Shown: piece by piece, positions 1-64,000 of the stretch
Layout: the number at the start of each line of letters is the position of its first letter
Position numbering within the stretch: position 1 is the first letter of the stretch
From: an uncultured Nitrososphaerota archaeon
Lineage (GTDB): Archaea > Thermoproteota > EX4484-205 > JAAOZO01
Direction: 5' to 3'
Assembly: GCA_964408285.1 (NCBI GenBank)
Contig: CAYOYV010000001.1
Coordinates: 32,001-96,000, forward strand
DNA: 64,000 nt
Program-made: the position numbers and the translations under genes
The notes under the pieces: generated by a model
What the model saw: the letters and a program-made list of their open reading frames with translations, nothing else
Told to the model about the DNA's origin: nothing
Database searches by the model: none

Positions 1-100
1 CTCTCAGAGCACGATACCCACGCCATAACATACCAGCCAGGGAGAAGATCGGGAAGCGAATGGCTTAAATCAGTGTTGTAAATCTCCTTGGAGGTCGAGA

Positions 101-964
101 ATGAGCAATTTCTCAGTGAACAGGAAGGGCCTGAGCGTCACTGCCATAATCGTAATCATAGCCATAATAGCCATAGTGGTCATGTCCGCCGGCTCATTCG
201 TGGTCTCGTTGTTGGCAGATTGGCTTCCTAGCTACTTCCCTATGCCACCGGGTACCAGGATAACGGGTTCCGGAACGCTTGTCACTAGAGAAATGGCTTT
301 CAGCGGATTCAGGGTGGTCGAGATAGGGAGCACATTCGAAGTTGAGATAACTAGAGCCGATTCCTATTACGTCAGCGTAACCGCCGATGACAACCTCTTC
401 GATTATGTTGACATCTCCAAAATGGGCGATACCTTGGTCCTGGATCTGAAGCAAGGCTACAGCTATTCATCGATAACTGTGAGAGCAAGAATCAAGATGC
501 CTGAGCTCAACGAACTGATACTATCAGGGGCGACGCGGGCCTACGTTGAGGATTTTGGTTCTTCGAATAGGTTGATCGTCAGCCTATCTGGAGCCAGCTC
601 TCTGGATATGGAAGATATGTCAGTCGGAGGACTGGAGATTGGCGTTTCGGGTGCAAGCATTGCCCGAGGAGATGTCGTGAGCAGCGGAGATGTCAAGTTG
701 ACCTTGTCTGGGGCCAGTAGGAGTGAGCTTAGCGGCAGGGGCAGGAATCTTGTGTTGAGTGTTTCTGGAGCCAGTGATGCAAAGCTGTCTCGGTTCTCAG
801 TTCACGATGCATACGTCAAGCTCAGCGGGGTTAGTAACGCATCAATAGATCTTGATGGCAGACTAGATGCGAACCTCAGCGGTGGCTCAGGACTGACCTA
901 CAGCGGAACTGCAACTCTCGGAGAGATCGAGATCTCCAGCGGTTCAACGATCAAGCGAGGATAA
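101..964 (+). CDS. DUF2807 / head GIN-domain (adhesin-like beta-helix) membrane-anchored protein
   Basis: N-terminal hydrophobic helix, then repeated 'LSGAS' beta-helix motifs; TTAAAT at 65-70 and GGAGGT RBS at 90-95. Confidence 0.85.
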   Translation: MSNFSVNRKGLSVTAIIVIIAIIAIVVMSAGSFVVSLLADWLPSYFPMPPGTRITGSGTLVTREMAFSGFRVVEIGSTFEVEITRADSYYVSVTADDNLFDYVDISKMGDTLVLDLKQGYSYSSITVRARIKMPELNELILSGATRAYVEDFGSSNRLIVSLSGASSLDMEDMSVGGLEIGVSGASIARGDVVSSGDVKLTLSGASRSELSGRGRNLVLSVSGASDAKLSRFSVHDAYVKLSGVSNASIDLDGRLDANLSGGSGLTYSGTATLGEIEISSGSTIKRG

Positions 965-1166
965 CTCAATAAGCTTTAGCCTGAGTCATCTTTCTGAGGT
1001 TCTCGAATCCTCCAAATCGTACTTATGATGGGTTTGCGTTCACTTGCCCGGTGACTGCTCCGCGGGCGGCTCAATTAGATGGCTGACTCTTCCGTTCTAG
1101 AAGCAGAAATCGCTTACAAGCCGGCAAACCTTATTGCATGCTATCTAGATATATGTCCAATTCCAT

Positions 1167-1531
1167 ATGTATGCAATCGTGGAGGGTCTGATTGATCGTC
1201 TCCTGATTTTGCATCAGGTAACTCTCCTTCTTTTCCTGCCGGTTTGATTGGAGTTGTATCGTCCATTCTGTGATTCTTGCGCAAGTTAGATAGACATGCC
1301 TCCTCAAATCGCTTTCTTCCTGTCTCCATTCTGTTGCCAGCGCGGAAGGAGGAATCTACTATGGTACCATGTGTCCGCTCGTTGCTTGCTCAGGACTATC
1401 CTGGCTTCGAAGTCCTTGCATTGTACGATGGCGACATAGAAGATGGAACAGGTAACCTTTTGCACGCCCTTGCAGACATTATGTTCAAACCTTCAAAGAA
1501 GGTATCTTCAGGTTGTTGCTTTCAAGACTGA
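1167..1531 (+). pseudogene. Degraded GT2 glycosyltransferase 5' fragment
   Basis: VSILLPARKEE...VRSLLAQDYPGFEV is a GT2 N-terminal motif. The upstream hydrophobic segment from ATG 1167 is disrupted by a frameshift and an in-frame TGA, and the gene is truncated after about 120 codons. Confidence 0.7.
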
Positions 1532-1547
1532 CTATTCTCTATCTTCG

Positions 1548-2357
1548 CTATATTATTCGTACTTCCTCCATTCCGACGCCTCTCATCTTGCTTAGGAGAT
1601 ACACATCAATGAGTATGAGGGCTATTAGCCATCCGACTAGCGACACCGAGGCAAGGTTAACGTCCACCAAAGTATTGGCGCCAGGCATGAAGAACCCCCC
1701 CGTTGGGGGAATGTCTCCCGAATAGTAGTAATAGCAAAGTGAAGTTATGCAATTGAACGGGGAGACATATACCGCACTCCCGAAATTGATCCAGAGACTA
1801 ATATAGGGCAGGAAACCGAGGACGAGCGGAACGAAAGAAATGAAGGAGGCGGCCCTAGGCGCCCTCAGGTAGACCAGAAGGAGGCTCAGAAATAGCGAGA
1901 GCAAATATTCGAACAGAGCTGCCAAAAGTATGATCAGCGAGAGCCCTATTGGAGCTTTGGGCAATGGCGTCAGCCCGAACTTGCTTGAGAAAACGCCTAG
2001 CAGTGATACGAACATTACGCCTGAGATGACGAGCAATGCAAGCACGGAGGACAAGAGATTCTCCGCAAGAAAGCGAGAAGGTGAAAGCTTCGTGTATTTC
2101 GTTATATACCGAACGGACTTCGATGCGTACAGGATGGTCATGGCTATTCCAGAGGCAGCAGACGAGATGGACAGTATGACAATCGGCCCGAATGCAGTTG
2201 CACAATAACCCAGTACCGCGGCTTCGACGTTCGGTATCCCCGTCCCGAATACATACACCCACATGAACACCCAGAATTCGACGAAAGCTATTGACCAAAA
2301 AAGTAGGTAGGGATTGGTCAGCAAAGACCTCAGATTCATCCACAGGTATTTCGTCAT
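1548..2357 (-). CDS. ABC transporter permease
   Basis: About 6 TM helices; overlaps the stop of the upstream ABC ATPase. Confidence 0.8.
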   Translation of the reverse strand: MTKYLWMNLRSLLTNPYLLFWSIAFVEFWVFMWVYVFGTGIPNVEAAVLGYCATAFGPIVILSISSAASGIAMTILYASKSVRYITKYTKLSPSRFLAENLLSSVLALLVISGVMFVSLLGVFSSKFGLTPLPKAPIGLSLIILLAALFEYLLSLFLSLLLVYLRAPRAASFISFVPLVLGFLPYISLWINFGSAVYVSPFNCITSLCYYYYSGDIPPTGGFFMPGANTLVDVNLASVSLVGWLIALILIDVYLLSKMRGVGMEEVRII

Positions 2358-3160
2358 TTCATCTCACTTTCAGCAAGCTCATATATCCTATCAAGGTTCT
2401 CCAAGCTCGTCAAGAGAGGTCTATTCCCAATTCCTTTGCAGATGCTTACAGGCTTCCCCGAGACCCTGAAATTGAGGACTGCATCCGGCTCCTCGGAGAA
2501 GGATATTTCAGCCTTCAGCAAATCATTGACTGAAACTGGCCCGTACATCAGCCCCTCGAACATGAAGAACACCAGCCAATCCTGCAAGCTTCTCAGTAAC
2601 CAAGTCTCATGAGTATTCAGTATGACCAGGCCTCTGTAGCTGTCCAAGTGCTTAGTCAACTTTCCCTTCTTCGCTGGATCCAATTGCTCAAATGGTTCAT
2701 CAAGCAGTACGTGATTTGCCTTGGATGCCAATGCCATTGCGGTACAGACGATTTTCCTTTGACCGGCTGACAGCTCATTTATTCTTCTTTTCTTTAGAAA
2801 ATCGCGTTCCAGGCCCAGATCCCTTGATATGTCATATGCCACGCCGGCATCGCCATCGACCAAGTCCATATATAGTGAGATCAGATTCTGGCAATCAGTC
2901 ATCAGGAGAGTATAGACCTCTTCGAAGTTTGCCGAGACTAATCCGATCGTGGCGTATATGTCCCCCATTTTCTTGCCATCGATCAGGATCTCCCCCGAGG
3001 AGACATTGGTCAGACCACATATCGCCCTGAAGAGCGTGGTCTTCCCTGAACCGTTCGGTCCTAAGATCAACGATTTCTGGTCCAATGCCGTGTTGATCCC
3101 CTTCAGAACTGGCTCCTGATGCCTCCCATAGTCGACTTGGAGACGGCTTATTGCTATCAT
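2354..3160 (-). CDS. ABC transporter ATP-binding protein
   Basis: Walker A GPNGSGKT, signature LSAGQ, Walker B LLDEP; ORF open to 3175. Confidence 0.92.
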   Translation of the reverse strand: MIAISRLQVDYGRHQEPVLKGINTALDQKSLILGPNGSGKTTLFRAICGLTNVSSGEILIDGKKMGDIYATIGLVSANFEEVYTLLMTDCQNLISLYMDLVDGDAGVAYDISRDLGLERDFLKKRRINELSAGQRKIVCTAMALASKANHVLLDEPFEQLDPAKKGKLTKHLDSYRGLVILNTHETWLLRSLQDWLVFFMFEGLMYGPVSVNDLLKAEISFSEEPDAVLNFRVSGKPVSICKGIGNRPLLTSLENLDRIYELAESEMK

Positions 3161-3239
3161 TAGCCATTGGAGCACCGGTGTGGCTTATATCTGTTGTAGG
3201 GATTGCAGCGTTAATCTGGCTCAAGGAAGCCGACCAAGG

Positions 3240-4076
3240 TCAAGAGGAGATATCCTTGATGTACAATTTTCCGATCTCTGGCACGATGATTTCAGCCTTG
3301 AGTATGAATTTGACCTGAACGAGAAACGCATTGTATTGATCGCTATTTCCGTGGAACAGAACAACCATCTTTGAACGAAGGTCAAGAGCCATCTTTGCTG
3401 CGTCATCAGGACTGGCTGTCGGCGAGGCACCTCCGACAGGAAGAAACGCTACGTCCGCAGGACCGAGAAGTGCAACTTGAGGTGTATATCCGGAATCGCC
3501 CCCGTGAAAAACCCTAAGGCCATCGGCTTCAAATGCCACTAGTGTGATATTGCTCCCATGGATCCCGGGAACGGTTCTCAGAATGATATCGCCTCCTGCG
3601 AGGCTCACCCTGAATACCTCTCCTCCCTTCATCTTGATCAACTTGGAAGAAGGAATCTTGCCGCTCAGTGAATCGTAAACTGATGATTCGGCAAAGACGA
3701 GGCACTTTGTTGCTTCATAGATCTTCTGAGCAACGTCTATGTTGAAATGATCAGAATGGACATGAGTGTAAACAAGTAGATCCAATTTCGAAATGTCCGA
3801 GATCTGGCCGCTCGAGAGCATGCCTCCGACGTCAATCGCCGCAACAAGATTCCTCGTCCTCAGTAATATGCCGCTCGAGCCGAGATAGACAAAGCCGACC
3901 TGAAAAAGGGACAGCTGAGCTGAGCATAGCTTTGCGATATCAGACTCTGGCTTGCGAGACATGACATACAAGACGCCGCCAATGACTGCCAAGATCACGA
4001 ATGCGGCAGCTATGATGATGAGCTTCGAGAATCGCAATTTGAGATCGCATCCAATGGCCAGACAGGATTTAAGCAA
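3240..4076 (-). CDS. Membrane-anchored MBL-fold metallo-hydrolase
   Basis: THVHSDH motif, HGGDSG, LPVGG; N-terminal TM helix; true start may be about 4040. Confidence 0.85.
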   Translation of the reverse strand: MLKSCLAIGCDLKLRFSKLIIIAAAFVILAVIGGVLYVMSRKPESDIAKLCSAQLSLFQVGFVYLGSSGILLRTRNLVAAIDVGGMLSSGQISDISKLDLLVYTHVHSDHFNIDVAQKIYEATKCLVFAESSVYDSLSGKIPSSKLIKMKGGEVFRVSLAGGDIILRTVPGIHGSNITLVAFEADGLRVFHGGDSGYTPQVALLGPADVAFLPVGGASPTASPDDAAKMALDLRSKMVVLFHGNSDQYNAFLVQVKFILKAEIIVPEIGKLYIKDISS

Positions 4077-4102
4077 TTACCTGAATCGTATGTCTTCTTA
4101 TG

Positions 4103-4636
4103 CTAGAGCTCGAGGTACATCCTAACCATGCCGAAGTAGCCATCTCTCGTTGAGGACATCTTCGGTATAACTCCCGCAATCTTGAATCCGGCTTTCTCGT
4201 AAACATGTCTAGCCCTTTCATTCCTGTCTACAACATCCAGCACGATCAACTTGAGGCCTGCTTTCCTCGATTCCTCAATGAGAAGCCCGATCAGCTTAGT
4301 CCCTATGCCGAGGTTTCTGTAGTCCCTTGCGATGGATATCCCAAGCAATCCCACATGGCTTTCGCTCCCACTGCCTTTTGCTACTTCAGAGTTCCCGACA
4401 GCCTTGCCATCGACTTCGACGACAATCCCTATCACCCGTCCCTTCTCGACATTCGTAAGGTATCTGGCGAGCCATTCGACTTCTTCATCTCTAGTGACCT
4501 TCTGATTCCTGATTATGTCGGCTCCTTCTTCAACGAGTGAGTTGATCAGTTCCAAGAAATCGTCAAGATCCTCCCACCTGGGGGTTCTGAAGACTACCCT
4601 TCTCCCCTTCTTCGATGGGAATTCCATGTAGCGCAT
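4103..4636 (-). CDS. GNAT family N-acetyltransferase
   Basis: YRNLGIG acetyl-CoA motif; NERARHVYEKAGF. Confidence 0.9.
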   Translation of the reverse strand: MRYMEFPSKKGRRVVFRTPRWEDLDDFLELINSLVEEGADIIRNQKVTRDEEVEWLARYLTNVEKGRVIGIVVEVDGKAVGNSEVAKGSGSESHVGLLGISIARDYRNLGIGTKLIGLLIEESRKAGLKLIVLDVVDRNERARHVYEKAGFKIAGVIPKMSSTRDGYFGMVRMYLEL

Positions 4637-4886
4637 CCTTGGAGCACATGCTAGATTGCACTGCCGATTTAAATCTCAATCCGTCCATTCCCCCAATTGC
4701 TCGGCAGATTCAGTCTCATGTCGGAATACTCCGCGATTTTACGGGACCTTTCACCGGGGGATTCTGACGCATCACGCGCGATGACCGAACTTGACCCTCA
4801 TATCTGGGAATCAAGGCGCGAAAGTAACAGAAAGACATTTTGGGTTCACCGAGAGATAGTTGCGGGCTTGGAGGATTGAGGCAGCC

Positions 4887-5879
4887 ATGGTTGTGAACGG
4901 AAGAGATGTTCCCGGTTTCGATTTTCATGGGCTCCTGTCAGTCCAGTACATCCTATCGAATAGGAGATTCAGGAAGATTATCTTGGAGCCGCCCGATTTC
5001 AATCCTGGGTCTTGGAGAGGCGCTGGGAAAGTACTCCTTGACACTGATGATGGAAGCTTCTGGTTGACCACTAGGCCCCGAAAGGCTCATCCGATTAGGG
5101 GGTATGCTGTCGAGATATATCGATCAGAGGACGGGGAGAATTTCAGCCTAAAGTCAGAACTAGCAAGGGAGTCAGTTGGGTCGATAGCCAACTTGACAGT
5201 CAACAGCATCGAGGGTCAACAGCTCCTAAGGGATCCCTTGACGGGCAAGTACCATTTGTACCTCTCAGTGGATACGCCGCCCCGGGGCTGGGAGACCCTC
5301 CTGCTGAGGAGTGAGGATCCCACAGGGCCTTGGAATGCCGAAGGAGTTGTTCTAAGCCGAGATGCGGCATACGATTCATTGGAGGCGAGGGATGCAACCA
5401 TAGACCTGATCGATGGTCGATATTTCGCGATGTACAAGGCGAATGACGGGAGAAGCGTCAGAATGGCTCTTGCAATCAGCCGCGATGGCATAGTATGGGA
5501 GAAGCATGGAGTTCTGAAGCTAGACGGCATGCCCCAACCTGATTACCTCTTACTCTGTGGCAAGATCTTCCCAGGCACCAGGGGCCCCGTTTTCATCGGA
5601 TCTGAAGGAAAGACTGTCATAGAATCTGCTTCAGTGACGGATACATTGACATCCTATAGACTTGACTACCCGAACCTCAACCTCGAAAGGCTATTCTCAG
5701 GCCGTTGGGAGCCTCTCTCTCCATTCGAGAGGAATGATTACCCGATCCACAGCTACGTCGACATGGTATATGATACATCCAGAGAAAGATTGCTCATATA
5801 TATCGAGGCCATAGACCCTGGGGGCCTGGGATTGAATAAGGAAGTGGACAGAGTACTGCTATACGAAGTGCCTGTCTGA
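4887..5879 (+). CDS. Five-bladed beta-propeller glycoside hydrolase-like protein
   Basis: Repeated blade motifs (YHLYLS, EARDATID, YFAMYKA, LAISRDGIVW); ORF open from 4860. Confidence 0.65.
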   Translation: MVVNGRDVPGFDFHGLLSVQYILSNRRFRKIILEPPDFNPGSWRGAGKVLLDTDDGSFWLTTRPRKAHPIRGYAVEIYRSEDGENFSLKSELARESVGSIANLTVNSIEGQQLLRDPLTGKYHLYLSVDTPPRGWETLLLRSEDPTGPWNAEGVVLSRDAAYDSLEARDATIDLIDGRYFAMYKANDGRSVRMALAISRDGIVWEKHGVLKLDGMPQPDYLLLCGKIFPGTRGPVFIGSEGKTVIESASVTDTLTSYRLDYPNLNLERLFSGRWEPLSPFERNDYPIHSYVDMVYDTSRERLLIYIEAIDPGGLGLNKEVDRVLLYEVPV

Positions 5880-5913
5880 GTTGTCACGCGCGCGAGCGAT
5901 AGGGCTCCAGTCA

Positions 5914-6132
5914 TCAAACCCGTTTCGACCAAGCATCCTTCAGCTCTAGGGCAAAGGCGTCTTCGTCTTTTTCTATTCTCTTTTTCACTTCCTTCCAAGC
6001 GGCCGGACAGTTTTTGTATCTCTTTCTAACAATCCTGTGGATGACCTTGTCTAGCTCCTTCTTGTTGTCACCCGTCACTTCCACGCGTGCTTTGGCGAAC
6101 AAGCTTTGGAGATGCCTAAAATAGCAGGTCAA
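5914..6132 (-). CDS. Small hypothetical protein (72 aa)
   Basis: AAGGTGA RBS before TTG; plausible helical protein (CYFRHL...CPAAWKEVK). Confidence 0.7.
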   Translation of the reverse strand: MTCYFRHLQSLFAKARVEVTGDNKKELDKVIHRIVRKRYKNCPAAWKEVKKRIEKDEDAFALELKDAWSKRV

Positions 6133-6247
6133 TGAGACTCACCTTGTAGAATGAGAGCCAGACGCCCTTCTTAACGATATCGTGTTGCGCGCGCGGTCGG
6201 CAATTCCTTTTATAATCGGCCTTGACCGGCTGTTTCGAACCTTCACG

Positions 6248-7153
6248 ATGAGGGTGAATCTCGCTTGGCTGTATGCGATAACCAAGTATGGATATCCTCC
6301 TTCGTTGTCAAATACATATAACGCGATAGACGATGCAACCAGACTTGGATTCGAGGCGATAGAGCTTGAGGTCTGTAGGGAGCAGAATCTGATTGAGCTG
6401 GAACAGAACAAGGAGAAGTTGAAGAACTACCTCGAGACAAAGCATCTGAAAACTGTCAACGTAGCGGCGATCTTTCCGGAGCTTCTCTCAGGGGATGACA
6501 AATCGAGGGACAAGGGCCTTCGTCTCTTTGCGAGAACAACTGAGCTTGCAAGCTTCTTTGGAGCGCCACTAACGCAGACGGACACCTTCACGCCTCCAGT
6601 TGAATACATCGGAGCTCGACCCTACAGCACGACGATAGCATTTGCTGAAAGATACCGGGTAAGGATACCTTCGGGCTTTTCTTGGAATTCATACTGGAAG
6701 AGAATAGTGGATATCCTGTCCAGATGCGCGGTTATGGCTGATGAACGCCACCTGAAGTTTGCAATCGAGCCCCGTGTGGGAGAGAACGTAAGCAACTCAG
6801 ATCTCATGCTCAGACTGATCGATGAGATAGGAATGGAGAACTTCGGCGCCGTACTTGATGCTGGGCATCTTCACGCACAAAAGGAACTTCTACCCATCTC
6901 AATAGAGAAGCTCAACACGAAGATCCTCTATGTTCATGTATCGGACAATGATGGAAGGGACAATTATCATCGCGCTCCAGGAAAGGGCACCATAGACTGG
7001 GAAGCAGTATTTGAAGGGCTGAGAAAATACGATTTCAAGGGGCATATTGCAGTAGATGTAGGAGGAAAGGACATCGAGGACAGACTTGATCAGGAGGTCC
7101 TTCAAGCGAAAGGCTTCGTCGAGCGGATGGGAAAGAAGTACAGTCTATGGTAG
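6248..7153 (+). CDS. Sugar phosphate isomerase/epimerase (xylose-isomerase-like TIM barrel)
   Basis: GFEAIEL, AIEP, DAGH, HVSDNDG, GKGTIDW motifs; TTTTATAA at about 6207. Confidence 0.88.
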   Translation: MRVNLAWLYAITKYGYPPSLSNTYNAIDDATRLGFEAIELEVCREQNLIELEQNKEKLKNYLETKHLKTVNVAAIFPELLSGDDKSRDKGLRLFARTTELASFFGAPLTQTDTFTPPVEYIGARPYSTTIAFAERYRVRIPSGFSWNSYWKRIVDILSRCAVMADERHLKFAIEPRVGENVSNSDLMLRLIDEIGMENFGAVLDAGHLHAQKELLPISIEKLNTKILYVHVSDNDGRDNYHRAPGKGTIDWEAVFEGLRKYDFKGHIAVDVGGKDIEDRLDQEVLQAKGFVERMGKKYSLW

Positions 7154-7211
7154 ATAGGCAATTGATGGGAGTGCTTCGAAGAAAACGCGCCGGAGATGAT
7201 GTCTCAGGGAG

Positions 7212-8177
7212 ATGAAAGCCACCGCGACAGCACATCCGATTCAAGGCCTGATTAAGTACCATGGGCTAAGTGACCCAATCCTGAGAATTCCCTTCCATGA
7301 CAGCATATCAGTCTGTGCGGGTGCTTTGGTTACAACTACCACCGTCGAAACAGATCCGGAGATCGGCGATGATTCGATTGTGGTAAACGGAAGGCAGATG
7401 CTTGGGAGAGACAGAGAACGCGCGGAAATTGTCTTGGGCAAACTCAGATCGATGGCTGGATATTCTGGCCACCTCAAGGTTATGTCGATGAACAGCATTC
7501 GCGAAGGCAAGGGGCTCGGCTTTTCTGCATCTGGATTTGCCGCACTCGGTCTGAGTGCATCGGCGGCCCTCGGCATTGACCTCGATGAAGTGTCCCTATC
7601 CGAGGTGGTCAGATTGGGCGCGGGTTCTGCAACGAGAAGTCTTTCTGGCGCTTTTTCGATATGGTATGCGAACAAAGATGGCAAGTCGTATGCGGAGCAA
7701 ATTGCCAAAGGCGAGGGACTGGATCTGTTGATGATCATCGTGCCAATCCCATCGTCGATTAGAACTGATGAAGCTCATATCGAGGTGCTTAGCTCTCCCC
7801 TTTTCGATGCGAGGCTCAAGCGCGTTCCCGACATGATTGAATCGATGAGAAAATCAATAGCGATGCGCGATATTCCGGCCATTGCAGGGCTTGCCGAGGA
7901 AGACTCGCTAAATCTTCATGCCATAACAATGACTGGAAAATCACACATGGTCCTCTGGGAGCCGGAGACAGTAGGTGTCATCAAGGAGGTCATCAGAATG
8001 CGTGAGGAAGGGATACCCGCTTGGTACTCAATTGACACAGGACCTTCAGTCTTCGTGAACACCTTGAAGCATCGGGCCCAAGAAGTGCAAAGCAGACTCA
8101 TGGAGAAAGTCTCGGGAGAAACGATCCTCAGTGACGTGGGAGATGGGGCCACCCTAGGTGGAAGCCCACTTTTCTGA
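7212..8177 (+). CDS. mvaD: Phosphomevalonate/diphosphomevalonate decarboxylase (haloarchaea/Chloroflexi type)
   Basis: MKATATAHPIQGLIKYHG N-terminus, GHMP motif KGLGFSASGFAAL, RLGAGSATRS, YSIDTGPSVFVN. Confidence 0.9.
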   Translation: MKATATAHPIQGLIKYHGLSDPILRIPFHDSISVCAGALVTTTTVETDPEIGDDSIVVNGRQMLGRDRERAEIVLGKLRSMAGYSGHLKVMSMNSIREGKGLGFSASGFAALGLSASAALGIDLDEVSLSEVVRLGAGSATRSLSGAFSIWYANKDGKSYAEQIAKGEGLDLLMIIVPIPSSIRTDEAHIEVLSSPLFDARLKRVPDMIESMRKSIAMRDIPAIAGLAEEDSLNLHAITMTGKSHMVLWEPETVGVIKEVIRMREEGIPAWYSIDTGPSVFVNTLKHRAQEVQSRLMEKVSGETILSDVGDGATLGGSPLF

Positions 8178-8192
8178 GCTTGGCCATTCCGA

Positions 8193-8765
8193 CTATGCGA
8201 ACCTATTCCACCACATGATGCTCTCAAGGGGCCTCTTTGGAACATGAAGGGTGCCATTGTCATCAAGCCAGTACTTGACGTTATCGCCTATCATCGCTTC
8301 CGCGATGGATGTCTCGGCAGGATAGCCAAGTGAAACCACAAGGACTATTTCCAGCCCGATGGGAATATTGAGAGCGATTCTTAGCTTGTCCCTGTCAATT
8401 GAGCCAAGGATACATGAACCCAATCCCTCATCGTGAGCGACTAGACTAATGCTCATCGCTGCTATTCCTGCATCATGACCCGGGTCCTTTCTTATCGCTC
8501 TGTCAAGGAGGATTACTATGTAGGCTTTCGGCTTCTCCGTGGGTTCATGACCATAACTAGGGAGATATCCTGCCCATTTCAGCGTTGCAAAAACCCGTTC
8601 AAGTAGATCGGGTTCGTCGATCACGAGGTACTTCAATCCCTGGAGATTCGATCCGCAGGGTGAGAGCCTTGCGGCATCCACACATTTTACAAGGGCCTCT
8701 CGCGGCGCCTCCCTCTGCAAATACTTCCTTATTGTTCTCCTGCCAATGATCCTCTCGTAGATCAT
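8193..8765 (-). CDS. Nitroreductase family protein
   Basis: RRTIRKY, ARLSPCGSNLQ, GLGSCILG, LGYP. Confidence 0.9.
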   Translation of the reverse strand: MIYERIIGRRTIRKYLQREAPREALVKCVDAARLSPCGSNLQGLKYLVIDEPDLLERVFATLKWAGYLPSYGHEPTEKPKAYIVILLDRAIRKDPGHDAGIAAMSISLVAHDEGLGSCILGSIDRDKLRIALNIPIGLEIVLVVSLGYPAETSIAEAMIGDNVKYWLDDNGTLHVPKRPLESIMWWNRFA

Positions 8766-8954
8766 GCTCTGGGAATGTTGTAGGAGCTAAAATGGATTTT
8801 GCTGAGCCAGCCTAAGATGACGGTCGGGCGTCACACGCGTGCAGAATGCTATGGTGAACATGCATCATGCTGGCTTGGAAGGAGAAACGCGCGCTCTTTG
8901 TGCAGGGGAGGCTGCTCTCATGCCCAACGCTTCTGGAATGTGTAAAGAGTGGCA

Positions 8955-9719
8955 TTATCCGATGTTTTCTTCGTCGAGGAAATGGGTTTTGGTCTTGAAA
9001 CGTTTTTCGATCTTCTGTGCTAGGGCCTTGACTCCCGGCACCTCAGACGCGTAATGGCTTGCCAGTATCATGTTTACTCCCAATTCCTTTGCTACGAGCC
9101 TGCCAAACATCAGAGCTTCTCCGGTGACAAAGGTGTTGCAGCGAAGATTCTTTGCCTCATGAATCCATTCAGGGCGGCCTCCCCAGCCTGTCACTACCGC
9201 TATCCCCCCAAGCCGTTTGGATGCCATCCGCACCTGAGGTTTCATCCTAGTGACGCCTTCTAATCTGTGTACGAAATCTCGAAGATTGGTTCCTGAGTGC
9301 CCATAGACCCCGCTGTACTTTCCCGTTTCCGGATCGCGTATCAGCTCCCCTTCCACCTTCAAACCGATGGCAGAAGCAAATGAGGATGCTGTGCCGAAAT
9401 GCTTGGCTTGATCCAGGGCCTTATGGGCGACATACAGAGACAACCCGGAATCCCTCGAGATTCTGTATTTGTCCTCATAAAGAAATCCATCAGTGAACAG
9501 AGAGGCAGGATGATGAGTCACAAGGAGCCCCAGATCTCGTCCAACAGCCTGTCCGATTGTCTGAAGGGATAGGTTGACCCCGAGACCTACTGATTTCACG
9601 GATTGCTTCCCTTCCACCAATAGGCCTTCATGTTCTCTCTCGCTTCGATACTTCTCCATCTCCAGTAGTTCGTCGAGATAACCAGCGATGTCACTCAATC
9701 TCCATGATTGCCCTCTCAT
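8955..9719 (-). CDS. Nif3-like dinuclear metal centre protein
   Basis: VTHHP, YVAHKALD, FVTGE, SHYASE motifs. Confidence 0.88.
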   Translation of the reverse strand: MRGQSWRLSDIAGYLDELLEMEKYRSEREHEGLLVEGKQSVKSVGLGVNLSLQTIGQAVGRDLGLLVTHHPASLFTDGFLYEDKYRISRDSGLSLYVAHKALDQAKHFGTASSFASAIGLKVEGELIRDPETGKYSGVYGHSGTNLRDFVHRLEGVTRMKPQVRMASKRLGGIAVVTGWGGRPEWIHEAKNLRCNTFVTGEALMFGRLVAKELGVNMILASHYASEVPGVKALAQKIEKRFKTKTHFLDEENIG

Positions 9720-9821
9720 AAGGTCCCGTATTCACCTCCAGTCATTTAAGGCTTCGAGAAGGAGACGAGATGCCCTAAACCAGTTTTGTCCGGACTCTCA
9801 TTGACAGACCGGAGACTTGAT

Positions 9822-10319
9822 TCATGCGCCCAGTTGTTCTATTTTTCTCCTAGCCTCTTCGAGGATCTTCTTAGTCTGCTCCAATTTCTCCTCTGATGAG
9901 AGAACCCCAAGCTGTCTGATCGCAATGCCGATTTGCACGAGTTCTGATCTAAGCCCGAGCATCTTCGCACTGTGGTTCACGAACATTCTCTTCTTCCCAA
10001 ATGCCTCCAGCTCATTCCTGTGGCTCTCTAGATACTTCCTTCCCTCATCCGTGATCTGGTAGACCCTTTTCCCTTCCCTTGAGATGATGCTCGCGTATCC
10101 CATGTCCTCCAACAAACTCAGGGTCGGATAGATTAGGCCAGAGCTCGGGAAATACCAGCCACCATATCGTTCTGCGATCTTCTTCGACAATTCATATCCA
10201 TGCGAGGGTCCATCCTTCAGAGCCTCTAGGACGACCAGCTTGGCGAAGCCACGAGGTAGTCCAGAGAATCCTCGCATCATATGCCCCCTGGGTCCAGGTC
10301 CCCACCATGCCCCCCACAT
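9822..10319 (-). CDS. PadR family transcriptional regulator
   Basis: PSHGYEL, PSSGLIYPTL, KRVYQITDEGR; ATG 10319 chosen from the TATA position (ORF open to 10403). Confidence 0.9.
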   Translation of the reverse strand: MWGAWWGPGPRGHMMRGFSGLPRGFAKLVVLEALKDGPSHGYELSKKIAERYGGWYFPSSGLIYPTLSLLEDMGYASIISREGKRVYQITDEGRKYLESHRNELEAFGKKRMFVNHSAKMLGLRSELVQIGIAIRQLGVLSSEEKLEQTKKILEEARRKIEQLGA

Positions 10320-10329
10320 TCGAGATACG

Positions 10330-10345
10330 TCATGATATATCGTGA
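10330..10345. promoter_or_regulatory. Candidate PadR operator (near-palindrome TCATGATATATCGTGA)
   Basis: 16-bp inverted repeat with one mismatched pair, between the TATA-like ATTTAAAT (about 10352-10359) and the padR start. Confidence 0.6.
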
Positions 10346-10587
10346 TGTGATATTTAAATGTTGCTCCATCTGCAACGGATTCTCCGCCAAGAGACATCCC
10401 CATTATATCGCACAGTCCATAATGTTGACCTTGTTCGCTGCAATCCTGCGCGGTTCGGAGAATTCTTGAGTTCGAGACCTTAATCCTAGAGTAACCGGAC
10501 GGAAAGAAGCAGCAATGGAGGCCGCGACATGGGAAGATCTGCTGATCTGACTACCAGGGAGTATAGGGATATCTGCCGGAAGAACTC

Positions 10588-10905
10588 CTATTTCTTCTCG
10601 CCCAGGAGTACTCTCCAGTCCACGTGCTTTGTGACCAGGTCAACCAGCATCTGCTTCAGATTGCTCTGGGCCTCCTCCTTCCCCAACTGGCTCGAGTTCC
10701 AGGTCACAAAAGGCGGATAGAATGACCCCTCTTTGAATTTGGCCTTCCCATCCTGAACAGTGAATTTCAGATAGCCAAGTTCCCTAAGATAGCAGGTCTC
10801 ATTGGGGCATAATATGTCTATTTCATTGAGTTCCTTCTTGAGAAATAGCAGCTTGAACTCGCCTGCCTCATTGATATATCTTCCACATGGACACTGAATG
10901 GGCAT
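10588..10905 (-). CDS. Hypothetical Cys-containing protein (105 aa)
   Basis: CPCG and CPNETC motifs suggest Zn binding; clean ORF divergent from the thermosome gene. Confidence 0.75.
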   Translation of the reverse strand: MPIQCPCGRYINEAGEFKLLFLKKELNEIDILCPNETCYLRELGYLKFTVQDGKAKFKEGSFYPPFVTWNSSQLGKEEAQSNLKQMLVDLVTKHVDWRVLLGEKK

Positions 10906-11022
10906 GAAAGTAGAATCCGATTTGGCTTAAAAAATCTATCGATTGGCTTGAGGTACCTTCTGCCCATTTGGTTCAGAAGTCATACACGTGAATGAGCTCT
11001 CGCCTAGCCGGCGCTGAACGAT

Positions 11023-11077
11023 AAGGCAAAGCTTATAAGAGGTTTTTTGAGTATGCTGAAAATCAGATATGAGGTGA
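11023..11077 (+). promoter_or_regulatory. Thermosome promoter (BRE/TATA) and RBS
   Basis: A-rich AAGGCAAA followed by TTATAAGA (11033-11040); GAGGTGA at 11071-11077. Confidence 0.7.
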
Positions 11078-11085
11078 TGTGTTAG

Positions 11086-12747
11086 ATGGCTACAGCAGTT
11101 CCGGCAGCTGCGGCTGGAACCCCAATACTCATATTGAAGGAAGGAAGCACTAGATCAAGGGGCAAGGAAGCACAGAGGAACAATATCATGGCGGCCAAAG
11201 TCATTGCGGAAGTTGTGAAGACTTGTCTTGGCCCCAAGGGAATGGACAAGATGCTGGTTGACTCCCTTGGTGATGTCACTATAACGAATGACGGAGCTAC
11301 GATCCTGAAGGAAATGGAAGTGGACCATCCGGCGGCGAAGATAATGGTTGAGGTCGCAAAGACCACAGACCAAGAAGTTGGCGATGGCACGACCTCGGGA
11401 GTCGTTCTGGCTGGTGAACTTCTGAAGAAAGCGGAAGAGTTGCTTGATATCGAGGTGCATCCGACCGTCATTGCTGAGGGCTACAGGCTTGCTGCTGGAA
11501 AGGCAATAGAGGGTTTGAAGGAATTCGCGGTGAAGGTAGACCCAAACGACAGGGAGATGCTGAAGAAGATCGCGATCACTTCATTGGCAGGCAAACTAGT
11601 CAAGGAAAACGCTGACTATCTTGCGGAGATCGTTGTCGATGCTGTCTGGAAGGTAACGAAGGAACAGGATGGCAAGTATGTTTCAAGAGTCGATGACATA
11701 AAGGTCGAGAAGAAGGCAGGAGGTTCAATCGGTGGGACAATTCTGATAGAAGGAATTGCGGTGGATAAGGAGGTGGTACATTCGGGAATGCCGAAGAGGG
11801 TCGAGAATGCCAAAATAGCGTTGATAAGTGGGCCGCTCGAGATTGAGAAAACGGAATTCGATGCGAAGATAAACATCGAAAGGCCTGAGCAGATAAAGGC
11901 CTTCTTGGATGAAGAACAAAGGATCCTGAAGGAGATGGCAGAAAAGGTCAAGGCATCTGGAGCAAGTGTTGCGCTCTGCCAGAAGGGAATAGACGATATA
12001 GCTCAGTACTATCTTGCCAAGGCTGGTATCCTTGCTGTGAGAAGGGTCAAGGAGTCTGATATGGAGAAGGCAGCCAAGGCGATCGGTGCGAGAGTCGTAA
12101 CGAATGTCGAGGATCTATCAGCGGCGGATCTTGGAGAAGCAGAACTTGTCGAGGAAAGAAAGCTTGGTGAGGACAAGTGGCTTTTCATAGAGAAATGCAA
12201 GAATCCGCTCTCTGTGACTCTGCTAATAAGGGGAGGAACCGAGAAGGTGGTTGACGAGACTGATCGAGCGCTCCATGACTGCATATATGTTGTGAAGGAC
12301 GTCATCATGAACCCGTACATAGTGGCAGGAGGAGGCGCAGTAGAGGTCGAGCTTGCGGTCAAGGTCAGGGACTTCGCTGAGAAGATAGCAGGGAAACAGC
12401 AACTTGTAGTCAGGAAATTCGCAGACGCACTTGAGGTAATTCCATCCTCGCTCTCAGAGACATCGGGCATGGACACTATAGACACTTTGGCCGAATTGAG
12501 AAAGCTTCACGAAGAGGGCCAGAAGTGGGCTGGAGTTGATGCGATAAACAGGAAGGCAAACGACATGTGGGCGAATAACATACTTGAACCGATGGTCGTG
12601 AAGGAACAAATCGTGAAGTCAGCCAGTGAGGCAGCAAGCATGATAATAAGAATCGACGATGTCATAGCATCAGGGAAACCGAAGGAGAGACCGATGCCAC
12701 CGAGGCCGCCAGAGGGAGGCATGGGTGGCCCAGGCGAGTTCGAGTAG
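11086..12747 (+). CDS. ths: Thermosome (group II chaperonin) subunit
   Basis: [32 protein letters not shown] motifs. Confidence 0.98.
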
Positions 12748-12769
12748 GCGCTGGAGAACATTCTGGGAA

Positions 12770-12892
12770 GCGGCCGTGGTCTAGTCTCGTAGGACTCTGG
12801 TCTAGCAGCTTAAGTCCAGTCTCCCAGCGCAGGAAGATAGCTGGTGACCCGGGTGCAAAATCGTGTCAGCGATGTGAATCCCGGCGGCCGCA
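12770..12892 (+). tRNA. tRNA-Gly(CCC) with three putative introns
   Basis: Acceptor stem GCGGCCG/CGGCCGC plus A discriminator, T-stem CCGGG/CCCGG, anticodon arm CCAGT-CT-CCC-A..A-GCTGG. Removing about 12797-12815, 12827-12838 and 12860-12878 gives a 73-nt cloverleaf. Confidence 0.8.
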
Positions 12893-13163
12893 CCTTTTAT
12901 CTATCGACGGTTAGAAGTGATTCTCAAGCATTCAGATCATGCGGGGAACCCCGCCGCAGAACATTCACCTTTTGCGATGGTGGATTGTGGGTAGGAAGGT
13001 CATACAAGCGCAGGCATGAAACTCGATGCTCGGAGAAATGTTGGTCGAATCTGTTATTCCTTGCGGCCTTCATCCGGGAATCTTTGAGATCGAGTGAGGC
13101 GCCGTGCAATTGCAGGTAATCCTCTTCTGAGCCTTGGACTGCCATTTCAGCTACATGCAGCGA

Positions 13164-13712
13164 CTACCTTTTGGCTCCGCAACTGGGGCAAGCATCGAGG
13201 GTTTCGTCGTATAGACCATTGCAGTAAGCGCATCTTACCTTCACTATGACCTCCTTCTCCCTTATTATCTCCTTTACCGTTGGTGTAGTACTCGGCGGTG
13301 GTGGGGGTCCTTGAGCTTCGGCTTCCTTTCGTCCCTCAAGATCTAGGACATTGTTGAAAATCGGTGAAAAGGCGGCTTCAGCGGCCTCGAAGTACCGAGT
13401 GGCAGCACCGTAATCCTGAGCTGCGACTGAATAGAAGTAGTTGCCCAGAGTGTCCAGATAGGCGTTGCACTTTGGCACAGCCCATTCCAGGCCACTTGGC
13501 ATGGAGAATTCTTCAAGTTCCATTCTGAATTTCAGTATGTCGTCCCGCGCCTGCATCGCGACACCTTGCAGAGCTCGGTTGCGGGTTTCCTTGTCCTCCA
13601 ATGCTGTTGATCGATCCGCCTCCCTCATCTTGAAGAAATCTGTATTCCACAGGCGATCATACACTCTATTCATCCAGTCTGCCAATCCATACTTGTCAAT
13701 CTGCTTGCCCAA
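13164..13712 (-). CDS. Hypothetical protein with C-terminal zinc ribbon
   Basis: Pro-rich linker, then KEVIVKVRCAYC...CPSCG. Confidence 0.8.
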   Translation of the reverse strand: MGKQIDKYGLADWMNRVYDRLWNTDFFKMREADRSTALEDKETRNRALQGVAMQARDDILKFRMELEEFSMPSGLEWAVPKCNAYLDTLGNYFYSVAAQDYGAATRYFEAAEAAFSPIFNNVLDLEGRKEAEAQGPPPPPSTTPTVKEIIREKEVIVKVRCAYCNGLYDETLDACPSCGAKR

Positions 13713-13822
13713 TCTTTCGCGCTCGAGCCAATCATCAGGGCTGGGGCATTATTAACGCTTCTTGGAGGTCCAGATTCAATTCGAGGGGACTCTGGCTCGA
13801 TTCTTCGGAGTTCCTTTGCATC

Positions 13823-14230
13823 TTACTCTCCTATGAATATCGCAGAACTCCCCAAAGCGCAACAGAGGACGAGAATCGAAATGAAAATAATGCTCTTGTT
13901 AGGCCTCCTTCTGAGGATATACAAGAGCAGACAGAATCCGGAGATAAGACTAAGGACTATTGCCATGAAATATATGCCGAAGGGCACCGGTATTATGAAG
14001 AAAGTCAGGAAGCGATAGAAATGTATGTAGGAGAACATCTTCCCCATCGGCAACCACCAAGCAAAGAAGTCATCCCAAAAGGTTCTAACAAAAGAGAATA
14101 TCCTGCAGATCGAAACCAGAATCGTATCGAATTCACCACGGAGAGGGCCTGCCGCCGATTGATGCCGAATTCCCCCGTGTTCGTCATAGCCACCAGAAGC
14201 GTATGGCCTCTATAGGATTATCCTTGACAT
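13823..14230 (-). pseudogene. Membrane protein ORF interrupted by one in-frame TAG
   Basis: ATG 14230, TAG at codon 7 (14210-14212), then an open frame to 13823 with 2-3 hydrophobic segments. Confidence 0.4.
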
Positions 14231-14263
14231 ATCCCGGGCGATTGCGGACCAAAGTACAGCCGA

Positions 14264-15031
14264 TCATCGCCATACCGAATCCGGCGGCTCGATGGTTTTG
14301 GGATCCTCAATTCCATGCCGAGAAGATATTTCGAAAGCGGATGACGGACTGGTTTCTGTGAAACGATGTCGGAGATCTATCCTGGCCCAATCATATGGGG
14401 GTATCATCACATGCCAAGATACATGCATCTCCCAGCTCTCTGAGAAGAAGAGGTAGTGAGTAACGACCAACCATTCCGGGCTCACGATCGTCCCTATCCA
14501 GTCTGTCTTATTCGTAATGCCGAGCTCTGGGTGATTGGCCGCCAACCACGTAACGAACGTTTGACGGATTCCTGCAGCATAGCGCCGCAACTCCTCTTGG
14601 GCATCGGGTCCTCCGAAATCCCCTTCGAGCACCCCGAAGGTGACCGAATCCCTTTGCACGAGCCCTTGCCGTTCGCCGCGGACAGTTATTGTGATGTTTT
14701 CTCCAGCACTGTCTTCACCAGGTACCACTGTTATCTCGGCTACTTGCCCTAGCGCAATAGTAGAAGGCTCAATCGTGACCAACGCAAGACGTACAGGGGA
14801 AAGACTCGCGGATATGTTCACAGACTCACCTTCTCCTCTTCCTCGTCCTTCATCAACAACGGTGACCAGGAAAACAAGTCTCTGGCCGGGAATGCTTCCT
14901 CCTTTGATGCTCTCTGGAATTACCATGATGGAGAAGGGAGCTGGCATCTGATTCTGTTGGAACAGTGCGATGATTGAGATGCAGACAACCACGACAACTA
15001 CTGCGATCAGAAGTCCCTTTCTTCTGGTCAT
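14264..15031 (-). CDS. Secreted/membrane-anchored hypothetical protein with Ig-like domain
   Basis: Basic N-terminus plus hydrophobic helix; beta-rich middle region. Confidence 0.8.
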   Translation of the reverse strand: MTRRKGLLIAVVVVVVCISIIALFQQNQMPAPFSIMVIPESIKGGSIPGQRLVFLVTVVDEGRGRGEGESVNISASLSPVRLALVTIEPSTIALGQVAEITVVPGEDSAGENITITVRGERQGLVQRDSVTFGVLEGDFGGPDAQEELRRYAAGIRQTFVTWLAANHPELGITNKTDWIGTIVSPEWLVVTHYLFFSESWEMHVSWHVMIPPYDWARIDLRHRFTETSPSSAFEISSRHGIEDPKTIEPPDSVWR

Positions 15032-15163
15032 TGACAGAGAGCGGATTCGGTGCCTTCGTATATCAGTGTTTTGCCTTTCAGGCCGACTACTCGCTTGACA
15101 CTAGGCTTAAATACCGAAAGCCATCCTCGCCCGCAACAAGGCCTGCAAAGTGGGATTCTCGAG

Positions 15164-15655
15164 ATGGACGGGAAAAGCGCCCTTAGAGGGAGAAAGTTGC
15201 TTTTGATGGGCAGCGCATTCTACCGAGAAAAGGCCCTGCCCCCAGCAGTCAAGAGCACGATAGACGAGGCCATTGCGAGAAAGATGAAAATCATTGTCGG
15301 AGAGGCCCACGGAGCAAGCAGGTCTTTCCAAGACTATCTCAAGTCCAAGGGCTACCGAAATGTAGTCGTTGGACATGCGATGAGAATTAGGTATAACGCA
15401 GGCGACTGGAAAACAAAACAATATGGACAGGACCTCCAGGAAAGGGAGAGAAGGATGATCGAGGACTGTGATTCAGCAATTGTCATGTGGGTGGACCAGA
15501 GCAGTGTGATAGCTGAGGATCTGGAACGCCTCAAGAGGCTGGGAAAACCAACGCTCTTGTATGAATATTCGAACAAGACCAAGATCTCCAAAATAGGTCC
15601 ACTTGATCCCAAGCGAATATACTCCCTGGGTTATTACATCTGGCATCGCAAGTAA
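15164..15655 (+). CDS. SLOG-superfamily (YspA/DUF2493-like) protein
   Basis: IIVGEAHGASRSFQDYL and RERRMIEDCDSAIVMW...LGKP resemble the SLOG Rossmannoid motifs. Confidence 0.6.
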   Translation: MDGKSALRGRKLLLMGSAFYREKALPPAVKSTIDEAIARKMKIIVGEAHGASRSFQDYLKSKGYRNVVVGHAMRIRYNAGDWKTKQYGQDLQERERRMIEDCDSAIVMWVDQSSVIAEDLERLKRLGKPTLLYEYSNKTKISKIGPLDPKRIYSLGYYIWHRK

Positions 15656-15793
15656 CAGAATGGAACAGGAGGCAGCAAACGAACCGAGAGACTCGTCCAT
15701 CTCACTTACATCGACGATCGGTTCCGTCATTCCATTGAAGGTATCCTCAGGTCTTGTCGAACCCGCTTGACAATATGATCGACAATCGAATCT

Positions 15794-16618
15794 TTAGGAT
15801 TTCCTCCTCTGACACTTCGGGCAAATATAAGTAGCCGTGGCCCCAGTCCTGATCTTCCGTATGGTTGTATGGCACACAGGACAAGGTTTTCCTTCCCTGT
15901 AACCGACAAGAAATTCTTTCGAGTCGAATCTACCGTTCCGACCGTAGAAATCCTTCTCATATGCCAATCCCCCCAGTTCGATGCTCCGATTGAGAGTCCT
16001 GACGATTGCCCGATGTAACTTGACAATCTCCTTCTCGGAAAGAGACGATGCTTTCCGCTCTGGGTGCAACCTCGCTCCAAAGAGTATGTCCTGTATGTAG
16101 ACGTTCCCTATGCCAGCCAACTCCTTCTGGTCAATCAGGAAGCTCTTTATCCCCATTTTTCTGCCAGCCAATAGGCTCTTGAGGCGCTCTTCCGTAAATC
16201 CTTCCTCCAGTGGCGATATTCCCAAGCCGGAAGTCAGCTTATGTCTCCCTAGGTCACCTTCCTCCACAAGGTGCACATAGCCGAACCACCAGAAGCGTAT
16301 CGTGAATCCAGTTCCATCTGTAAAGGTGACCCCAAATTGATACCGTCTGGGCGATTCGCGCTTCGGCGTAGAGTAAAGCAACTCTGCACCCATCCCAAGA
16401 TTGATCAATAAGAAATAGCCAGGATTCAGTTTCAGGAAAATCCATTTTCCTCTACTCGAGACTCTTCCTACAGTCTTTCCTTCTACAGCATTCATGAATC
16501 TTCGAGCAGGAAGATTGAGGATCTTCAGCTGCTTCACTTCTACGCTGGAAATGCGCTTACCAGCAATGGTCCTGTCCATCTGTCGTGAGATTATTGTTAT
16601 CTCAGGGAGCTCAGGCAT
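15794..16618 (-). CDS. mutM: Fpg/Nei family DNA glycosylase/AP lyase
   Basis: N-terminal MPELPE, RGKW, H2TH motif AGIGNVY, C-terminal CPVC...CPKCQ zinc finger. Confidence 0.93.
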   Translation of the reverse strand: MPELPEITIISRQMDRTIAGKRISSVEVKQLKILNLPARRFMNAVEGKTVGRVSSRGKWIFLKLNPGYFLLINLGMGAELLYSTPKRESPRRYQFGVTFTDGTGFTIRFWWFGYVHLVEEGDLGRHKLTSGLGISPLEEGFTEERLKSLLAGRKMGIKSFLIDQKELAGIGNVYIQDILFGARLHPERKASSLSEKEIVKLHRAIVRTLNRSIELGGLAYEKDFYGRNGRFDSKEFLVGYREGKPCPVCHTTIRKIRTGATATYICPKCQRRKS

Positions 16619-16815
16619 GTTGTTGTTGGCGGATGGGCCATTTTAAATGCGCTCTAAAGGAGACGCGTTGGGCAAGCAGTCTTCTTCAAGGCATGGGATA
16701 GATTTATGCATAGGCAAGGCTGGTTCGTCGAACAAGCGATGACCATGCACTGATTGGATTGGTCGATGGCATCCTCCACTCTGGGTGGTGAGGTACGTCT
16801 GTGAAGCCTTTTGAT

Positions 16816-16974
16816 CTAACCTTCTTTGACCATCCTCTGCAGCATGGTCTTGTACTGATCACAATTGTACCTAGAACTGCAGCCGCGGCAGTCCATTAGC
16901 TGATCGGATAGCCTCCATATAGGCATGCTTGCTATCCTAGTCTCATCGATTTGGCAGGCATCCCTTCGTTTCAT
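16816..16974 (-). CDS. Small Cys-rich protein (52 aa), below ORF-track cutoff
   Basis: MKRRDACQIDETRIASMPIWRLSDQLMDCRGCSSRYNCDQYKTMLQRMVKEG; TATA-like TTAAATA on the minus strand at about 17059-17065. Confidence 0.5.
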   Translation of the reverse strand: MKRRDACQIDETRIASMPIWRLSDQLMDCRGCSSRYNCDQYKTMLQRMVKEG

Positions 16975-17263
16975 GGATCATCTTCCTCGTGGGTGCAGCA
17001 AGATGCCGAGTAGCATGTTGCCCTTGCCCATGCCATAATTAGGAGCAGCACAGGAGGCTATTTAAGGGATAGCGAGACTGAATTAGCTCGCCACCGTTTC
17101 ATAGAATGATATGCAAAGATTCTATTCCTCCCCTCGGAGAAGAGGATTTGCATCAATCAACCCAGCGATTGTGCCCCCCGTCCTATCAGAGCCCTCGGGA
17201 TCAGCGGATCGAGGAAATCTTGGCTTCCATTCCTGAGACACGCGCGCGTGTGTTGCGTCCCGA

Positions 17264-20023
17264 TCAGAGAACGTACGCCCCAGAGGCCCAGTTCAGAAGA
17301 CTGTAGAAGAGATAGGTCTGATACCAGTGGCTTTCATGATGTCGCCTGTCCTCGAAATGATAATTGTCCTCAGAGGCTGTCTCCAGTCGGGATCCGATGT
17401 ATATGATCCTTTTCTTAGGGTCCTTCGATATGACAACAGCCGGCGTGCCCTCGATGGTGTCTGGTTGATCCTTAGGAGATGCGCCCCAAATCGCGCACAC
17501 AGCACCCCAATCTTTGGCACTTACCCTCGAAACTCGAAAGCCTGTCTCAGCTTCATACAAAGCCCGTTTTCTCAGAGCAGGACCAAGTAGTACGCCCTCT
17601 GGCTGGTCCTTCAAAGCCAAGTATCGTATAGTCTTGGATAGAAGGTGATTCTTCTCTCCAGATACGGGACAGTTCTTGCCGTGGAACGGTTCGCCCATCC
17701 ACAGAACCCCCGCGCCCAGATTCAGAAACTCGTCTGCAATTGCTCCGTGGGTTTTTGGATCGCAAGCTGCAAGCCAGATAGCGACATATTGGCCCTCCTT
17801 CAGAGCTGATCTTGCCTCCTCCAGATCCTTCAGGAAATAGAGATTCGGATAGGAATGCATTATTTTCTTGTCTATCCCTTCCGCATAGACGTAGAATTTC
17901 GTCGGAAAGACCCTGACCTTGACTCGATCAATTCCGCTCACATCGTCTAATTTCCATCGCATCGGGATATCGACATCGAGGTGTTCCCAGAGTCGGATGT
18001 GATGATTGCATGGCCTCAATTCTAGAGGGATTTTCCTAGCCTCTCCTGATTTCAGATCAAGATTGAATGAGGTCTTGTCAGAGACCCACCCCTGCGGTAG
18101 CTCCAGCGAAAGAGCAAATGAACCAGATTCACCATGATTTCTGACCTCGAGTTCATGCTTTGATACAACACACGGGGACTCTACCATTGGAGGAATGAGC
18201 CTCATGCAAAGTCTATCCCTGGCCTGAAGCAAGAGTGGAAATGAAGGAGCTGCAGTTCCATGAACTCTCACAAGAGGCGTAATCGCATACGCACGATCCT
18301 TCCTGGCAAACATTGGAAGAATTCCGAACCAGAATAGGTCGGTGTTTTCGTCTATCCTCTCGCTCTTCTTCTTGATGATTTTCCATCCCTCGGGAAGGTG
18401 CAGCTGCAGGTCATACTCGACTGGAACGATTCTGCTCACCCTAGCTTCCACTTCGATCAGTTGACCTGGGACAAAGCCGTTGTCCAACGGATCGGTCGGC
18501 GGGGTCTTTCCTCTAAGCCGAAGGCTTAGTTCAACCTGGGGGAAGATTTCCTCGCCGATCAACACGAGCACCCAGGTGATTATCTTCGGGACTTCAAATC
18601 GTATCTTCCGGTCTGCCGTTTCAGTTCGCAATTGCCTCACTCCCAGTTCAGGAGAAGCGAATGTGATTGCTGGAGGCCATTTAATACCAAATCCCGAAGT
18701 GTCCACTTCTATCCTTTGATTCTCCAAAGACGGGACGTTAGGGTCTATATTAAGCACGTGAAGGATGAGCTGTTGGCGGCCTTCGCTCAGGGCCCTTCTG
18801 TTCAATATGGTCCGAAGGGATCTTGGTGGTGAGTCGGGAGTCACGATGTCTTGAGGCACATACACATCGACATATGGGCCATACAGATAGTCCGAGAATC
18901 GCCTTGAGAATCTTATGTAGTCATCTGAAGGGTGACTATGGCTCACATCCGTTCCTTTATCTGCCAATGTTGTAACAAAGGAGAGGTTGAGATATTCCTT
19001 CTCGAACGATTCATATCCATGCCATCCCCACCAAGGGATGTTGCAGGCTCTCATGCTCCTTTCCCTCATGTTCCTATGGAATTCGTCCCAATTGCGAGGA
19101 CTGCCGATCGATTCGCCCATGGAAGTCCATCCGAACCTCCAATCCTCATCTACATACATTCTTGCAATGTTATTCGGGCAGACGACGAAATTCGGATTCC
19201 GCTCTGATAGGTAAGAAGCATCGCAGTATTTGCCAAACGCCTCATCTAGGTGAACATAGTCGAACCCGATCCTTCTGGCGAACTCAAGCTGATCCATCAT
19301 CCACCTGGAGAAATCCATATTCGGAGGGATGGAATCGTTCCACTCCGATGATGAACCTCTAGCTCCCCAAAACCTCTCCCTGCTTCCATGCCAATAGTGG
19401 CCGGCATATTGCCTCATGAACTCGTCCGTCCAATCATCTTCTGAATCAGGAAGCAGAGCATATGTTATGGCCATCATGCCTCCGCTCATGTAGGTGCCAA
19501 CCCTCTTGCCTTCCTCATGGAACTTCTCTATCATTGCTATGCCCTCCGGTGTTGGTCTGCAGTTGCACCTGTACCACAATCCATCTTGACTTTCAGGGAA
19601 GCCCTTCAGCGCCCAATCGCTTCCCGACATGAAGACTACGCCTCTTAGGTCATCAAAGGCCTCCACAGATTCGGTGGCCTGACCACCCACGTAATAATAG
19701 CGAAGCTCCCTGGCCCAATTCGGAAGTCTCAGAGATATGAGTGCGCCCTTGGCCCTCAACAAAGATTGCTTAGCCTCCAGTAGAAGAGATTCTCTGTCAA
19801 TGTTGAAGCCAATGTCGTAGTTCTTCGTTCTGCCCTCGTATCCCCCTTCCCATCCCTTTGTGCCCCTGTACTCCTGTAGGAATCGCTCAGCCTGCTTCAG
19901 CTCACTCCCCACGTCCAAGAAGACATAACCCTCTTCCTCAGACTGCAAGACCTTTCTCTCTATGTCCTCCTTCAAACGCCACAATTCATTCTCTGTCTGC
20001 ATGTGCAGATCGATTGACAACAT
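17264..20023 (-). CDS. Large multidomain glycoside hydrolase-like protein (GH66-like TIM barrel plus beta-sandwich domains)
   Basis: IEKFHEEGKRVGTY...GFDYVHLDE barrel; LHVLN...FASPE...FEVPKIITW beta-sandwich; two LPEGW/LPQGW (NEW3-like) domains. Confidence 0.6.
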   Translation of the reverse strand: MLSIDLHMQTENELWRLKEDIERKVLQSEEEGYVFLDVGSELKQAERFLQEYRGTKGWEGGYEGRTKNYDIGFNIDRESLLLEAKQSLLRAKGALISLRLPNWARELRYYYVGGQATESVEAFDDLRGVVFMSGSDWALKGFPESQDGLWYRCNCRPTPEGIAMIEKFHEEGKRVGTYMSGGMMAITYALLPDSEDDWTDEFMRQYAGHYWHGSRERFWGARGSSSEWNDSIPPNMDFSRWMMDQLEFARRIGFDYVHLDEAFGKYCDASYLSERNPNFVVCPNNIARMYVDEDWRFGWTSMGESIGSPRNWDEFHRNMRERSMRACNIPWWGWHGYESFEKEYLNLSFVTTLADKGTDVSHSHPSDDYIRFSRRFSDYLYGPYVDVYVPQDIVTPDSPPRSLRTILNRRALSEGRQQLILHVLNIDPNVPSLENQRIEVDTSGFGIKWPPAITFASPELGVRQLRTETADRKIRFEVPKIITWVLVLIGEEIFPQVELSLRLRGKTPPTDPLDNGFVPGQLIEVEARVSRIVPVEYDLQLHLPEGWKIIKKKSERIDENTDLFWFGILPMFARKDRAYAITPLVRVHGTAAPSFPLLLQARDRLCMRLIPPMVESPCVVSKHELEVRNHGESGSFALSLELPQGWVSDKTSFNLDLKSGEARKIPLELRPCNHHIRLWEHLDVDIPMRWKLDDVSGIDRVKVRVFPTKFYVYAEGIDKKIMHSYPNLYFLKDLEEARSALKEGQYVAIWLAACDPKTHGAIADEFLNLGAGVLWMGEPFHGKNCPVSGEKNHLLSKTIRYLALKDQPEGVLLGPALRKRALYEAETGFRVSRVSAKDWGAVCAIWGASPKDQPDTIEGTPAVVISKDPKKRIIYIGSRLETASEDNYHFEDRRHHESHWYQTYLFYSLLNWASGAYVL

Positions 20024-20165
20024 TGATTAATACTTATTGTGCAAGGTGCAAATCCCTCTCTAGAGAGATCTGACGACATCCCGTGCGGGCTGTTTGCAGG
20101 ACTGTCGGTGCATCACATTTCCTTTGGCGCGATTCTTATATACACGCAACGGAATCCTTGCCAAA

Positions 20166-21086
20166 ATGGTCAAAAGGATTTTCGAAGCTGTCAGGAGCGA
20201 TTTCGAGAAAATGAGTGCTAGAGAACTCCTGGAAAGTGTGACTCTGGCAGAGGGAAAAGCTATACTGGCCGAAGTGGCAGCGGAGTCTGCGATTCTCTCG
20301 AACGTCAGTTCAGTCGAGTTAGCCGCTGCTTTTGGAGCCGATCTGGTGGCCTTGAATGCCTTCGATGTTCTCAATCCGAGATTCCTTGGTCTTCCTCAGA
20401 ATCTGTTACTCGGTAGAGGACCACGGGTGTTGGCCCAAGTTGCAGCATTAGGAGGCGTGCCAATAGGAATCAACCTTGAACCAATAGATGAAGCGATTGC
20501 CATCAATGAAAAAATCAAGCTGCCGCAAGGCAGGATTGCCACGGTGGAGAATGGAAGGAGGGCAAGTGAAATGGGAGCCTCTTTCATCTGCTTGACAGGA
20601 AATCCCAAAACGGGCGTCACCAATCAGATGATCATACGGGCGGTGGCGGAATTGAAACTAGAATTAGGAGAAGGGGTAATACTGATGGCAGGGAAAATGC
20701 ACTCTGCCGGAGTTACGCAGGAAATGAGGGATCATATCATCTCTGAAAGGGATATCTCAGAACTGGCAAAGGCAGGGTGTGATGTGCTTATGGTGCCGGC
20801 ACCGGGCACAGTACAAAGTGTGAGCGAAGAAACTGCTAGGAAATGGATACAGTTCGCGCACGACGATGGCCTATTGGCTATGACTTGTCTTGACTCCGCC
20901 ATTGAAGGTTCAGACCTCGAAACAATAAAGAGGATTGCACTTCATTCGAAGATGGCCGGCGCTGATATACAACACATAGGCGATGCAGGTTTCAATCTCT
21001 TTCCCGACAACATTATGACTTATTGCATGACTGTCAAGGGAAGGGTCCACACATTCAGGAGAATGGCTTGGTCAACCCTGAGGTGA
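20166..21086 (+). CDS. Uncharacterised TIM-barrel protein (family often annotated PEP phosphonomutase-like)
   Basis: VELAAAFGADLVALN, LTGNPKTGVTN, AGKMHSAG, KMAGADIQHIGDAG, KGRVHTFRRMA. Confidence 0.75.
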   Translation: MVKRIFEAVRSDFEKMSARELLESVTLAEGKAILAEVAAESAILSNVSSVELAAAFGADLVALNAFDVLNPRFLGLPQNLLLGRGPRVLAQVAALGGVPIGINLEPIDEAIAINEKIKLPQGRIATVENGRRASEMGASFICLTGNPKTGVTNQMIIRAVAELKLELGEGVILMAGKMHSAGVTQEMRDHIISERDISELAKAGCDVLMVPAPGTVQSVSEETARKWIQFAHDDGLLAMTCLDSAIEGSDLETIKRIALHSKMAGADIQHIGDAGFNLFPDNIMTYCMTVKGRVHTFRRMAWSTLR

Positions 21087-21155
21087 GCTCAGGCTCTGGA
21101 CGTGACTCCTTGGGAAATGCGCAGGGGCATGCCATCGGATAGCCCAAAAGATTCG

Positions 21156-23117
21156 TCATCGCTTCTCTGGAAGAGCGCTTGCCAAACCAGGAATGTAGTC
21201 TGCGCCCACAGGAGCGGTCACTGTTGATCCTCTGAAGTCCTCTCCTATAGGTTCGTATTTTCCGCCCAGACATGCAGACAGGAATGCCTCTGCAATTGCG
21301 TTGAACGATAGCCTATTCTCTGGCCTTGCAAAACCATGTCCCTCATCAGGATACAAGATGTACGTCACTGGTATGCCCTTTTCCCGCATCGCCTTGACTA
21401 TCTGGTCGGACTCCGCCTGCTTGACCCGAGGATCATTCGCCCCTTGTCCGATCAATAGAGGTTTCCGGATCCGATCCACGTACGTCAATGGAGACCTCTT
21501 GGCTAGGAAAGCTCTGCCTTCCTCCGTTCTGTGATCTCCGACTCGTTTCGTGAACAATTCGATCTCCGGCTCCCAGTATGGCGGAATCGTCTGGAGCAGC
21601 GTCACGAGATTCGACGGTCCAACAATGTCCACTCCACATGCAAAGGTCTCTGGCGTCGAGGTCATCCCGACAAGAACGGCGTATCCACCGTAGCTGCCTC
21701 CATAGATGGCCACTCGCGCGGGATCTGCGATCCCCTCCTGAATGGCCCATGCAACGACATCGATCAGGTCATTGTGCATCTTCCCTCCCCATTGCAGATT
21801 GCCGGCGTTGACGAATGCTTTGCCAAATCCAAGGGACGATCGGAAATTGACGCTAACCACGGCATAGCCTCGGTTCGCCAGCCATTGATGAATTGGGTTG
21901 AATCCCCATTGGTCGCGACCCCAAGGGCCACCATGGACAAGCAAGATCATTGGCAGAGGCCGGTCAGGCCGGCCATCACCATCAGTGTCGCTCCCAAGAG
22001 GCATTGAGTAATAGCATAAGAGATCAAGTCCATCTCTCGACCTAGTGACCACTGGATTCATCCTTGTCAAGGGCAGACCCTCAAGTGCTTTGCGATTCGT
22101 GAACAGGAATTTCGCTTGCTTTGCATCCCGATCGTAGTGGTAATATCGAACCGGGCCGTCATCTATGTTGTAGGCTACGATCCATGCTTCATCTGAAAGT
22201 GTCCGGCTTACAACATCAATATCCCCTTGAGCAACAGTGCAGAGGTAAGAGAGATCCCCTGCTGCAGCTTCGTTCAAGGGCTGCCACGCCTTTCGGTCGT
22301 AGGTGAAAGCCACAGCGTCCACGTTCTTCTCAGTCGGATGTATCATGACATCTGAAAGATCAGCTCTGGAATCCGAGGCCAGAATTGTCTGTTCACCGGT
22401 CTCGGAGTTCAGCGCAGACAGGGCTGCGGTATTCCTGCCCCGGCTGTCCCCCATGTATAGTATCTTTCCGCTTTTGTCGAATTGGATTGCGTCCGTAGAA
22501 ATTGAATCCTCCATCCCAATCTTGATGAACTGCTTCCAATTTCCTCCGTCCCCAAGCCTTAGTAGCTCGCTTCCTCCATCTGGCATCATCCGCTTGGCTA
22601 GGCGGATTCTGTAGTCATGATCAGCAATGAAATTGACAAATCCATCATTCTTCTGCAATAGCCGCCTTTCGCCGGTTGAGATATCCAGAAGATACAGGTC
22701 ATGGAATTGTGGAACGCGGTCATTGATTGAGATCATTATCTCATTTGGAAGTCTATGGCTGATTTTCTCTATGCGGGCTTGAACCTTCTCGATTGGCGTA
22801 AGGTCTCTAATCTCATTGCTCGATAGGTCAACGCTGTAGATTCGCCAATTCTCATCTCCTGCCTTGTCTTGGATATACAACACATGCCTATTGGTGAAAG
22901 CCCAGTCATAGTACCGAATGCCTCTATAGGTATCCTTTGTGACTGGCTTTGCTGCAGTCGGGTCTTCAGCTGGACCTACCCAGACATTCATCACACCATT
23001 AGCAGGAGCGAGATAAGCCATTTTGGTTCCGTCTGGACTAAGCCGAGCGAAAGTCTTGTCAGGATTACCAAATAGATTCCTCCTGGGTATGAGAGGTACC
23101 TCGTTCTGTCTTGCCAT
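21156..23117 (-). CDS. S9 family peptidase (dipeptidyl aminopeptidase/acylaminoacyl peptidase)
   Basis: VHGGPW, GGSYGG nucleophile, GANDPRV, DEGHGF catalytic triad. Confidence 0.95.
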   Translation of the reverse strand: MARQNEVPLIPRRNLFGNPDKTFARLSPDGTKMAYLAPANGVMNVWVGPAEDPTAAKPVTKDTYRGIRYYDWAFTNRHVLYIQDKAGDENWRIYSVDLSSNEIRDLTPIEKVQARIEKISHRLPNEIMISINDRVPQFHDLYLLDISTGERRLLQKNDGFVNFIADHDYRIRLAKRMMPDGGSELLRLGDGGNWKQFIKIGMEDSISTDAIQFDKSGKILYMGDSRGRNTAALSALNSETGEQTILASDSRADLSDVMIHPTEKNVDAVAFTYDRKAWQPLNEAAAGDLSYLCTVAQGDIDVVSRTLSDEAWIVAYNIDDGPVRYYHYDRDAKQAKFLFTNRKALEGLPLTRMNPVVTRSRDGLDLLCYYSMPLGSDTDGDGRPDRPLPMILLVHGGPWGRDQWGFNPIHQWLANRGYAVVSVNFRSSLGFGKAFVNAGNLQWGGKMHNDLIDVVAWAIQEGIADPARVAIYGGSYGGYAVLVGMTSTPETFACGVDIVGPSNLVTLLQTIPPYWEPEIELFTKRVGDHRTEEGRAFLAKRSPLTYVDRIRKPLLIGQGANDPRVKQAESDQIVKAMREKGIPVTYILYPDEGHGFARPENRLSFNAIAEAFLSACLGGKYEPIGEDFRGSTVTAPVGADYIPGLASALPEKR

Positions 23118-23339
23118 CTAAGTCCCAGGTGCCAGATTTGGGATAAAAGATTTTTTTCTTCTTCAGCGCTTAGTGAGGATGGGCCCAAGTCGGTAATGTA
23201 GTCGCGGCCGAAAAGAGGAAGGAGTGCGACAGGAGAGTCACGAAGGCGAGGAGGCCAATCGGGGCAGCCGCGACAGGTGCTTTCTTGTGGGGGAATGCTT
23301 TTTAGACTTCATCGGCTGAAGAAAGTGGAGGCGATTCGG

Positions 23340-24314
23340 ATGGATTCTGGAGAGCTACTCTATCTTTCACGCAGAGATGTGGAGAGCGTGGCATTGGACA
23401 TGCGCACAATCATCAAGCTGCTTGAGACAGTCTTCAGATTGAAAGGGGAAGGTAGGGTGGAAATGCCTCCCAAGCCGGGCATTCACACCAGACCAGATGC
23501 GTTCATTCACGCAATGCCTGCATACATTCCTGCACTAGAATCAGCAGGGATCAAGTGGGTCAGCGGCTATGCAGAGAATTACAAGCGCGGTCTGCCATAT
23601 ATTTCCGGTCTCCTGATCCTGAACGACATTGAAACAGGCCTGCCCTACGCAGTGATGGACTGTACTTGGATCACAGCGAAGCGTACCGGGGCAGCGACTG
23701 CCCTGTCAGCCAAGTACTTGGCAAGACCTGAGAGCACGAATGTTGGCATCCTGGCATGTGGTGTACAGGGACGCGCCAACCTAGAGGCACTCACTTGCCT
23801 GTTTCCAGTAAGGCGTGTCCATGCCTATGATATATCTGCTCCGGCTCAGCAACGATACGTTGAGGAGATGTCTAGCAAGTTCGGAATAGAAATCATTGGG
23901 GTCGAAGAACCTCGTAAGGCCGTGGTGGGAAGCGACATTGTCGTGACATCGGGGCCAATCCTTAAGCATCCGGATCCAACAATCGAAAAAGACTGGTTGC
24001 AACCAGGGGCGTTTGCCAGTGCAGTGGACTTCGATAGCTATTGGAAACCAGTTGCATTAGCACAGTTCGACAAGATTTGCACGGATGATTACGCGCAATT
24101 CGAATATTACAGAAGCACAGGCTACTTCCAGACGACACCAGACCCCTATGCTGACTTGGGCGAAATTGTCGCTGGATTGAAGCCAGGTCGAGAGGGAGAC
24201 GATGAAAGAACTATGGCGATGAACCTTGGATTGGCATTGGAAGACATGGCCATCGCGCCCGAAATATACCGTCATGCCAAGCAGAAGGGACTAGGCACGT
24301 GGCTTTCACTATGA
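23340..24314 (+). CDS. Ornithine cyclodeaminase/mu-crystallin family (possible alanine dehydrogenase)
   Basis: AMPAY, GIKWVS, ITAKRTGAA, GVQGRANL, GLALEDMA. Confidence 0.92.
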   Translation: MDSGELLYLSRRDVESVALDMRTIIKLLETVFRLKGEGRVEMPPKPGIHTRPDAFIHAMPAYIPALESAGIKWVSGYAENYKRGLPYISGLLILNDIETGLPYAVMDCTWITAKRTGAATALSAKYLARPESTNVGILACGVQGRANLEALTCLFPVRRVHAYDISAPAQQRYVEEMSSKFGIEIIGVEEPRKAVVGSDIVVTSGPILKHPDPTIEKDWLQPGAFASAVDFDSYWKPVALAQFDKICTDDYAQFEYYRSTGYFQTTPDPYADLGEIVAGLKPGREGDDERTMAMNLGLALEDMAIAPEIYRHAKQKGLGTWLSL

Positions 24315-24461
24315 TGCCCCCCACATCGACCTGAATGTCAATGAGAGATCAATGATCGTATGCAATTTGGTAGATGCAAGGGTCTAAGATGTCGAGCATT
24401 GCCGCAATCCGAGACTCGTTGTGAAAAGAACAAGAAATCCCCTATATAGCCTCTTGGGAGA

Positions 24462-25022
24462 TTGACGGCAAAGATGGATGTGTTTGAGGCCATTCAGAAG
24501 AGGCGATCAGTCAGATCCTATCTTCCAGACGAGGTACCGGAGGAAAAAATAGAGAGAATTCTCGATGCTGCTCGATTGGCACCCTCAGCCGGTAATATGC
24601 AGCCTTGGCATTTCGTGATTGTGAGGGATGCGGAGAAAAGGAGGATTCTGTCAAGGGGAGGGGTATTTGCTTGGTTCTTGTCCGAATCTCCTGTGGTCAT
24701 TGCAGGGTGCGGAAATAGAAAGGCATCGCCTAGCTGGTACACGGTCGACACAGCGATTGCTATGCAGAACATGGTCCTGACTGCGACTGCCGAGGGCCTG
24801 GGAACATGCTGGATAGGTAGCTTCAGCGAAAATCAGGTCAAACGTGTCCTCAAGATTCCGGAGGACTACCGGGTCGTTTCTCTCTTGGCTGTCGGATATC
24901 CGAAGGACGACCGCAGTCTTATTGACCATGTTTCCGATTTAGTGGATAGGAAGAAAGACCTTCGGAATATTGCGAGTCTCGAGGAATTTGGCAATCCTTT
25001 CGACTATAACACGGAATCGTAA
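24462..25022 (+). CDS. Nitroreductase family protein
   Basis: RRSVRSY, APSAGNMQPWHF, GLGTCWIG. Confidence 0.92.
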   Translation: MTAKMDVFEAIQKRRSVRSYLPDEVPEEKIERILDAARLAPSAGNMQPWHFVIVRDAEKRRILSRGGVFAWFLSESPVVIAGCGNRKASPSWYTVDTAIAMQNMVLTATAEGLGTCWIGSFSENQVKRVLKIPEDYRVVSLLAVGYPKDDRSLIDHVSDLVDRKKDLRNIASLEEFGNPFDYNTES

Positions 25023-25139
25023 CTGGGTTCCGACCTGCACTGGAAATTGTGGTCTAGTCAATATTGTATGTAATGACATAAAATACACAATAGTAAATAG
25101 TTTGACGTCAACAAGGCTAAAGGAACGTGAGGCTATTAC

Positions 25140-26141
25140 ATGCGCCCCATCCAACCCAATGTCATGAAATTGCTACGGAGCCTTATGTACGGAGATCTCT
25201 CCGAGATACTGCCTCGAATAGGTCAGGATGTCTACTATCCCGTGGCCGAGGAAATCACGCACGCCGGGAAGGATAGAACCAAGGTCATCCTCCAGCAGCT
25301 GTATGAAGAGGGCTACTTGGAGAGGCAATTCCAAGGACGGATCTACAGATGTCCCCATGACAATACTCCGCTGATCAGGCCAAGAGTGGCCTGCCCGAAA
25401 TGCAATTCGGACAATCTGGAGAAGCATCTGCTGATCGAGCACATCATATGTGGGCATGTTGATTTGGAGAAGAGTTTCATGAAGGAAGGTACCTTCGTGT
25501 GTCCCAAGGACCATAAGTCACTATTCCAGATAGGAGTCGATTACCGCAAGGCAGGAATAGCGTACAAATGCTCTTCATGTGGGAACCTGTGCCCCCTGCC
25601 TGTCGAAAGATGGGTGTGCAATGTCTCTAATCACGTCTTCTCGCTTGATGAAGCCATATCTGAAGACTTCTACTCGTACGGACTGAGGGAGGACAAGAGA
25701 GAGGAAATAAGTAGAATTCTTGAATACATAAGTCCAATCGCGGAAGCGTTCAGAAAAAATGAATTTTCCGTGGAGACATTCGTCGATGTTATTGGGATAT
25801 CTGGAATCTCCCATCCAGTCGACATCTACGCCAAGAAAGGCTCATCGGGCCGAACTGAGACTGTCATAGCTGACATTCTAGTTGAAGATGCAATAAGGCC
25901 AGAGGCAGTCCTTGCGCTGTATGGAGTGGTTTTGGACACAAACCCAACCCGGGCGATGTTGATAGCCATCCCGAAGCTGTGCGAAGAGAGCAGATTCTAT
26001 GCAGCAAAGCTGAGCATCACAGCAGTCGAGGGCAAGGATCTTGAGACTGTGAATCGGCAACTGGAGAACCTGCTGAATAAGGACCGACTCGAGACGTACG
26101 AACCAGAACAGATGGTAGTCACTGGCCTCGAGCAGAAATAG
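25140..26141 (+). CDS. TackOD1 (Thaumarchaeal output domain 1) zinc-finger protein with C-terminal restriction-endonuclease-like domain
   Basis: CPKCNS...IEHIICGH...CPKD...GVDY...YKCSSCG; C-terminal GISGISHPVDIYA. Confidence 0.8.
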   Translation: MRPIQPNVMKLLRSLMYGDLSEILPRIGQDVYYPVAEEITHAGKDRTKVILQQLYEEGYLERQFQGRIYRCPHDNTPLIRPRVACPKCNSDNLEKHLLIEHIICGHVDLEKSFMKEGTFVCPKDHKSLFQIGVDYRKAGIAYKCSSCGNLCPLPVERWVCNVSNHVFSLDEAISEDFYSYGLREDKREEISRILEYISPIAEAFRKNEFSVETFVDVIGISGISHPVDIYAKKGSSGRTETVIADILVEDAIRPEAVLALYGVVLDTNPTRAMLIAIPKLCEESRFYAAKLSITAVEGKDLETVNRQLENLLNKDRLETYEPEQMVVTGLEQK

Positions 26142-26212
26142 AGGGATGACCGGCGCTCGGCGCGCTTCAGCAAGCGTGCATGGCAGGTTCGGTATTTTGA
26201 ATCCCTGACGCT

Positions 26213-27487
26213 TCACCAACGTCTTTCCTTTCTCAATATCCAGTCCATGTATGCCTTCAGCCTTATCAGAGAGTGGTATGGTCTGTAGAAGAGGACAACG
26301 ACTGGGACGAGATAGATGTTGCGGAATTCCCCTTTGTGAGGGGAGAGGGAAGCGGCTGAACCTATGGCAACTACTTCTATGAGAACATACATTAGAAGGC
26401 CGAGCAGCATTACATAGACGATAGTGGCTCCTCGGAAGAAAACGAGAGAAGCTAACCAAGCGAGTCTCACGAACAAGAGGATAATGTCGGTGAAGATCAT
26501 GTCGTAGACGGACACAATCAACCTAAGGTCAAATCCGCGAAGCTGGAGGATGTTCGCGTGTTTTACTAGGGTTTCTATCTGGCCTCTTGTCCACCTGATT
26601 CTCTGACGCCTCCACTCCCCCCAGGTCTCAGGCGCAAAGGTCCAGGAGATGGCCCTGTCGGAGAAGAATAGCCTCTTTCCCAGTTTCCTCATCTTAACGG
26701 TTATATCAAAGTCCTCGGTTATCGTGTCCTTGTCATATTCGCCGACGGAAACCACGTACTGCTTCCAGAATGCACCGAAGGCTCCTGATATCATGAGGAG
26801 CGTTCCAACAAGGGAATTGAATCTCCTCCCCAGCTCCAATGATATTATGTATTCATAAGCTTGGAGCTTGACCAGTATGTTATGTGAACCGTTTTCTCCC
26901 CTAAGGATGCGAACGTTACCAGAGACCGCGCTAATCCTTCTGTCACTCAGAGGCCTGACTATCTCCTTCAGGGAGTCACGTTCCAACACGGTGTCTGCAT
27001 CAACCGTGACTATCACATCTCCGGATGAGAAGAAGAGTCCGTGATTAAGGGCCCCTGCCTTTGAACCACTTGCGGTGTCTCGATGGAGCAGTTTGACTAG
27101 GCCCCTTTTGGCGTATGGGAGGGCAAGTTCGAAAGTTCGATCCCTTGATCCATCATCCACAACGATTATCTCCTTGTCGGAGTAGTCAGTCTCGATCGCT
27201 GACTCAATAGACCTGACGATGATCTTCTCCTCGTTGTGAGCCGGTATGATGATCGAAATCTTTGGAAGAAAATTCGGTTCGAATTTTGGCGGGTAAAGCC
27301 TAGTGTAAAAGGCATGAGCCAGGAGGAAAGCAGATTTCCCCACTGATCTCAGGAGATCGAATAAGATCAAAGGCCAGTAGATCATGAGAATGTCCTGCAA
27401 AGTCAGACTACCGAGCCAGATGGCGAAACCATTGAGGAATTCCAAAAGGGCAGGGAATACATCGAAGAAGCAGAACGGAATTGGCAA
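26213..27487 (-). CDS. Processive GT2 glycosyltransferase (PgaC/IcaA-like)
   Basis: PAHNEE, DDGSRD, KAGALN, DAD, TEDFD, QRIRW; N- and C-terminal TM helices. Confidence 0.9.
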   Translation of the reverse strand: MPIPFCFFDVFPALLEFLNGFAIWLGSLTLQDILMIYWPLILFDLLRSVGKSAFLLAHAFYTRLYPPKFEPNFLPKISIIIPAHNEEKIIVRSIESAIETDYSDKEIIVVDDGSRDRTFELALPYAKRGLVKLLHRDTASGSKAGALNHGLFFSSGDVIVTVDADTVLERDSLKEIVRPLSDRRISAVSGNVRILRGENGSHNILVKLQAYEYIISLELGRRFNSLVGTLLMISGAFGAFWKQYVVSVGEYDKDTITEDFDITVKMRKLGKRLFFSDRAISWTFAPETWGEWRRQRIRWTRGQIETLVKHANILQLRGFDLRLIVSVYDMIFTDIILLFVRLAWLASLVFFRGATIVYVMLLGLLMYVLIEVVAIGSAASLSPHKGEFRNIYLVPVVVLFYRPYHSLIRLKAYMDWILRKERRW

Positions 27488-27577
27488 TCTCCATCTTAAC
27501 CTCGATTGGTCTTCCCTTATCTTATGTCTGAAAGCCTAATAATCCTATTCCGCCTCGCCCCAAGGACGTCCCAAGAA

Positions 27578-28354
27578 TCATAGAAGACGCAAAACCTTCT
27601 CAGGCACTATATACGTTCTTCGACAGCTGGCACAGAGAATTGTGGGCTCCATCTGTCTCAGTTCCTGAGAACTACCACAATGAGGGCAGGTCATCTGAAC
27701 GATTCCATCCGGACTCAGGTCAAAGCTCGATGCAGTGACATGCTGGGGTGCTTCTTTTTCCTGTTTGGCAGCGGACAGATGTATGAACTCACTTGTCGCT
27801 TCATCGAAAGATCCTTGGACCATGTTCTCAGAGATGAGGTAACTCACCCATCCCAACGCAGAACTCTCGTCGGCCTTCGGGTAAGAGATCCGCAGAATCG
27901 GCAATATATCGGATAAACTCGTGCGCTGCCTGGAGTTCAGAAACGCTGCGAGATCTCTTGATGTTGACTCATGTATTTGATCTACTCGGATTTCCTGGCT
28001 GATCAGGTTGGCCCAGACCTCAGGATCCTTCACTCCCTCATGGCGCAGCGTGACCTGTCCCCGCTCATCATGTACTCGGGCAACTATGATCAAGGCTTTG
28101 CCGAGCAGTGCCTTCTCAACTCTGGCACCGATTATATCGGTGAGATCAAAGGCATAGATGATCCTGTATTCTTTCATAACAAGTCCCTTCACGCCAACAA
28201 GCACAAGTCGCCTAGTGTTTGTCAGCATGAGTGTACATGATAGTTCGCGTCGATTGTGATTCGTAGAGAAGCTTGTTACTGGAGATTGATATTCAGCTCG
28301 TTCGTTCGTCCTTAGAACGGATTCGGCCATATCTTTCTTTGGCAGTATGGTCAA
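27578..28354 (-). CDS. PH/GRAM-like + winged-helix (PCI-like) + zinc-ribbon protein
   Basis: CTLMLTNTRRLVL...DPEVWANLI (PH-like), LISENMVQGSFD (PCI-like end), CPHCG...CASC. Confidence 0.6.
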   Translation of the reverse strand: MTILPKKDMAESVLRTNERAEYQSPVTSFSTNHNRRELSCTLMLTNTRRLVLVGVKGLVMKEYRIIYAFDLTDIIGARVEKALLGKALIIVARVHDERGQVTLRHEGVKDPEVWANLISQEIRVDQIHESTSRDLAAFLNSRQRTSLSDILPILRISYPKADESSALGWVSYLISENMVQGSFDEATSEFIHLSAAKQEKEAPQHVTASSFDLSPDGIVQMTCPHCGSSQELRQMEPTILCASCRRTYIVPEKVLRLL

Positions 28355-28571
28355 GCGAATTCGTTATTAAGGATTGGCATAATGCTGCTCGGTATTTTAA
28401 ATGACATATATGTTTAAGAATAGAGTAACGTCTTAAGAACCTTGACTAGCCGGTCATTTGACGATCGATGTTTCCCGAATGAATGGAGAAACTGGGACTG
28501 CTGAAGCGTCGAACTCAAGTACATTGACGCACCTAGACCGTGAGTGGATAAAGAATGAGAGGCCCTGTTGA

Positions 28572-29117
28572 ATGTCAGATCCAAGTTCGCTAGTAGATCA
28601 GATCAAAACCTCCCTCAAGGAATTCAGAGAGCTAAGGGAGAAATCGAAGAGGAGGCTTATAGAAATGGAGGAAGAGATCAAGCTGCTGGACAGGCGTCAC
28701 TACGAACTTCAGATGTTTTCGCGAGTTCTGGATTCATTACGTATGTACCTTCTAGCCAACCCTCCGGTGTACAGCGATCAAGGTCTTGAATTCAGTGTGA
28801 CCGCAATCGACGATATTCTGGGATCGGATGACACTTTTGGTTCCCTAGGAGTCATTCTAGCACCAGAGATCAGGAGCATCTTTCGCGAAAGGCTATCTGT
28901 GCTCACGATACAAAGAACGGCTCAGGCATTTGAGGCAAGACTGAAGGAGATTGAAAACAAAACCCGGGACGCTTTGATTAGAATCGAGGTCAGGAGGAAT
29001 CCCTTACTTGAAGAACGGGACAAGCTCTTCAATCAAATCAACATGATGGACAAGGAGTCAGAGACTATCTGGGAATATGTGGCTCAAATGAGGATGGAGT
29101 CAAGCACTCAACAGTGA
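28572..29117 (+). CDS. Coiled-coil hypothetical protein
   Basis: Heptad-rich, E/K/R-rich helices flanking a short central segment. Confidence 0.75.
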   Translation: MSDPSSLVDQIKTSLKEFRELREKSKRRLIEMEEEIKLLDRRHYELQMFSRVLDSLRMYLLANPPVYSDQGLEFSVTAIDDILGSDDTFGSLGVILAPEIRSIFRERLSVLTIQRTAQAFEARLKEIENKTRDALIRIEVRRNPLLEERDKLFNQINMMDKESETIWEYVAQMRMESSTQQ

Positions 29118-29227
29118 GCTTGCATTTCCAGTCACAGCCAGGGCGCCGCTATGTGTCTCAGCACGTGCGCGCGTTATGGGGAAGGGCTGGATTAGTCTTA
29201 TATCATAAAACGCGCTTCGATATCGGT

Positions 29228-29530
29228 ATGATTGGGGGGGACTTATTTGGCTGGTCCCTTAATAATGCCAATAACGTGAAAGAGGAGCCCGCGGTTTTCG
29301 AGTTGTATGATGCGTCGAATACCTTGATTTACATTGGGTCAACCTCCAATCTGAGAATAAGATTCAGAAACTATCTCAGCACGAATCTGGAATGGGATCC
29401 CTGTAAACAAAGGACAAGGGGCTACAGGAGGCAATATGTTGGTTCTGAATCCGAAGCGAGGCTACTTGAGGAAGCTTACGTAAACGAATACAAACAACAA
29501 CACGGAGCCCCACCTCCCTGCAACAAGTGA
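29228..29530 (+). CDS. Stand-alone GIY-YIG nuclease-like protein
   Basis: AVFELY...IYIGSTSNLRIRF...E...PPCN; TTATAT at about 29199. Confidence 0.8.
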   Translation: MIGGDLFGWSLNNANNVKEEPAVFELYDASNTLIYIGSTSNLRIRFRNYLSTNLEWDPCKQRTRGYRRQYVGSESEARLLEEAYVNEYKQQHGAPPPCNK

Positions 29531-29650
29531 TTCCCATCAATAGGTTGCCAAGCTACCTTCAAAGCTAGATGAGTGTCTTATGACATCATAGTCTTCCTAT
29601 GTGAGTCACAAAAGCATTTAGATTTATTCTCTTTTTCAGATCAGCAGGAA

Positions 29651-30472
29651 ATGATGACCAGAGTGAGGGATAGGCTATGGATCTGGGGGCATGAGGCTGG
29701 GAGCCATAACTGGTATCGCGGTATCAAGGACAGGAACCTGAAGTCTCGCATGACTCCTGCGGAAGGAGCTTTCTACTTGGGTGTGCCGAACATAATCATG
29801 GTTCGCCACCCTGATGCGGAAGGGAATCTGCTTCCACGTCCTCCGTTTAACCAACATGCATTGGCCTTGAGCCCTCTCAAAAAAGTAGTATGGTCCATAG
29901 TCGGAGCTGGTGGTGGATTCCAAACCGACGAATTGGATCAGGTTCTCGGGCTCACACAAGCATTTCCGAATATCTGTGGCGTTCAGATGGACGATTTCTT
30001 CTTCGCCAAGCCAGACCTGAGTGAACGGATAGCACCATACAGCCCAGGAGATCTGAAGACGTTAAAGCAGAGGCTCCTCCTTGATGGAAGGAAGCTTGAG
30101 CTTTGGGTCACAGTATACACGAGCAACCTGGATTTACCGAATGTGGAAGCAACCCTGAGGGAGTGCGATATGCTTACGTTTTGGACATGGCATGCGAGGG
30201 ACATACTCAATCTTCAGCGGAACTTCGATCGGCTAGAACGAAAAGCGCCCTCCTCAAGGATAGCCTTGGGATGCTACATGTGGGATTATGGTGAATGCAA
30301 TCCAATGCCGGTGGATCTGATGCAGAGGCAGTGCGAGCTCGGCTTGGATTGGCTTCGCTCAGGGCGCATTGAGGGCATGGTATTTCTGGCCTCTTGCATA
30401 GCGGACCTAGGGCTTGAGGCCGTTGAGTGGAGTAGGAGCTGGATTCGCCAAGTAGGAGAAGAAACAATCTGA
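29651..30472 (+). CDS. Uncharacterised TIM-barrel (GH-like) protein
   Basis: RDRLWIWGH, GVQMDDFF, LGCYMWDYG motifs. Confidence 0.75.
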   Translation: MMTRVRDRLWIWGHEAGSHNWYRGIKDRNLKSRMTPAEGAFYLGVPNIIMVRHPDAEGNLLPRPPFNQHALALSPLKKVVWSIVGAGGGFQTDELDQVLGLTQAFPNICGVQMDDFFFAKPDLSERIAPYSPGDLKTLKQRLLLDGRKLELWVTVYTSNLDLPNVEATLRECDMLTFWTWHARDILNLQRNFDRLERKAPSSRIALGCYMWDYGECNPMPVDLMQRQCELGLDWLRSGRIEGMVFLASCIADLGLEAVEWSRSWIRQVGEETI

Positions 30473-30624
30473 TCTGGATCGGGAAATGGGAACCTCATCG
30501 AACATTTCGTTCGCACGTGGATGAAAGTGGAAATGAGACTCTCGTCTTTCATTTTCCGTCAACTCTGTCTCCCATAGCAGTTGAATCGACCTTTGTTAAG
30601 AGACTTGGGAGGGAATCACTCTAC

Positions 30625-30903
30625 ATGCTAAGCCCGACCTCCAGATTCAAAGAATACGTGAAAGAGCGCTACCAGGATTGGGCGAGAGCAATTGCCGTGC
30701 TTGAGAAGAGCGAGAGAAGAGCCCTGAGGGAGCTCTTCGGAGCTGTCCTATCTACATCTGACAGCGCATGCTCATCCGTCATGACATTTCCCGACGATAT
30801 GATGTTCATGTTGATGCTAATCCATATAGAGTCGGAGCTGGATAGAATTAGAGACGAACTGGCGAAGTACCGAAACGATCCAGCCACGCAAGCTAGATTC
30901 TAG
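30625..30903 (+). CDS. Small helical protein resembling the PolB2-operon-associated small protein
   Basis: PTSRFKEYV..W....LEKSERRALRELF...MMFMLMLIHIESEL pattern. Confidence 0.55.
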   Translation: MLSPTSRFKEYVKERYQDWARAIAVLEKSERRALRELFGAVLSTSDSACSSVMTFPDDMMFMLMLIHIESELDRIRDELAKYRNDPATQARF

Positions 30904-31005
30904 GCTTGAGCTGCATCGCATGCATCGAAGTCAAAGGTCGACTTCTATAGGCGGACTCAAATCAATCTTATATGTCTAAATCGATCGATGCAATCGAGGG
31001 GGTGA

Positions 31006-32193
31006 ATCGAAACGGATAGGGCGAGGAGAAGGCTTCTCATACCCACGGAATCAGGAATAGCCATCTGGACGAACACAACATATTGCGGAAATAGGAGCGC
31101 AAAACTCCTTCAAATGTATTGGCATGAGGTAGCATCTGATACCGCTGGCAAGGTATTCAAGAGAATTAGCTTTGACAATGGCAGGACCTGGTCCCCTGGC
31201 TCCCTAATCTTCGAACCGATTCGTGGAGAACGAGGAGTATCTAGATGGGGGGAGAATGCATTCCTGTTCGACGAGCAAGAGGACGCAGTCATTTTCTTCC
31301 TTAACAATCATCTGTATCCAAAGAACACGTTTACTGGTGAGGTCGAGAGATTCACGAGGATCTTCTATATGATTTCCTTTGACGAAGCAGAGAGTTTCTC
31401 GGAAACTGTCCAGCTCATACAGGAGGGGTGCAATTCGGACACATGGGCAAGGGGGATCACATTCGGCAAGAACAATGCTGCAATCTCCTTCTGCGCCCCC
31501 ATCAAGACGAGAAGCACCAACATCATCCTTCCGGTCCAGATCTGTCCTGCAGACTCAGATTTCGACAATCCTTTTCTCATAAAGTGGCAGGCGGCCTGTT
31601 TCATCGGTCGGTGGGAAGGGAAGAGGATCCGATGGGATCTTTCCAAGCCGGTTAGCATCTATCCCAAGTTGTCATCTCGGGGCTTATGCGAGCCAGCAAT
31701 CGCCGAATTAATGGATGATTCGTTCTTGATGGTCTGTCGTGGAAGCAATCACACGATCCCAAACCTGCCCGGATACAAGTGGTTCTGTACTTCAAAGGAT
31801 GGTGGATATGAATGGTCAAATGTCCGACCCTTCTGCTATGATGATGGCGAGAGGTTCTACTCGCCCGCAACTGGATCGCGTCTAATCAGACACTCGAAGA
31901 ATCGGAAGCTATATTGGATTGGAAACATAGTGCCGGAGAATCCCGACGGCAACAGGCCAAGATATCCCCTTCAGATCGCTGAGGTCAATGAAGCGCGGGT
32001 TGGCCTCACCAAAAACACAGTAGGCGTCATCGAGGACAAACGACAGGGAGATTCGCCTCTTGTCCAATTTTCGAATTTCAGAGTCTACGAGGACAGGGAA
32101 ACCGGCGAGTTCGTCCTCACCATGGCAAGGATTCAGGAAAGGGGAAACGAACTCACGTCTCCTGCCTATGAATACAGGATCCAGATCCTCTGA
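31006..32193 (+). CDS. Sialidase/BNR-repeat (GH33-like) beta-propeller protein
   Basis: Asp-boxes SFDNGRTW, SFDEAESF, SKDGGYEW; frame open from 31006, first ATG at 31114. Confidence 0.8.
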   Translation: METDRARRRLLIPTESGIAIWTNTTYCGNRSAKLLQMYWHEVASDTAGKVFKRISFDNGRTWSPGSLIFEPIRGERGVSRWGENAFLFDEQEDAVIFFLNNHLYPKNTFTGEVERFTRIFYMISFDEAESFSETVQLIQEGCNSDTWARGITFGKNNAAISFCAPIKTRSTNIILPVQICPADSDFDNPFLIKWQAACFIGRWEGKRIRWDLSKPVSIYPKLSSRGLCEPAIAELMDDSFLMVCRGSNHTIPNLPGYKWFCTSKDGGYEWSNVRPFCYDDGERFYSPATGSRLIRHSKNRKLYWIGNIVPENPDGNRPRYPLQIAEVNEARVGLTKNTVGVIEDKRQGDSPLVQFSNFRVYEDRETGEFVLTMARIQERGNELTSPAYEYRIQIL

Positions 32194-32294
32194 GGCTGCT
32201 TCACGATTGGCAACGCGCATGTCTCGCAGATGTGAAATCAGAAAGGTGGGCGGGTTCGACAAGGACGAAATCGCGGAGGAAGACAGTCTCAAGG

Positions 32295-32519
32295 ATGCAA
32301 GTGGCTCGGGAATCACATATCCAGGCCTCTGGCGTCACGCTGTACGTTCGCGCGGCGGGCAATCCGAAATCGGGCAACTTGCTTGTCGCCATCAGCAGCG
32401 GGCCGGATGTTTCCAGCAGCTATATGCTCCACCTGAAGCAGTTCGCATGTCCGCAGTTTCGGGCGCGCGGAGGGGACAGAAAGGAAGTCAATGCTCTCGA
32501 ACTTCACGACTCATTCTGA
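32295..32519 (+). pseudogene. Remnant of alpha/beta hydrolase (proline iminopeptidase-like) N-terminus
   Basis: GVTLYVRAAGNPKSGNLLVAISSGPDVSSSYM is a degenerate HGGPG loop; similarity ends near 32463. Confidence 0.6.
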
Positions 32520-33892
32520 TTGGTGAATTCAAAGGCGAAAAGCCTGCTGTTTATGAGCCTGAACTGAACACGGATTTCTTTGTCACGAAGAGAGGATAGT
32601 CTTCGTCTCGTTTGTTGCTTATCTCCCCAGACAGCTTCCAGACGAAGACCGTCGCTCGTTATGGGTCGAAACTCGTCAAATCCCAGACCAGGAATCACAG
32701 TCGAGCTGTCGGCGTCAAGGATCTGGACGCTCAGGCTACCGCTCGCGGCATCAGTGTTCAAAGTGAGGCGATCGGCCGGCGGTACTACCCTGAGAGGTAT
32801 TGTCAATAAGATGCCCACCTCCTCTCCTTCCGCGACCCAAGCAACGTAGCGGTCAAGGGGCATCTTGACTATCCCGATCTGCCGCTCGGAGAAGCGGTTC
32901 TTCTTGTGTCCTTGTTTGTAGCCGCCGTAGTATAGATAGACCTCATCGCCAACGATCACCTGTTCGTCGATCCAGGAATGGGCGCGATCCCAGGTCCTGG
33001 GTTCTGTGTTTCGGTCAAAGAATATTTCTCTGTCGCGCGTCCAGTGAATGCCATCACGGGTCCACGCCAGCACTGTGTATCCTATCCCATAGGCATCTGG
33101 GTCTATCAGGGGGGGTTCATCCGCCTTGATGTCGTCGCGAAGGACCTTTACCATCCCAATCTTCAGTGGGCCCCGGGTGAGATAGGCGGACATGCCATAG
33201 AACTGCGTTTCACCCTCATCGGTCTTGTCCGGGCGCAGCACGAACCATGGCTCAGTCCAATCTATCAGATCATGGCTGAAGCTCTGCATCGTTATCCGCC
33301 GATAGCCAGTCCACTCTCTGTCGGTCATGTAGACGGAAATCGTCGCCACGTAGCAGTTGCGCAGCGGATCCCAGGAGATGTTATTGATGTCGTGGTTGTG
33401 CCGCAACACCACTCGATCTACCAGGGGTCTGAATTTCAGACCGTCGGACGAGACAGCTATTCGTAGGCCGCCGCCGTACCACCAGCCATACTTGTAGCGC
33501 CGGGTTTGGTCCGGATAAGCAGGGCCTTCATCAATGACCTCAGAGCCGAACTGGATAGGGCCTGGGTCTTTCAACACGCGATGGGGGCGGATCCAGTGGA
33601 GCCCGTCCTCGGACTCCATGTATCCAATGTGCGACCCAACTACATCGTCACGGTCACCCCAAACGCCATACCAAATGCGGAACCGCCCCGTTTCAGCATC
33701 GCGCAGGACGGTGAAGAAAGGTTGGTAACAATGATCCTCATTGCCCGTGATAAGGGGGTTGGGGATGCGCAGGTCACGTTTCGGTTGGACCACCTTCCTT
33801 CTGGCGCTCTGAACTGACTCCAAGAGGAAAGCATCGATTAGCGGCTGTGGGCCAGTGCAGACGTAAGCAGTCTTGCCCCTTGCAGGCGTCAT
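32504..33892 (-). CDS. GH32-like five-bladed beta-propeller plus beta-sandwich protein
   Basis: ESEDGLHW, SSDGLKF, TRDGIHW, YLYYGG, LTLNTDA. Confidence 0.75.
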   Translation of the reverse strand: MTPARGKTAYVCTGPQPLIDAFLLESVQSARRKVVQPKRDLRIPNPLITGNEDHCYQPFFTVLRDAETGRFRIWYGVWGDRDDVVGSHIGYMESEDGLHWIRPHRVLKDPGPIQFGSEVIDEGPAYPDQTRRYKYGWWYGGGLRIAVSSDGLKFRPLVDRVVLRHNHDINNISWDPLRNCYVATISVYMTDREWTGYRRITMQSFSHDLIDWTEPWFVLRPDKTDEGETQFYGMSAYLTRGPLKIGMVKVLRDDIKADEPPLIDPDAYGIGYTVLAWTRDGIHWTRDREIFFDRNTEPRTWDRAHSWIDEQVIVGDEVYLYYGGYKQGHKKNRFSERQIGIVKMPLDRYVAWVAEGEEVGILLTIPLRVVPPADRLTLNTDAASGSLSVQILDADSSTVIPGLGFDEFRPITSDGLRLEAVWGDKQQTRRRLSSLRDKEIRVQFRLINSRLFAFEFTNQNES

Positions 33893-34289
33893 TTCGCTTA
33901 GACCAGCACTGTCACTAACCTCCGCAGTTATTATCCACTCTTAGTCGAGATCTCAAAGTCATCGCGCACGCTCACTTCGCCGTGCCGCTGGAGTATTTCA
34001 AATATTCGTTTAGAGAAGGAGAAGGCGTGCCGGAGGGAATCCCATCCGTTCAGTGTTTCTCTTTGCCTCTCTCCTCCGATTCCTTCAGCTCGCTGTCATA
34101 TTGTTCTCTTGATCCCATCTAGATATTCTCGCCTATTCTGTCCTTCTTCCCGCGGTCTCCGGCTTCACTAGATAGCCAACCCTTTTCGGATCTGGACAAT
34201 GACTCGCGAGCCCGACGCGTTGGGATATCCTAAGCTACGAGTGCGTTGCCTTTCGGATCAATCACATCTTATATAGCGAACCTATAGCA

Positions 34290-34631
34290 TTGACCCTGAT
34301 GGAGCACGTCGAGTACTCTGACTTCAAGAAACTGAGAATGCAGGTGGGCAGCATAATCTCCGCTGAGAGAATGGCCAGAACTGAGAGGCTGTTCAGAATC
34401 GTTGTAGACGTTGGTCAGAAAACGATCCAGATCATCTCAAGCCTAGTCGGATATTACACTGCTGAAGAACTCGTCGGCAAGCAGATAGTGGTCCTAACGA
34501 ACCTCAAACCAATGGAATTCTCAGGTTCCATATCAGAAGGCATGCTATTATGTGCGGAGGATGATAAGGGGGGAATATGCGTGTTGTTGGCACCAGAGAG
34601 AAACGTGCCTGAGGGCACGATGATAACATGA
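34290..34631 (+). CDS. tRNA-binding protein (Trbp111/CsaA/MetRS C-terminal OB fold)
   Basis: DFKKLRMQVG, LVGKQIVVLTNLKP, SEGMLL. Confidence 0.9.
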   Translation: MTLMEHVEYSDFKKLRMQVGSIISAERMARTERLFRIVVDVGQKTIQIISSLVGYYTAEELVGKQIVVLTNLKPMEFSGSISEGMLLCAEDDKGGICVLLAPERNVPEGTMIT

Positions 34632-34845
34632 ACATTGGCATGCTGGTGATGCGTGAACGACTACAAGACAACACAACACTCGAAGACTGACTACCGTTGT
34701 GAAGCGACTGGCCGTGGATGTGAAGAAGCCTCTTCTGCCGATGATCCAAAAAGTCGTTGAAATCCATTCATCTCATCAACGCGAATGGCCTCCGTTTGGC
34801 AGAAAACGGTTAAGTATTCCGGATCCGGATTCCTGAGAATTCCAA

Positions 34846-36471
34846 ATGAGCCTAGGAACAAAGCGGATTGAACGGAATCGGATAAGGGAATGGTCATTGT
34901 TGTCTTCCAAGAAGTATATAGACCCTTTCAACGAGATCGAGGTTTCGGCCGTATTCACCGATCCAGACGGCGAAGTGAAGATGATTCCTGCCTTCTGGAA
35001 GGGCGCAGGTTCCTGGGGCTTAAGGTATTCCTCTCCCAAAATTGGCGTCCACACGTTCCACACGGTTTGTTCGGATGAGTCAAATCAAGGCCTTCACGGT
35101 CTGCGTGGGAAGGCAGAGGTGATAGGGCACAGGGGGAAGAATCCCTTATTCAAACATGGACCTCTCAGGGTCAGCAAAGACGGAAAGTATCTCGAACATC
35201 TAGATGGGACACCATTCTTCTGGTTGGGGGACACATGGTGGATGGGGTTTGCGAAACGTTTCCGATGGCCAGATGACTTCAAGCTCCTGACGAAGGACAG
35301 GGTCAAGAAGGGATTCAGCATCATCCAGATCGTGGCTGGCCTCTATCCTGACATGCCTCCGTTTGATCCTAGGGGCGAGAACGAGGGTGGCTTCCCTTGG
35401 GACAAAGGCTATTCTCGGATAAATCAGAGATATTTCGATTTCGCCGATAGAAGGGTCGACTGGTTGGTGGAAAACGGTCTAGTCCCCTGCATTGTCGGCG
35501 CATGGGGATATTTCATGAAGTTCGCTGGGGAAGGAGTCATGAGAAGGCACTGGAGAAATCTCATAGCTCGGTACTTCGCGTACCCCGTTGTTTGGTGCAT
35601 AGCGGGTGAGGTAACAATGCCGTATTATCTCTGGGATGAAGCGAGCGATCTGGAGAAGCGTCGGCATTATTCTTCGGAAGTCAGAGCCGCTTGGACTCGA
35701 GTGACAAACTATGTGCGCCTGATCGATCCAAACAGAAACCCGATAACAATCCATCCAAGCGGCAGCCACTTCGGTCGTGACAACGTAGACGATCCTTCCG
35801 TCCTCGACATAGATATGCTTCACACCAGCCATAGCGACATTCAAGGCCTGCCTGTTACTGTTGATAGCGTCACAACAGCAGTAGCGAGATCACCACGTAT
35901 ACCTGTCGTAGTTGGTGAAGTGACATATGAGGGAATAATGGGTGCTAGTTGGGAGAACATCCAGAGACTGATGTTCTGGGTATGTATGTTGAGTGGGACA
36001 GCCGGCCACACGTACGGGGCAAATGGAATCTGGCAGGTGAATACAAGAAGGAAGCCATTCGGTCCTTCTCCACACGGCCGGTCTTGGGTAGATACTCCAT
36101 GGGAAGATGCATACAGACTGACGGGATCAACACAAGTCGGACTTGGGAAGAAGCTGTTGCAAAGATATCAGTGGTGGAGATTCGAGCCTCACCCAGAATG
36201 GGTGGAACCTCATTGGAGCACGCAGAATTATCAAGCCCCCTATGCTGCTGGCATTTCGGAGCAAGTCCGCGTCTTCTATATGCCGTCTCCATGGCAGACC
36301 ATAAAGGTCAAGGAAATGGAAAACGCCATTGAATACCGCGCGTTCTACTACGACCCCCGGACTGGGCACGAATACAAGGCAAGTATTGCGTCTGGCGATG
36401 CGAATCATGAATGGAGGCCACCTATCGGTCCAATGCTGCAAGACCTAGTCCTTGTTCTAGAAAGGAGTTGA
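34846..36471 (+). CDS. DUF5060/DUF4038 apiosidase-like glycoside hydrolase (GH140-related)
   Basis: DGTPFFWLGDTWW, VVWCIAGE, GEVTYEG, GHTYGANGIW. Confidence 0.85.
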   Translation: MSLGTKRIERNRIREWSLLSSKKYIDPFNEIEVSAVFTDPDGEVKMIPAFWKGAGSWGLRYSSPKIGVHTFHTVCSDESNQGLHGLRGKAEVIGHRGKNPLFKHGPLRVSKDGKYLEHLDGTPFFWLGDTWWMGFAKRFRWPDDFKLLTKDRVKKGFSIIQIVAGLYPDMPPFDPRGENEGGFPWDKGYSRINQRYFDFADRRVDWLVENGLVPCIVGAWGYFMKFAGEGVMRRHWRNLIARYFAYPVVWCIAGEVTMPYYLWDEASDLEKRRHYSSEVRAAWTRVTNYVRLIDPNRNPITIHPSGSHFGRDNVDDPSVLDIDMLHTSHSDIQGLPVTVDSVTTAVARSPRIPVVVGEVTYEGIMGASWENIQRLMFWVCMLSGTAGHTYGANGIWQVNTRRKPFGPSPHGRSWVDTPWEDAYRLTGSTQVGLGKKLLQRYQWWRFEPHPEWVEPHWSTQNYQAPYAAGISEQVRVFYMPSPWQTIKVKEMENAIEYRAFYYDPRTGHEYKASIASGDANHEWRPPIGPMLQDLVLVLERS

Positions 36472-36634
36472 GAATTTCCCGGGACTCCGGACTCCTACAG
36501 CCAAGAACGAACCACGAACAGCATCTTCTAGAATTGAGAAGGTTGCGCATCGAGCTTCATGAAGCTGACAGTGGCTGTTAGGAGGTCATAACTTATTGCT
36601 CAAGCATAAATAATGAACGGTATGCAACTCCATC

Positions 36635-37705
36635 ATGGAGATACGTGAAAGAGTGCAATGCGTCCTGCGGGGAGAAATGCCAGATAGAATCCCGTGGCTG
36701 ATATACTCCGGGATTCTTCCAACTGGAAGCTTTGAGCGAGAGATGAGGGACATGGGGCTTGGACTCGTTGTTTGGGCCAATATATACAAAGCCTTCATGC
36801 CGAACGTTAGGATTGAGAACAGGACTGTCGGGGACTATCTATTCACGACCTATCGTACGCCAGTCGGTGAGCTCAGATCGAAGACAAGGATTGGAATGAG
36901 GTTCCAACGTCCAGGCGGCTCATGGACAATCGAGCATCCAGTGAAGAACACCAAAGACCTTGAGGCCCTTAGCTTCATGATCGAGGACACGGTCTATGAG
37001 CCAGATTACGAAAGCTATGATCAGATCACGGAGGACATCGGATCTGATGGCGTCGTCACAGTGTGGTCTGACTACACGCCCCTTATGAAAATCATCGTAA
37101 GGTACATGGGATATAGAACGTTCGCGATCATGTGCCACAGAAACAGGGATATGGTTGAGCGTCTGATTGAGAAGATAGATAAAAGTTATCAAAAAATGTT
37201 CAGAATAGTAGCCGAGTCTCCAGCTGAAATAGTGAGGCTAGGTGACAACATAGACTCAGTGCTCGTTTCTCCCGACCTCTTCGAGAGATATTGCCTTCCA
37301 TACTATAATTCGTATTCCGCAATTCTGAAGGCAAGAGGAAAAATCGTGATATCTCATATGGACGGTAGACTCAATGTGCTCAAGGACCTGATAGCGAGAG
37401 CAAGGCTCGATGTGATAGAGGCCTTCACCCCCCCGCCGATGGGTGATCTCCGGCCCAGTGTAGCCAAAAGAATCTGGAAGGACAAGGTCATCTGGATGAA
37501 TCTACCAGAGGAAGTCTTCTTCAGAAATTCGCAGGAGATAATGCAATACGTCTTGGAGTTGCTTGGGGAGATTGCTCCGGGAAAAGGATACATCCTTGGC
37601 ATAACGGAGGACAGCCATCCAGATCACTTCAAAAAAGGAATCAAGATTGTTACAGAAACAGTCAATGAGAAAGGAAATCTTCCAATAAGTACGCCTTTGG
37701 CTTGA
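36635..37705 (+). CDS. Uroporphyrinogen decarboxylase / MtaA-CmuA methyltransferase family protein
   Basis: RERV...PDRIP, YRTPVGEL, SPDLFERYCLPYY, SHMDG, FTPPPMGD. Confidence 0.85.
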   Translation: MEIRERVQCVLRGEMPDRIPWLIYSGILPTGSFEREMRDMGLGLVVWANIYKAFMPNVRIENRTVGDYLFTTYRTPVGELRSKTRIGMRFQRPGGSWTIEHPVKNTKDLEALSFMIEDTVYEPDYESYDQITEDIGSDGVVTVWSDYTPLMKIIVRYMGYRTFAIMCHRNRDMVERLIEKIDKSYQKMFRIVAESPAEIVRLGDNIDSVLVSPDLFERYCLPYYNSYSAILKARGKIVISHMDGRLNVLKDLIARARLDVIEAFTPPPMGDLRPSVAKRIWKDKVIWMNLPEEVFFRNSQEIMQYVLELLGEIAPGKGYILGITEDSHPDHFKKGIKIVTETVNEKGNLPISTPLA

Positions 37706-37781
37706 TGCAAGGAAACGAGGCCATTATGGTTCGAAAGTCACTTGGTCTATGTCAATCCGGATGCTTTGGTTCATTTCTATT

Positions 37782-38777
37782 CTAGAATCTTGTTGGCTCC
37801 CCCGTCATCGCTGAGGCCTTGATGCTCTCTATTATTCTCATGGCCCAGAGTGCATCTTCAGCATCCGGCTTTGGCTTGCTGCCAGAGGTCACGCACTTGA
37901 CGAAATGATCTACCTCCCGTTCATATCCTCTATTGCTATATAGGGTCGCCCAGGACAGATTCTGCTCCCAGCCAATTGAATCATGCTCCAAATCTAGGTC
38001 TGGTTCATCCATCATTCCCCTGATGGGCACGTTTCTATACCAAGAGAATCTACCGTTGTCATTGACTGCTAGATGTTGGTCTCCGACAATGGCGACTCTT
38101 TCATTTGGGCTTCCCCAAGACTCAAGGCAGTTCAATGTTATGATCCCCGTCCCACCGGTCTCAAATTCCACAAGGATCTGATAACCGAATCCAGTCTTTC
38201 CCTTGGAGTTCTTGGCGATTAGGGACTTTGGATTTCCCATAAAGAACCTCATCAAATCTGCGTGATGGACTGCATGATGCAACAGGAACGACTCCTCGTT
38301 CGCATAAGGTTGAGCGGTATATCTTGCCTCATACTGGATTACGGATCCGAATTCTTGCCGTTGAGTTGTATTCTTCAGAAGCATGTTGGCCGTAGCGAAT
38401 CTCTTCATGAAGCCAACCATGTACGAAGTCCCAATTTCCCTACTAGTCCTAAGCAACTCTTCGCTCTGTTCGCTCGTCATCGAAGGAGGTTTCTCCGTGA
38501 ATACATGAAGTTCGTAATCCTGCATGGCGATTTTGCCGATTTCATAGTGCTGACTCGGTCCAATGACCACGAAAAGGGCTTCCAGGTCTTCATTTTCCAG
38601 CATCTTCCGATAATCCGTGTACCATTTTGGAGCACCAAAGTTTCTAGCGTTTCGTCTTGCAAGATCCTCTTTCAGATCACACACTGAAACCAGATCGACA
38701 TCTGTCATCCGGAATGCCGGATATATATTCAGACTCGCATGTTTTCCGCACCCAACAAATCCCGTTTTCAGCATCAT
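37782..38777 (-). CDS. Gfo/Idh/MocA family oxidoreductase
   Basis: GFVGCG, EKP, GFMKRF, HHADL. Confidence 0.92.
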   Translation of the reverse strand: MMLKTGFVGCGKHASLNIYPAFRMTDVDLVSVCDLKEDLARRNARNFGAPKWYTDYRKMLENEDLEALFVVIGPSQHYEIGKIAMQDYELHVFTEKPPSMTSEQSEELLRTSREIGTSYMVGFMKRFATANMLLKNTTQRQEFGSVIQYEARYTAQPYANEESFLLHHAVHHADLMRFFMGNPKSLIAKNSKGKTGFGYQILVEFETGGTGIITLNCLESWGSPNERVAIVGDQHLAVNDNGRFSWYRNVPIRGMMDEPDLDLEHDSIGWEQNLSWATLYSNRGYEREVDHFVKCVTSGSKPKPDAEDALWAMRIIESIKASAMTGEPTRF

Positions 38778-38924
38778 TCGTCGTCAGGGGCCGTTGCACA
38801 TTAAAGCGTTTCTGTTCGTCTGTGGGGATTCGGTCGGGGGAGCATCAAGTATGGCGAGAATGATTTTTCTCTTACTGCGGAAATCCATATAAGTGGAAAA
38901 GGGCAGTGACCGAGTGCACATGCA

Positions 38925-39710
38925 ATGATTCCCCTTTCGTGCTCGACCTGCTGTTTCAGAGGCAGAGGGAAGGACGAGATTGAGGAAACGCTTCTATACG
39001 CACCAAAGGCCGGCTATCGATGCATTGCGCTTGGAGGACCTTTCACTTGGGAGCCTGGCCTAATCCAGTGGCTCGACAAGGATCTACTCAGACGAACGTT
39101 ATCAAGAAACCATGTGAAGCTTAGCGAGGTGTGGACACCTCCTATTCCTACAGAAAGCCCTGAGAAGGCCGAAGTCGGTGCGGAACAGATTGCTATTTCT
39201 GGTGAATTCGCGACACGGTTCGGATGCAGTATGCTTGTTCAGACCGGGGGAACCAGAACAGAAGGAGGAATCGAGAACACAATCTACGGATTGAAGTCAC
39301 TCATGGAGAAGATTGAGCACAAGCCGCTCAAAGTATGTCTTGAGCCTCATGTCAAGTCACAGATACTAGAGATAGAGGATTATGACCGGATCTTTGAGGA
39401 GATCAAAAGTGACAAACTAGGCATAACTGTAGACACTGGACACTTCCATACCGCGGGGATTGATTTCATATCATTGATTCGGAAATATCCGCATCTGATC
39501 TGGAACATCCACCTGAAGGATCATATTGGAGCACAATCAGTTCCAATAGGCAGCGGAGAGATCGACGTAGAAGGTTTGATTCGTGACCTACGGAGGATTG
39601 GCTACAAAGGCCTCTTTGTGATCGAGCTTGAAGTAATGGATCCAGAGAATGCGCCCACGTATGTGAATGAGGCATTCAGATACATGAGTCGAATTCTTGG
39701 AGATAGGTGA
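38925..39710 (+). CDS. Sugar phosphate isomerase/epimerase
   Basis: CLEPH, DTGH, IHLKD, GSGEID, VIELE. Confidence 0.88.
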   Translation: MIPLSCSTCCFRGRGKDEIEETLLYAPKAGYRCIALGGPFTWEPGLIQWLDKDLLRRTLSRNHVKLSEVWTPPIPTESPEKAEVGAEQIAISGEFATRFGCSMLVQTGGTRTEGGIENTIYGLKSLMEKIEHKPLKVCLEPHVKSQILEIEDYDRIFEEIKSDKLGITVDTGHFHTAGIDFISLIRKYPHLIWNIHLKDHIGAQSVPIGSGEIDVEGLIRDLRRIGYKGLFVIELEVMDPENAPTYVNEAFRYMSRILGDR

Positions 39711-39717
39711 ATTCAGA

Positions 39718-40530
39718 ATGCGAGCGAGACTGGGTTGCCAAACTTACACATGGGAAATGCTGGGCAACAAGTGGACAAGAGGCATCGATGACATCCTAAA
39801 CACGATTTCAGACCTTGGATTTGAGGGGATAGAGGTCTCAGTGAACATGATAGGGGCATATTACCATTCACCAATGGCCTTTCAGGATGCACTATCCCGA
39901 AGGTCTTTGGACCTTTCCGCCTTCGCCCTGAGCAGCCCATATGGATTCAGTGACCCCAAGTTCCGTGAGTTCGAACTGAAAGAGGTGCGAGCTGCTCTGC
40001 AATTTCTTACCTTTTTCCCCGGAGCGATTCTGTCACTAGGCGGTGCCACCTCAAACGAGCAAGATAGGACAAACAGATTGAGGTACGCATGCGATTTCTA
40101 TAACGCTTGTGCGAGACTCGGTTACGAAATGGGAATTGTGGTCGCAGTTCATCCGCATTCGCATCAAGGATCTCTCATAGAGACAGAAGAAGAATACGAG
40201 AATCTCATGAAGTGGACCGATTCAGACTGCCTCAAATGGAATCCTGATACGGGGCACATATCGCGTGGAGGACAGGATCTAGTTGATTGTCTCGGGAGAT
40301 ACAAGTCCCGCATTGCGCACATTCATGCGAAGGATGCTGACAGCCAAGGAAAATGGAGGCCATTAGGAAAAGGCGAGTGTGAATTGAGGGGCATGTTACA
40401 GGTCTTGAAGAATATCGGCTATTCTTCTTGGATCGTCATCGAAGACGAATCGCCTGAAGCAGGCCAAGACCCCAAACGAATCCTGGGGGAAGACCTGAGG
40501 GTGATGAGAGGGCTCGTTGAAATGGCATAG
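39718..40530 (+). CDS. Sugar phosphate isomerase/epimerase (IolE-like)
   Basis: GFEGIE, HPH, PDTGH, HIHAKD, WIVIEDE. Confidence 0.88.
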   Translation: MRARLGCQTYTWEMLGNKWTRGIDDILNTISDLGFEGIEVSVNMIGAYYHSPMAFQDALSRRSLDLSAFALSSPYGFSDPKFREFELKEVRAALQFLTFFPGAILSLGGATSNEQDRTNRLRYACDFYNACARLGYEMGIVVAVHPHSHQGSLIETEEEYENLMKWTDSDCLKWNPDTGHISRGGQDLVDCLGRYKSRIAHIHAKDADSQGKWRPLGKGECELRGMLQVLKNIGYSSWIVIEDESPEAGQDPKRILGEDLRVMRGLVEMA

Positions 40531-40614
40531 ATATTCATCAAAAGTGCGCACTTGGGCTTGGCCCAGCAACCGTTTGATGCAATAGAAGTGAAAGGACTCA
40601 ATCTCGGCATGCCC

Positions 40615-41661
40615 TCACTTCACGGGATGGATGCCACCGAGTTCTGTGATTACGGTTGGGTGGAGGTTCTTGTCGATAGAATACGATCTCTTGGCTTGAC
40701 GAAAATCGTTCTGGACAAGCACAATATCCCTCGTCCTATTCCCTTTGAGATGAAGAAACGTTCCGGTTCCCATCGAAGCTGCGCAGTTGCGGACCGTGGC
40801 GTTCTCAACCTGATCGAATACGATTGCTGGGTTTTTCCCGTCCGCCTTGACCTGCCGCGCGCGCTATTCCCCTGTCTGCCCCGGTCACCACACAATTGTC
40901 AATGGTCACGTTGCGGATGCAATTCATGTTTCGGTCAGAGAACTTTATGGCACTCGACGCCGAAGTGAGCCGGCAATTCGTGACGGTTATATTCTCACAT
41001 TGGAGCGCCGGACCGTACCAGTCCATGGAATAGAAGACGAGAGCGTCATCACCAGTCTCGATGGTGCAATTCGAAATCCTGAGATCCTTGCATCCATCAG
41101 GATCGATTCCATCGGCCCAGACCGCGTCCTTTACGCTCGTGTGGATGTAAACTCCATCGATGACTGTGCGCTGACAACCATATAGGTGCATTGTCCAAGA
41201 GGGCGAATCGAGTAAGGATAAGCCAGAGATTCTGACATCGTTCCAACGTGGCAGGAGGATGAGCTTGCCATATTGATCCGTTTTCGGGAATGAACGTCCG
41301 ATGGACTTACCTAGGGCTATCATGATCTCCCTATTCGGACGAATGAAATCATCCTCATGGTCATCGAGGCGCCATTCGTATTGCGCTTGACCATCAATCG
41401 TACCGCGACCCTCGATCGATATATTCTCAAGGCCATCCCCGAAGATCAGTGCATCTTGGTCAAATGCCTACCGCTTTTTTGCAGAATAGATGGTTGCCCC
41501 TGGCTCAATGTAGAGAGTCACGTGACTACGCAGATGAATCGTGCCGGTCGTGTATTGACCCGGTCGGAAGCGCACGACACCTCCCCCAGACTGAACGCAG
41601 GCTTCGAAGTTCTTCCGGAGATGTGGTTGGGCCGTTTCTTGCCTTCAGATAGCTCTCCCAT
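40615..41661 (-). pseudogene. GH28 (polygalacturonase-like) pseudogene
   Basis: GGGVVRFRPGQYTTGTIHLRSHVTL, in-frame TAG at 41468-41470, WADGIDPD/TGDDA catalytic motifs, then a frame-shifting internal deletion near 40860 joining to a C-terminal piece ending at TGA 40615. Confidence 0.85.
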
Positions 41662-41781
41662 TTCTTGTCGATATGAACGATTTGGAGAGTTGAAAGGTAT
41701 ATCCTTTCTTGATCTGAGTCAAGCGCCCGGCGCGCGATTTGAATTGTGTGGACTATTTCAGAAATTGATTCCCACGTCCTC

Positions 41782-42912
41782 TCATGGTCTGAAAAGCAGG
41801 TCGTGAACGCGGGGCATATACTCCTTCACCGGTATATGCTGAGGACACTTCTCCTCGCAACTTCCGCATGCTGCGCAGGCGCTTGCCCTTTGCTCTTTGG
41901 GCATCCATCTGCTATAGCTCTCTCTACTGACATCCGGCTTGTTATAGGCTATTGCGATGTTATAGAGTTCCAGATTCCGAGGTATATTGACTCCGTTCGG
42001 ACATGGCATGCAGTAACCACACTTAGTGCACTCTATCGGCCAGATTTCTCTGTATTTCTCGTGCACTTTGGCCACAAGACCGAGATCATCCTCTGACAGG
42101 GTACCAACGCCTGATTTCGATGCGCTTTCAATATTCTGTTCGACCTGTTCCATTGTGCTCATTCCGCTAAGTACGACAGAAACCTCCGGCTTGTTCCAGA
42201 GCCATTGAAGTGCCATGTTCACCGGATTCTTGCCTGCCCGATTCCATATTTCCTTCACGGGATCCGGCGGGTTCGTTAGCATCCCTCCGAGAAGGGGCTC
42301 CATGATCACAACCGCAAGTCCCTTCGCTGCCGCGTACTCGAGTCCCTTTGTGCCAGCTTGGACATCCTCGTTTTCGTAGTTGTACTGTATCTGGCAAAAC
42401 GTCCAGTCATGAGAATCTACGATTTTCTTGAACGCTTCGAATCGATCATGGAAGCTGAAGCCAACTCGTCGTAGCTTCCCTTCGGACATCTTCCGATCAA
42501 TCCAATCGAAGACATTTAGCTCCGATAGGCTAACCCATCTCTGTTCGTTGAGATCATGAAGAAGGTAGAAGTCCAGATAGTCAGTTCTCAGCCTTAAGAG
42601 TTGTTCTGCTAGGATTCTGTCCATATCGGCGCGTGATTTTACGACCCAGCTGGGGAGCTTGGTTGCCAATCTTGTCCTCGCCCGATATCCGTCCATCAGG
42701 GCCTTGCCGAGTATGATCTCCGAATTCCCTCCGTGATAGGTGTGGGCAGTGTCGATGTAGTTGACCCCGTGGTCGATGGCATACCTTATCATCTTGATTG
42801 CCTCGGGTTCGTTCACTTTGTTCCAATCATCTGCTATTCTAGGAAGACGCATGCATCCAAAACCCAGAGCAGAGACCTCCCAGTCTAGCTGTCCGAATTT
42901 TCGGTATTTCAT
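41782..42912 (-). CDS. Aldo/keto reductase with C-terminal 4Fe-4S dicluster
   Basis: LGFGCMRLP, DTAHTY, MEPLLGG, CTKCGYCMPCP and CAACGSCEEKCP. Confidence 0.95.
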   Translation of the reverse strand: MKYRKFGQLDWEVSALGFGCMRLPRIADDWNKVNEPEAIKMIRYAIDHGVNYIDTAHTYHGGNSEIILGKALMDGYRARTRLATKLPSWVVKSRADMDRILAEQLLRLRTDYLDFYLLHDLNEQRWVSLSELNVFDWIDRKMSEGKLRRVGFSFHDRFEAFKKIVDSHDWTFCQIQYNYENEDVQAGTKGLEYAAAKGLAVVIMEPLLGGMLTNPPDPVKEIWNRAGKNPVNMALQWLWNKPEVSVVLSGMSTMEQVEQNIESASKSGVGTLSEDDLGLVAKVHEKYREIWPIECTKCGYCMPCPNGVNIPRNLELYNIAIAYNKPDVSRESYSRWMPKEQRASACAACGSCEEKCPQHIPVKEYMPRVHDLLFRP

Positions 42913-43042
42913 ACTGCCTTCCGAGTGAATCCGGATGCTCCTTTATAAATAGAGCCCACTCTCGTCTTCGGGTCGAATCAGGTTTCTCGCTTCTCGAACT
43001 CGATGAGGAGGACTTAAAAGCAAACGGTGCCTGAATGAGGAA

Positions 43043-43870
43043 GTGAAAAACCCCATCTCTGTTTCCAGCGCCCCCATAGCAAAGCTGGGCGGCAAGAAGT
43101 ATTTCGATCTGGCTGGAACGATTGAGGTAATGAAGCGCATTCTCGCTGAATCAGTAGTGGACGGATTCGAGCTGCAGCTGGAACCGGAATGGGACAAGGA
43201 GAATCCTCCCCTGACGGATGGCCAATATGAGGAATGGACAAGGACGCGGAAATACGACGTCGATGATATAGTTGACCTTGTTCGGGAAGAAGGTCTCCCA
43301 ATCCTCTCGGTCCACGGCAGCAGAGACATCGGGAACTACCTATGTGCGACTCGAAGAAAGGACCGCGAAAGGGGGAAACGCCTGATTGGTAATACGGTAC
43401 ACATTGCCAAGAGCCTCGGTGCCAGTATCTGCGTGTTTCATCTTTGGGACACCTGGAGTTCTGCATTCGATGTCGACGGCCTGAGGGCTGCCTTTTCAAG
43501 GGAAATGGACCTATTCCCTGAAGTCAAGGGCTCGGTCGAGAATATACCGACTCATCTGGCAGGTCACACTCCATTCTCCCTGTCGAGGTCATTCGATTTC
43601 CTCACTCTTGATCTGAGATGGGCGAAGATGTACCGAGAGTTGGAAGCCTTTGAGTCGTTAGCTCGGAAGATAGTAAACATCCATCTGCACGCAGAACTAG
43701 GGCCAGGCGGCTGGGCGTTAGATGGTTCAGGTCAGGATTTCCATAGATATCTCGATGTGATCATTGAGAGGTGGCACTATTCAGGGCTTCTCACCGTTGA
43801 GCCCAGAGGAAGCATGGATCCTTCAGCTTTTCATCATTTCGTAGAGGCAATGCGTTCGATCAGAGTCTGA
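43043..43870 (+). CDS. AP-endonuclease-2 / sugar isomerase TIM-barrel protein
   Basis: DGFEL, SVH, VFH, SVENIP, NIHL, TVEP. Confidence 0.75.
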   Translation: MKNPISVSSAPIAKLGGKKYFDLAGTIEVMKRILAESVVDGFELQLEPEWDKENPPLTDGQYEEWTRTRKYDVDDIVDLVREEGLPILSVHGSRDIGNYLCATRRKDRERGKRLIGNTVHIAKSLGASICVFHLWDTWSSAFDVDGLRAAFSREMDLFPEVKGSVENIPTHLAGHTPFSLSRSFDFLTLDLRWAKMYRELEAFESLARKIVNIHLHAELGPGGWALDGSGQDFHRYLDVIIERWHYSGLLTVEPRGSMDPSAFHHFVEAMRSIRV

Positions 43871-43945
43871 AATAGATTCATGGTCCATGAATGGACACTC
43901 ACCCCTCTTCTCGAGGTACTCCGTGCTTGCCGGGATGCCAAGTTG

Positions 43946-45241
43946 CTATTCGTATACTATCGATTCTACTACAAAGAATGGAAATACCGATGCCAGAGAT
44001 ATCATAAGCGATATCGCAAACAAGACTACGCTGGAGATGGATATGCCATTGGAGTCTCCTCTTGACATCCAGTTATCTTGTCTCCATGCGGTCAACCCAG
44101 CATAGATATTGAGGGGAAGCATGACGAATAGACTCAATATGGCTTGCACCGGAAGCCACAAGATTTCAAGCGGTTTCCCATGGTATATAGTCTGCAGTAA
44201 AGCAGTAACCATCGTTGCCCCTATTATGGCTATTATCAACGCTTGCCACCATGCCCAAGCCCACCAATAGAAGGGCAGTCTGAAGAAGAACCAATCAAGT
44301 ATGATGACAGCTGCCAAGACGTATGACCTAGTATAATATGTGAAGCACTTGTAACGGTATGTGAAGGATGGGGATACATTTTCATACAAGTCCTTTAGGA
44401 AGAACTTCGTCCCGCTGCGCCTCCACCTTATCTGTTGTTTGAGGAACTCAGAGAAGCTGTCAGGTGCCCTTGTCAGGATCTTGGCAGTGCTCTGGATCAC
44501 GGTCTTGAACCCCTTCTTAAGAGCCTGTCTGCTCAGGAATCTATCATCGCCGATCATTCCACGCACACCAAGCCATCGCTCGTTGAGGAATTCATCAGAA
44601 ACCGAGAGTAGGAATTCTCGCCGCCAAGCCGCGCACCTACCATCAACAACCACCAATCCCTCATTCAGCCCCATATCGTTTACTATCCTATTCGCCTCAA
44701 TGAGCCTTGACATGGCTGAGGAGATACCTGAGGAACTTGGTGTGGATGTGTGCCATGCAGATACTGCCACGATCTCGGGATCATCAAAGGGCTTAGTTAT
44801 TTCATCGAGGCAGGCCGGCTCGAGAATGACATCCGAATCTATGTTGACGACAATTTCATTCCGGGCTCTTCTGCATCCTTCGACGAGAGCTTGTCTCTTT
44901 CCTCTCCTAGTCTCGCTTCTATATAGCTCGGCGTATGTGCTGGCAATCGCAGCAAGCCTTCCGTCCTTTCCATCGAGACAGACGATTAGCTGGTCTGGAT
45001 TCTGATCAGCGATTGACTTCAGGCATTTCTCAAAAAGCTCATGGTTCTCAGCATAGACTGGAACGACCACTGTGACCTTCCTCTTCCTATCGGACTGATA
45101 GCTTCTGTACTTTCTGCTGTGATACTTGATGAGAACATGTGAGGTCAAGGTGAAGAACATGAAAAAGAAGAAGAGAAGGTGAATATTGTGATAGATGACT
45201 ATGCTCAGAAGCTGGAGGGTCTCAACTATCATATGCTTCAC
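43946..45241 (-). CDS. GT2 hyaluronan-synthase/NodC-like processive glycosyltransferase
   Basis: GKRQAL, IDSD, GRCAAWR, GDDRFLS, QSTA, FLKQQIRW; multiple TM helices. Confidence 0.85.
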   Translation of the reverse strand: MKHMIVETLQLLSIVIYHNIHLLFFFFMFFTLTSHVLIKYHSRKYRSYQSDRKRKVTVVVPVYAENHELFEKCLKSIADQNPDQLIVCLDGKDGRLAAIASTYAELYRSETRRGKRQALVEGCRRARNEIVVNIDSDVILEPACLDEITKPFDDPEIVAVSAWHTSTPSSSGISSAMSRLIEANRIVNDMGLNEGLVVVDGRCAAWRREFLLSVSDEFLNERWLGVRGMIGDDRFLSRQALKKGFKTVIQSTAKILTRAPDSFSEFLKQQIRWRRSGTKFFLKDLYENVSPSFTYRYKCFTYYTRSYVLAAVIILDWFFFRLPFYWWAWAWWQALIIAIIGATMVTALLQTIYHGKPLEILWLPVQAILSLFVMLPLNIYAGLTAWRQDNWMSRGDSNGISISSVVLFAISLMISLASVFPFFVVESIVYE

Positions 45242-45573
45242 CCCTCGGACTTACGGTCAGGCGCTTCGGGCAGAAGAAAGATCGGGACTTCAGAAATGGT
45301 TTCTGGCTGATGGCCATGGCAAGTATTGTGATTTTAGTTTCTTAAGGCTTTTATGCCGGACAGGATAGCTTTTTAATGGACTTTGAAACGTAGCGCGATT
45401 CGGGGACCGCGTGCAAGCTTCTAAACCCGCCAAACCCCCGAATTCGCTCAGATAATGTAGGCATGTGCATCCTGCTCAGCGCGGGCATTCTAAGCAAACT
45501 CACCAAACTTGTACCCGACCCGGTCACCGATTGCTTGCATTCTCCGTGAGCGTTGACTACCGATTGCTTTGAT

Positions 45574-47478
45574 CTAGAAATGCAAGGGCTTTACAATAGA
45601 CCCCAAACAAACCCTTCTGTCGTCTATGATAGGCGCAGTCGCAGAAGTCTCAATATGGAAGGGATTGACGAGGGTTCTATCTATGTAGCTTCTGAATCTC
45701 TCGTTTTCCTCGCTGTCCCAGAATATCCAGATTCCAAGTCCCCTTTTTTCCACTGTGTCATCAGAGAGATTTAGTACGCAATCTATACGACTCCTGACTC
45801 TCAAGACCCATTGGCTGATTGAGCTCGCATTGTTGCAGCCGGTGACTATTGTCTGATGTTCGAAGGCTGACCCATATAGAGCCAGTGCTTCGTCCGAGTA
45901 TAACTCAGTCAGAATGGTCAGGTTCAGCTCATTGGCGAGATAAGCCATACCTGATTCGACTACCTTCTGCACAAAGGGTTGATCGATCCAGACTTGATAT
46001 TTGTGCCGCACTTCGTAAGGAAGGGATTCCCAAAAGGTCCGAATCTCGCTAGGACACGCCGGTCTCCCGCGCCAGCCATACCAGACGGCAATGCCCTTGG
46101 TTCTGGGCAGACGAGAAAGGAATCTCATGTCGCTAACCATCAGGTCGTATTTCATGGAACCCGGCGATAGATAGTCCCATTCTGGGCCATACTTGTCCTT
46201 CGGCAGTAGGATGTAAAGAATCTGAAGCCCCACCTCGCCTGCCAAAGAGTCCATCTCATTCATATTATGATAGAATAGTTCTGTATCCTCAATTGGAATC
46301 ATGATCATTATATATCCATATTTCTGCGCTATCAATCTTAGATCGCTCATGATATTGGATCTTGATTCGGAGACATTTGAATGCACATAGAAGTATATCC
46401 TACTTCCATAGGTTCGTTTCCAGTATGCGCTTGATGCACCCGAGGGCAGGATGTATACTATTCCAGAATCTTCAGAGTTGAAGCACCGTGAACCCTGCCT
46501 CAAGTCGATCCTGAGCCCGTAGATTCGATTAACCAGAAACTCAGCTATCATGGAAGCCCTGTCGATTGCCCCTAGCCTATCGCCGATTGCCCCGATCTTC
46601 ACGAAGGAACCTTCTCCCACCTTCAGAAGGCCAGGATCGACAACTGCAGTGCTCCCTATCCAAGAAAATCCGTAGACTTCATTTCCAAATCCTTCGATGG
46701 ATTCTGCGTCGAAGGGTCTGAGACTTATTACTGAGCGTGCGCTTGGCATGTATGTGATTCCCAGATCATTCATCTGGAGATCAATCGGCTGGTCTTGAGT
46801 GAGTGATTTCAGTGAAATCGTCACTCGTCTTCCAAATGGGATACTCTCGATTCCTGTTTTGTGGACACATGAACCGTTTCTGAAACCTATGAAGTAGAAT
46901 TCCCAATCCCCAGTCCATATCACTGTGCCTCCACGGTACAACCACGAGACTATTGGGGAAGACGGACTGCCATTCCAGATAGTATCGGGAGCTATGTCTT
47001 GAGAAAACACGAGGATAGATCTCCTTGGATCGCTGCTCAAGAGATTCTCCTTCAACTGGTCGGCGTCTAGCACGAGATACTCGACTCCCATGCTCCCCAA
47101 CACACGTTCCAGATATCTGACCAAGAAATCAGACGTATCCTTGCTGCACCAAGAGTTGGGATATCTCTGATCGTGATAGATAAGGGTCCTGATTTGCAAC
47201 GGATACCCCATTGCGTCATCGAGGGATTCAACCAGCCTTGGTGCGTAAACGTTGATTCTGTCCTCTGTGAGACCTCTGATGCCAGCCGTCTCGAATCCAG
47301 TTCGAAGGCGATTTTGATCCTCAGTACGAAGAACTGGATCTTGAATTCCGAAATCCTTCCCAGCACACGATGAGCTGGCATGGACACTATCCAACGCCTG
47401 TCGAAGGCTAATCGCACCCGCGAGAACAATGAAGACGAGCACCAGAGTAATGCCCTTGCCTTCTTGACGATGCGGCAT
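45574..47478 (-). CDS. Secreted/membrane-anchored hypothetical protein (634 aa)
   Basis: N-terminal TM/signal; GATase-like segment (WLYRGGTVIWTG); aromatic-rich putative barrel in the C-terminal half. Confidence 0.75.
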   Translation of the reverse strand: MPHRQEGKGITLVLVFIVLAGAISLRQALDSVHASSSCAGKDFGIQDPVLRTEDQNRLRTGFETAGIRGLTEDRINVYAPRLVESLDDAMGYPLQIRTLIYHDQRYPNSWCSKDTSDFLVRYLERVLGSMGVEYLVLDADQLKENLLSSDPRRSILVFSQDIAPDTIWNGSPSSPIVSWLYRGGTVIWTGDWEFYFIGFRNGSCVHKTGIESIPFGRRVTISLKSLTQDQPIDLQMNDLGITYMPSARSVISLRPFDAESIEGFGNEVYGFSWIGSTAVVDPGLLKVGEGSFVKIGAIGDRLGAIDRASMIAEFLVNRIYGLRIDLRQGSRCFNSEDSGIVYILPSGASSAYWKRTYGSRIYFYVHSNVSESRSNIMSDLRLIAQKYGYIMIMIPIEDTELFYHNMNEMDSLAGEVGLQILYILLPKDKYGPEWDYLSPGSMKYDLMVSDMRFLSRLPRTKGIAVWYGWRGRPACPSEIRTFWESLPYEVRHKYQVWIDQPFVQKVVESGMAYLANELNLTILTELYSDEALALYGSAFEHQTIVTGCNNASSISQWVLRVRSRIDCVLNLSDDTVEKRGLGIWIFWDSEENERFRSYIDRTLVNPFHIETSATAPIIDDRRVCLGSIVKPLHF

Positions 47479-47871
47479 TCCTTGCCGCCGGGATCAAATG
47501 ATGATTTGCGACATATCGGTTTGTATGTAATCTTCGTTAACGACTGATGCATCTTCGATTTCCGATTCTACCTTTCTCGCCGACAAGAAGGCGATAGGAC
47601 GTGAATCGAGGTCGTCCCACATGGCCAGTTGAGCTATGGCAGTAGACCTCGGCGTCCATCGTAAATAGCGATCTGACAGTGAGAAGAACGCAATGCTCCA
47701 AGCTATGACAGTCTCAAGCTCAATGGCAAATCAAATGAGAGATACCATGGTGGACTTGCTGATGAGTCCCAACGTGGGCGGTGGTCTCCCATAGATCAAA
47801 TATGACGTAGTCCCCTACATCGCTGAAGCCCACAGCTTAATATGGCGCCGCCTTGTCTGCCATATTGCAGA

Positions 47872-48654
47872 ATGACCATTGATCCTAATTTGAAGTCAAG
47901 CGACGGAATTGGAATATCGTATCGGGAAATGGGATCTGGAAGTCCAATTGTCTTCGTCCATGGCTGGGCGGCCACGATGAATTTTTGGGAACGTCAGATG
48001 AAACAGCTCTCAGAAAGATTCCGGACTATCGCATTGGATTTAAGAGGCCATGGGGACTCAGGAGGAAAACCTGGCATCGATTATTCGATTTCAAGAATGA
48101 GCGATGACATTCATGAACTGGTGGACGGCCTAGGATTGAAGGACTGTTTATTCGTCGGCCACAGCCTCGGGGCCGCGATAGTCGTCAAATTCGTCGCCAA
48201 ATATGGAATGACGTCTGGAATCGTCCTTACCGGGGCCTCCAGACAAATCCAGAGCGGACTCTCCGTCTTCTTTCTAGAACTCCTGATGAGATTCAGAGGT
48301 CTGGCTGAGAAGGTAGTCACTCCTAGGATGTTTGCCCCCAATGCACCAGGCGAGCTACTTGAATTCGTAAGGAGTGAATCGAAAAGATCATCAGCAGAAG
48401 TTCTTATGGCAGTGATGCGGCAGATTGCGGGGGCCGATTCTATAACCGATTTGAAGAAGATCGAGGTTCCAGCCATTGTCGTCGCCGGCGAATTCGACGG
48501 CATAATTGCACCTGAGGAGCAAAGGAGGGTCGCTGACATTCTGGACGCAAAATTCATCGTCATGAAGGGCGCAGGTCACAATCTCATGCTAGAGGAACCT
48601 GGTGCATTCAGTAAGCTGATAGAAGAGTTCGCACTAAGTTTATCTATTCGCTGA
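47872..48654 (+). CDS. Alpha/beta fold hydrolase
   Basis: FVHGW, DLRGHGDS, GHSLG, GEFD, AGH. Confidence 0.93.
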   Translation: MTIDPNLKSSDGIGISYREMGSGSPIVFVHGWAATMNFWERQMKQLSERFRTIALDLRGHGDSGGKPGIDYSISRMSDDIHELVDGLGLKDCLFVGHSLGAAIVVKFVAKYGMTSGIVLTGASRQIQSGLSVFFLELLMRFRGLAEKVVTPRMFAPNAPGELLEFVRSESKRSSAEVLMAVMRQIAGADSITDLKKIEVPAIVVAGEFDGIIAPEEQRRVADILDAKFIVMKGAGHNLMLEEPGAFSKLIEEFALSLSIR

Positions 48655-48678
48655 AGCATAAGAAATTCGGAATAGATA

Positions 48679-48858
48679 ATGGAGCCAGAGGATCATCAGA
48701 AGGGACCGATGAACGAAAAGGAGAAGAGCGTGACCAAAGATGAAGACAAAAGGATGGCAAGGATATTCCTTCTTGCCATTGGAGCGGCAGTGATCGTTCT
48801 TGTCATCGTCTTTGTTTTCGTTTTCGGTAAGATATCCGTGGGGCCAACTGGATATTGA
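48679..48858 (+). CDS. Small single-pass membrane protein (59 aa), below ORF-track cutoff
   Basis: MEPEDHQKGPMNEKEKSVTKDEDKRMARIFLLAIGAAVIVLVIVFVFVFGKISVGPTGY: charged N-terminus plus about 21-residue TM helix. Confidence 0.65.
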   Translation: MEPEDHQKGPMNEKEKSVTKDEDKRMARIFLLAIGAAVIVLVIVFVFVFGKISVGPTGY

Positions 48859-48946
48859 GGCTCGGTCGACGTTCTGGGCGAAGGGATGGCAAGCTAGATA
48901 GCTGATAAGAGATTTCCAGACGCGCGCCACGGACCTGAAATGGATC

Positions 48947-50026
48947 TTAACATAACCTTCCAGAGACTGGAAGCAATGCTGGGAAAGAGGCGTGGGGTTC
49001 AATCTGATACCAATAGGCGACGCTCGACCAATCATCGGCCCTGTCGTTTCCGTGTCCATGTTCACATGTCACGGCAATTCTCCTCTGAAATGGAATCGGA
49101 TCTTGGATGTGAAATCTGTAGACAGACCATTGATTGCTCTTTCCGGACAGACTTCCCCACTGCCCTTGGTACATGGCGCCGGGAAGCGAAACACCATGAT
49201 ATAGACCGTAGGCAGTATCGCGTACCGGGAATTCATATGAGAAGTTCATGAAATCCTCAGTACCAGTACCATGCAAGCTGGGAGGCCACTTAAGCGTTCC
49301 ATCGTCCTCGATTTCATCATCGACAAATATCATATCATCGCCTTCCCCAAACCAGCCTGGGGAAAGAGCTCGCACGCTCAAAACGCAACCAGCGTATTGA
49401 CCTCGTCCCTTTGCTTCCAAGATCCTGTAATTCCCCGCTGCGCTCGTGTTCTTGATCTCCGAACCATCTAGCGGTTTTGGCATGGCCTTTGTTGGATTCT
49501 CCCTTCTCCACGTGGCGTGAAAACGGCCAAGGTCCTCAGGAATTGAACCGTGTTCCTCGTAGTCGACGTAGAAGTAGTGAACGTATGGGTTCTCGCATTC
49601 ATTCTCCAGTTCAACCTTTGCTTCTTCCTGAAACGGCATGGGGAACCAACAGTTCCTAGCAGGGCGAGTCGGAGAGTCAGCTACATACATCGAAAGGGGG
49701 GCGGAAAAGAAACTACCCACTGCCCCGTGACCTACTCCGAAGAAATCCCCCAAGGGTACTTCCACGCTAGGATCACGTTCACCATCCCAATACATCCTTA
49801 GAAGCACCTTTCGATGGTAATATTCTGAGTCACAACCTCCTCCGAACCACATATGTCGGATGACGCCTGGGCCCTTGATTTGTGCAAAGCATTTCGCTTC
49901 TCCAGGATCAATGACCATGTAGTCTGCATTTCCTCCCGATCGATCATAGCTCGACATCCTCTTGGCTCTGCAATTGCGGAGTTTGGCCAGACTGCCCAAC
50001 GCTCCATAGCCATATGTAAGATCCAT
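48947..50026 (-). CDS. GH172 / DUF2961 family glycoside hydrolase
   Basis: SSYDRSGGNAD, GPGVIRHMW, PLGDFFG, GEGDDMIFVD, GTGTED, SSVAYWYQ; ORF open to 50083. Confidence 0.92.
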   Translation of the reverse strand: MDLTYGYGALGSLAKLRNCRAKRMSSYDRSGGNADYMVIDPGEAKCFAQIKGPGVIRHMWFGGGCDSEYYHRKVLLRMYWDGERDPSVEVPLGDFFGVGHGAVGSFFSAPLSMYVADSPTRPARNCWFPMPFQEEAKVELENECENPYVHYFYVDYEEHGSIPEDLGRFHATWRRENPTKAMPKPLDGSEIKNTSAAGNYRILEAKGRGQYAGCVLSVRALSPGWFGEGDDMIFVDDEIEDDGTLKWPPSLHGTGTEDFMNFSYEFPVRDTAYGLYHGVSLPGAMYQGQWGSLSGKSNQWSVYRFHIQDPIPFQRRIAVTCEHGHGNDRADDWSSVAYWYQIEPHASFPALLPVSGRLC

Positions 50027-50321
50027 GAGTTGGCTTTTGATTATTACTCCAAGCCATAATAAAGTTTGCGAACTGCCATTCAAAGCAACGGATCAAGTAA
50101 ATGCGACCCTGAACTCTCGCGCTTGATGCACACGTTTTGCACAGCTCTGACCCACCTTGGTTGCCCTTCGTCCTGCTTTCCTTTCTCGGTAACGGATCAA
50201 TCTGAGACGAAGCGCCAGCACCACCGCGCGCACCAACTGCCGTGCTAGAGCTTATCAGGAAGTAGAATACCAATTGCTTATAGGCTTAGGAACGTAAGTC
50301 CAGCTTGGTCGGCAGAATTAG

Positions 50322-51413
50322 TTGAACAATCGAGAAAGAACCATGGCTGTCTTTGAAGGTAGGAAGACAGATCGTCTTCTATGGCAACCGAGGTTACATC
50401 ATTGGTATGGGGTCAACAAAGCAAGAGGCACTCTTCCACGCAGATACGTGGGTCGCGACATACTCGAAGTCTATGATGATCTCAAGGCCTCCCCGAGGGG
50501 ATATCACTTCTATGACCAGACTTTGAAGCTTCTGGAGGGAGAGAATGTCAAATTGGCGACGAAAGAAGATGAGAATTCTGTCCATACGAAGTATATGACC
50601 CCGATCGGCAACTTGACGCAAGTCGAGAAGAAGAACATATATGCAACAGGCAGAATGCGCATAGAGTACTTGCTCAAGGGCGTAGAGGATTTCAGAGTGC
50701 TTTTATATATAGTGAGGAATCAAAGGTTTGAATTCGATGAGGAATTATTCAAGGAGATAGAAGGCTTGCTCGATGACAGGTGCGAGCCCCTATTAAACAT
50801 ACCTTGGGGTTCCATAATGAGGCTGTTGATAGTATACATGGGATTCGAAAAGGGGACGGTGGCGATCTACAAGCATAGAGCCGAAGTTGAGGAATTGCTT
50901 CGCGTTTTCGATGAGAGTGACAGCGATCTCTTCGACCTAGTAGCGAAGATGCCATTCAGAATTGTGAACTTCCTGGACAACATCGACGAAGGGCTGATCT
51001 CCCCTACTCTCTTTACGAAGTACATGATGCCCTATTATAGGAGAAGAACAAAAGAGATCCACCAAGCTGGGAAATTCTGCACCTCTCACTGGGACGGAAA
51101 GGTAAAGGGCTTGTTGGCTTTCGCGAAGGATACAGGTCTAGACGGACTGGAATGCGTTCCGCCAAGTCCGCAGGGCAACGTCAGTGTCCAGGAACTGAGG
51201 GTTGGCTTGAAGAACATGATCCTTTGCGACGGGATACCAGCGACGCATTTCCTTCCTACTTCCTCCGATCTCGAACTAAAGCGATTCGTGAACACGCTGG
51301 TTGAGTCGTTTTCGCCGAGGTTGATCGTCGGGATATCGGACATGATGCCCCCCGATGGAGAGATAGAAAGGGCCAGGATGATTGGCAAAGTCCTCGAAGA
51401 TTACCGGATCTGA
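50322..51413 (+). CDS. Uroporphyrinogen decarboxylase / MtaA-CmuA methyltransferase family protein
   Basis: MNNRER, YMTPIGNL, ISPTLFTKYMMPYY, SHWDG, PSPQGNV. Confidence 0.85.
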   Translation: MNNRERTMAVFEGRKTDRLLWQPRLHHWYGVNKARGTLPRRYVGRDILEVYDDLKASPRGYHFYDQTLKLLEGENVKLATKEDENSVHTKYMTPIGNLTQVEKKNIYATGRMRIEYLLKGVEDFRVLLYIVRNQRFEFDEELFKEIEGLLDDRCEPLLNIPWGSIMRLLIVYMGFEKGTVAIYKHRAEVEELLRVFDESDSDLFDLVAKMPFRIVNFLDNIDEGLISPTLFTKYMMPYYRRRTKEIHQAGKFCTSHWDGKVKGLLAFAKDTGLDGLECVPPSPQGNVSVQELRVGLKNMILCDGIPATHFLPTSSDLELKRFVNTLVESFSPRLIVGISDMMPPDGEIERARMIGKVLEDYRI

Positions 51414-51478
51414 CCTGAGATCGCACGCCTCCCCGTGACAGCGTAGGACTTGATGAATAAATAGCTCAGAAAGACAAT

Positions 51479-53707
51479 ATGACCATGGATGGGAAAATGG
51501 AGCCAGTGCTCTTCCAAAGGGATTTGCCTGAGTGCGAATTCACGGAATTCGATGCCGAAGGTTTCTCGAGCAAGGTCACAGGGGTAATACATCGAGGCGG
51601 TAGAGCGATTGGAGGGGTTCCACTTGGTGGGCTAGGAACTGGTTACGTTGACCTCAATACGGATGGGAGACTCGGCAAATGCACCATATTCAATAATTGG
51701 CCAAGCCCTCGGGATCTCAATTGCCCATTCCTGGGATTAGTCTTGGATGGTCAACTGCGTGTTTTGGCGTTGAAGCCGCCGGAGCGGATCAAAGGATCGA
51801 TTGATATTGAATACTGGGGACACTACCCTGTTGCTGATCTGCAGTACAAAACTGATCTGCCAGTGGACATCGGCGTTCGTGCCTTCTCCCCCTTTGTGCT
51901 AGGGGATTCTGAAATTTCCAACACACCGGCATTAGTCATGAAGGTCAGTCTGATGAATAGCGGAGAACGGAACCTGTCTTGCCGCCTCGCATTTTGCTTT
52001 CCTGGTCCCGTCAGGAGAGACCAAGAGGTATTTTCGCGGATTCCACTGGATGTGAAGGTCGACGGTCTAACAGGTATCGAGCTGAAGCACGGAAGGGACT
52101 CAGGCTACTTCATAGGTCTCCTCAATCCTGAAGGAAGGATCGGACTCGGGCCGGCTCTGGGAATGGATGGGAGCCCTTGGGAGCAGCTGACTGATGGAGT
52201 CAAGACAGCGCCCTCAGATCACCCAGGTTCTACGATAACCAACGACTTCACACTGGCCCCTTTGGTTCAAAAGAGAAAGACATTCGTGTTGGCATGGTTC
52301 TACCCACACTTCCGCGACAGCGATGGAAAGCCGCATGAACTCAGATATCTCAAGCGCTTCAAGGATGCAGCGCAAGTAGCCGAATTCGTTGCCGCGAATA
52401 ACGAGGGTTTGCTTAAGAGAACTCTCGCTTGGCAGCAAGTCATCTATGGAGAGAACTATCCAATATGGCTAAAGGACGGTCTGGTCAATGGGCTTTACAG
52501 CCTTGCCAAGAACAGCCTTTGGGTGTATAGCGACAGGCCGGACGACTGGTGGGGACCAACTGGATTCTTCACTCACAGTGAGAGCTTCACTGGATGTGCA
52601 ATAACGGAGACCATCGTATGTCGCTTTCACGGGCATTTCCCTTGCTTGTTCTTCTTTCCTGAACTTGAGCTTTCCACGCTGAAGGGATTCGCCCACTACC
52701 AATTGAGAACCGGGGAGATTCCATTCTGTTTTGGCACACAGACTGGACTGACTCGTCCCTTCTACTACTGTCAGCATCCAATCAACTCCTCCCAATATGT
52801 CCAGATGGTCTATCGCTACTACCTCAGAACGGGCGACAAGGATTTCCTGCGAGACTTCTTCCCTTCAGTGAAGGAGGCAATTCAGTTCGCCAAGACTCTG
52901 GACAATGATGAGGACGGGCTGGTGAACGACCATCCTCACGCTCCTCCCGGTGAGAATTGGCCAGCGAACCAATTCTACGACATCTGGCCCTGGTTTGGCA
53001 CCTCAGCATATGTCTCAGGAATCTGGCTTGGCACTCTGAAGATCGCTCAAGCTATTGGGGAGGCGCTGGGCGATGCCGAATTCGTGACGGAATGCAGTTC
53101 CATATTCGAGAGAGGAAGGTCCGCATTCGAACAGAAGCTTTGGAACGGGAAATACTATAGGCTCTACAATGACCCGCTGAATAGACGCTTGTCAGAGGTC
53201 TGCTTGGCGAACCAGCTTATGGGAGAGTGGTGTAGCCGAATAGTGGCCTTGGGCCGCATCTTTCCACCTGAACATGTGGAAAGTGCACTTGACTCGATCG
53301 GATACCTGAACTTCAGGGGAACCGAGTCTGGAATCATCAACGGCTGCCTGCCCAATGGGACTCCTGACAACTCAGGGACAACGCATTCATCTGAGATCTT
53401 CGTAGGCGAAAGCTTCTGTGTGGCCATGACAATGCTTCACAATAATCGGAAGGAAATTGGTCTCGAAATCGCTCGCAGGATGTACGAGAGTATAGCTCTG
53501 AGGCATCGAACTCCTTGGAACCAATACTGCATCATAAGTGCTGCAAATGGCTCACCAGTCTGGGGGAGCGACTACTATAGCAACATGGTGATATGGGCAC
53601 TGCCAATGGCGATTGATGGTCAGGACATCAAGACCTCCTCCTCCGAGGGTTCTCTCATTGACAGGATCCTCAGGGCGACTAGGATCATGCGGCCCACGGC
53701 AAAGTGA
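51479..53707 (+). CDS. GH116 (GBA2-type) beta-glucosidase
   Basis: GVPLGGLGTG, WGHYPVA, FFPELE, NQFYDIW, LWNGKYY, NQLMGEW. Confidence 0.9.
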   Translation: MTMDGKMEPVLFQRDLPECEFTEFDAEGFSSKVTGVIHRGGRAIGGVPLGGLGTGYVDLNTDGRLGKCTIFNNWPSPRDLNCPFLGLVLDGQLRVLALKPPERIKGSIDIEYWGHYPVADLQYKTDLPVDIGVRAFSPFVLGDSEISNTPALVMKVSLMNSGERNLSCRLAFCFPGPVRRDQEVFSRIPLDVKVDGLTGIELKHGRDSGYFIGLLNPEGRIGLGPALGMDGSPWEQLTDGVKTAPSDHPGSTITNDFTLAPLVQKRKTFVLAWFYPHFRDSDGKPHELRYLKRFKDAAQVAEFVAANNEGLLKRTLAWQQVIYGENYPIWLKDGLVNGLYSLAKNSLWVYSDRPDDWWGPTGFFTHSESFTGCAITETIVCRFHGHFPCLFFFPELELSTLKGFAHYQLRTGEIPFCFGTQTGLTRPFYYCQHPINSSQYVQMVYRYYLRTGDKDFLRDFFPSVKEAIQFAKTLDNDEDGLVNDHPHAPPGENWPANQFYDIWPWFGTSAYVSGIWLGTLKIAQAIGEALGDAEFVTECSSIFERGRSAFEQKLWNGKYYRLYNDPLNRRLSEVCLANQLMGEWCSRIVALGRIFPPEHVESALDSIGYLNFRGTESGIINGCLPNGTPDNSGTTHSSEIFVGESFCVAMTMLHNNRKEIGLEIARRMYESIALRHRTPWNQYCIISAANGSPVWGSDYYSNMVIWALPMAIDGQDIKTSSSEGSLIDRILRATRIMRPTAK

Positions 53708-54057
53708 TCTCTTCGAGAGGTCCCCAGCATTCCCTTGTAACTTGCATTTTCCACATGCAGGACTATCTATCATTTCTACTAAGCAGACTTCACCTGTGCA
53801 CAATTGGCGTTCTTGTTGATGATCCTTGAAATGACTGCTTCGGAGCTCTCCTATGGCAATGTGGCCCAAGGGCCATCAACATGTTATAGACTAGGGCTCA
53901 CGGTTTTTTTCTTTTGCAGCCCTTCAGGGACCGTCGATTCGGGCCAAAATGAAACAGAGGGAGATTCTTGGCCGAACTTTAGCAATTCAATTAGCACAGT
54001 TGGTGTTCTCCTTTAGAGTAATAGACTAATCTTCGCTGGTTCTCCTGAAGCTTTGAA

Positions 54058-54681
54058 ATGGTATTCGGATTCCTAAGAAAGAAGGAACAGAAACCTGTTG
54101 CCCCGATCACGAACCAGTATGACTACCGAGCAAAGATCCAAGAGATCTCGATAAAAATGAGGATTCTGTCGGAGAAACTAGAGCAAAACGAGGCCAGACT
54201 CCAGGAGAAAAGCAAAAGACTGTTCGATAAAGTAGTAAGGGCTGAGGCGCTGAAGGACAGAGAGAAGGCGGCAATATATGCAGATGAAATCGTGCAAGTA
54301 AGGAAAGTCGCGAAGACGGTTTGGATAGGTGTAGCTGCCCTCGAGAAGGTGACGATGAGACTCGACACTGTCAGATCGGCAATGGAGGTGAAGGACCTCC
54401 TCACTTCGCCTGAACTGGGTGTACTGAAGCCCCTATCTGAAACACTGAGAGGCGTGATGCCTGAAGTGTCACTCGAACTGGGCAAGCTCAACGAAGGCAT
54501 GGAGGAGATTGCCATGTCATTCGGAACCATGGGTGACCAAGCATACATCCCAGAGGAAAGCGACGAAGAAGTACAAGCCATACTCCGTCAAGCTTCAGAA
54601 GTGGCGAGCCAGAGAATGAAGAGCGCATTCCCAGACCTGCCCAATCCGATGAGTGAGAAGGAGAGCTCGTACAGATTCTGA
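54058..54681 (+). CDS. cdvB: ESCRT-III / CdvB-like (Snf7 family) protein
   Basis: LFDKVVRA...AAIYADEIVQVRK...LEKVTMRLDT...VMPEVSLEL core; C-terminal FPDLP MIM2-like motif. Confidence 0.88.
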   Translation: MVFGFLRKKEQKPVAPITNQYDYRAKIQEISIKMRILSEKLEQNEARLQEKSKRLFDKVVRAEALKDREKAAIYADEIVQVRKVAKTVWIGVAALEKVTMRLDTVRSAMEVKDLLTSPELGVLKPLSETLRGVMPEVSLELGKLNEGMEEIAMSFGTMGDQAYIPEESDEEVQAILRQASEVASQRMKSAFPDLPNPMSEKESSYRF

Positions 54682-54847
54682 TCTGTCTTCACGCAGTTGA
54701 GAGACCTTCTGAGTGTGCCCAGGCACTCATCCTACGCGTTGCGATACTCCCTGATAGTGCGATAGCTCAGCTCTCGCATTATCCCATTGGCGCTTTCGTA
54801 ACCCGGCCGGGAAGGGATTGGTCCTGAACTTGGAACAGATGTCTCCT

Positions 54848-55282
54848 TCAGGGACAGAAGACACATTTGCCCTGCCTCTCTTGTTCCGAGATCCATTGCT
54901 CTAGTCCGACTTCCCTCATTCTTTTCGAGTTCTCTACTGTTCTCCTATGATGGGTAATGCCATCTTCCGCAAATTCCATCAATAATGAGCAAGGAAAATC
55001 AGCACATTCGAAGCAATGCTCGACATTCTTGCTCTTGGCGCATAGCATCATCCTGCAATCTGAGCTCCAGTGTCTCTCGAAGCGTCCCCTGCAACCATCG
55101 CATCTTACCTGCTCTGGGTTGATTTTTTCCTTCCGTTCGCTGAGGAACCAAGCAACAATCTCGTCTCTCATCTCTACGTTTCCGTGCCCTGCCTCGTATA
55201 TGTCGCATTTGGCGCAATTGAGACCGCAGTAGGAAATCAACCAGCCCTTCCGCCCTACATGATCCATGATCCTGTTCACCAT
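54848..55282 (-). CDS. DUF3795 cysteine-rich protein
   Basis: YCGLNCAKC, CDGC, CA...HCFECADFPC. Confidence 0.88.
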   Translation of the reverse strand: MVNRIMDHVGRKGWLISYCGLNCAKCDIYEAGHGNVEMRDEIVAWFLSERKEKINPEQVRCDGCRGRFERHWSSDCRMMLCAKSKNVEHCFECADFPCSLLMEFAEDGITHHRRTVENSKRMREVGLEQWISEQERQGKCVFCP

Positions 55283-55355
55283 CGTGCCTCTAGGATCTGA
55301 CGCCTTCTAGCAATTCGGGCGACCTGGTCCTTCAGTGCTCGTGGAACACGCGCGT

Positions 55356-55976
55356 TCATTCAATTGTAAGATGCCTTCTTCGCATATCAGTCTCAGTTTC
55401 CTCAAGCCGGCGCATGAGAATGGCAACAACGCAATCAAGGAAGGTTGAACATGCAATTTCGAAAATGGTTCCGAGTGGTGCCAATGGTTCGTGTTCGCCC
55501 TTTATCTGTCTCGAGAAGTAGTCCTTTTCCCGGGGTTCCTTTGTCCTGCCATGAACTATCATGAGCTCGTCCGCAACGTGGGCTAGTTCGGAGTCCGATC
55601 TTGATGTCACTGCAAGAACCTTGGCTCCCAGCCCTTTGGCTATTTCGGCCCCTGTCACAACAAGCTTCGTTGTCCCAGATCCGGAGATCGCTACTACAAG
55701 ATCTCCCTTTCCTATGGCAGGCGTTATTGTTTCTCCTTGTACATAGACATTGAATCCGAGATGGACCAGCCTTAGTGCAAAGGCTCTGGCAACTAACCCA
55801 CTTCTGCCAGCTCCAAGCATCAAGACTTTCTTGCCCTTGGCCTTGGTCATCAACAAGATGTCAATCAGTCTCTCAAGCTGTTCTGCCTGTATCTCAGAGA
55901 TCGATCTATCTACGCTCGAATCAATCTCCTTGTATGCCGCTCTGAAAATGTCCAAGATCAGATTCTTTTCTTCCAT
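55356..55976 (-). CDS. hxlB: 6-phospho-3-hexuloisomerase
   Basis: GAGRSGLVARAFALRL, ISGSGTT, APLGTIFE, MRRRH. Confidence 0.93.
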   Translation of the reverse strand: MEEKNLILDIFRAAYKEIDSSVDRSISEIQAEQLERLIDILLMTKAKGKKVLMLGAGRSGLVARAFALRLVHLGFNVYVQGETITPAIGKGDLVVAISGSGTTKLVVTGAEIAKGLGAKVLAVTSRSDSELAHVADELMIVHGRTKEPREKDYFSRQIKGEHEPLAPLGTIFEIACSTFLDCVVAILMRRLEETETDMRRRHLTIE

Positions 55977-56626
55977 CCTCTCTTCACCGCCTGAAGCATT
56001 TCACTTGCTGCATCTCGAGCATTTATCGCGGAAGTGATGTAGGATCCAACTATCAGTATCTTTGCCCCTGCGTCCAAAAGACTTGCTGCCATCTGGGGCT
56101 TTATTCCCCCAGCGACTGCGACCGGGATACGGGCTCTGGAAGCAATCACTCCTATGATGTGCAGCTGGTTCGATGCGGACACAGCCTTCTGCCTTTGCTC
56201 ATCCAGGCCTGTATGCAAACATACGTAATCCGCGCCGAGCTCCTCAGACTTCTTGGCTGCCTCAATTGGATTCGGGTGGTTCAAGAGGTCAAGCATGATC
56301 TGGATTCTGTCTCTTCCGGCTCTGATCGCCTCGACGACAGTTGATTCAGAAGCAAGGCCGCAAATGGAAATTATGTCTGCCTTTGCATCAATGGCAAGCT
56401 CTACTTCAATCCTTCCGGCATCCATTGTCTTCATGTCAGCGACGATTTTGACGTCATGTCGAAGATTTCGTCTCAGTAATGAGATTGCATCGATTCCCCT
56501 AGATTTGATTAGAGGTGTCCCGGCCTCGATGAGACTTACGCCTGCCTTCTCAGCGGATACGGCAATGGCTATTGCCTTGTCGATGTTGGTAACATCAAGA
56601 GCAACTTGCACCAATGGAAATTGCAT
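55958..56626 (-). CDS. hxlA: 3-hexulose-6-phosphate synthase
   Basis: VQVALD, IEAGTPLIK, VADMKTMDAG, HTGLDEQ, AVAGGI; overlaps the hxlB start. Confidence 0.92.
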   Translation of the reverse strand: MQFPLVQVALDVTNIDKAIAIAVSAEKAGVSLIEAGTPLIKSRGIDAISLLRRNLRHDVKIVADMKTMDAGRIEVELAIDAKADIISICGLASESTVVEAIRAGRDRIQIMLDLLNHPNPIEAAKKSEELGADYVCLHTGLDEQRQKAVSASNQLHIIGVIASRARIPVAVAGGIKPQMAASLLDAGAKILIVGSYITSAINARDAASEMLQAVKRGWKKRI

Positions 56627-56727
56627 TCTTGACCCAGACAGCAGGTGATAGGATTCAGATTTAACTCTATAATACGGCCCGTTCCTTTCGGATAGGGATG
56701 CTGTAGGCCAGTCGGATTGGACAAAAT

Positions 56728-57534
56728 TCATTTTCCCTGTTCATGTCCCGTTTTGGTGTAAGCACTTGTAGCAAGTTGCGGGTTGTCGGTCGTCATGAAA
56801 TCGATCCCCGAATCCAAGCATTTGATCATCCCTTCCCTGTCATTCACTGGCCAAGCATTGGCAAGTACCCCCCTCCTGTGACAGACATCGACAATCCCCT
56901 CCCAAGCCAAGTCAGTCTTATGTATTGATGCAATATTGATCGGATTCCGTGACAGCGGATCCAGCGATTCATTGAGTAGCCCCTCCCTTTCCTTGGGTCC
57001 AAGATTGCCCCTCTCGTTGGCAGATCTTCCTTTTCTAGCCATCAGCTCGCTCACAGGGATAATGTCGGCTTGTATGGGTATCCTTGGCTCAAGGCTTTTG
57101 ATCCTCGAGGCGGCTTCGTAATTCCGCCCAATCAGAATCATTGAACTGTATATCATGTCCTTTCCAATGATGGCATTCGTCAAGTCCTTCTCGATTGCAC
57201 TGGCCTTGATCTCAGGGGCCACTGAGACTTTGCCCTTAGCTAAGTCCAACACCTCCTCAACAGTCGGTATCTGGACACCCCTGAATCTTGGGGAGAACCA
57301 AGATCCAGCGTCCATCTTCTTCAGTTGTTGCAGAGTGAACTGCGAAACTGGACCCCTCATGTCGGTTGTTCTGTCCAGCGTGGAGTCGTGAATCACTACT
57401 AGGACGCCATCCTTGGATCTATGCACATCGAACTCTATGAAATCAACACGGAGCTCGATTGCCTCACGGAATGATGGAATTGTGTTCTCCGGCGCGGAAG
57501 AGGAAGCGCCCCTATGACCTATTACAAAGACCAT
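56728..57534 (-). CDS. Glycerophosphodiester phosphodiesterase
   Basis: GHRGA, PENT, EFDV, HDSTLDRTT, TTDNP. Confidence 0.93.
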   Translation of the reverse strand: MVFVIGHRGASSSAPENTIPSFREAIELRVDFIEFDVHRSKDGVLVVIHDSTLDRTTDMRGPVSQFTLQQLKKMDAGSWFSPRFRGVQIPTVEEVLDLAKGKVSVAPEIKASAIEKDLTNAIIGKDMIYSSMILIGRNYEAASRIKSLEPRIPIQADIIPVSELMARKGRSANERGNLGPKEREGLLNESLDPLSRNPINIASIHKTDLAWEGIVDVCHRRGVLANAWPVNDREGMIKCLDSGIDFMTTDNPQLATSAYTKTGHEQGK

Positions 57535-57540
57535 GATAGT

Positions 57541-57915
57541 TCACTCTTTCATTTCCGATGGCGCCTCTAGGCGAGGCGTCACGATTCTCCGCAGTATCGT
57601 CTTCAGCTGGGGATCATTTCTACGGTAGACATCAGGAATATGAAGCACAATGACCTTCGCGCTTGCGGAAGGCTGCATCGATTGAACGCAATCGGCATGC
57701 TCCTGCTCCATCACGAATATCCTATCAGCCCAATCCACCATATCCTTGGTCAGGCGTCTTCTTGCAAGAATCGAAGTTCCTGCTGATTTGACTTCGAGCC
57801 CGGGCCTAGTCCTGAACATCTCTTCAGCCGTGGGGCTCCTATCGACATTCCCCGAGCAGACGAACAACACCTTCATTTTTCGTTTCGCCACACAATCGCC
57901 CTGATTGCTCATCAT
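57541..57915 (-). CDS. Low-molecular-weight protein tyrosine phosphatase-like protein
   Basis: VLFVCSGNVDRSPTAE P-loop, SAGT, WADRIFVME, IPD. Confidence 0.9.
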   Translation of the reverse strand: MMSNQGDCVAKRKMKVLFVCSGNVDRSPTAEEMFRTRPGLEVKSAGTSILARRRLTKDMVDWADRIFVMEQEHADCVQSMQPSASAKVIVLHIPDVYRRNDPQLKTILRRIVTPRLEAPSEMKE

Positions 57916-57985
57916 AAGTCTATTGCCAATGGCATTGCGCTGAGATAATCTTTAATCCTTTGTAGCTATCCGAAACAGTTCATTC

Positions 57986-58825
57986 ATGTCCAAACAGAAG
58001 TCGGTCTTCAAGATTAAGGGAAGGAATCGGATATCCAAATTCAGAAGAATAACGAAGGAGCTCGTGTCAGCAGTCTCTTCCCTCAAGGGAGTAATGGGAA
58101 TAATGATTTCAGGGGCTGCTGTCAGAGGTTTTGCTGACGAATTCTCAGATATGGACATAAATGTGATTCTTGAACGCAGAGATCCTGAGCTCAGCAGGAA
58201 AATCCGAGATCTGGCATCAGTAGCTCAGATTCGCTATCAAACCGATGTTGACATGGAGGTCTATTCTCTCCACCACTACAAACGCAAAAGATGGGGTGAG
58301 ACTGAAAGGTGGGATTGTGAGAATTCCAGGGTCGTCTACGATCCAACTCGTGCCATGAAAAGAATAGGAAGACACAAAATGAAATCGACAGATGATTTCT
58401 GGACTAGGCGTATAGTGACTTCGGCTGAATATCTGAGGTGGTATTGCAATCCTTCCCAAGTGGCAAAAGAGAGTCTGGCCGAGGTATGGATCAGCAGGGG
58501 CGATCTCATATCAGCGCACTATTGCCTGAACTACTCAATCGAGCTTCTGCTTAGGATCCTTTTTGCACTCAATAAAAAATATCTCCCTCCTCCGAAGTGG
58601 AGATTGTTTGATTCATACGGGCTGAGTTGGCTACCGAAAGACTATACGAGACTGGTTAGGGAGGCAATGAAGATAGGGGGCTACTCCCGGAAGGAAATCA
58701 GTCGAAGACGTGGGACCATCGCGAAGCTGTGGAAGAGGATTATGCCCCGGATGAGGGACTTGCTAGGCTTGGGAGAAGAGGGCATATCTCGTAGGTATGT
58801 CAGAGATGTACTCAAGCAGGAGTAG
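57986..58825 (+). CDS. Pol-beta-type nucleotidyltransferase (DUF4037-like)
   Basis: SGAAVRGFADEFSDMD motif plus helical C-domain (LFALNKKYLPPPKW). Confidence 0.85.
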   Translation: MSKQKSVFKIKGRNRISKFRRITKELVSAVSSLKGVMGIMISGAAVRGFADEFSDMDINVILERRDPELSRKIRDLASVAQIRYQTDVDMEVYSLHHYKRKRWGETERWDCENSRVVYDPTRAMKRIGRHKMKSTDDFWTRRIVTSAEYLRWYCNPSQVAKESLAEVWISRGDLISAHYCLNYSIELLLRILFALNKKYLPPPKWRLFDSYGLSWLPKDYTRLVREAMKIGGYSRKEISRRRGTIAKLWKRIMPRMRDLLGLGEEGISRRYVRDVLKQE

Positions 58826-58843
58826 TGAGCCCGGGGGGAGATC

Positions 58844-59278
58844 ATGACAGCAGAAGTGAGATTCAGAGCCAAGTGGTATCATTTTATTCCGATATTAGGT
58901 TATTTCCTCTATCTGCCTCAATCAAGCATCGACTTCCCGGATTTGGTGGGAAGAACCAAACTCCTCATGATCATGGAGAACACAATGCTATATGTGTCGC
59001 TTGGAGCAGCATCCTACTTACTAGGCATATCACGATCCCATTGGCTCATCATCGTCAGTATCGTCGTAGTCATCGCAACCCCATTCGAATTTCTGTTGAT
59101 CAGGAAGTGGGGGAAGAGATTCAAGATTCTCGGTTGGCACAGAGTTCAGCCCTTCGTGGGGAGGAAGCTGCTTATGGCCATTCTGTTCGTGGGAATCCAT
59201 ACTTGGAGCTTCCTATGTCTCGGCCATATCGCGTCAGAAGACCTCGCTCAATTATTTCTGTTAAGTGCACGTGCTTGA
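58844..59278 (+). CDS. Hypothetical membrane protein
   Basis: 3-4 hydrophobic segments; GGGGGGAG RBS upstream. Confidence 0.7.
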   Translation: MTAEVRFRAKWYHFIPILGYFLYLPQSSIDFPDLVGRTKLLMIMENTMLYVSLGAASYLLGISRSHWLIIVSIVVVIATPFEFLLIRKWGKRFKILGWHRVQPFVGRKLLMAILFVGIHTWSFLCLGHIASEDLAQLFLLSARA

Positions 59279-59321
59279 AGATTAGTCAGCAACCGATAAA
59301 AGGGAAACTGACGGAAAAGTT

Positions 59322-60152
59322 GTGATGGGAAAAAGCAGCGTTGAGCGATTTTACGACATGCATGCAAAAAGCTATTCGAAAGGCCGCTTGTTCCCGACCG
59401 CATCCGTTACCGCAAGGACTGCCATGAGCTTTGCAGACGATATTACATGGCATTTCATTCTCAAGTATCTGCCACAAAGGAGGTCTGCCCTGATCTTGGA
59501 TGCAGGTGCCGGTGATGGGTATTGGACGGAGAAGCTCATCAAGAGAGGGTATTGGAACATCGTCCTCTATGACATCTCGCGCGGAATGCTTGAAGAAGCT
59601 GAAAAGAGGCTGAGCAAGCTTAGGGAAAAGCATCAGACTAGGTTGATAAAGGGTGACATCGCGAACATGCACCAACTCCAATCGAATGCCTTTGACTATG
59701 TGTTCTCTCAGTATGATGCCGTGTCATATTGCATGAGACCCGGGATTGCAGTAAGGGAGCTGGCAAGGGTGGCGAAAAGCAGGTCATACATCGTCGTCAG
59801 TCTCGACACAAAATTTAGAAGGGTCTCCGAATTGATTGAGGCAGGACAGATAGCGGCGGCCGAAAAGTTGCTGAGGACTAACGTTTCTGATGAATTCGGG
59901 CACCCACAATACAATCTCAGTTGGGAGGAGCTGTGTATTCACTTCGAAGCCGCTGGACTGAGGGTCGTTGAAACAGTCGGTGCCCCGGTATTCATGCATC
60001 AAATCAAAGAGAACTCCCTAGCAAGGTTAGAAAAGGACTTGAATACAAGAAGGAGGCTTCTGAGGATCGAGCTTCTCAACTGCACAAACAGATCACTTGT
60101 GAACTTTGCTGGGCATTTGCAGATGATTGGCAGGAAAATAGATAGGACTTAG
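59322..60152 (+). CDS. Class I SAM-dependent methyltransferase
   Basis: ILDAGAGDG motif I, DISRGML, FDYV. Confidence 0.9.
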   Translation: MMGKSSVERFYDMHAKSYSKGRLFPTASVTARTAMSFADDITWHFILKYLPQRRSALILDAGAGDGYWTEKLIKRGYWNIVLYDISRGMLEEAEKRLSKLREKHQTRLIKGDIANMHQLQSNAFDYVFSQYDAVSYCMRPGIAVRELARVAKSRSYIVVSLDTKFRRVSELIEAGQIAAAEKLLRTNVSDEFGHPQYNLSWEELCIHFEAAGLRVVETVGAPVFMHQIKENSLARLEKDLNTRRRLLRIELLNCTNRSLVNFAGHLQMIGRKIDRT

Positions 60153-60173
60153 TGCACTTCGCAGTTGCGTATC

Positions 60174-60809
60174 CTACCAGTTCAGCTTTGCAAGGAATCC
60201 CAAGGCAATTAGAGCATGGCCGTTCATATTCGGGTGAACGCCATCTTCTGTTGTCCAAACGGAATTTGATGTCTTGGTGCTGGCTCGTCTGAACAACGAC
60301 TCGAGCTGAATCAGCAGAGTCTTGTGGCGTTTGGCCAGCTTTCGAATGACTTGATTGTAAGGAGCTATGTCATAGGCTCTGCGATATCTATCTTCATGTG
60401 CTACAAAGAATGTTTCGGATAGAATCAGGTGAGCGGACGTTTCTTCATGTGCTCTGTCAAGGATCTTTTCGTAGCATGCCTCGAATTCCTCCGCGGCAGT
60501 CTTGGAGTCCTTGTTGGCGCTGTAGTCGGACGCAACGTTATTGATGCCTATGGCTATTGAAATCCAATCAGGTCTTTCTTGGACGACATCCGGGGTCCAC
60601 CTAGCTACTAATCGTTGGACTGTCTCGCCGCTGATCCCCTTATTCAACCATTGGATGGACCTGTCAGGATACTTGGCAGTGACCAATGCTGATACCAACT
60701 GAACATATCCATTTCCAAGGGGTGCGAAATCAAGTTGTCTACCGCAATCAGTTATGCTGTCACCTATGAAAACTACCTTCTCTCGAGAACGTATCTCGAA
60801 TTCAGGCAA
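60174..60809 (-). CDS. SGNH/GDSL hydrolase (possible carbohydrate esterase)
   Basis: FIGDSITD, NKGISG, GINN, DGVHPN. Confidence 0.92.
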   Translation of the reverse strand: MPEFEIRSREKVVFIGDSITDCGRQLDFAPLGNGYVQLVSALVTAKYPDRSIQWLNKGISGETVQRLVARWTPDVVQERPDWISIAIGINNVASDYSANKDSKTAAEEFEACYEKILDRAHEETSAHLILSETFFVAHEDRYRRAYDIAPYNQVIRKLAKRHKTLLIQLESLFRRASTKTSNSVWTTEDGVHPNMNGHALIALGFLAKLNW

Positions 60810-60873
60810 ACCAGTTCGCCCAGAGATGATATATCGCGCTTAAAAGTATCATGCAGATTGCCAATGATCGCAG

Positions 60874-61662
60874 CTAGGAGGGCTTTCTAAATGTGACAAT
60901 GTAGAAGGCTTTCAGGATGTCCCTCAGTTGAATCTCAACCATGTCTTTGGGGATTAGGTCAATGGGGGGCTTCATCATTTCCGATCTACCCCTGAAGTGC
61001 TCACCGAAGAAAGGCAGACCTGCATAGAACTTCTCAACCATTGCCATTTCATCTCCTATAAGGATCTTTGTACCTGGCTTGGCTACCCTTATCATCTCAC
61101 CTATGGCTTTCCCCTTGTCGCCAAAGAAGTTTATGCCACCGATATGAAATACAACATCGAAGACATCCTCTTTGAATGGAAGAGATTCCGCATTGCCTAG
61201 GAACAACTCGGCATCAATTTTCCATCTTCTCATATTCCCTTGGCACTTCTTGAGCATTCCCCATGAGATGTCAAGTCCGAAATACTTCGCATTCCTCGGA
61301 AGGAGCCCGACATTGAATCCTGTTCCTATTGAGACCTCGAGCACCTTCGCCTCATTGCTTATCTCAAGATCGGCCAAGACGTTCCTTCTCAGCCTTCCGC
61401 CCGTGAGGAACCCGTAGATCCTACTTCCGAGATCATAGAATCCGGCCGATCGATCGTATAAGTCCTGATACTGCTTGTTCAAGCCAGAGATCTCGGTGTA
61501 GTCGATGAACATTGGAATGCCATCTTGAATGGGGAACTTCCTTCCGGATTCAATTCCCACCAATGCCTCACTTGGGACGCCGTCCCGTCTCATTTCAGAT
61601 ATCAACTTTAGTGGTTCGAAGGTTCCCGGACAACAGAGAAGATTCACGGTATCTGGCTCCAA
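60874..61662 (-). CDS. SAM-dependent methyltransferase with N-terminal Trm112-like domain
   Basis: LLCCP...FPIQDGIP N-domain; VLEVSIGTG, AESLPF, EMIRVAKPG. Confidence 0.85.
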   Translation of the reverse strand: MEPDTVNLLCCPGTFEPLKLISEMRRDGVPSEALVGIESGRKFPIQDGIPMFIDYTEISGLNKQYQDLYDRSAGFYDLGSRIYGFLTGGRLRRNVLADLEISNEAKVLEVSIGTGFNVGLLPRNAKYFGLDISWGMLKKCQGNMRRWKIDAELFLGNAESLPFKEDVFDVVFHIGGINFFGDKGKAIGEMIRVAKPGTKILIGDEMAMVEKFYAGLPFFGEHFRGRSEMMKPPIDLIPKDMVEIQLRDILKAFYIVTFRKPS

Positions 61663-61908
61663 TTGGTTCGTCTTTTCAAAGGGCTGCCTTTGCTTATAGG
61701 GATTTTTTGAAATTGAGCCTCCAAAGCATGCGTTGGGAGCATTGGCACAGTCAAAGGGAATTGCTCTCTCATTCTTGCATGGAAAACAGTTCCGATGCTA
61801 TTAGATGTCGAAACGAAGATGTCTTCGGACATGGGATCGGCATGGATTCTGCTACAAAGCCATGACAAGACGCCCAAATTCAGCAGTCAGTGAAGGAATG
61901 GGATTACA

Positions 61909-63426
61909 TCACTTGAGCCTCAAGTCGAGGCTGCTGATAGAGTGTCTCGGCAACACTTTCGTGAACTTCTTCCCAGAAGCATCTATTGGTTGTCTTATCG
62001 GCTCCACTTCTTTCGGGCTTCCAAAATCGTTATGGGCTCGCACGTCATCAGCGGTTAGGATCGCCATCTCACCTCCATCGACTTCTTTGTTGCCAACAAG
62101 ATTCACCTCGACGTCAAGATCCCCTAGCAAGTCCTGATTCACGCAGGTTAGGATCAGCCTGTTTCCTTCCTGTCCGATCGAAGCTGAAACATCAAGCAAG
62201 TTCGGCTTCCTAATCACACTCGTTCCTTTGACGGAATTGGTGGATTGCTCAGGCATTTTCAGAGGAGGAGAATCGACAGTCACTTCAACAGCTGATTTCC
62301 CCATGTGGCCCCGATACAAGCTGTAGACATGATAGGTCGGCGTCAGGACGGTTTCTTCGCCCTTGGCAAGACACAGGCTTTGGAGGACGTTGATGGTCTG
62401 GGCAATGTTCGCCATCTTCACCTTTGTTGAATGCCTATTGAACATATTCAAGACTACGCCCGCCAATATGGCATCCCTCAGTGTGTTCTGCTGAAATAGC
62501 CCGCTCTCCAAATTCGCTTGGGGGTGCCAAACGCCCCATTCATCGACCGCAATCCCTACCTCCTTTTTTCCATGGCAGAAGTAGTCCACGATCCTTATTG
62601 TCTGTTGAAGTTTTTGTTCCAGGTATTGGGTATCACCAACCAGGTTTAGATACTGGTCCTCGGTGAATTCCACATCTGACCCATACCTTTTCTTGTCGCC
62701 AAAGTAATGATGGATGGAGAGATAATCGATAAGATGCAGTTGGTCTTTAAGACTCTCCATGAATCTGAGATTCCAGTCTCCAGCTGTGTGCCCACAGGCA
62801 ATCAATTTCACCGAAGGATCGAAGCGCTTTAGGAAAGTCGCAAACCTTCTGTACTCTGAGGCATAGTGTAGAGGATCGAATGAGCCGCCGCATGCATAGT
62901 TCTCGTTCCCAATCCCCCAATACCTGACGTTGTGCGGCTTCCGATATCCATTCTTGGCCCTTAGTCTTGCGTAGCTCGATTTGCCTTCGAAATTGCAGTA
63001 CTCAAGCCATGAGGAGGCCTCCTTGGGATTGCCAGATCCAACATTAAGACAAATATAGGGTTCCGCTCCCACAACTGAACAGAATCGCGCATACTCATCT
63101 GTGCCGAATTCATTTGTTTCCAATCCGCCCCACCATAGATTGATCCTGTTTGGCCTCTCTCCGCTAGGTCCGATTCCATCCTCCCAATGATAGAAGTCGG
63201 CGAAACAGCCTCCAGGCCATCTGACAACAGGAGCACATACGTTTCTCAGCGCTTCGACAACTTCCTTCCTGAATCCATACTTGTCGGCTGCCTTGTGTCG
63301 CTTACCCACCCAGATGCCAGGATAGATGCAACTCCCGAGATGCTCAATGAAATGCCCGTAGATGTTCGGATCAATGGTGGCCATGACTGAATCTAGTTTT
63401 ACAGCTATCCTGCATTTGCCTGCCAT
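61909..63426 (-). CDS. abfA: GH51 alpha-L-arabinofuranosidase
   Basis: YGHFIEHLG, RWPGGCFAD, WGIGNE, DEWGVW, MANIAQTINVLQ; ORF open to 63531. Confidence 0.95.
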   Translation of the reverse strand: MAGKCRIAVKLDSVMATIDPNIYGHFIEHLGSCIYPGIWVGKRHKAADKYGFRKEVVEALRNVCAPVVRWPGGCFADFYHWEDGIGPSGERPNRINLWWGGLETNEFGTDEYARFCSVVGAEPYICLNVGSGNPKEASSWLEYCNFEGKSSYARLRAKNGYRKPHNVRYWGIGNENYACGGSFDPLHYASEYRRFATFLKRFDPSVKLIACGHTAGDWNLRFMESLKDQLHLIDYLSIHHYFGDKKRYGSDVEFTEDQYLNLVGDTQYLEQKLQQTIRIVDYFCHGKKEVGIAVDEWGVWHPQANLESGLFQQNTLRDAILAGVVLNMFNRHSTKVKMANIAQTINVLQSLCLAKGEETVLTPTYHVYSLYRGHMGKSAVEVTVDSPPLKMPEQSTNSVKGTSVIRKPNLLDVSASIGQEGNRLILTCVNQDLLGDLDVEVNLVGNKEVDGGEMAILTADDVRAHNDFGSPKEVEPIRQPIDASGKKFTKVLPRHSISSLDLRLK

Positions 63427-63545
63427 GCTGTTCGAATACCAAGCTATTTTTTTAGCTTTGCCCGATGACATTAGATTCAGGCCAAGAGGTGCTTTCCCTC
63501 TGCGATAATGATATATCTCTTGGTGCCTCATTGGCTTCGCTGGAG

Positions 63546-64000
63546 ATGAGGCAAGTCATCTTTGGCCTAATAGGCTGCGGGGGAATAAGCAGAAGGCACA
63601 TCAAGGCGTATGGGAATCTAAAGAACAGGATCAAGGTTTCAGCAGTCTGCGACGCTGTTCCCGAGAGAGCCATCCACGCGATGCAGGCGCTGGGAGCCGA
63701 GACCTACTTCACCGAGTACGATAGGTTGCTTCGGCGCGATGACATCGAGGCCGTAGACATATGCCTTCCCCATGATCTACATAGCATCGTGGCTATTGCC
63801 GCTGCAGAAAGGGGGAAGCATGTGCTTTGCGAGAAGCCGATCGCCAGAACCTTGGATGAGGCGGATGCCATGATCAGAGCCGCTCAGAGGATGGGTGTAG
63901 TACTGATGATAGGAGAGAACTACAGGTTCCTTCCTGAAGTCGCAAGAGCAAAGGAGCTCATCAGCAATGGCGTCATCGGCGACATCTTCCTGGCCAAGGC
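63546..64000 (+). CDS. Gfo/Idh/MocA oxidoreductase (partial, runs off window end)
   Basis: MRQVIFGLIGCGGI...AVDICLPHDLH...GKHVLCEKP...GENYRF. Confidence 0.9.
   Translation, partial: MRQVIFGLIGCGGISRRHIKAYGNLKNRIKVSAVCDAVPERAIHAMQALGAETYFTEYDRLLRRDDIEAVDICLPHDLHSIVAIAAAERGKHVLCEKPIARTLDEADAMIRAAQRMGVVLMIGENYRFLPEVARAKELISNGVIGDIFLAK

What the first reader, a model, noticed from the sequence alone, without database searches (positions are those of the whole stretch)
4775..55355. (CG)n runs mark gene boundaries and pseudogene breakpoints
Seen: CGCGCG/GCGCGC runs, often extended to longer alternating purine-pyrimidine palindromes, occur in at least 11 short intergenic spacers. These are 4775, 5887 (CGCGCGCG), 6187 (GCGCGCGCG), 8888, 17238 (ACACGCGCGCGTGT), 26160, 29161 (GCACGTGCGCGCGT), 41730, 48921, 50225 and 55346. 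By eye I found only about 4 in the much larger coding fraction (7419, 21715, 33034, 36337). Two more lie where pseudogenes break: 32463 (end of the hydrolase remnant) and 40856-40864 (GH28 deletion junction). Inference: these may be scars or targets of a CG-directed break/recombination process that shuffles single genes, which would fit the near absence of operons here. Alternatives are Z-DNA-prone or protein-binding elements.
Basis: partly seen in the sequence, partly recalled or inferred. Interest (0 to 1): 0.72.

Follow-up and report, generated by a model that had tools for sequence, protein, structure and literature searches.

The report
Alternating CG scars between archaeal genes
Short runs of alternating C and G crowd the DNA between the genes of this uncultured sediment archaeon and are most likely scars left where broken DNA was rejoined, which points to a repair process that has not been described.

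Summary
The excess is not caused by CpG avoidance in codons. Genome-wide, 185 of 406 runs lie in the 13% of DNA outside called genes. Intergenic CGCGCG occurs 203 times against 43 expected, while coding DNA shows no depletion. No other dinucleotide repeat behaves this way.

The runs have no conserved flanks. They occur in all spacer types, sit close behind stop codons, avoid the 40 bases before start codons, and cluster in accessory-gene patches.

The organism is a Bathyarchaeia MAG with no close relative on hand. In congeners of the same order (80-97% identity), 4 of 18 large indel junctions carry a pure CG run exactly at the joint, and the long allele lacks it there. Runs are rarely shared between genomes. 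In this window the GH28 pseudogene lost about 150 codons exactly at run 40856-40864.

Best reading, at 0.55: the runs are filler written in during break repair. Ku, PolX, Prim-Pol, reverse transcriptase and C5 methylase were not found or not associated. The scan reached the same reading on three other Bathyarchaeia genomes. I found nothing in print.

The parts
4775..4780 (.). CGCGCG run in a divergent spacer, 138 nt and 79 nt upstream of the two called starts
5887..5894 (.). CGCGCGCG run, 7 nt after the stop of gene 4860-5879 (convergent spacer with small ORF 5914-6132)
6187..6195 (.). GCGCGCGCG run, 14 nt upstream of a TATA-like box (6209-6216) and 52 nt upstream of the likely ATG 6248 of the AP_endonuc_2-fold gene. 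It is intergenic, although the longest ORF starts at 6182.
8888..8894 (.). CGCGCGC run in a tandem spacer, 60 nt after the stop of 8955-9719(-) and 122 nt upstream of the start of 8193-8765(-)
   Evidence: Unchanged in an independent JGI contig of the same strain.
17241..17248 (.). CGCGCGCG run (core of the 14-nt palindrome 17238-17251), 15 nt after the stop of 17264-20023(-)
26160..26165 (.). GCGCGC run in a convergent spacer, 18 nt and 47 nt after the two stops
29167..29173 (.). GCGCGCG run 50 nt after the stop of 28572-29117, inside a weak ORF (29114-29530) whose later part has a marginal GIY-YIG match
32349..32354 (.).
32463..32469 (.). GCGCGCG run in the same convergent spacer. No gene remnant could be shown beside it.
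40856..40864 (.). CGCGCGCGC run at the internal deletion junction of the GH28-like pseudogene. Only about 4 of its 9 bases cannot be assigned to either flank (my reading of the alignment).
   Evidence: The junction is also present in a contig of run X3.
40865..41644 (-). N-terminal part of the GH28-like pseudogene, aligning to residues 40 to about 308 of intact 542-554-aa homologues at 64% identity, with an in-frame TAG at 41468-41470
40624..40855 (-). C-terminal part of the GH28-like pseudogene in another frame, aligning to residues about 464-541 of the homologues. About 150 residues between the two parts are missing.
41730..41736 (.). GCGCGCG run 45 nt after the stop of 41782-42912(-), where the first codons and promoter of the GH28 pseudogene would be expected
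   Evidence: The link to a 5' truncation is inference.
48921..48927 (.). CGCGCGC run in a convergent spacer, 19 nt after the stop of 48947-50083(-)
50225..50231 (.). CGCGCGC run in a divergent spacer, 141 nt and 90 nt upstream of the two starts
55349..55354 (.). CGCGCG run 1 nt after the stop of 55356-55976(-) and 66 nt upstream of the start of 54848-55282(-)
7419..7424 (+). CGCGCG inside the intact diphosphomevalonate-decarboxylase-like gene. This is ordinary coding sequence and not part of the phenomenon.

Best explanation
The (CG)n runs are short filler tracts written into the DNA when a double-strand break, or the two ends of a deletion or replacement, were rejoined.

The proposed steps are as follows. 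The ends receive an alternating, self-complementary C/G tail, or a polymerase slips repeatedly on a CG microhomology. The tails of the two ends anneal, and the joint is filled and ligated. This leaves 5-11 bases of alternating CG between two sequences that were not neighbours before.

Joints inside needed genes or promoters are lost by selection, so the tracts pile up in three places: right behind stop codons, just upstream of promoters, and in pseudogenes. They are densest in accessory-gene regions that tolerate rearrangement. Afterwards they change by single CG units and decay by point mutation.

What is shown: the intergenic excess, its specificity for CG, its position profile, its lack of conservation between congeners, and its presence exactly at some deletion joints.

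What is inferred: that most spacer runs of this window arose in this way, and the tailing-and-annealing mechanism itself. The enzyme is unknown.
For: 1. The surplus is real and specific to CG.
- Intergenic CGCGCG occurs 203 times against 43 expected, with no coding depletion.
- CGCGCG ranks 4th of 2080 hexamers for intergenic enrichment. The other top hexamers are TATA-like.
- The (AT), (AC) and (AG) repeats show no intergenic-specific excess.

2. There is no conserved flank. Of 185 intergenic runs, 125 have no palindromic extension.

3. The runs occur in tandem, convergent and divergent spacers at 0.81, 0.98 and 0.72 per kb. Density is 1.3-2.9 per kb in the 30 nt after stops, 0.15-0.5 per kb in the 40 nt before starts, and lower deep inside long spacers.

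4. In this genome:
- The GH28 pseudogene lacks about 150 codons, with run 40856-40864 at the joint.
- A 67%-identical C-terminal remnant of a 1074-aa paralogue ends at the base next to run C6:92962.
- Homology that stops within 12 nt of a run, at 45% identity or more, was found at 4 of 406 runs against 1 of 812 control sites.

5. In same-order congeners at 80-97% identity:
- Of 18 large indel junctions, 4 have a pure CG run exactly at the joint of the short allele, and no CG tract lies at either breakpoint of the long allele.
- For one of these, the long allele is present in 4 other genomes.
- 2 more junctions have a run inside or at the edge of a longer filler.
- The chance that an intergenic position lies within 10 nt of such a run is 2.9%.

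6. The runs are young.
- 6 of 10 runs in a 25-kb syntenic stretch of G016 lie outside aligned blocks, all within 48 nt of a block edge, although 76% of the stretch aligns.
- 1 of the 4 aligned runs is matched near-identically in G021. A second has a G021 run about 4 nt away by eye, which blastn placed against a gap.

7. The trait is patchy between congeners. Counts of (GC)4 range from 339 to 0.

8. The segments lost encode ordinary genes, with no transposase.

9. The runs are not assembly artefacts. The sequence is the same in a JGI contig and in contigs of 4 sequencing runs.
Against: - For this genome there is no close relative, so only one of the window's 14 non-genic runs (40856) is tied directly to a deletion.
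- 0 of 11 run-bearing spacers in the window hold a Pfam-detectable gene remnant.
- At looser identity cut-offs the truncation test shows no excess: 8 of 406 against 15 of 812, and 6 of 406 against 6 of 812.
- 10 of 18 junctions in the congeners have no CG filler, being clean, microhomology or other-filler joints.
- That syntenic region was chosen because it was rich in runs.
- No candidate enzyme was found. Ku was seen in 0 of 41 genomes. PolX palm gave only sub-threshold hits to small nucleotidyltransferases in the run-rich genomes. Prim-Pol was seen in 3 of 41 with no association, and reverse transcriptase in 0 of 41.
- Contigs of four runs show no length change or structural variant at any run in 24000-43999, so ongoing activity is not seen.
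- The orderly position profile would also fit a selected boundary element.
Confidence: 0.55

Rival explanations
1. Selected boundary element. The runs are Z-DNA-prone or protein-bound sites that separate transcription units, for example by absorbing supercoils between a terminator and the next promoter. Selection keeps them, but their positions turn over quickly.
For: The placement is orderly: a peak 0-30 nt after stops, a peak 40-100 nt before starts just upstream of the TATA zone, and avoidance of the 40 nt before starts. The runs occur in all three spacer types. There is a modest excess of palindromic extension: 25 of the 60 runs extended by one base pair are extended further, against about 15 expected.
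Against: - Only 147 of 1302 spacers carry a run.
- Orthologous spacers of congeners differ in having 2, 1 or 0 runs, and 1-2 of 10 runs are shared.
- Some congeners have next to none, such as G010 with 0/1 and G015 with 0/0.
- A run sits at a joint inside a dead gene.
- There is no information in the flanks.
Confidence: 0.15
2. Fragile sites. Pre-existing (CG)n tracts, being non-B or Z-DNA-prone, provoke breaks. Deletions then start at them, and the tract survives at the joint. On this view the runs are targets, not products.
For: Runs coincide with joints. One junction has a CGCGC 3 nt from the breakpoint in both alleles. From memory, alternating CG tracts are known to induce breaks and deletions in other organisms.
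Against: In the 4 clean junctions the long alleles, including two independent genomes for one of them, have no CG tract at either breakpoint. The model also leaves the origin of the runs and their 4.7-fold surplus unexplained.
Confidence: 0.12
3. Plain microsatellite slippage. CG seeds expand in unconstrained DNA and are purged from genes because changes of two bases shift the reading frame.
For: The length distribution is roughly geometric: 185 intergenic runs reach 6 nt or more, 54 reach 8, and 14 reach 10. Two copies of one repeat carry 8 and 10 bases. G016 and G021 carry 6 and 8 bases at nearly the same place.
Against: - Only CG expands. (AC), (AG) and their kin are at or below expectation, and (AT) is equally raised in genes and spacers.
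- Runs appear where the other allele has no CG seed.
- There is no length polymorphism in contigs of 4 runs.
- Congeners of similar G+C differ from 339 to 0.
Confidence: 0.08
4. Restriction-modification or methylation target, or footprint of a mobile element or integron-like cassette system.
For: The distribution between congeners is patchy. The dense patches are made of single-gene units with typical cassette-type functions, such as toxin-antitoxin pairs, GNAT enzymes, methyltransferases and nitroreductases.
Against: - No C5 cytosine methylase was found in this genome or in the run-rich congeners.
- Of the 87 proteins scanned from the dense patches (of 96 genes called there), none was an integrase or transposase. 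The same held for the segments lost in G016.
- Gene orientation is mixed and there are no attC-like flanks.
- A restriction target should be depleted, not enriched.
Confidence: 0.05

Closest known systems
Filler (N-type or templated) insertions at end-joining junctions: TdT, Pol mu and Pol lambda in classical NHEJ, Pol theta in alternative end joining, LigD polymerase in bacteria (named from memory)
   Same: A few extra bases sit exactly at the joint of a deletion and are absent from both parental flanks. Joints with and without filler coexist, and some joints show microhomology instead.
   Different: The filler here is a defined, strictly alternating, self-complementary CG copolymer, not random or locally copied sequence. 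Ku was not found (0 of 41 genomes) and no true PolX was found in the run-rich genomes. The host is an archaeon. The trait is switched on in some congeners and off in others.
Z-DNA-forming alternating CG tracts as break and deletion hotspots (named from memory)
   Same: The sequence is the same, and it is associated with deletion end points.
   Different: In the four clean cases the tract is missing from the undeleted alleles. It therefore looks like a product of the event, not its cause.
Prokaryotic microsatellites and slipped-strand mispairing
   Same: The lengths differ by single CG units between copies and between species.
   Different: Only one of the dinucleotide types is affected, and only outside genes. 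The runs appear de novo at joints.
REP/BIME-type palindromic intergenic repeats
   Same: They are short, palindromic, restricted to spacers, and often sit just behind stop codons.
   Different: There is no conserved sequence beyond the CG core and no family structure. The runs are not conserved in orthologous spacers.

Membership tests
Classical NHEJ filler (Ku/LigD, PolX) | Ku end-binding protein encoded | tested here: not met
   PF02735 matched in 0 of 41 genomes, including this one. The control genome Bacillus subtilis was detected.
Classical NHEJ filler (Ku/LigD, PolX) | Family X polymerase encoded | tested here: not met
   PF14792 gave no match in this genome. Matches in the run-rich congeners were sub-threshold and fell in ORFs of 103-197 aa, which are small nucleotidyltransferases.
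Classical NHEJ filler (Ku/LigD, PolX) | Extra bases at the joint that neither flank of the intact allele carries | tested here: met
   Seen at 4 of 18 junctions in same-order congeners. In this genome about 4 of the 9 bases at the GH28 joint fit this description (my reading).
Classical NHEJ filler (Ku/LigD, PolX) | Filler of variable, near-random sequence | tested here: not met
   The filler is strictly alternating CG in the 4 clean cases. 2 other junctions have 11-12-nt fillers of other sequence.
Microsatellite slippage | Length polymorphism between close strains | tested here: inconclusive
   There was no length change at any run in contigs of 4 runs or in a 99.87%-identical contig. Contigs hide rare variants. 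Copies differing by one CG unit exist.
Microsatellite slippage | Affects repeat types generally | tested here: not met
   Only (CG)3 and (GC)3 exceed expectation specifically in spacers, at 4.7x and 3.6x against 0.96x and 0.92x in genes.
Z-DNA fragile site | Tract present at the breakpoint before the deletion | tested here: not met
   The long alleles of the 4 clean junctions have no tract at either breakpoint. 1 of 18 junctions has a CGCGC 3 nt away in both alleles. The long alleles come from other species, not from the true ancestor.
Restriction-modification or CpG methylation target | Cognate C5 cytosine methyltransferase encoded | tested here: not met
   PF00145 was absent from this genome and from G008, G012, G014, G016 and G021. 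It was present in the run-poor G019 and G022. N4/N6 methylases were not tested.
Restriction-modification or CpG methylation target | Methylated bases at the runs | not testable with these tools
   The runs found are kept as contigs only.
Integron or cassette array | Integrase, attC-like imperfect palindromes, uniform orientation | tested here: not met
   Of the 87 proteins scanned from the dense patches (of 96 genes called there), none was an integrase or transposase. There are no conserved flanks, and orientation is mixed. The integrase family itself was not searched genome-wide.
REP/MITE-like repeat family | Copies alignable beyond a short core | tested here: not met
   Base frequencies at positions -15 to -2 are flat in 185 runs.
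Known RNA family | Match to an Rfam model | tested here: not met
   There were 0 matches at gathering score in the whole window.

The most novel reading that the evidence does not exclude
Some Bathyarchaeia have a dedicated end-joining route in which an unidentified enzyme adds an alternating, self-complementary C/G tail to any free 3' end, so that any two broken ends become cohesive and can be ligated without Ku and without homology.

The enzyme, or its specificity, differs between lineages. Runs start with C in this genome and with G in the other family: 80 against 54 here, compared with 132 against 339 in G008 and 88 against 229 in G012. It has also been gained or lost repeatedly among congeners. 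On this reading it drives gene loss and gene-order turnover in these genomes.
Probability: 0.3. Interest if true: 0.9.

Novelty: new variant of a known kind. Interest (0 to 1): 0.7.

Why it matters
How archaea without Ku rejoin broken chromosomes is poorly known. A sequence-defined junction signature would be a natural tracer of such events in genomes of organisms that cannot be grown. It would date and locate deletions, mark pseudogene joints, and help explain the scrambled gene order of these genomes.

If a specific enzyme writes the tract, it would be a template-independent or slippage polymerase with a defined product, which is also of technical interest. The trait differs sharply between congeners, so comparative genomics could find the gene.

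Tried and rejected
1. Codon-driven CpG avoidance is rejected. Coding counts equal or exceed the Markov and codon-shuffle expectations.

2. CRISPR or a repeat family as the cause of the dense patches is rejected, because the flanks are unique.

3. The synteny-breakpoint test for this window was uninformative. 0 adjacent window gene pairs are conserved in 120 related loci totalling 1.78 Mb, and the thermosome lies within 6 kb of the MVD homologue in only 5 of 44 loci.

4. Close relatives of this genome were not found.
- No genome of the same genus was among the 40 relatives.
- The metagenome scan returned one contig of the same strain and otherwise identity of 69% or less.

5. Strain variation gave nothing.
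- The 99.87%-identical contig differs by 6 substitutions, none at a run.
- Contigs of 4 runs show substitutions, one 1-base deletion at 34639, and no joint or loose end at a run.
- The two joints listed, at 35247 and 35822, come from single low-depth contigs inside a gene.

6. I scanned 55 of the 68 stop-to-stop fragments around the window's non-genic runs against Pfam, having dropped 13 short overlapping ones. This gave no remnant in any of the 11 spacers.

7. Self-similarity within the genome gave only 18 repeat pairs. 2 of 32 homology ends abut a run, which is too few to weigh.

8. Foreign composition of run-flanked genes is not seen. GC3 is the same, and the codon score is only slightly lower (0.145 against 0.155, p = 0.002).

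9. Candidate enzymes Ku, PolX, Prim-Pol, reverse transcriptase and C5 methylase were not found or not associated.

10. The 'hydrolase remnant' at 32463 is not confirmed.

11. Five literature searches were looked at as listings only. None concerned this phenomenon, and no paper was read.

Full report
THE WINDOW AND ITS ORGANISM

The window is part of contig 1 of a 1.82-Mb assembly in 46 contigs, about 49.5% G+C and 93.7% complete. It encodes a thermosome, a TackOD1 domain protein and a mevalonate-pathway decarboxylase. The best thermosome relatives, at 56-68% identity, are Bathyarchaeia MAGs. None of the 40 relatives offered belongs to the same genus.

THE OBSERVATION

The window holds 19 alternating-CG runs of 6-9 bases.
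Two were missed, 32349 and 59578.
- CGCGCG occurs 22 times against 7.9 +/- 2.8 in dinucleotide shuffles, and none of 100 shuffles reaches 22.
- GCGCGC alone is not significant, at 13 against 9.4.

I called genes with a codon-usage score of my own: 1667 genes covering 87% of the genome.
- On these calls, 9 window runs lie in spacers and 10 lie in ORFs.
- Five of those 10 are not convincingly coding.
  - 6187 lies 14 nt upstream of a TATA-like box and 52 nt upstream of the likely ATG at 6248.
  - 29167, 32349 and 32463 lie in ORFs with scores of 6.6-8.7. Pfam found no family for the fragments over 32349 and 32463. The frame holding 29167 has only a marginal GIY-YIG match further along.
  - 40856 lies in a GH28 pseudogene.
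- Five are in solid genes: 7419, 21715, 33034, 36337 and 59578.

IS IT MORE THAN CHANCE OR CODON BIAS?

Genome-wide there are 406 runs. Of these, 185 fall in the 13% of DNA outside called genes, giving 0.78 against 0.14 per kb.
- Within intergenic DNA, CGCGCG occurs 203 times against 43.1, 52.3 and 96.3 expected from first-, second- and third-order Markov models. (CG)4 occurs 57 times against 2.5.
- Coding DNA is not depleted. CGCGCG occurs 159 times against 168.6. CGCGCG plus GCGCGC total 334 against 275 +/- 18 after synonymous-codon shuffling and 296 +/- 21 after codon permutation.
- Among 2080 strand-symmetric hexamers, CGCGCG ranks 4th and GCGCGC 7th for intergenic enrichment. The others at the top are TATA-like words.
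- No other dinucleotide repeat has a spacer-specific excess.

ANATOMY

The flanks carry no information: positions -15 to -2 are flat. Of 185 intergenic runs, 125 have no palindromic extension. Of the 60 extended by one base pair, 25 go further, against about 15 expected.

The runs occur in every spacer type:

| Spacer type | Runs | Spacers | Runs per kb |
|---|---|---|---|
| Tandem | 84 | 735 | 0.81 |
| Convergent | 36 | 275 | 0.98 |
| Divergent | 44 | 292 | 0.72 |

Per available base, density varies with position:
- 1.3-2.9 per kb in the first 30 nt after stop codons;
- 0.15-0.5 per kb in the 40 nt before start codons;
- 1-1.9 per kb at 40-100 nt before starts;
- 0.4-0.7 per kb deep in long spacers.

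The runs are strongly clustered along the genome: chi-square is 256 on 88 degrees of freedom for 20-kb bins. Genes flanked by runs on both sides number 33 against 12.3 expected.

The dense patches are C2:190-200 kb, C19, C20, C21 and the starts of C7 and C12. They consist of single-gene units of accessory type, such as toxin-antitoxin pairs, methyltransferases, glycosidases, nitroreductases and transporters. None of the 87 proteins I scanned there (of 96 genes called) is an integrase or transposase.

The runs are not assembly artefacts. A JGI contig of the same strain (99.87% identical) and contigs of four sequencing runs carry them unchanged.

DISTRIBUTION IN OTHER GENOMES

- Among 68 thermosome-anchored loci of 8 kb or more from diverse archaea, 58 have no intergenic run. 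The exceptions with several runs are Bathyarchaeia contigs, for example L033 with 8.
- In 31 metagenome contigs (494 kb, about 43% G+C) that encode a decarboxylase 59-67% identical to the window's, 39 runs are intergenic and 32 lie in ORFs. That is 0.45 against 0.08 per kb.
- In 100-kb samples, two genomes of another family in the same order show the same bias. G012 has 11 intergenic and 5 in ORFs. G016 has 12 and 6. G001, G002, G003, G006 and G010 do not show it.
- Whole-genome counts of (CG)4/(GC)4 are 80/54 here. In one genus of the other family they range from 132/339, 88/229 and 38/145 down to 0/1 and 0/0.

The trait is therefore patchy between congeners. The preferred phase also differs: C-first here and G-first there.

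WHAT THE RUNS ARE: EVIDENCE FROM CONGENERS

This genome has no close relative, so I used the other family, where genomes 80-97% identical exist. I picked a G016 stretch that was rich in runs, which is a bias. I aligned it with five, and later seven, congeners.

I examined 18 junctions where one genome lacks at least 100 bases that another has. One of them (K1) has a 121-nt gap in the short allele. It failed the 40-nt screen of the script and was looked at by hand.

- Four have a pure alternating-CG tract exactly at the joint of the short allele, with no such tract at either breakpoint of the long allele:

| Filler | Deletion |
|---|---|
| CGCGC | 1.75-3.1 kb; the long form is present in four genomes |
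| GCGCGC | 5.4 kb |
| GCGCGCGC | 688 nt |
| CGCGCG | 795 nt; flank identity 94% and 90% |

- Two have a run inside or at the edge of a longer unalignable filler.
- Two are doubtful.
- Ten have none. They are clean, microhomology or other-filler joints.

The chance that an intergenic position lies within 10 nt of a run of 5 or more bases is 2.9% pooled and 5.5% in the densest piece. The binomial tail for 4 of 17 is 1.3e-3. I later recounted 18 junctions, which by my own arithmetic changes this little.

The segments lost encode ordinary genes: an aldo-keto reductase, a GNAT enzyme, an Ig-domain protein and an M20 peptidase.

In the 24.9-kb syntenic stretch, 76% of which aligns:
- 6 of 10 G016 runs lie outside aligned blocks, all within 48 nt of a block edge;
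- one of the four aligned runs is matched near-identically in G021;
- a second has a G021 run about 4 nt away by eye, although blastn placed it against a gap.

One orthologous spacer has 2, 1, 0, 0, 0 and 0 runs in six genomes.

The runs are thus young, are written in at rearrangement joints, and decay.

EVIDENCE IN THIS GENOME

- The GH28-like gene at 40624-41644 (minus strand) aligns to intact 542-554-aa homologues in two pieces. Residues 40 to about 308 align at 64% identity, and residues about 464-541 align in another frame. Run 40856-40864 lies at the joint. By my reading of the alignment, the first three and last two bases of the run may be native codons, which leaves about four unexplained bases.
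- The joint is present in a contig of another run. The in-frame TAG at 41468-41470 reads AAG in three other runs, so the deletion is older than the nonsense change.
- Elsewhere, a 67%-identical C-terminal remnant of a 1074-aa paralogue ends at the base next to run C6:92962-92970.
- I ran a systematic blastx test of all 406 runs against 812 class-matched control sites, with a small database of 5,242 proteins. Homology truncated within 12 nt of the site gave the following:

| Identity cut-off | Runs | Controls |
|---|---|---|
| 45% or more | 4 of 406 | 1 of 812 |
| 35% or more | 6 of 406 | 6 of 812 |
| 30% or more | 8 of 406 | 15 of 812 |

- There is thus an excess only at the strictest cut-off.
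- None of the window's 11 run-bearing spacers holds a Pfam-detectable remnant.
The BNR-like gene 31114-32193 reaches the last residue of its 67%-identical homologue.

For this window, the link between most runs and repair events is therefore an inference from the shared statistical signature and from relatives.

MECHANISM

I favour filler synthesis during end joining. An alternating CG tail is self-complementary, so tails on any two ends could anneal. This would explain a defined filler, its short length, the occasional palindromic extension, and length changes by CG units.

Selection against joints in genes and promoters, together with repeated deletion, would push surviving joints against stop codons and promoter edges. 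That matches the position profile.

The enzyme is unknown:
- Ku was found in 0 of 41 genomes.
- No true PolX was found in the run-rich genomes.
- Prim-Pol was found in 3 of 41 without association.
- Reverse transcriptase was found in 0 of 41.
- C5 methylase is absent from this genome and from the run-rich congeners.

The rivals are a selected boundary or Z-DNA element, fragile sites, and plain slippage. They are listed with their evidence in the Rival explanations section. The boundary-element reading is the hardest to exclude, because it predicts the same placement.

EARLIER NOTES OF THIS SCAN

After I had established the excess, a look-up showed three earlier follow-ups on other Bathyarchaeia genomes with the same reading. 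The first gave me the lead to test junctions. The junction, conservation and enzyme tests reported here are my own.

What this report adds:
- a second family with the opposite tract phase;
- the null models;
- the position profile;
- the negative enzyme searches.

IN PRINT

Five full-text searches (listings only) found nothing on alternating-CG tracts in archaeal spacers or at archaeal deletion joints.

Noticed in passing
window 41468-41470 (minus-strand TAG): The in-frame stop in the GH28 pseudogene is a strain difference. Position 41470 reads T instead of A in contigs of runs X2, X3 and X4, which gives AAG. The deletion joint itself is shared with X3.
   Followed up: partly
window 29114-29530 (+): A small ORF has a marginal GIY-YIG nuclease domain match (23.5 bits, cut-off 22.6), directly downstream of run 29167.
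   Followed up: no
G000 C2:197219-197226 and C2:200102-200111: Two inverted copies of a repeat of about 60 nt have an alternating-GC core of 8 and 10 bases flanked by GATA...TATC. They bracket about 2.9 kb at the end of contig 2.
   Followed up: no
window 31114-32193 (+): The BNR/sialidase-like gene lacks about 60 N-terminal residues compared with its 67%-identical homologue in G004 (419 aa). The cause may be a different start or a 5' truncation.
   Followed up: partly
whole genome: The words most enriched in spacers are TTTAAA (19x), ATTTAA, TTAAAA and TAAATA. They probably reflect the TATA-box consensus of this lineage.
   Followed up: no
relatives G000-G040: The tract phase is lineage-specific. 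CGCGCGCG outnumbers GCGCGCGC in this genome (80 against 54) and in G002 (30 against 15). The reverse holds 2- to 5-fold in the genus of G008, G012, G014, G016 and G021.
   Followed up: partly
window 1-64000 against 120 related loci: No adjacent gene pair of the window is kept in any related locus. Gene order around the mevalonate decarboxylase and thermosome genes is scrambled at about 60-65% protein identity.
   Followed up: partly
L247-L248 (G021:C12), seen: A stretch of G021 reads as a long run of N (withheld or masked), next to one of the junctions examined.
   Followed up: no
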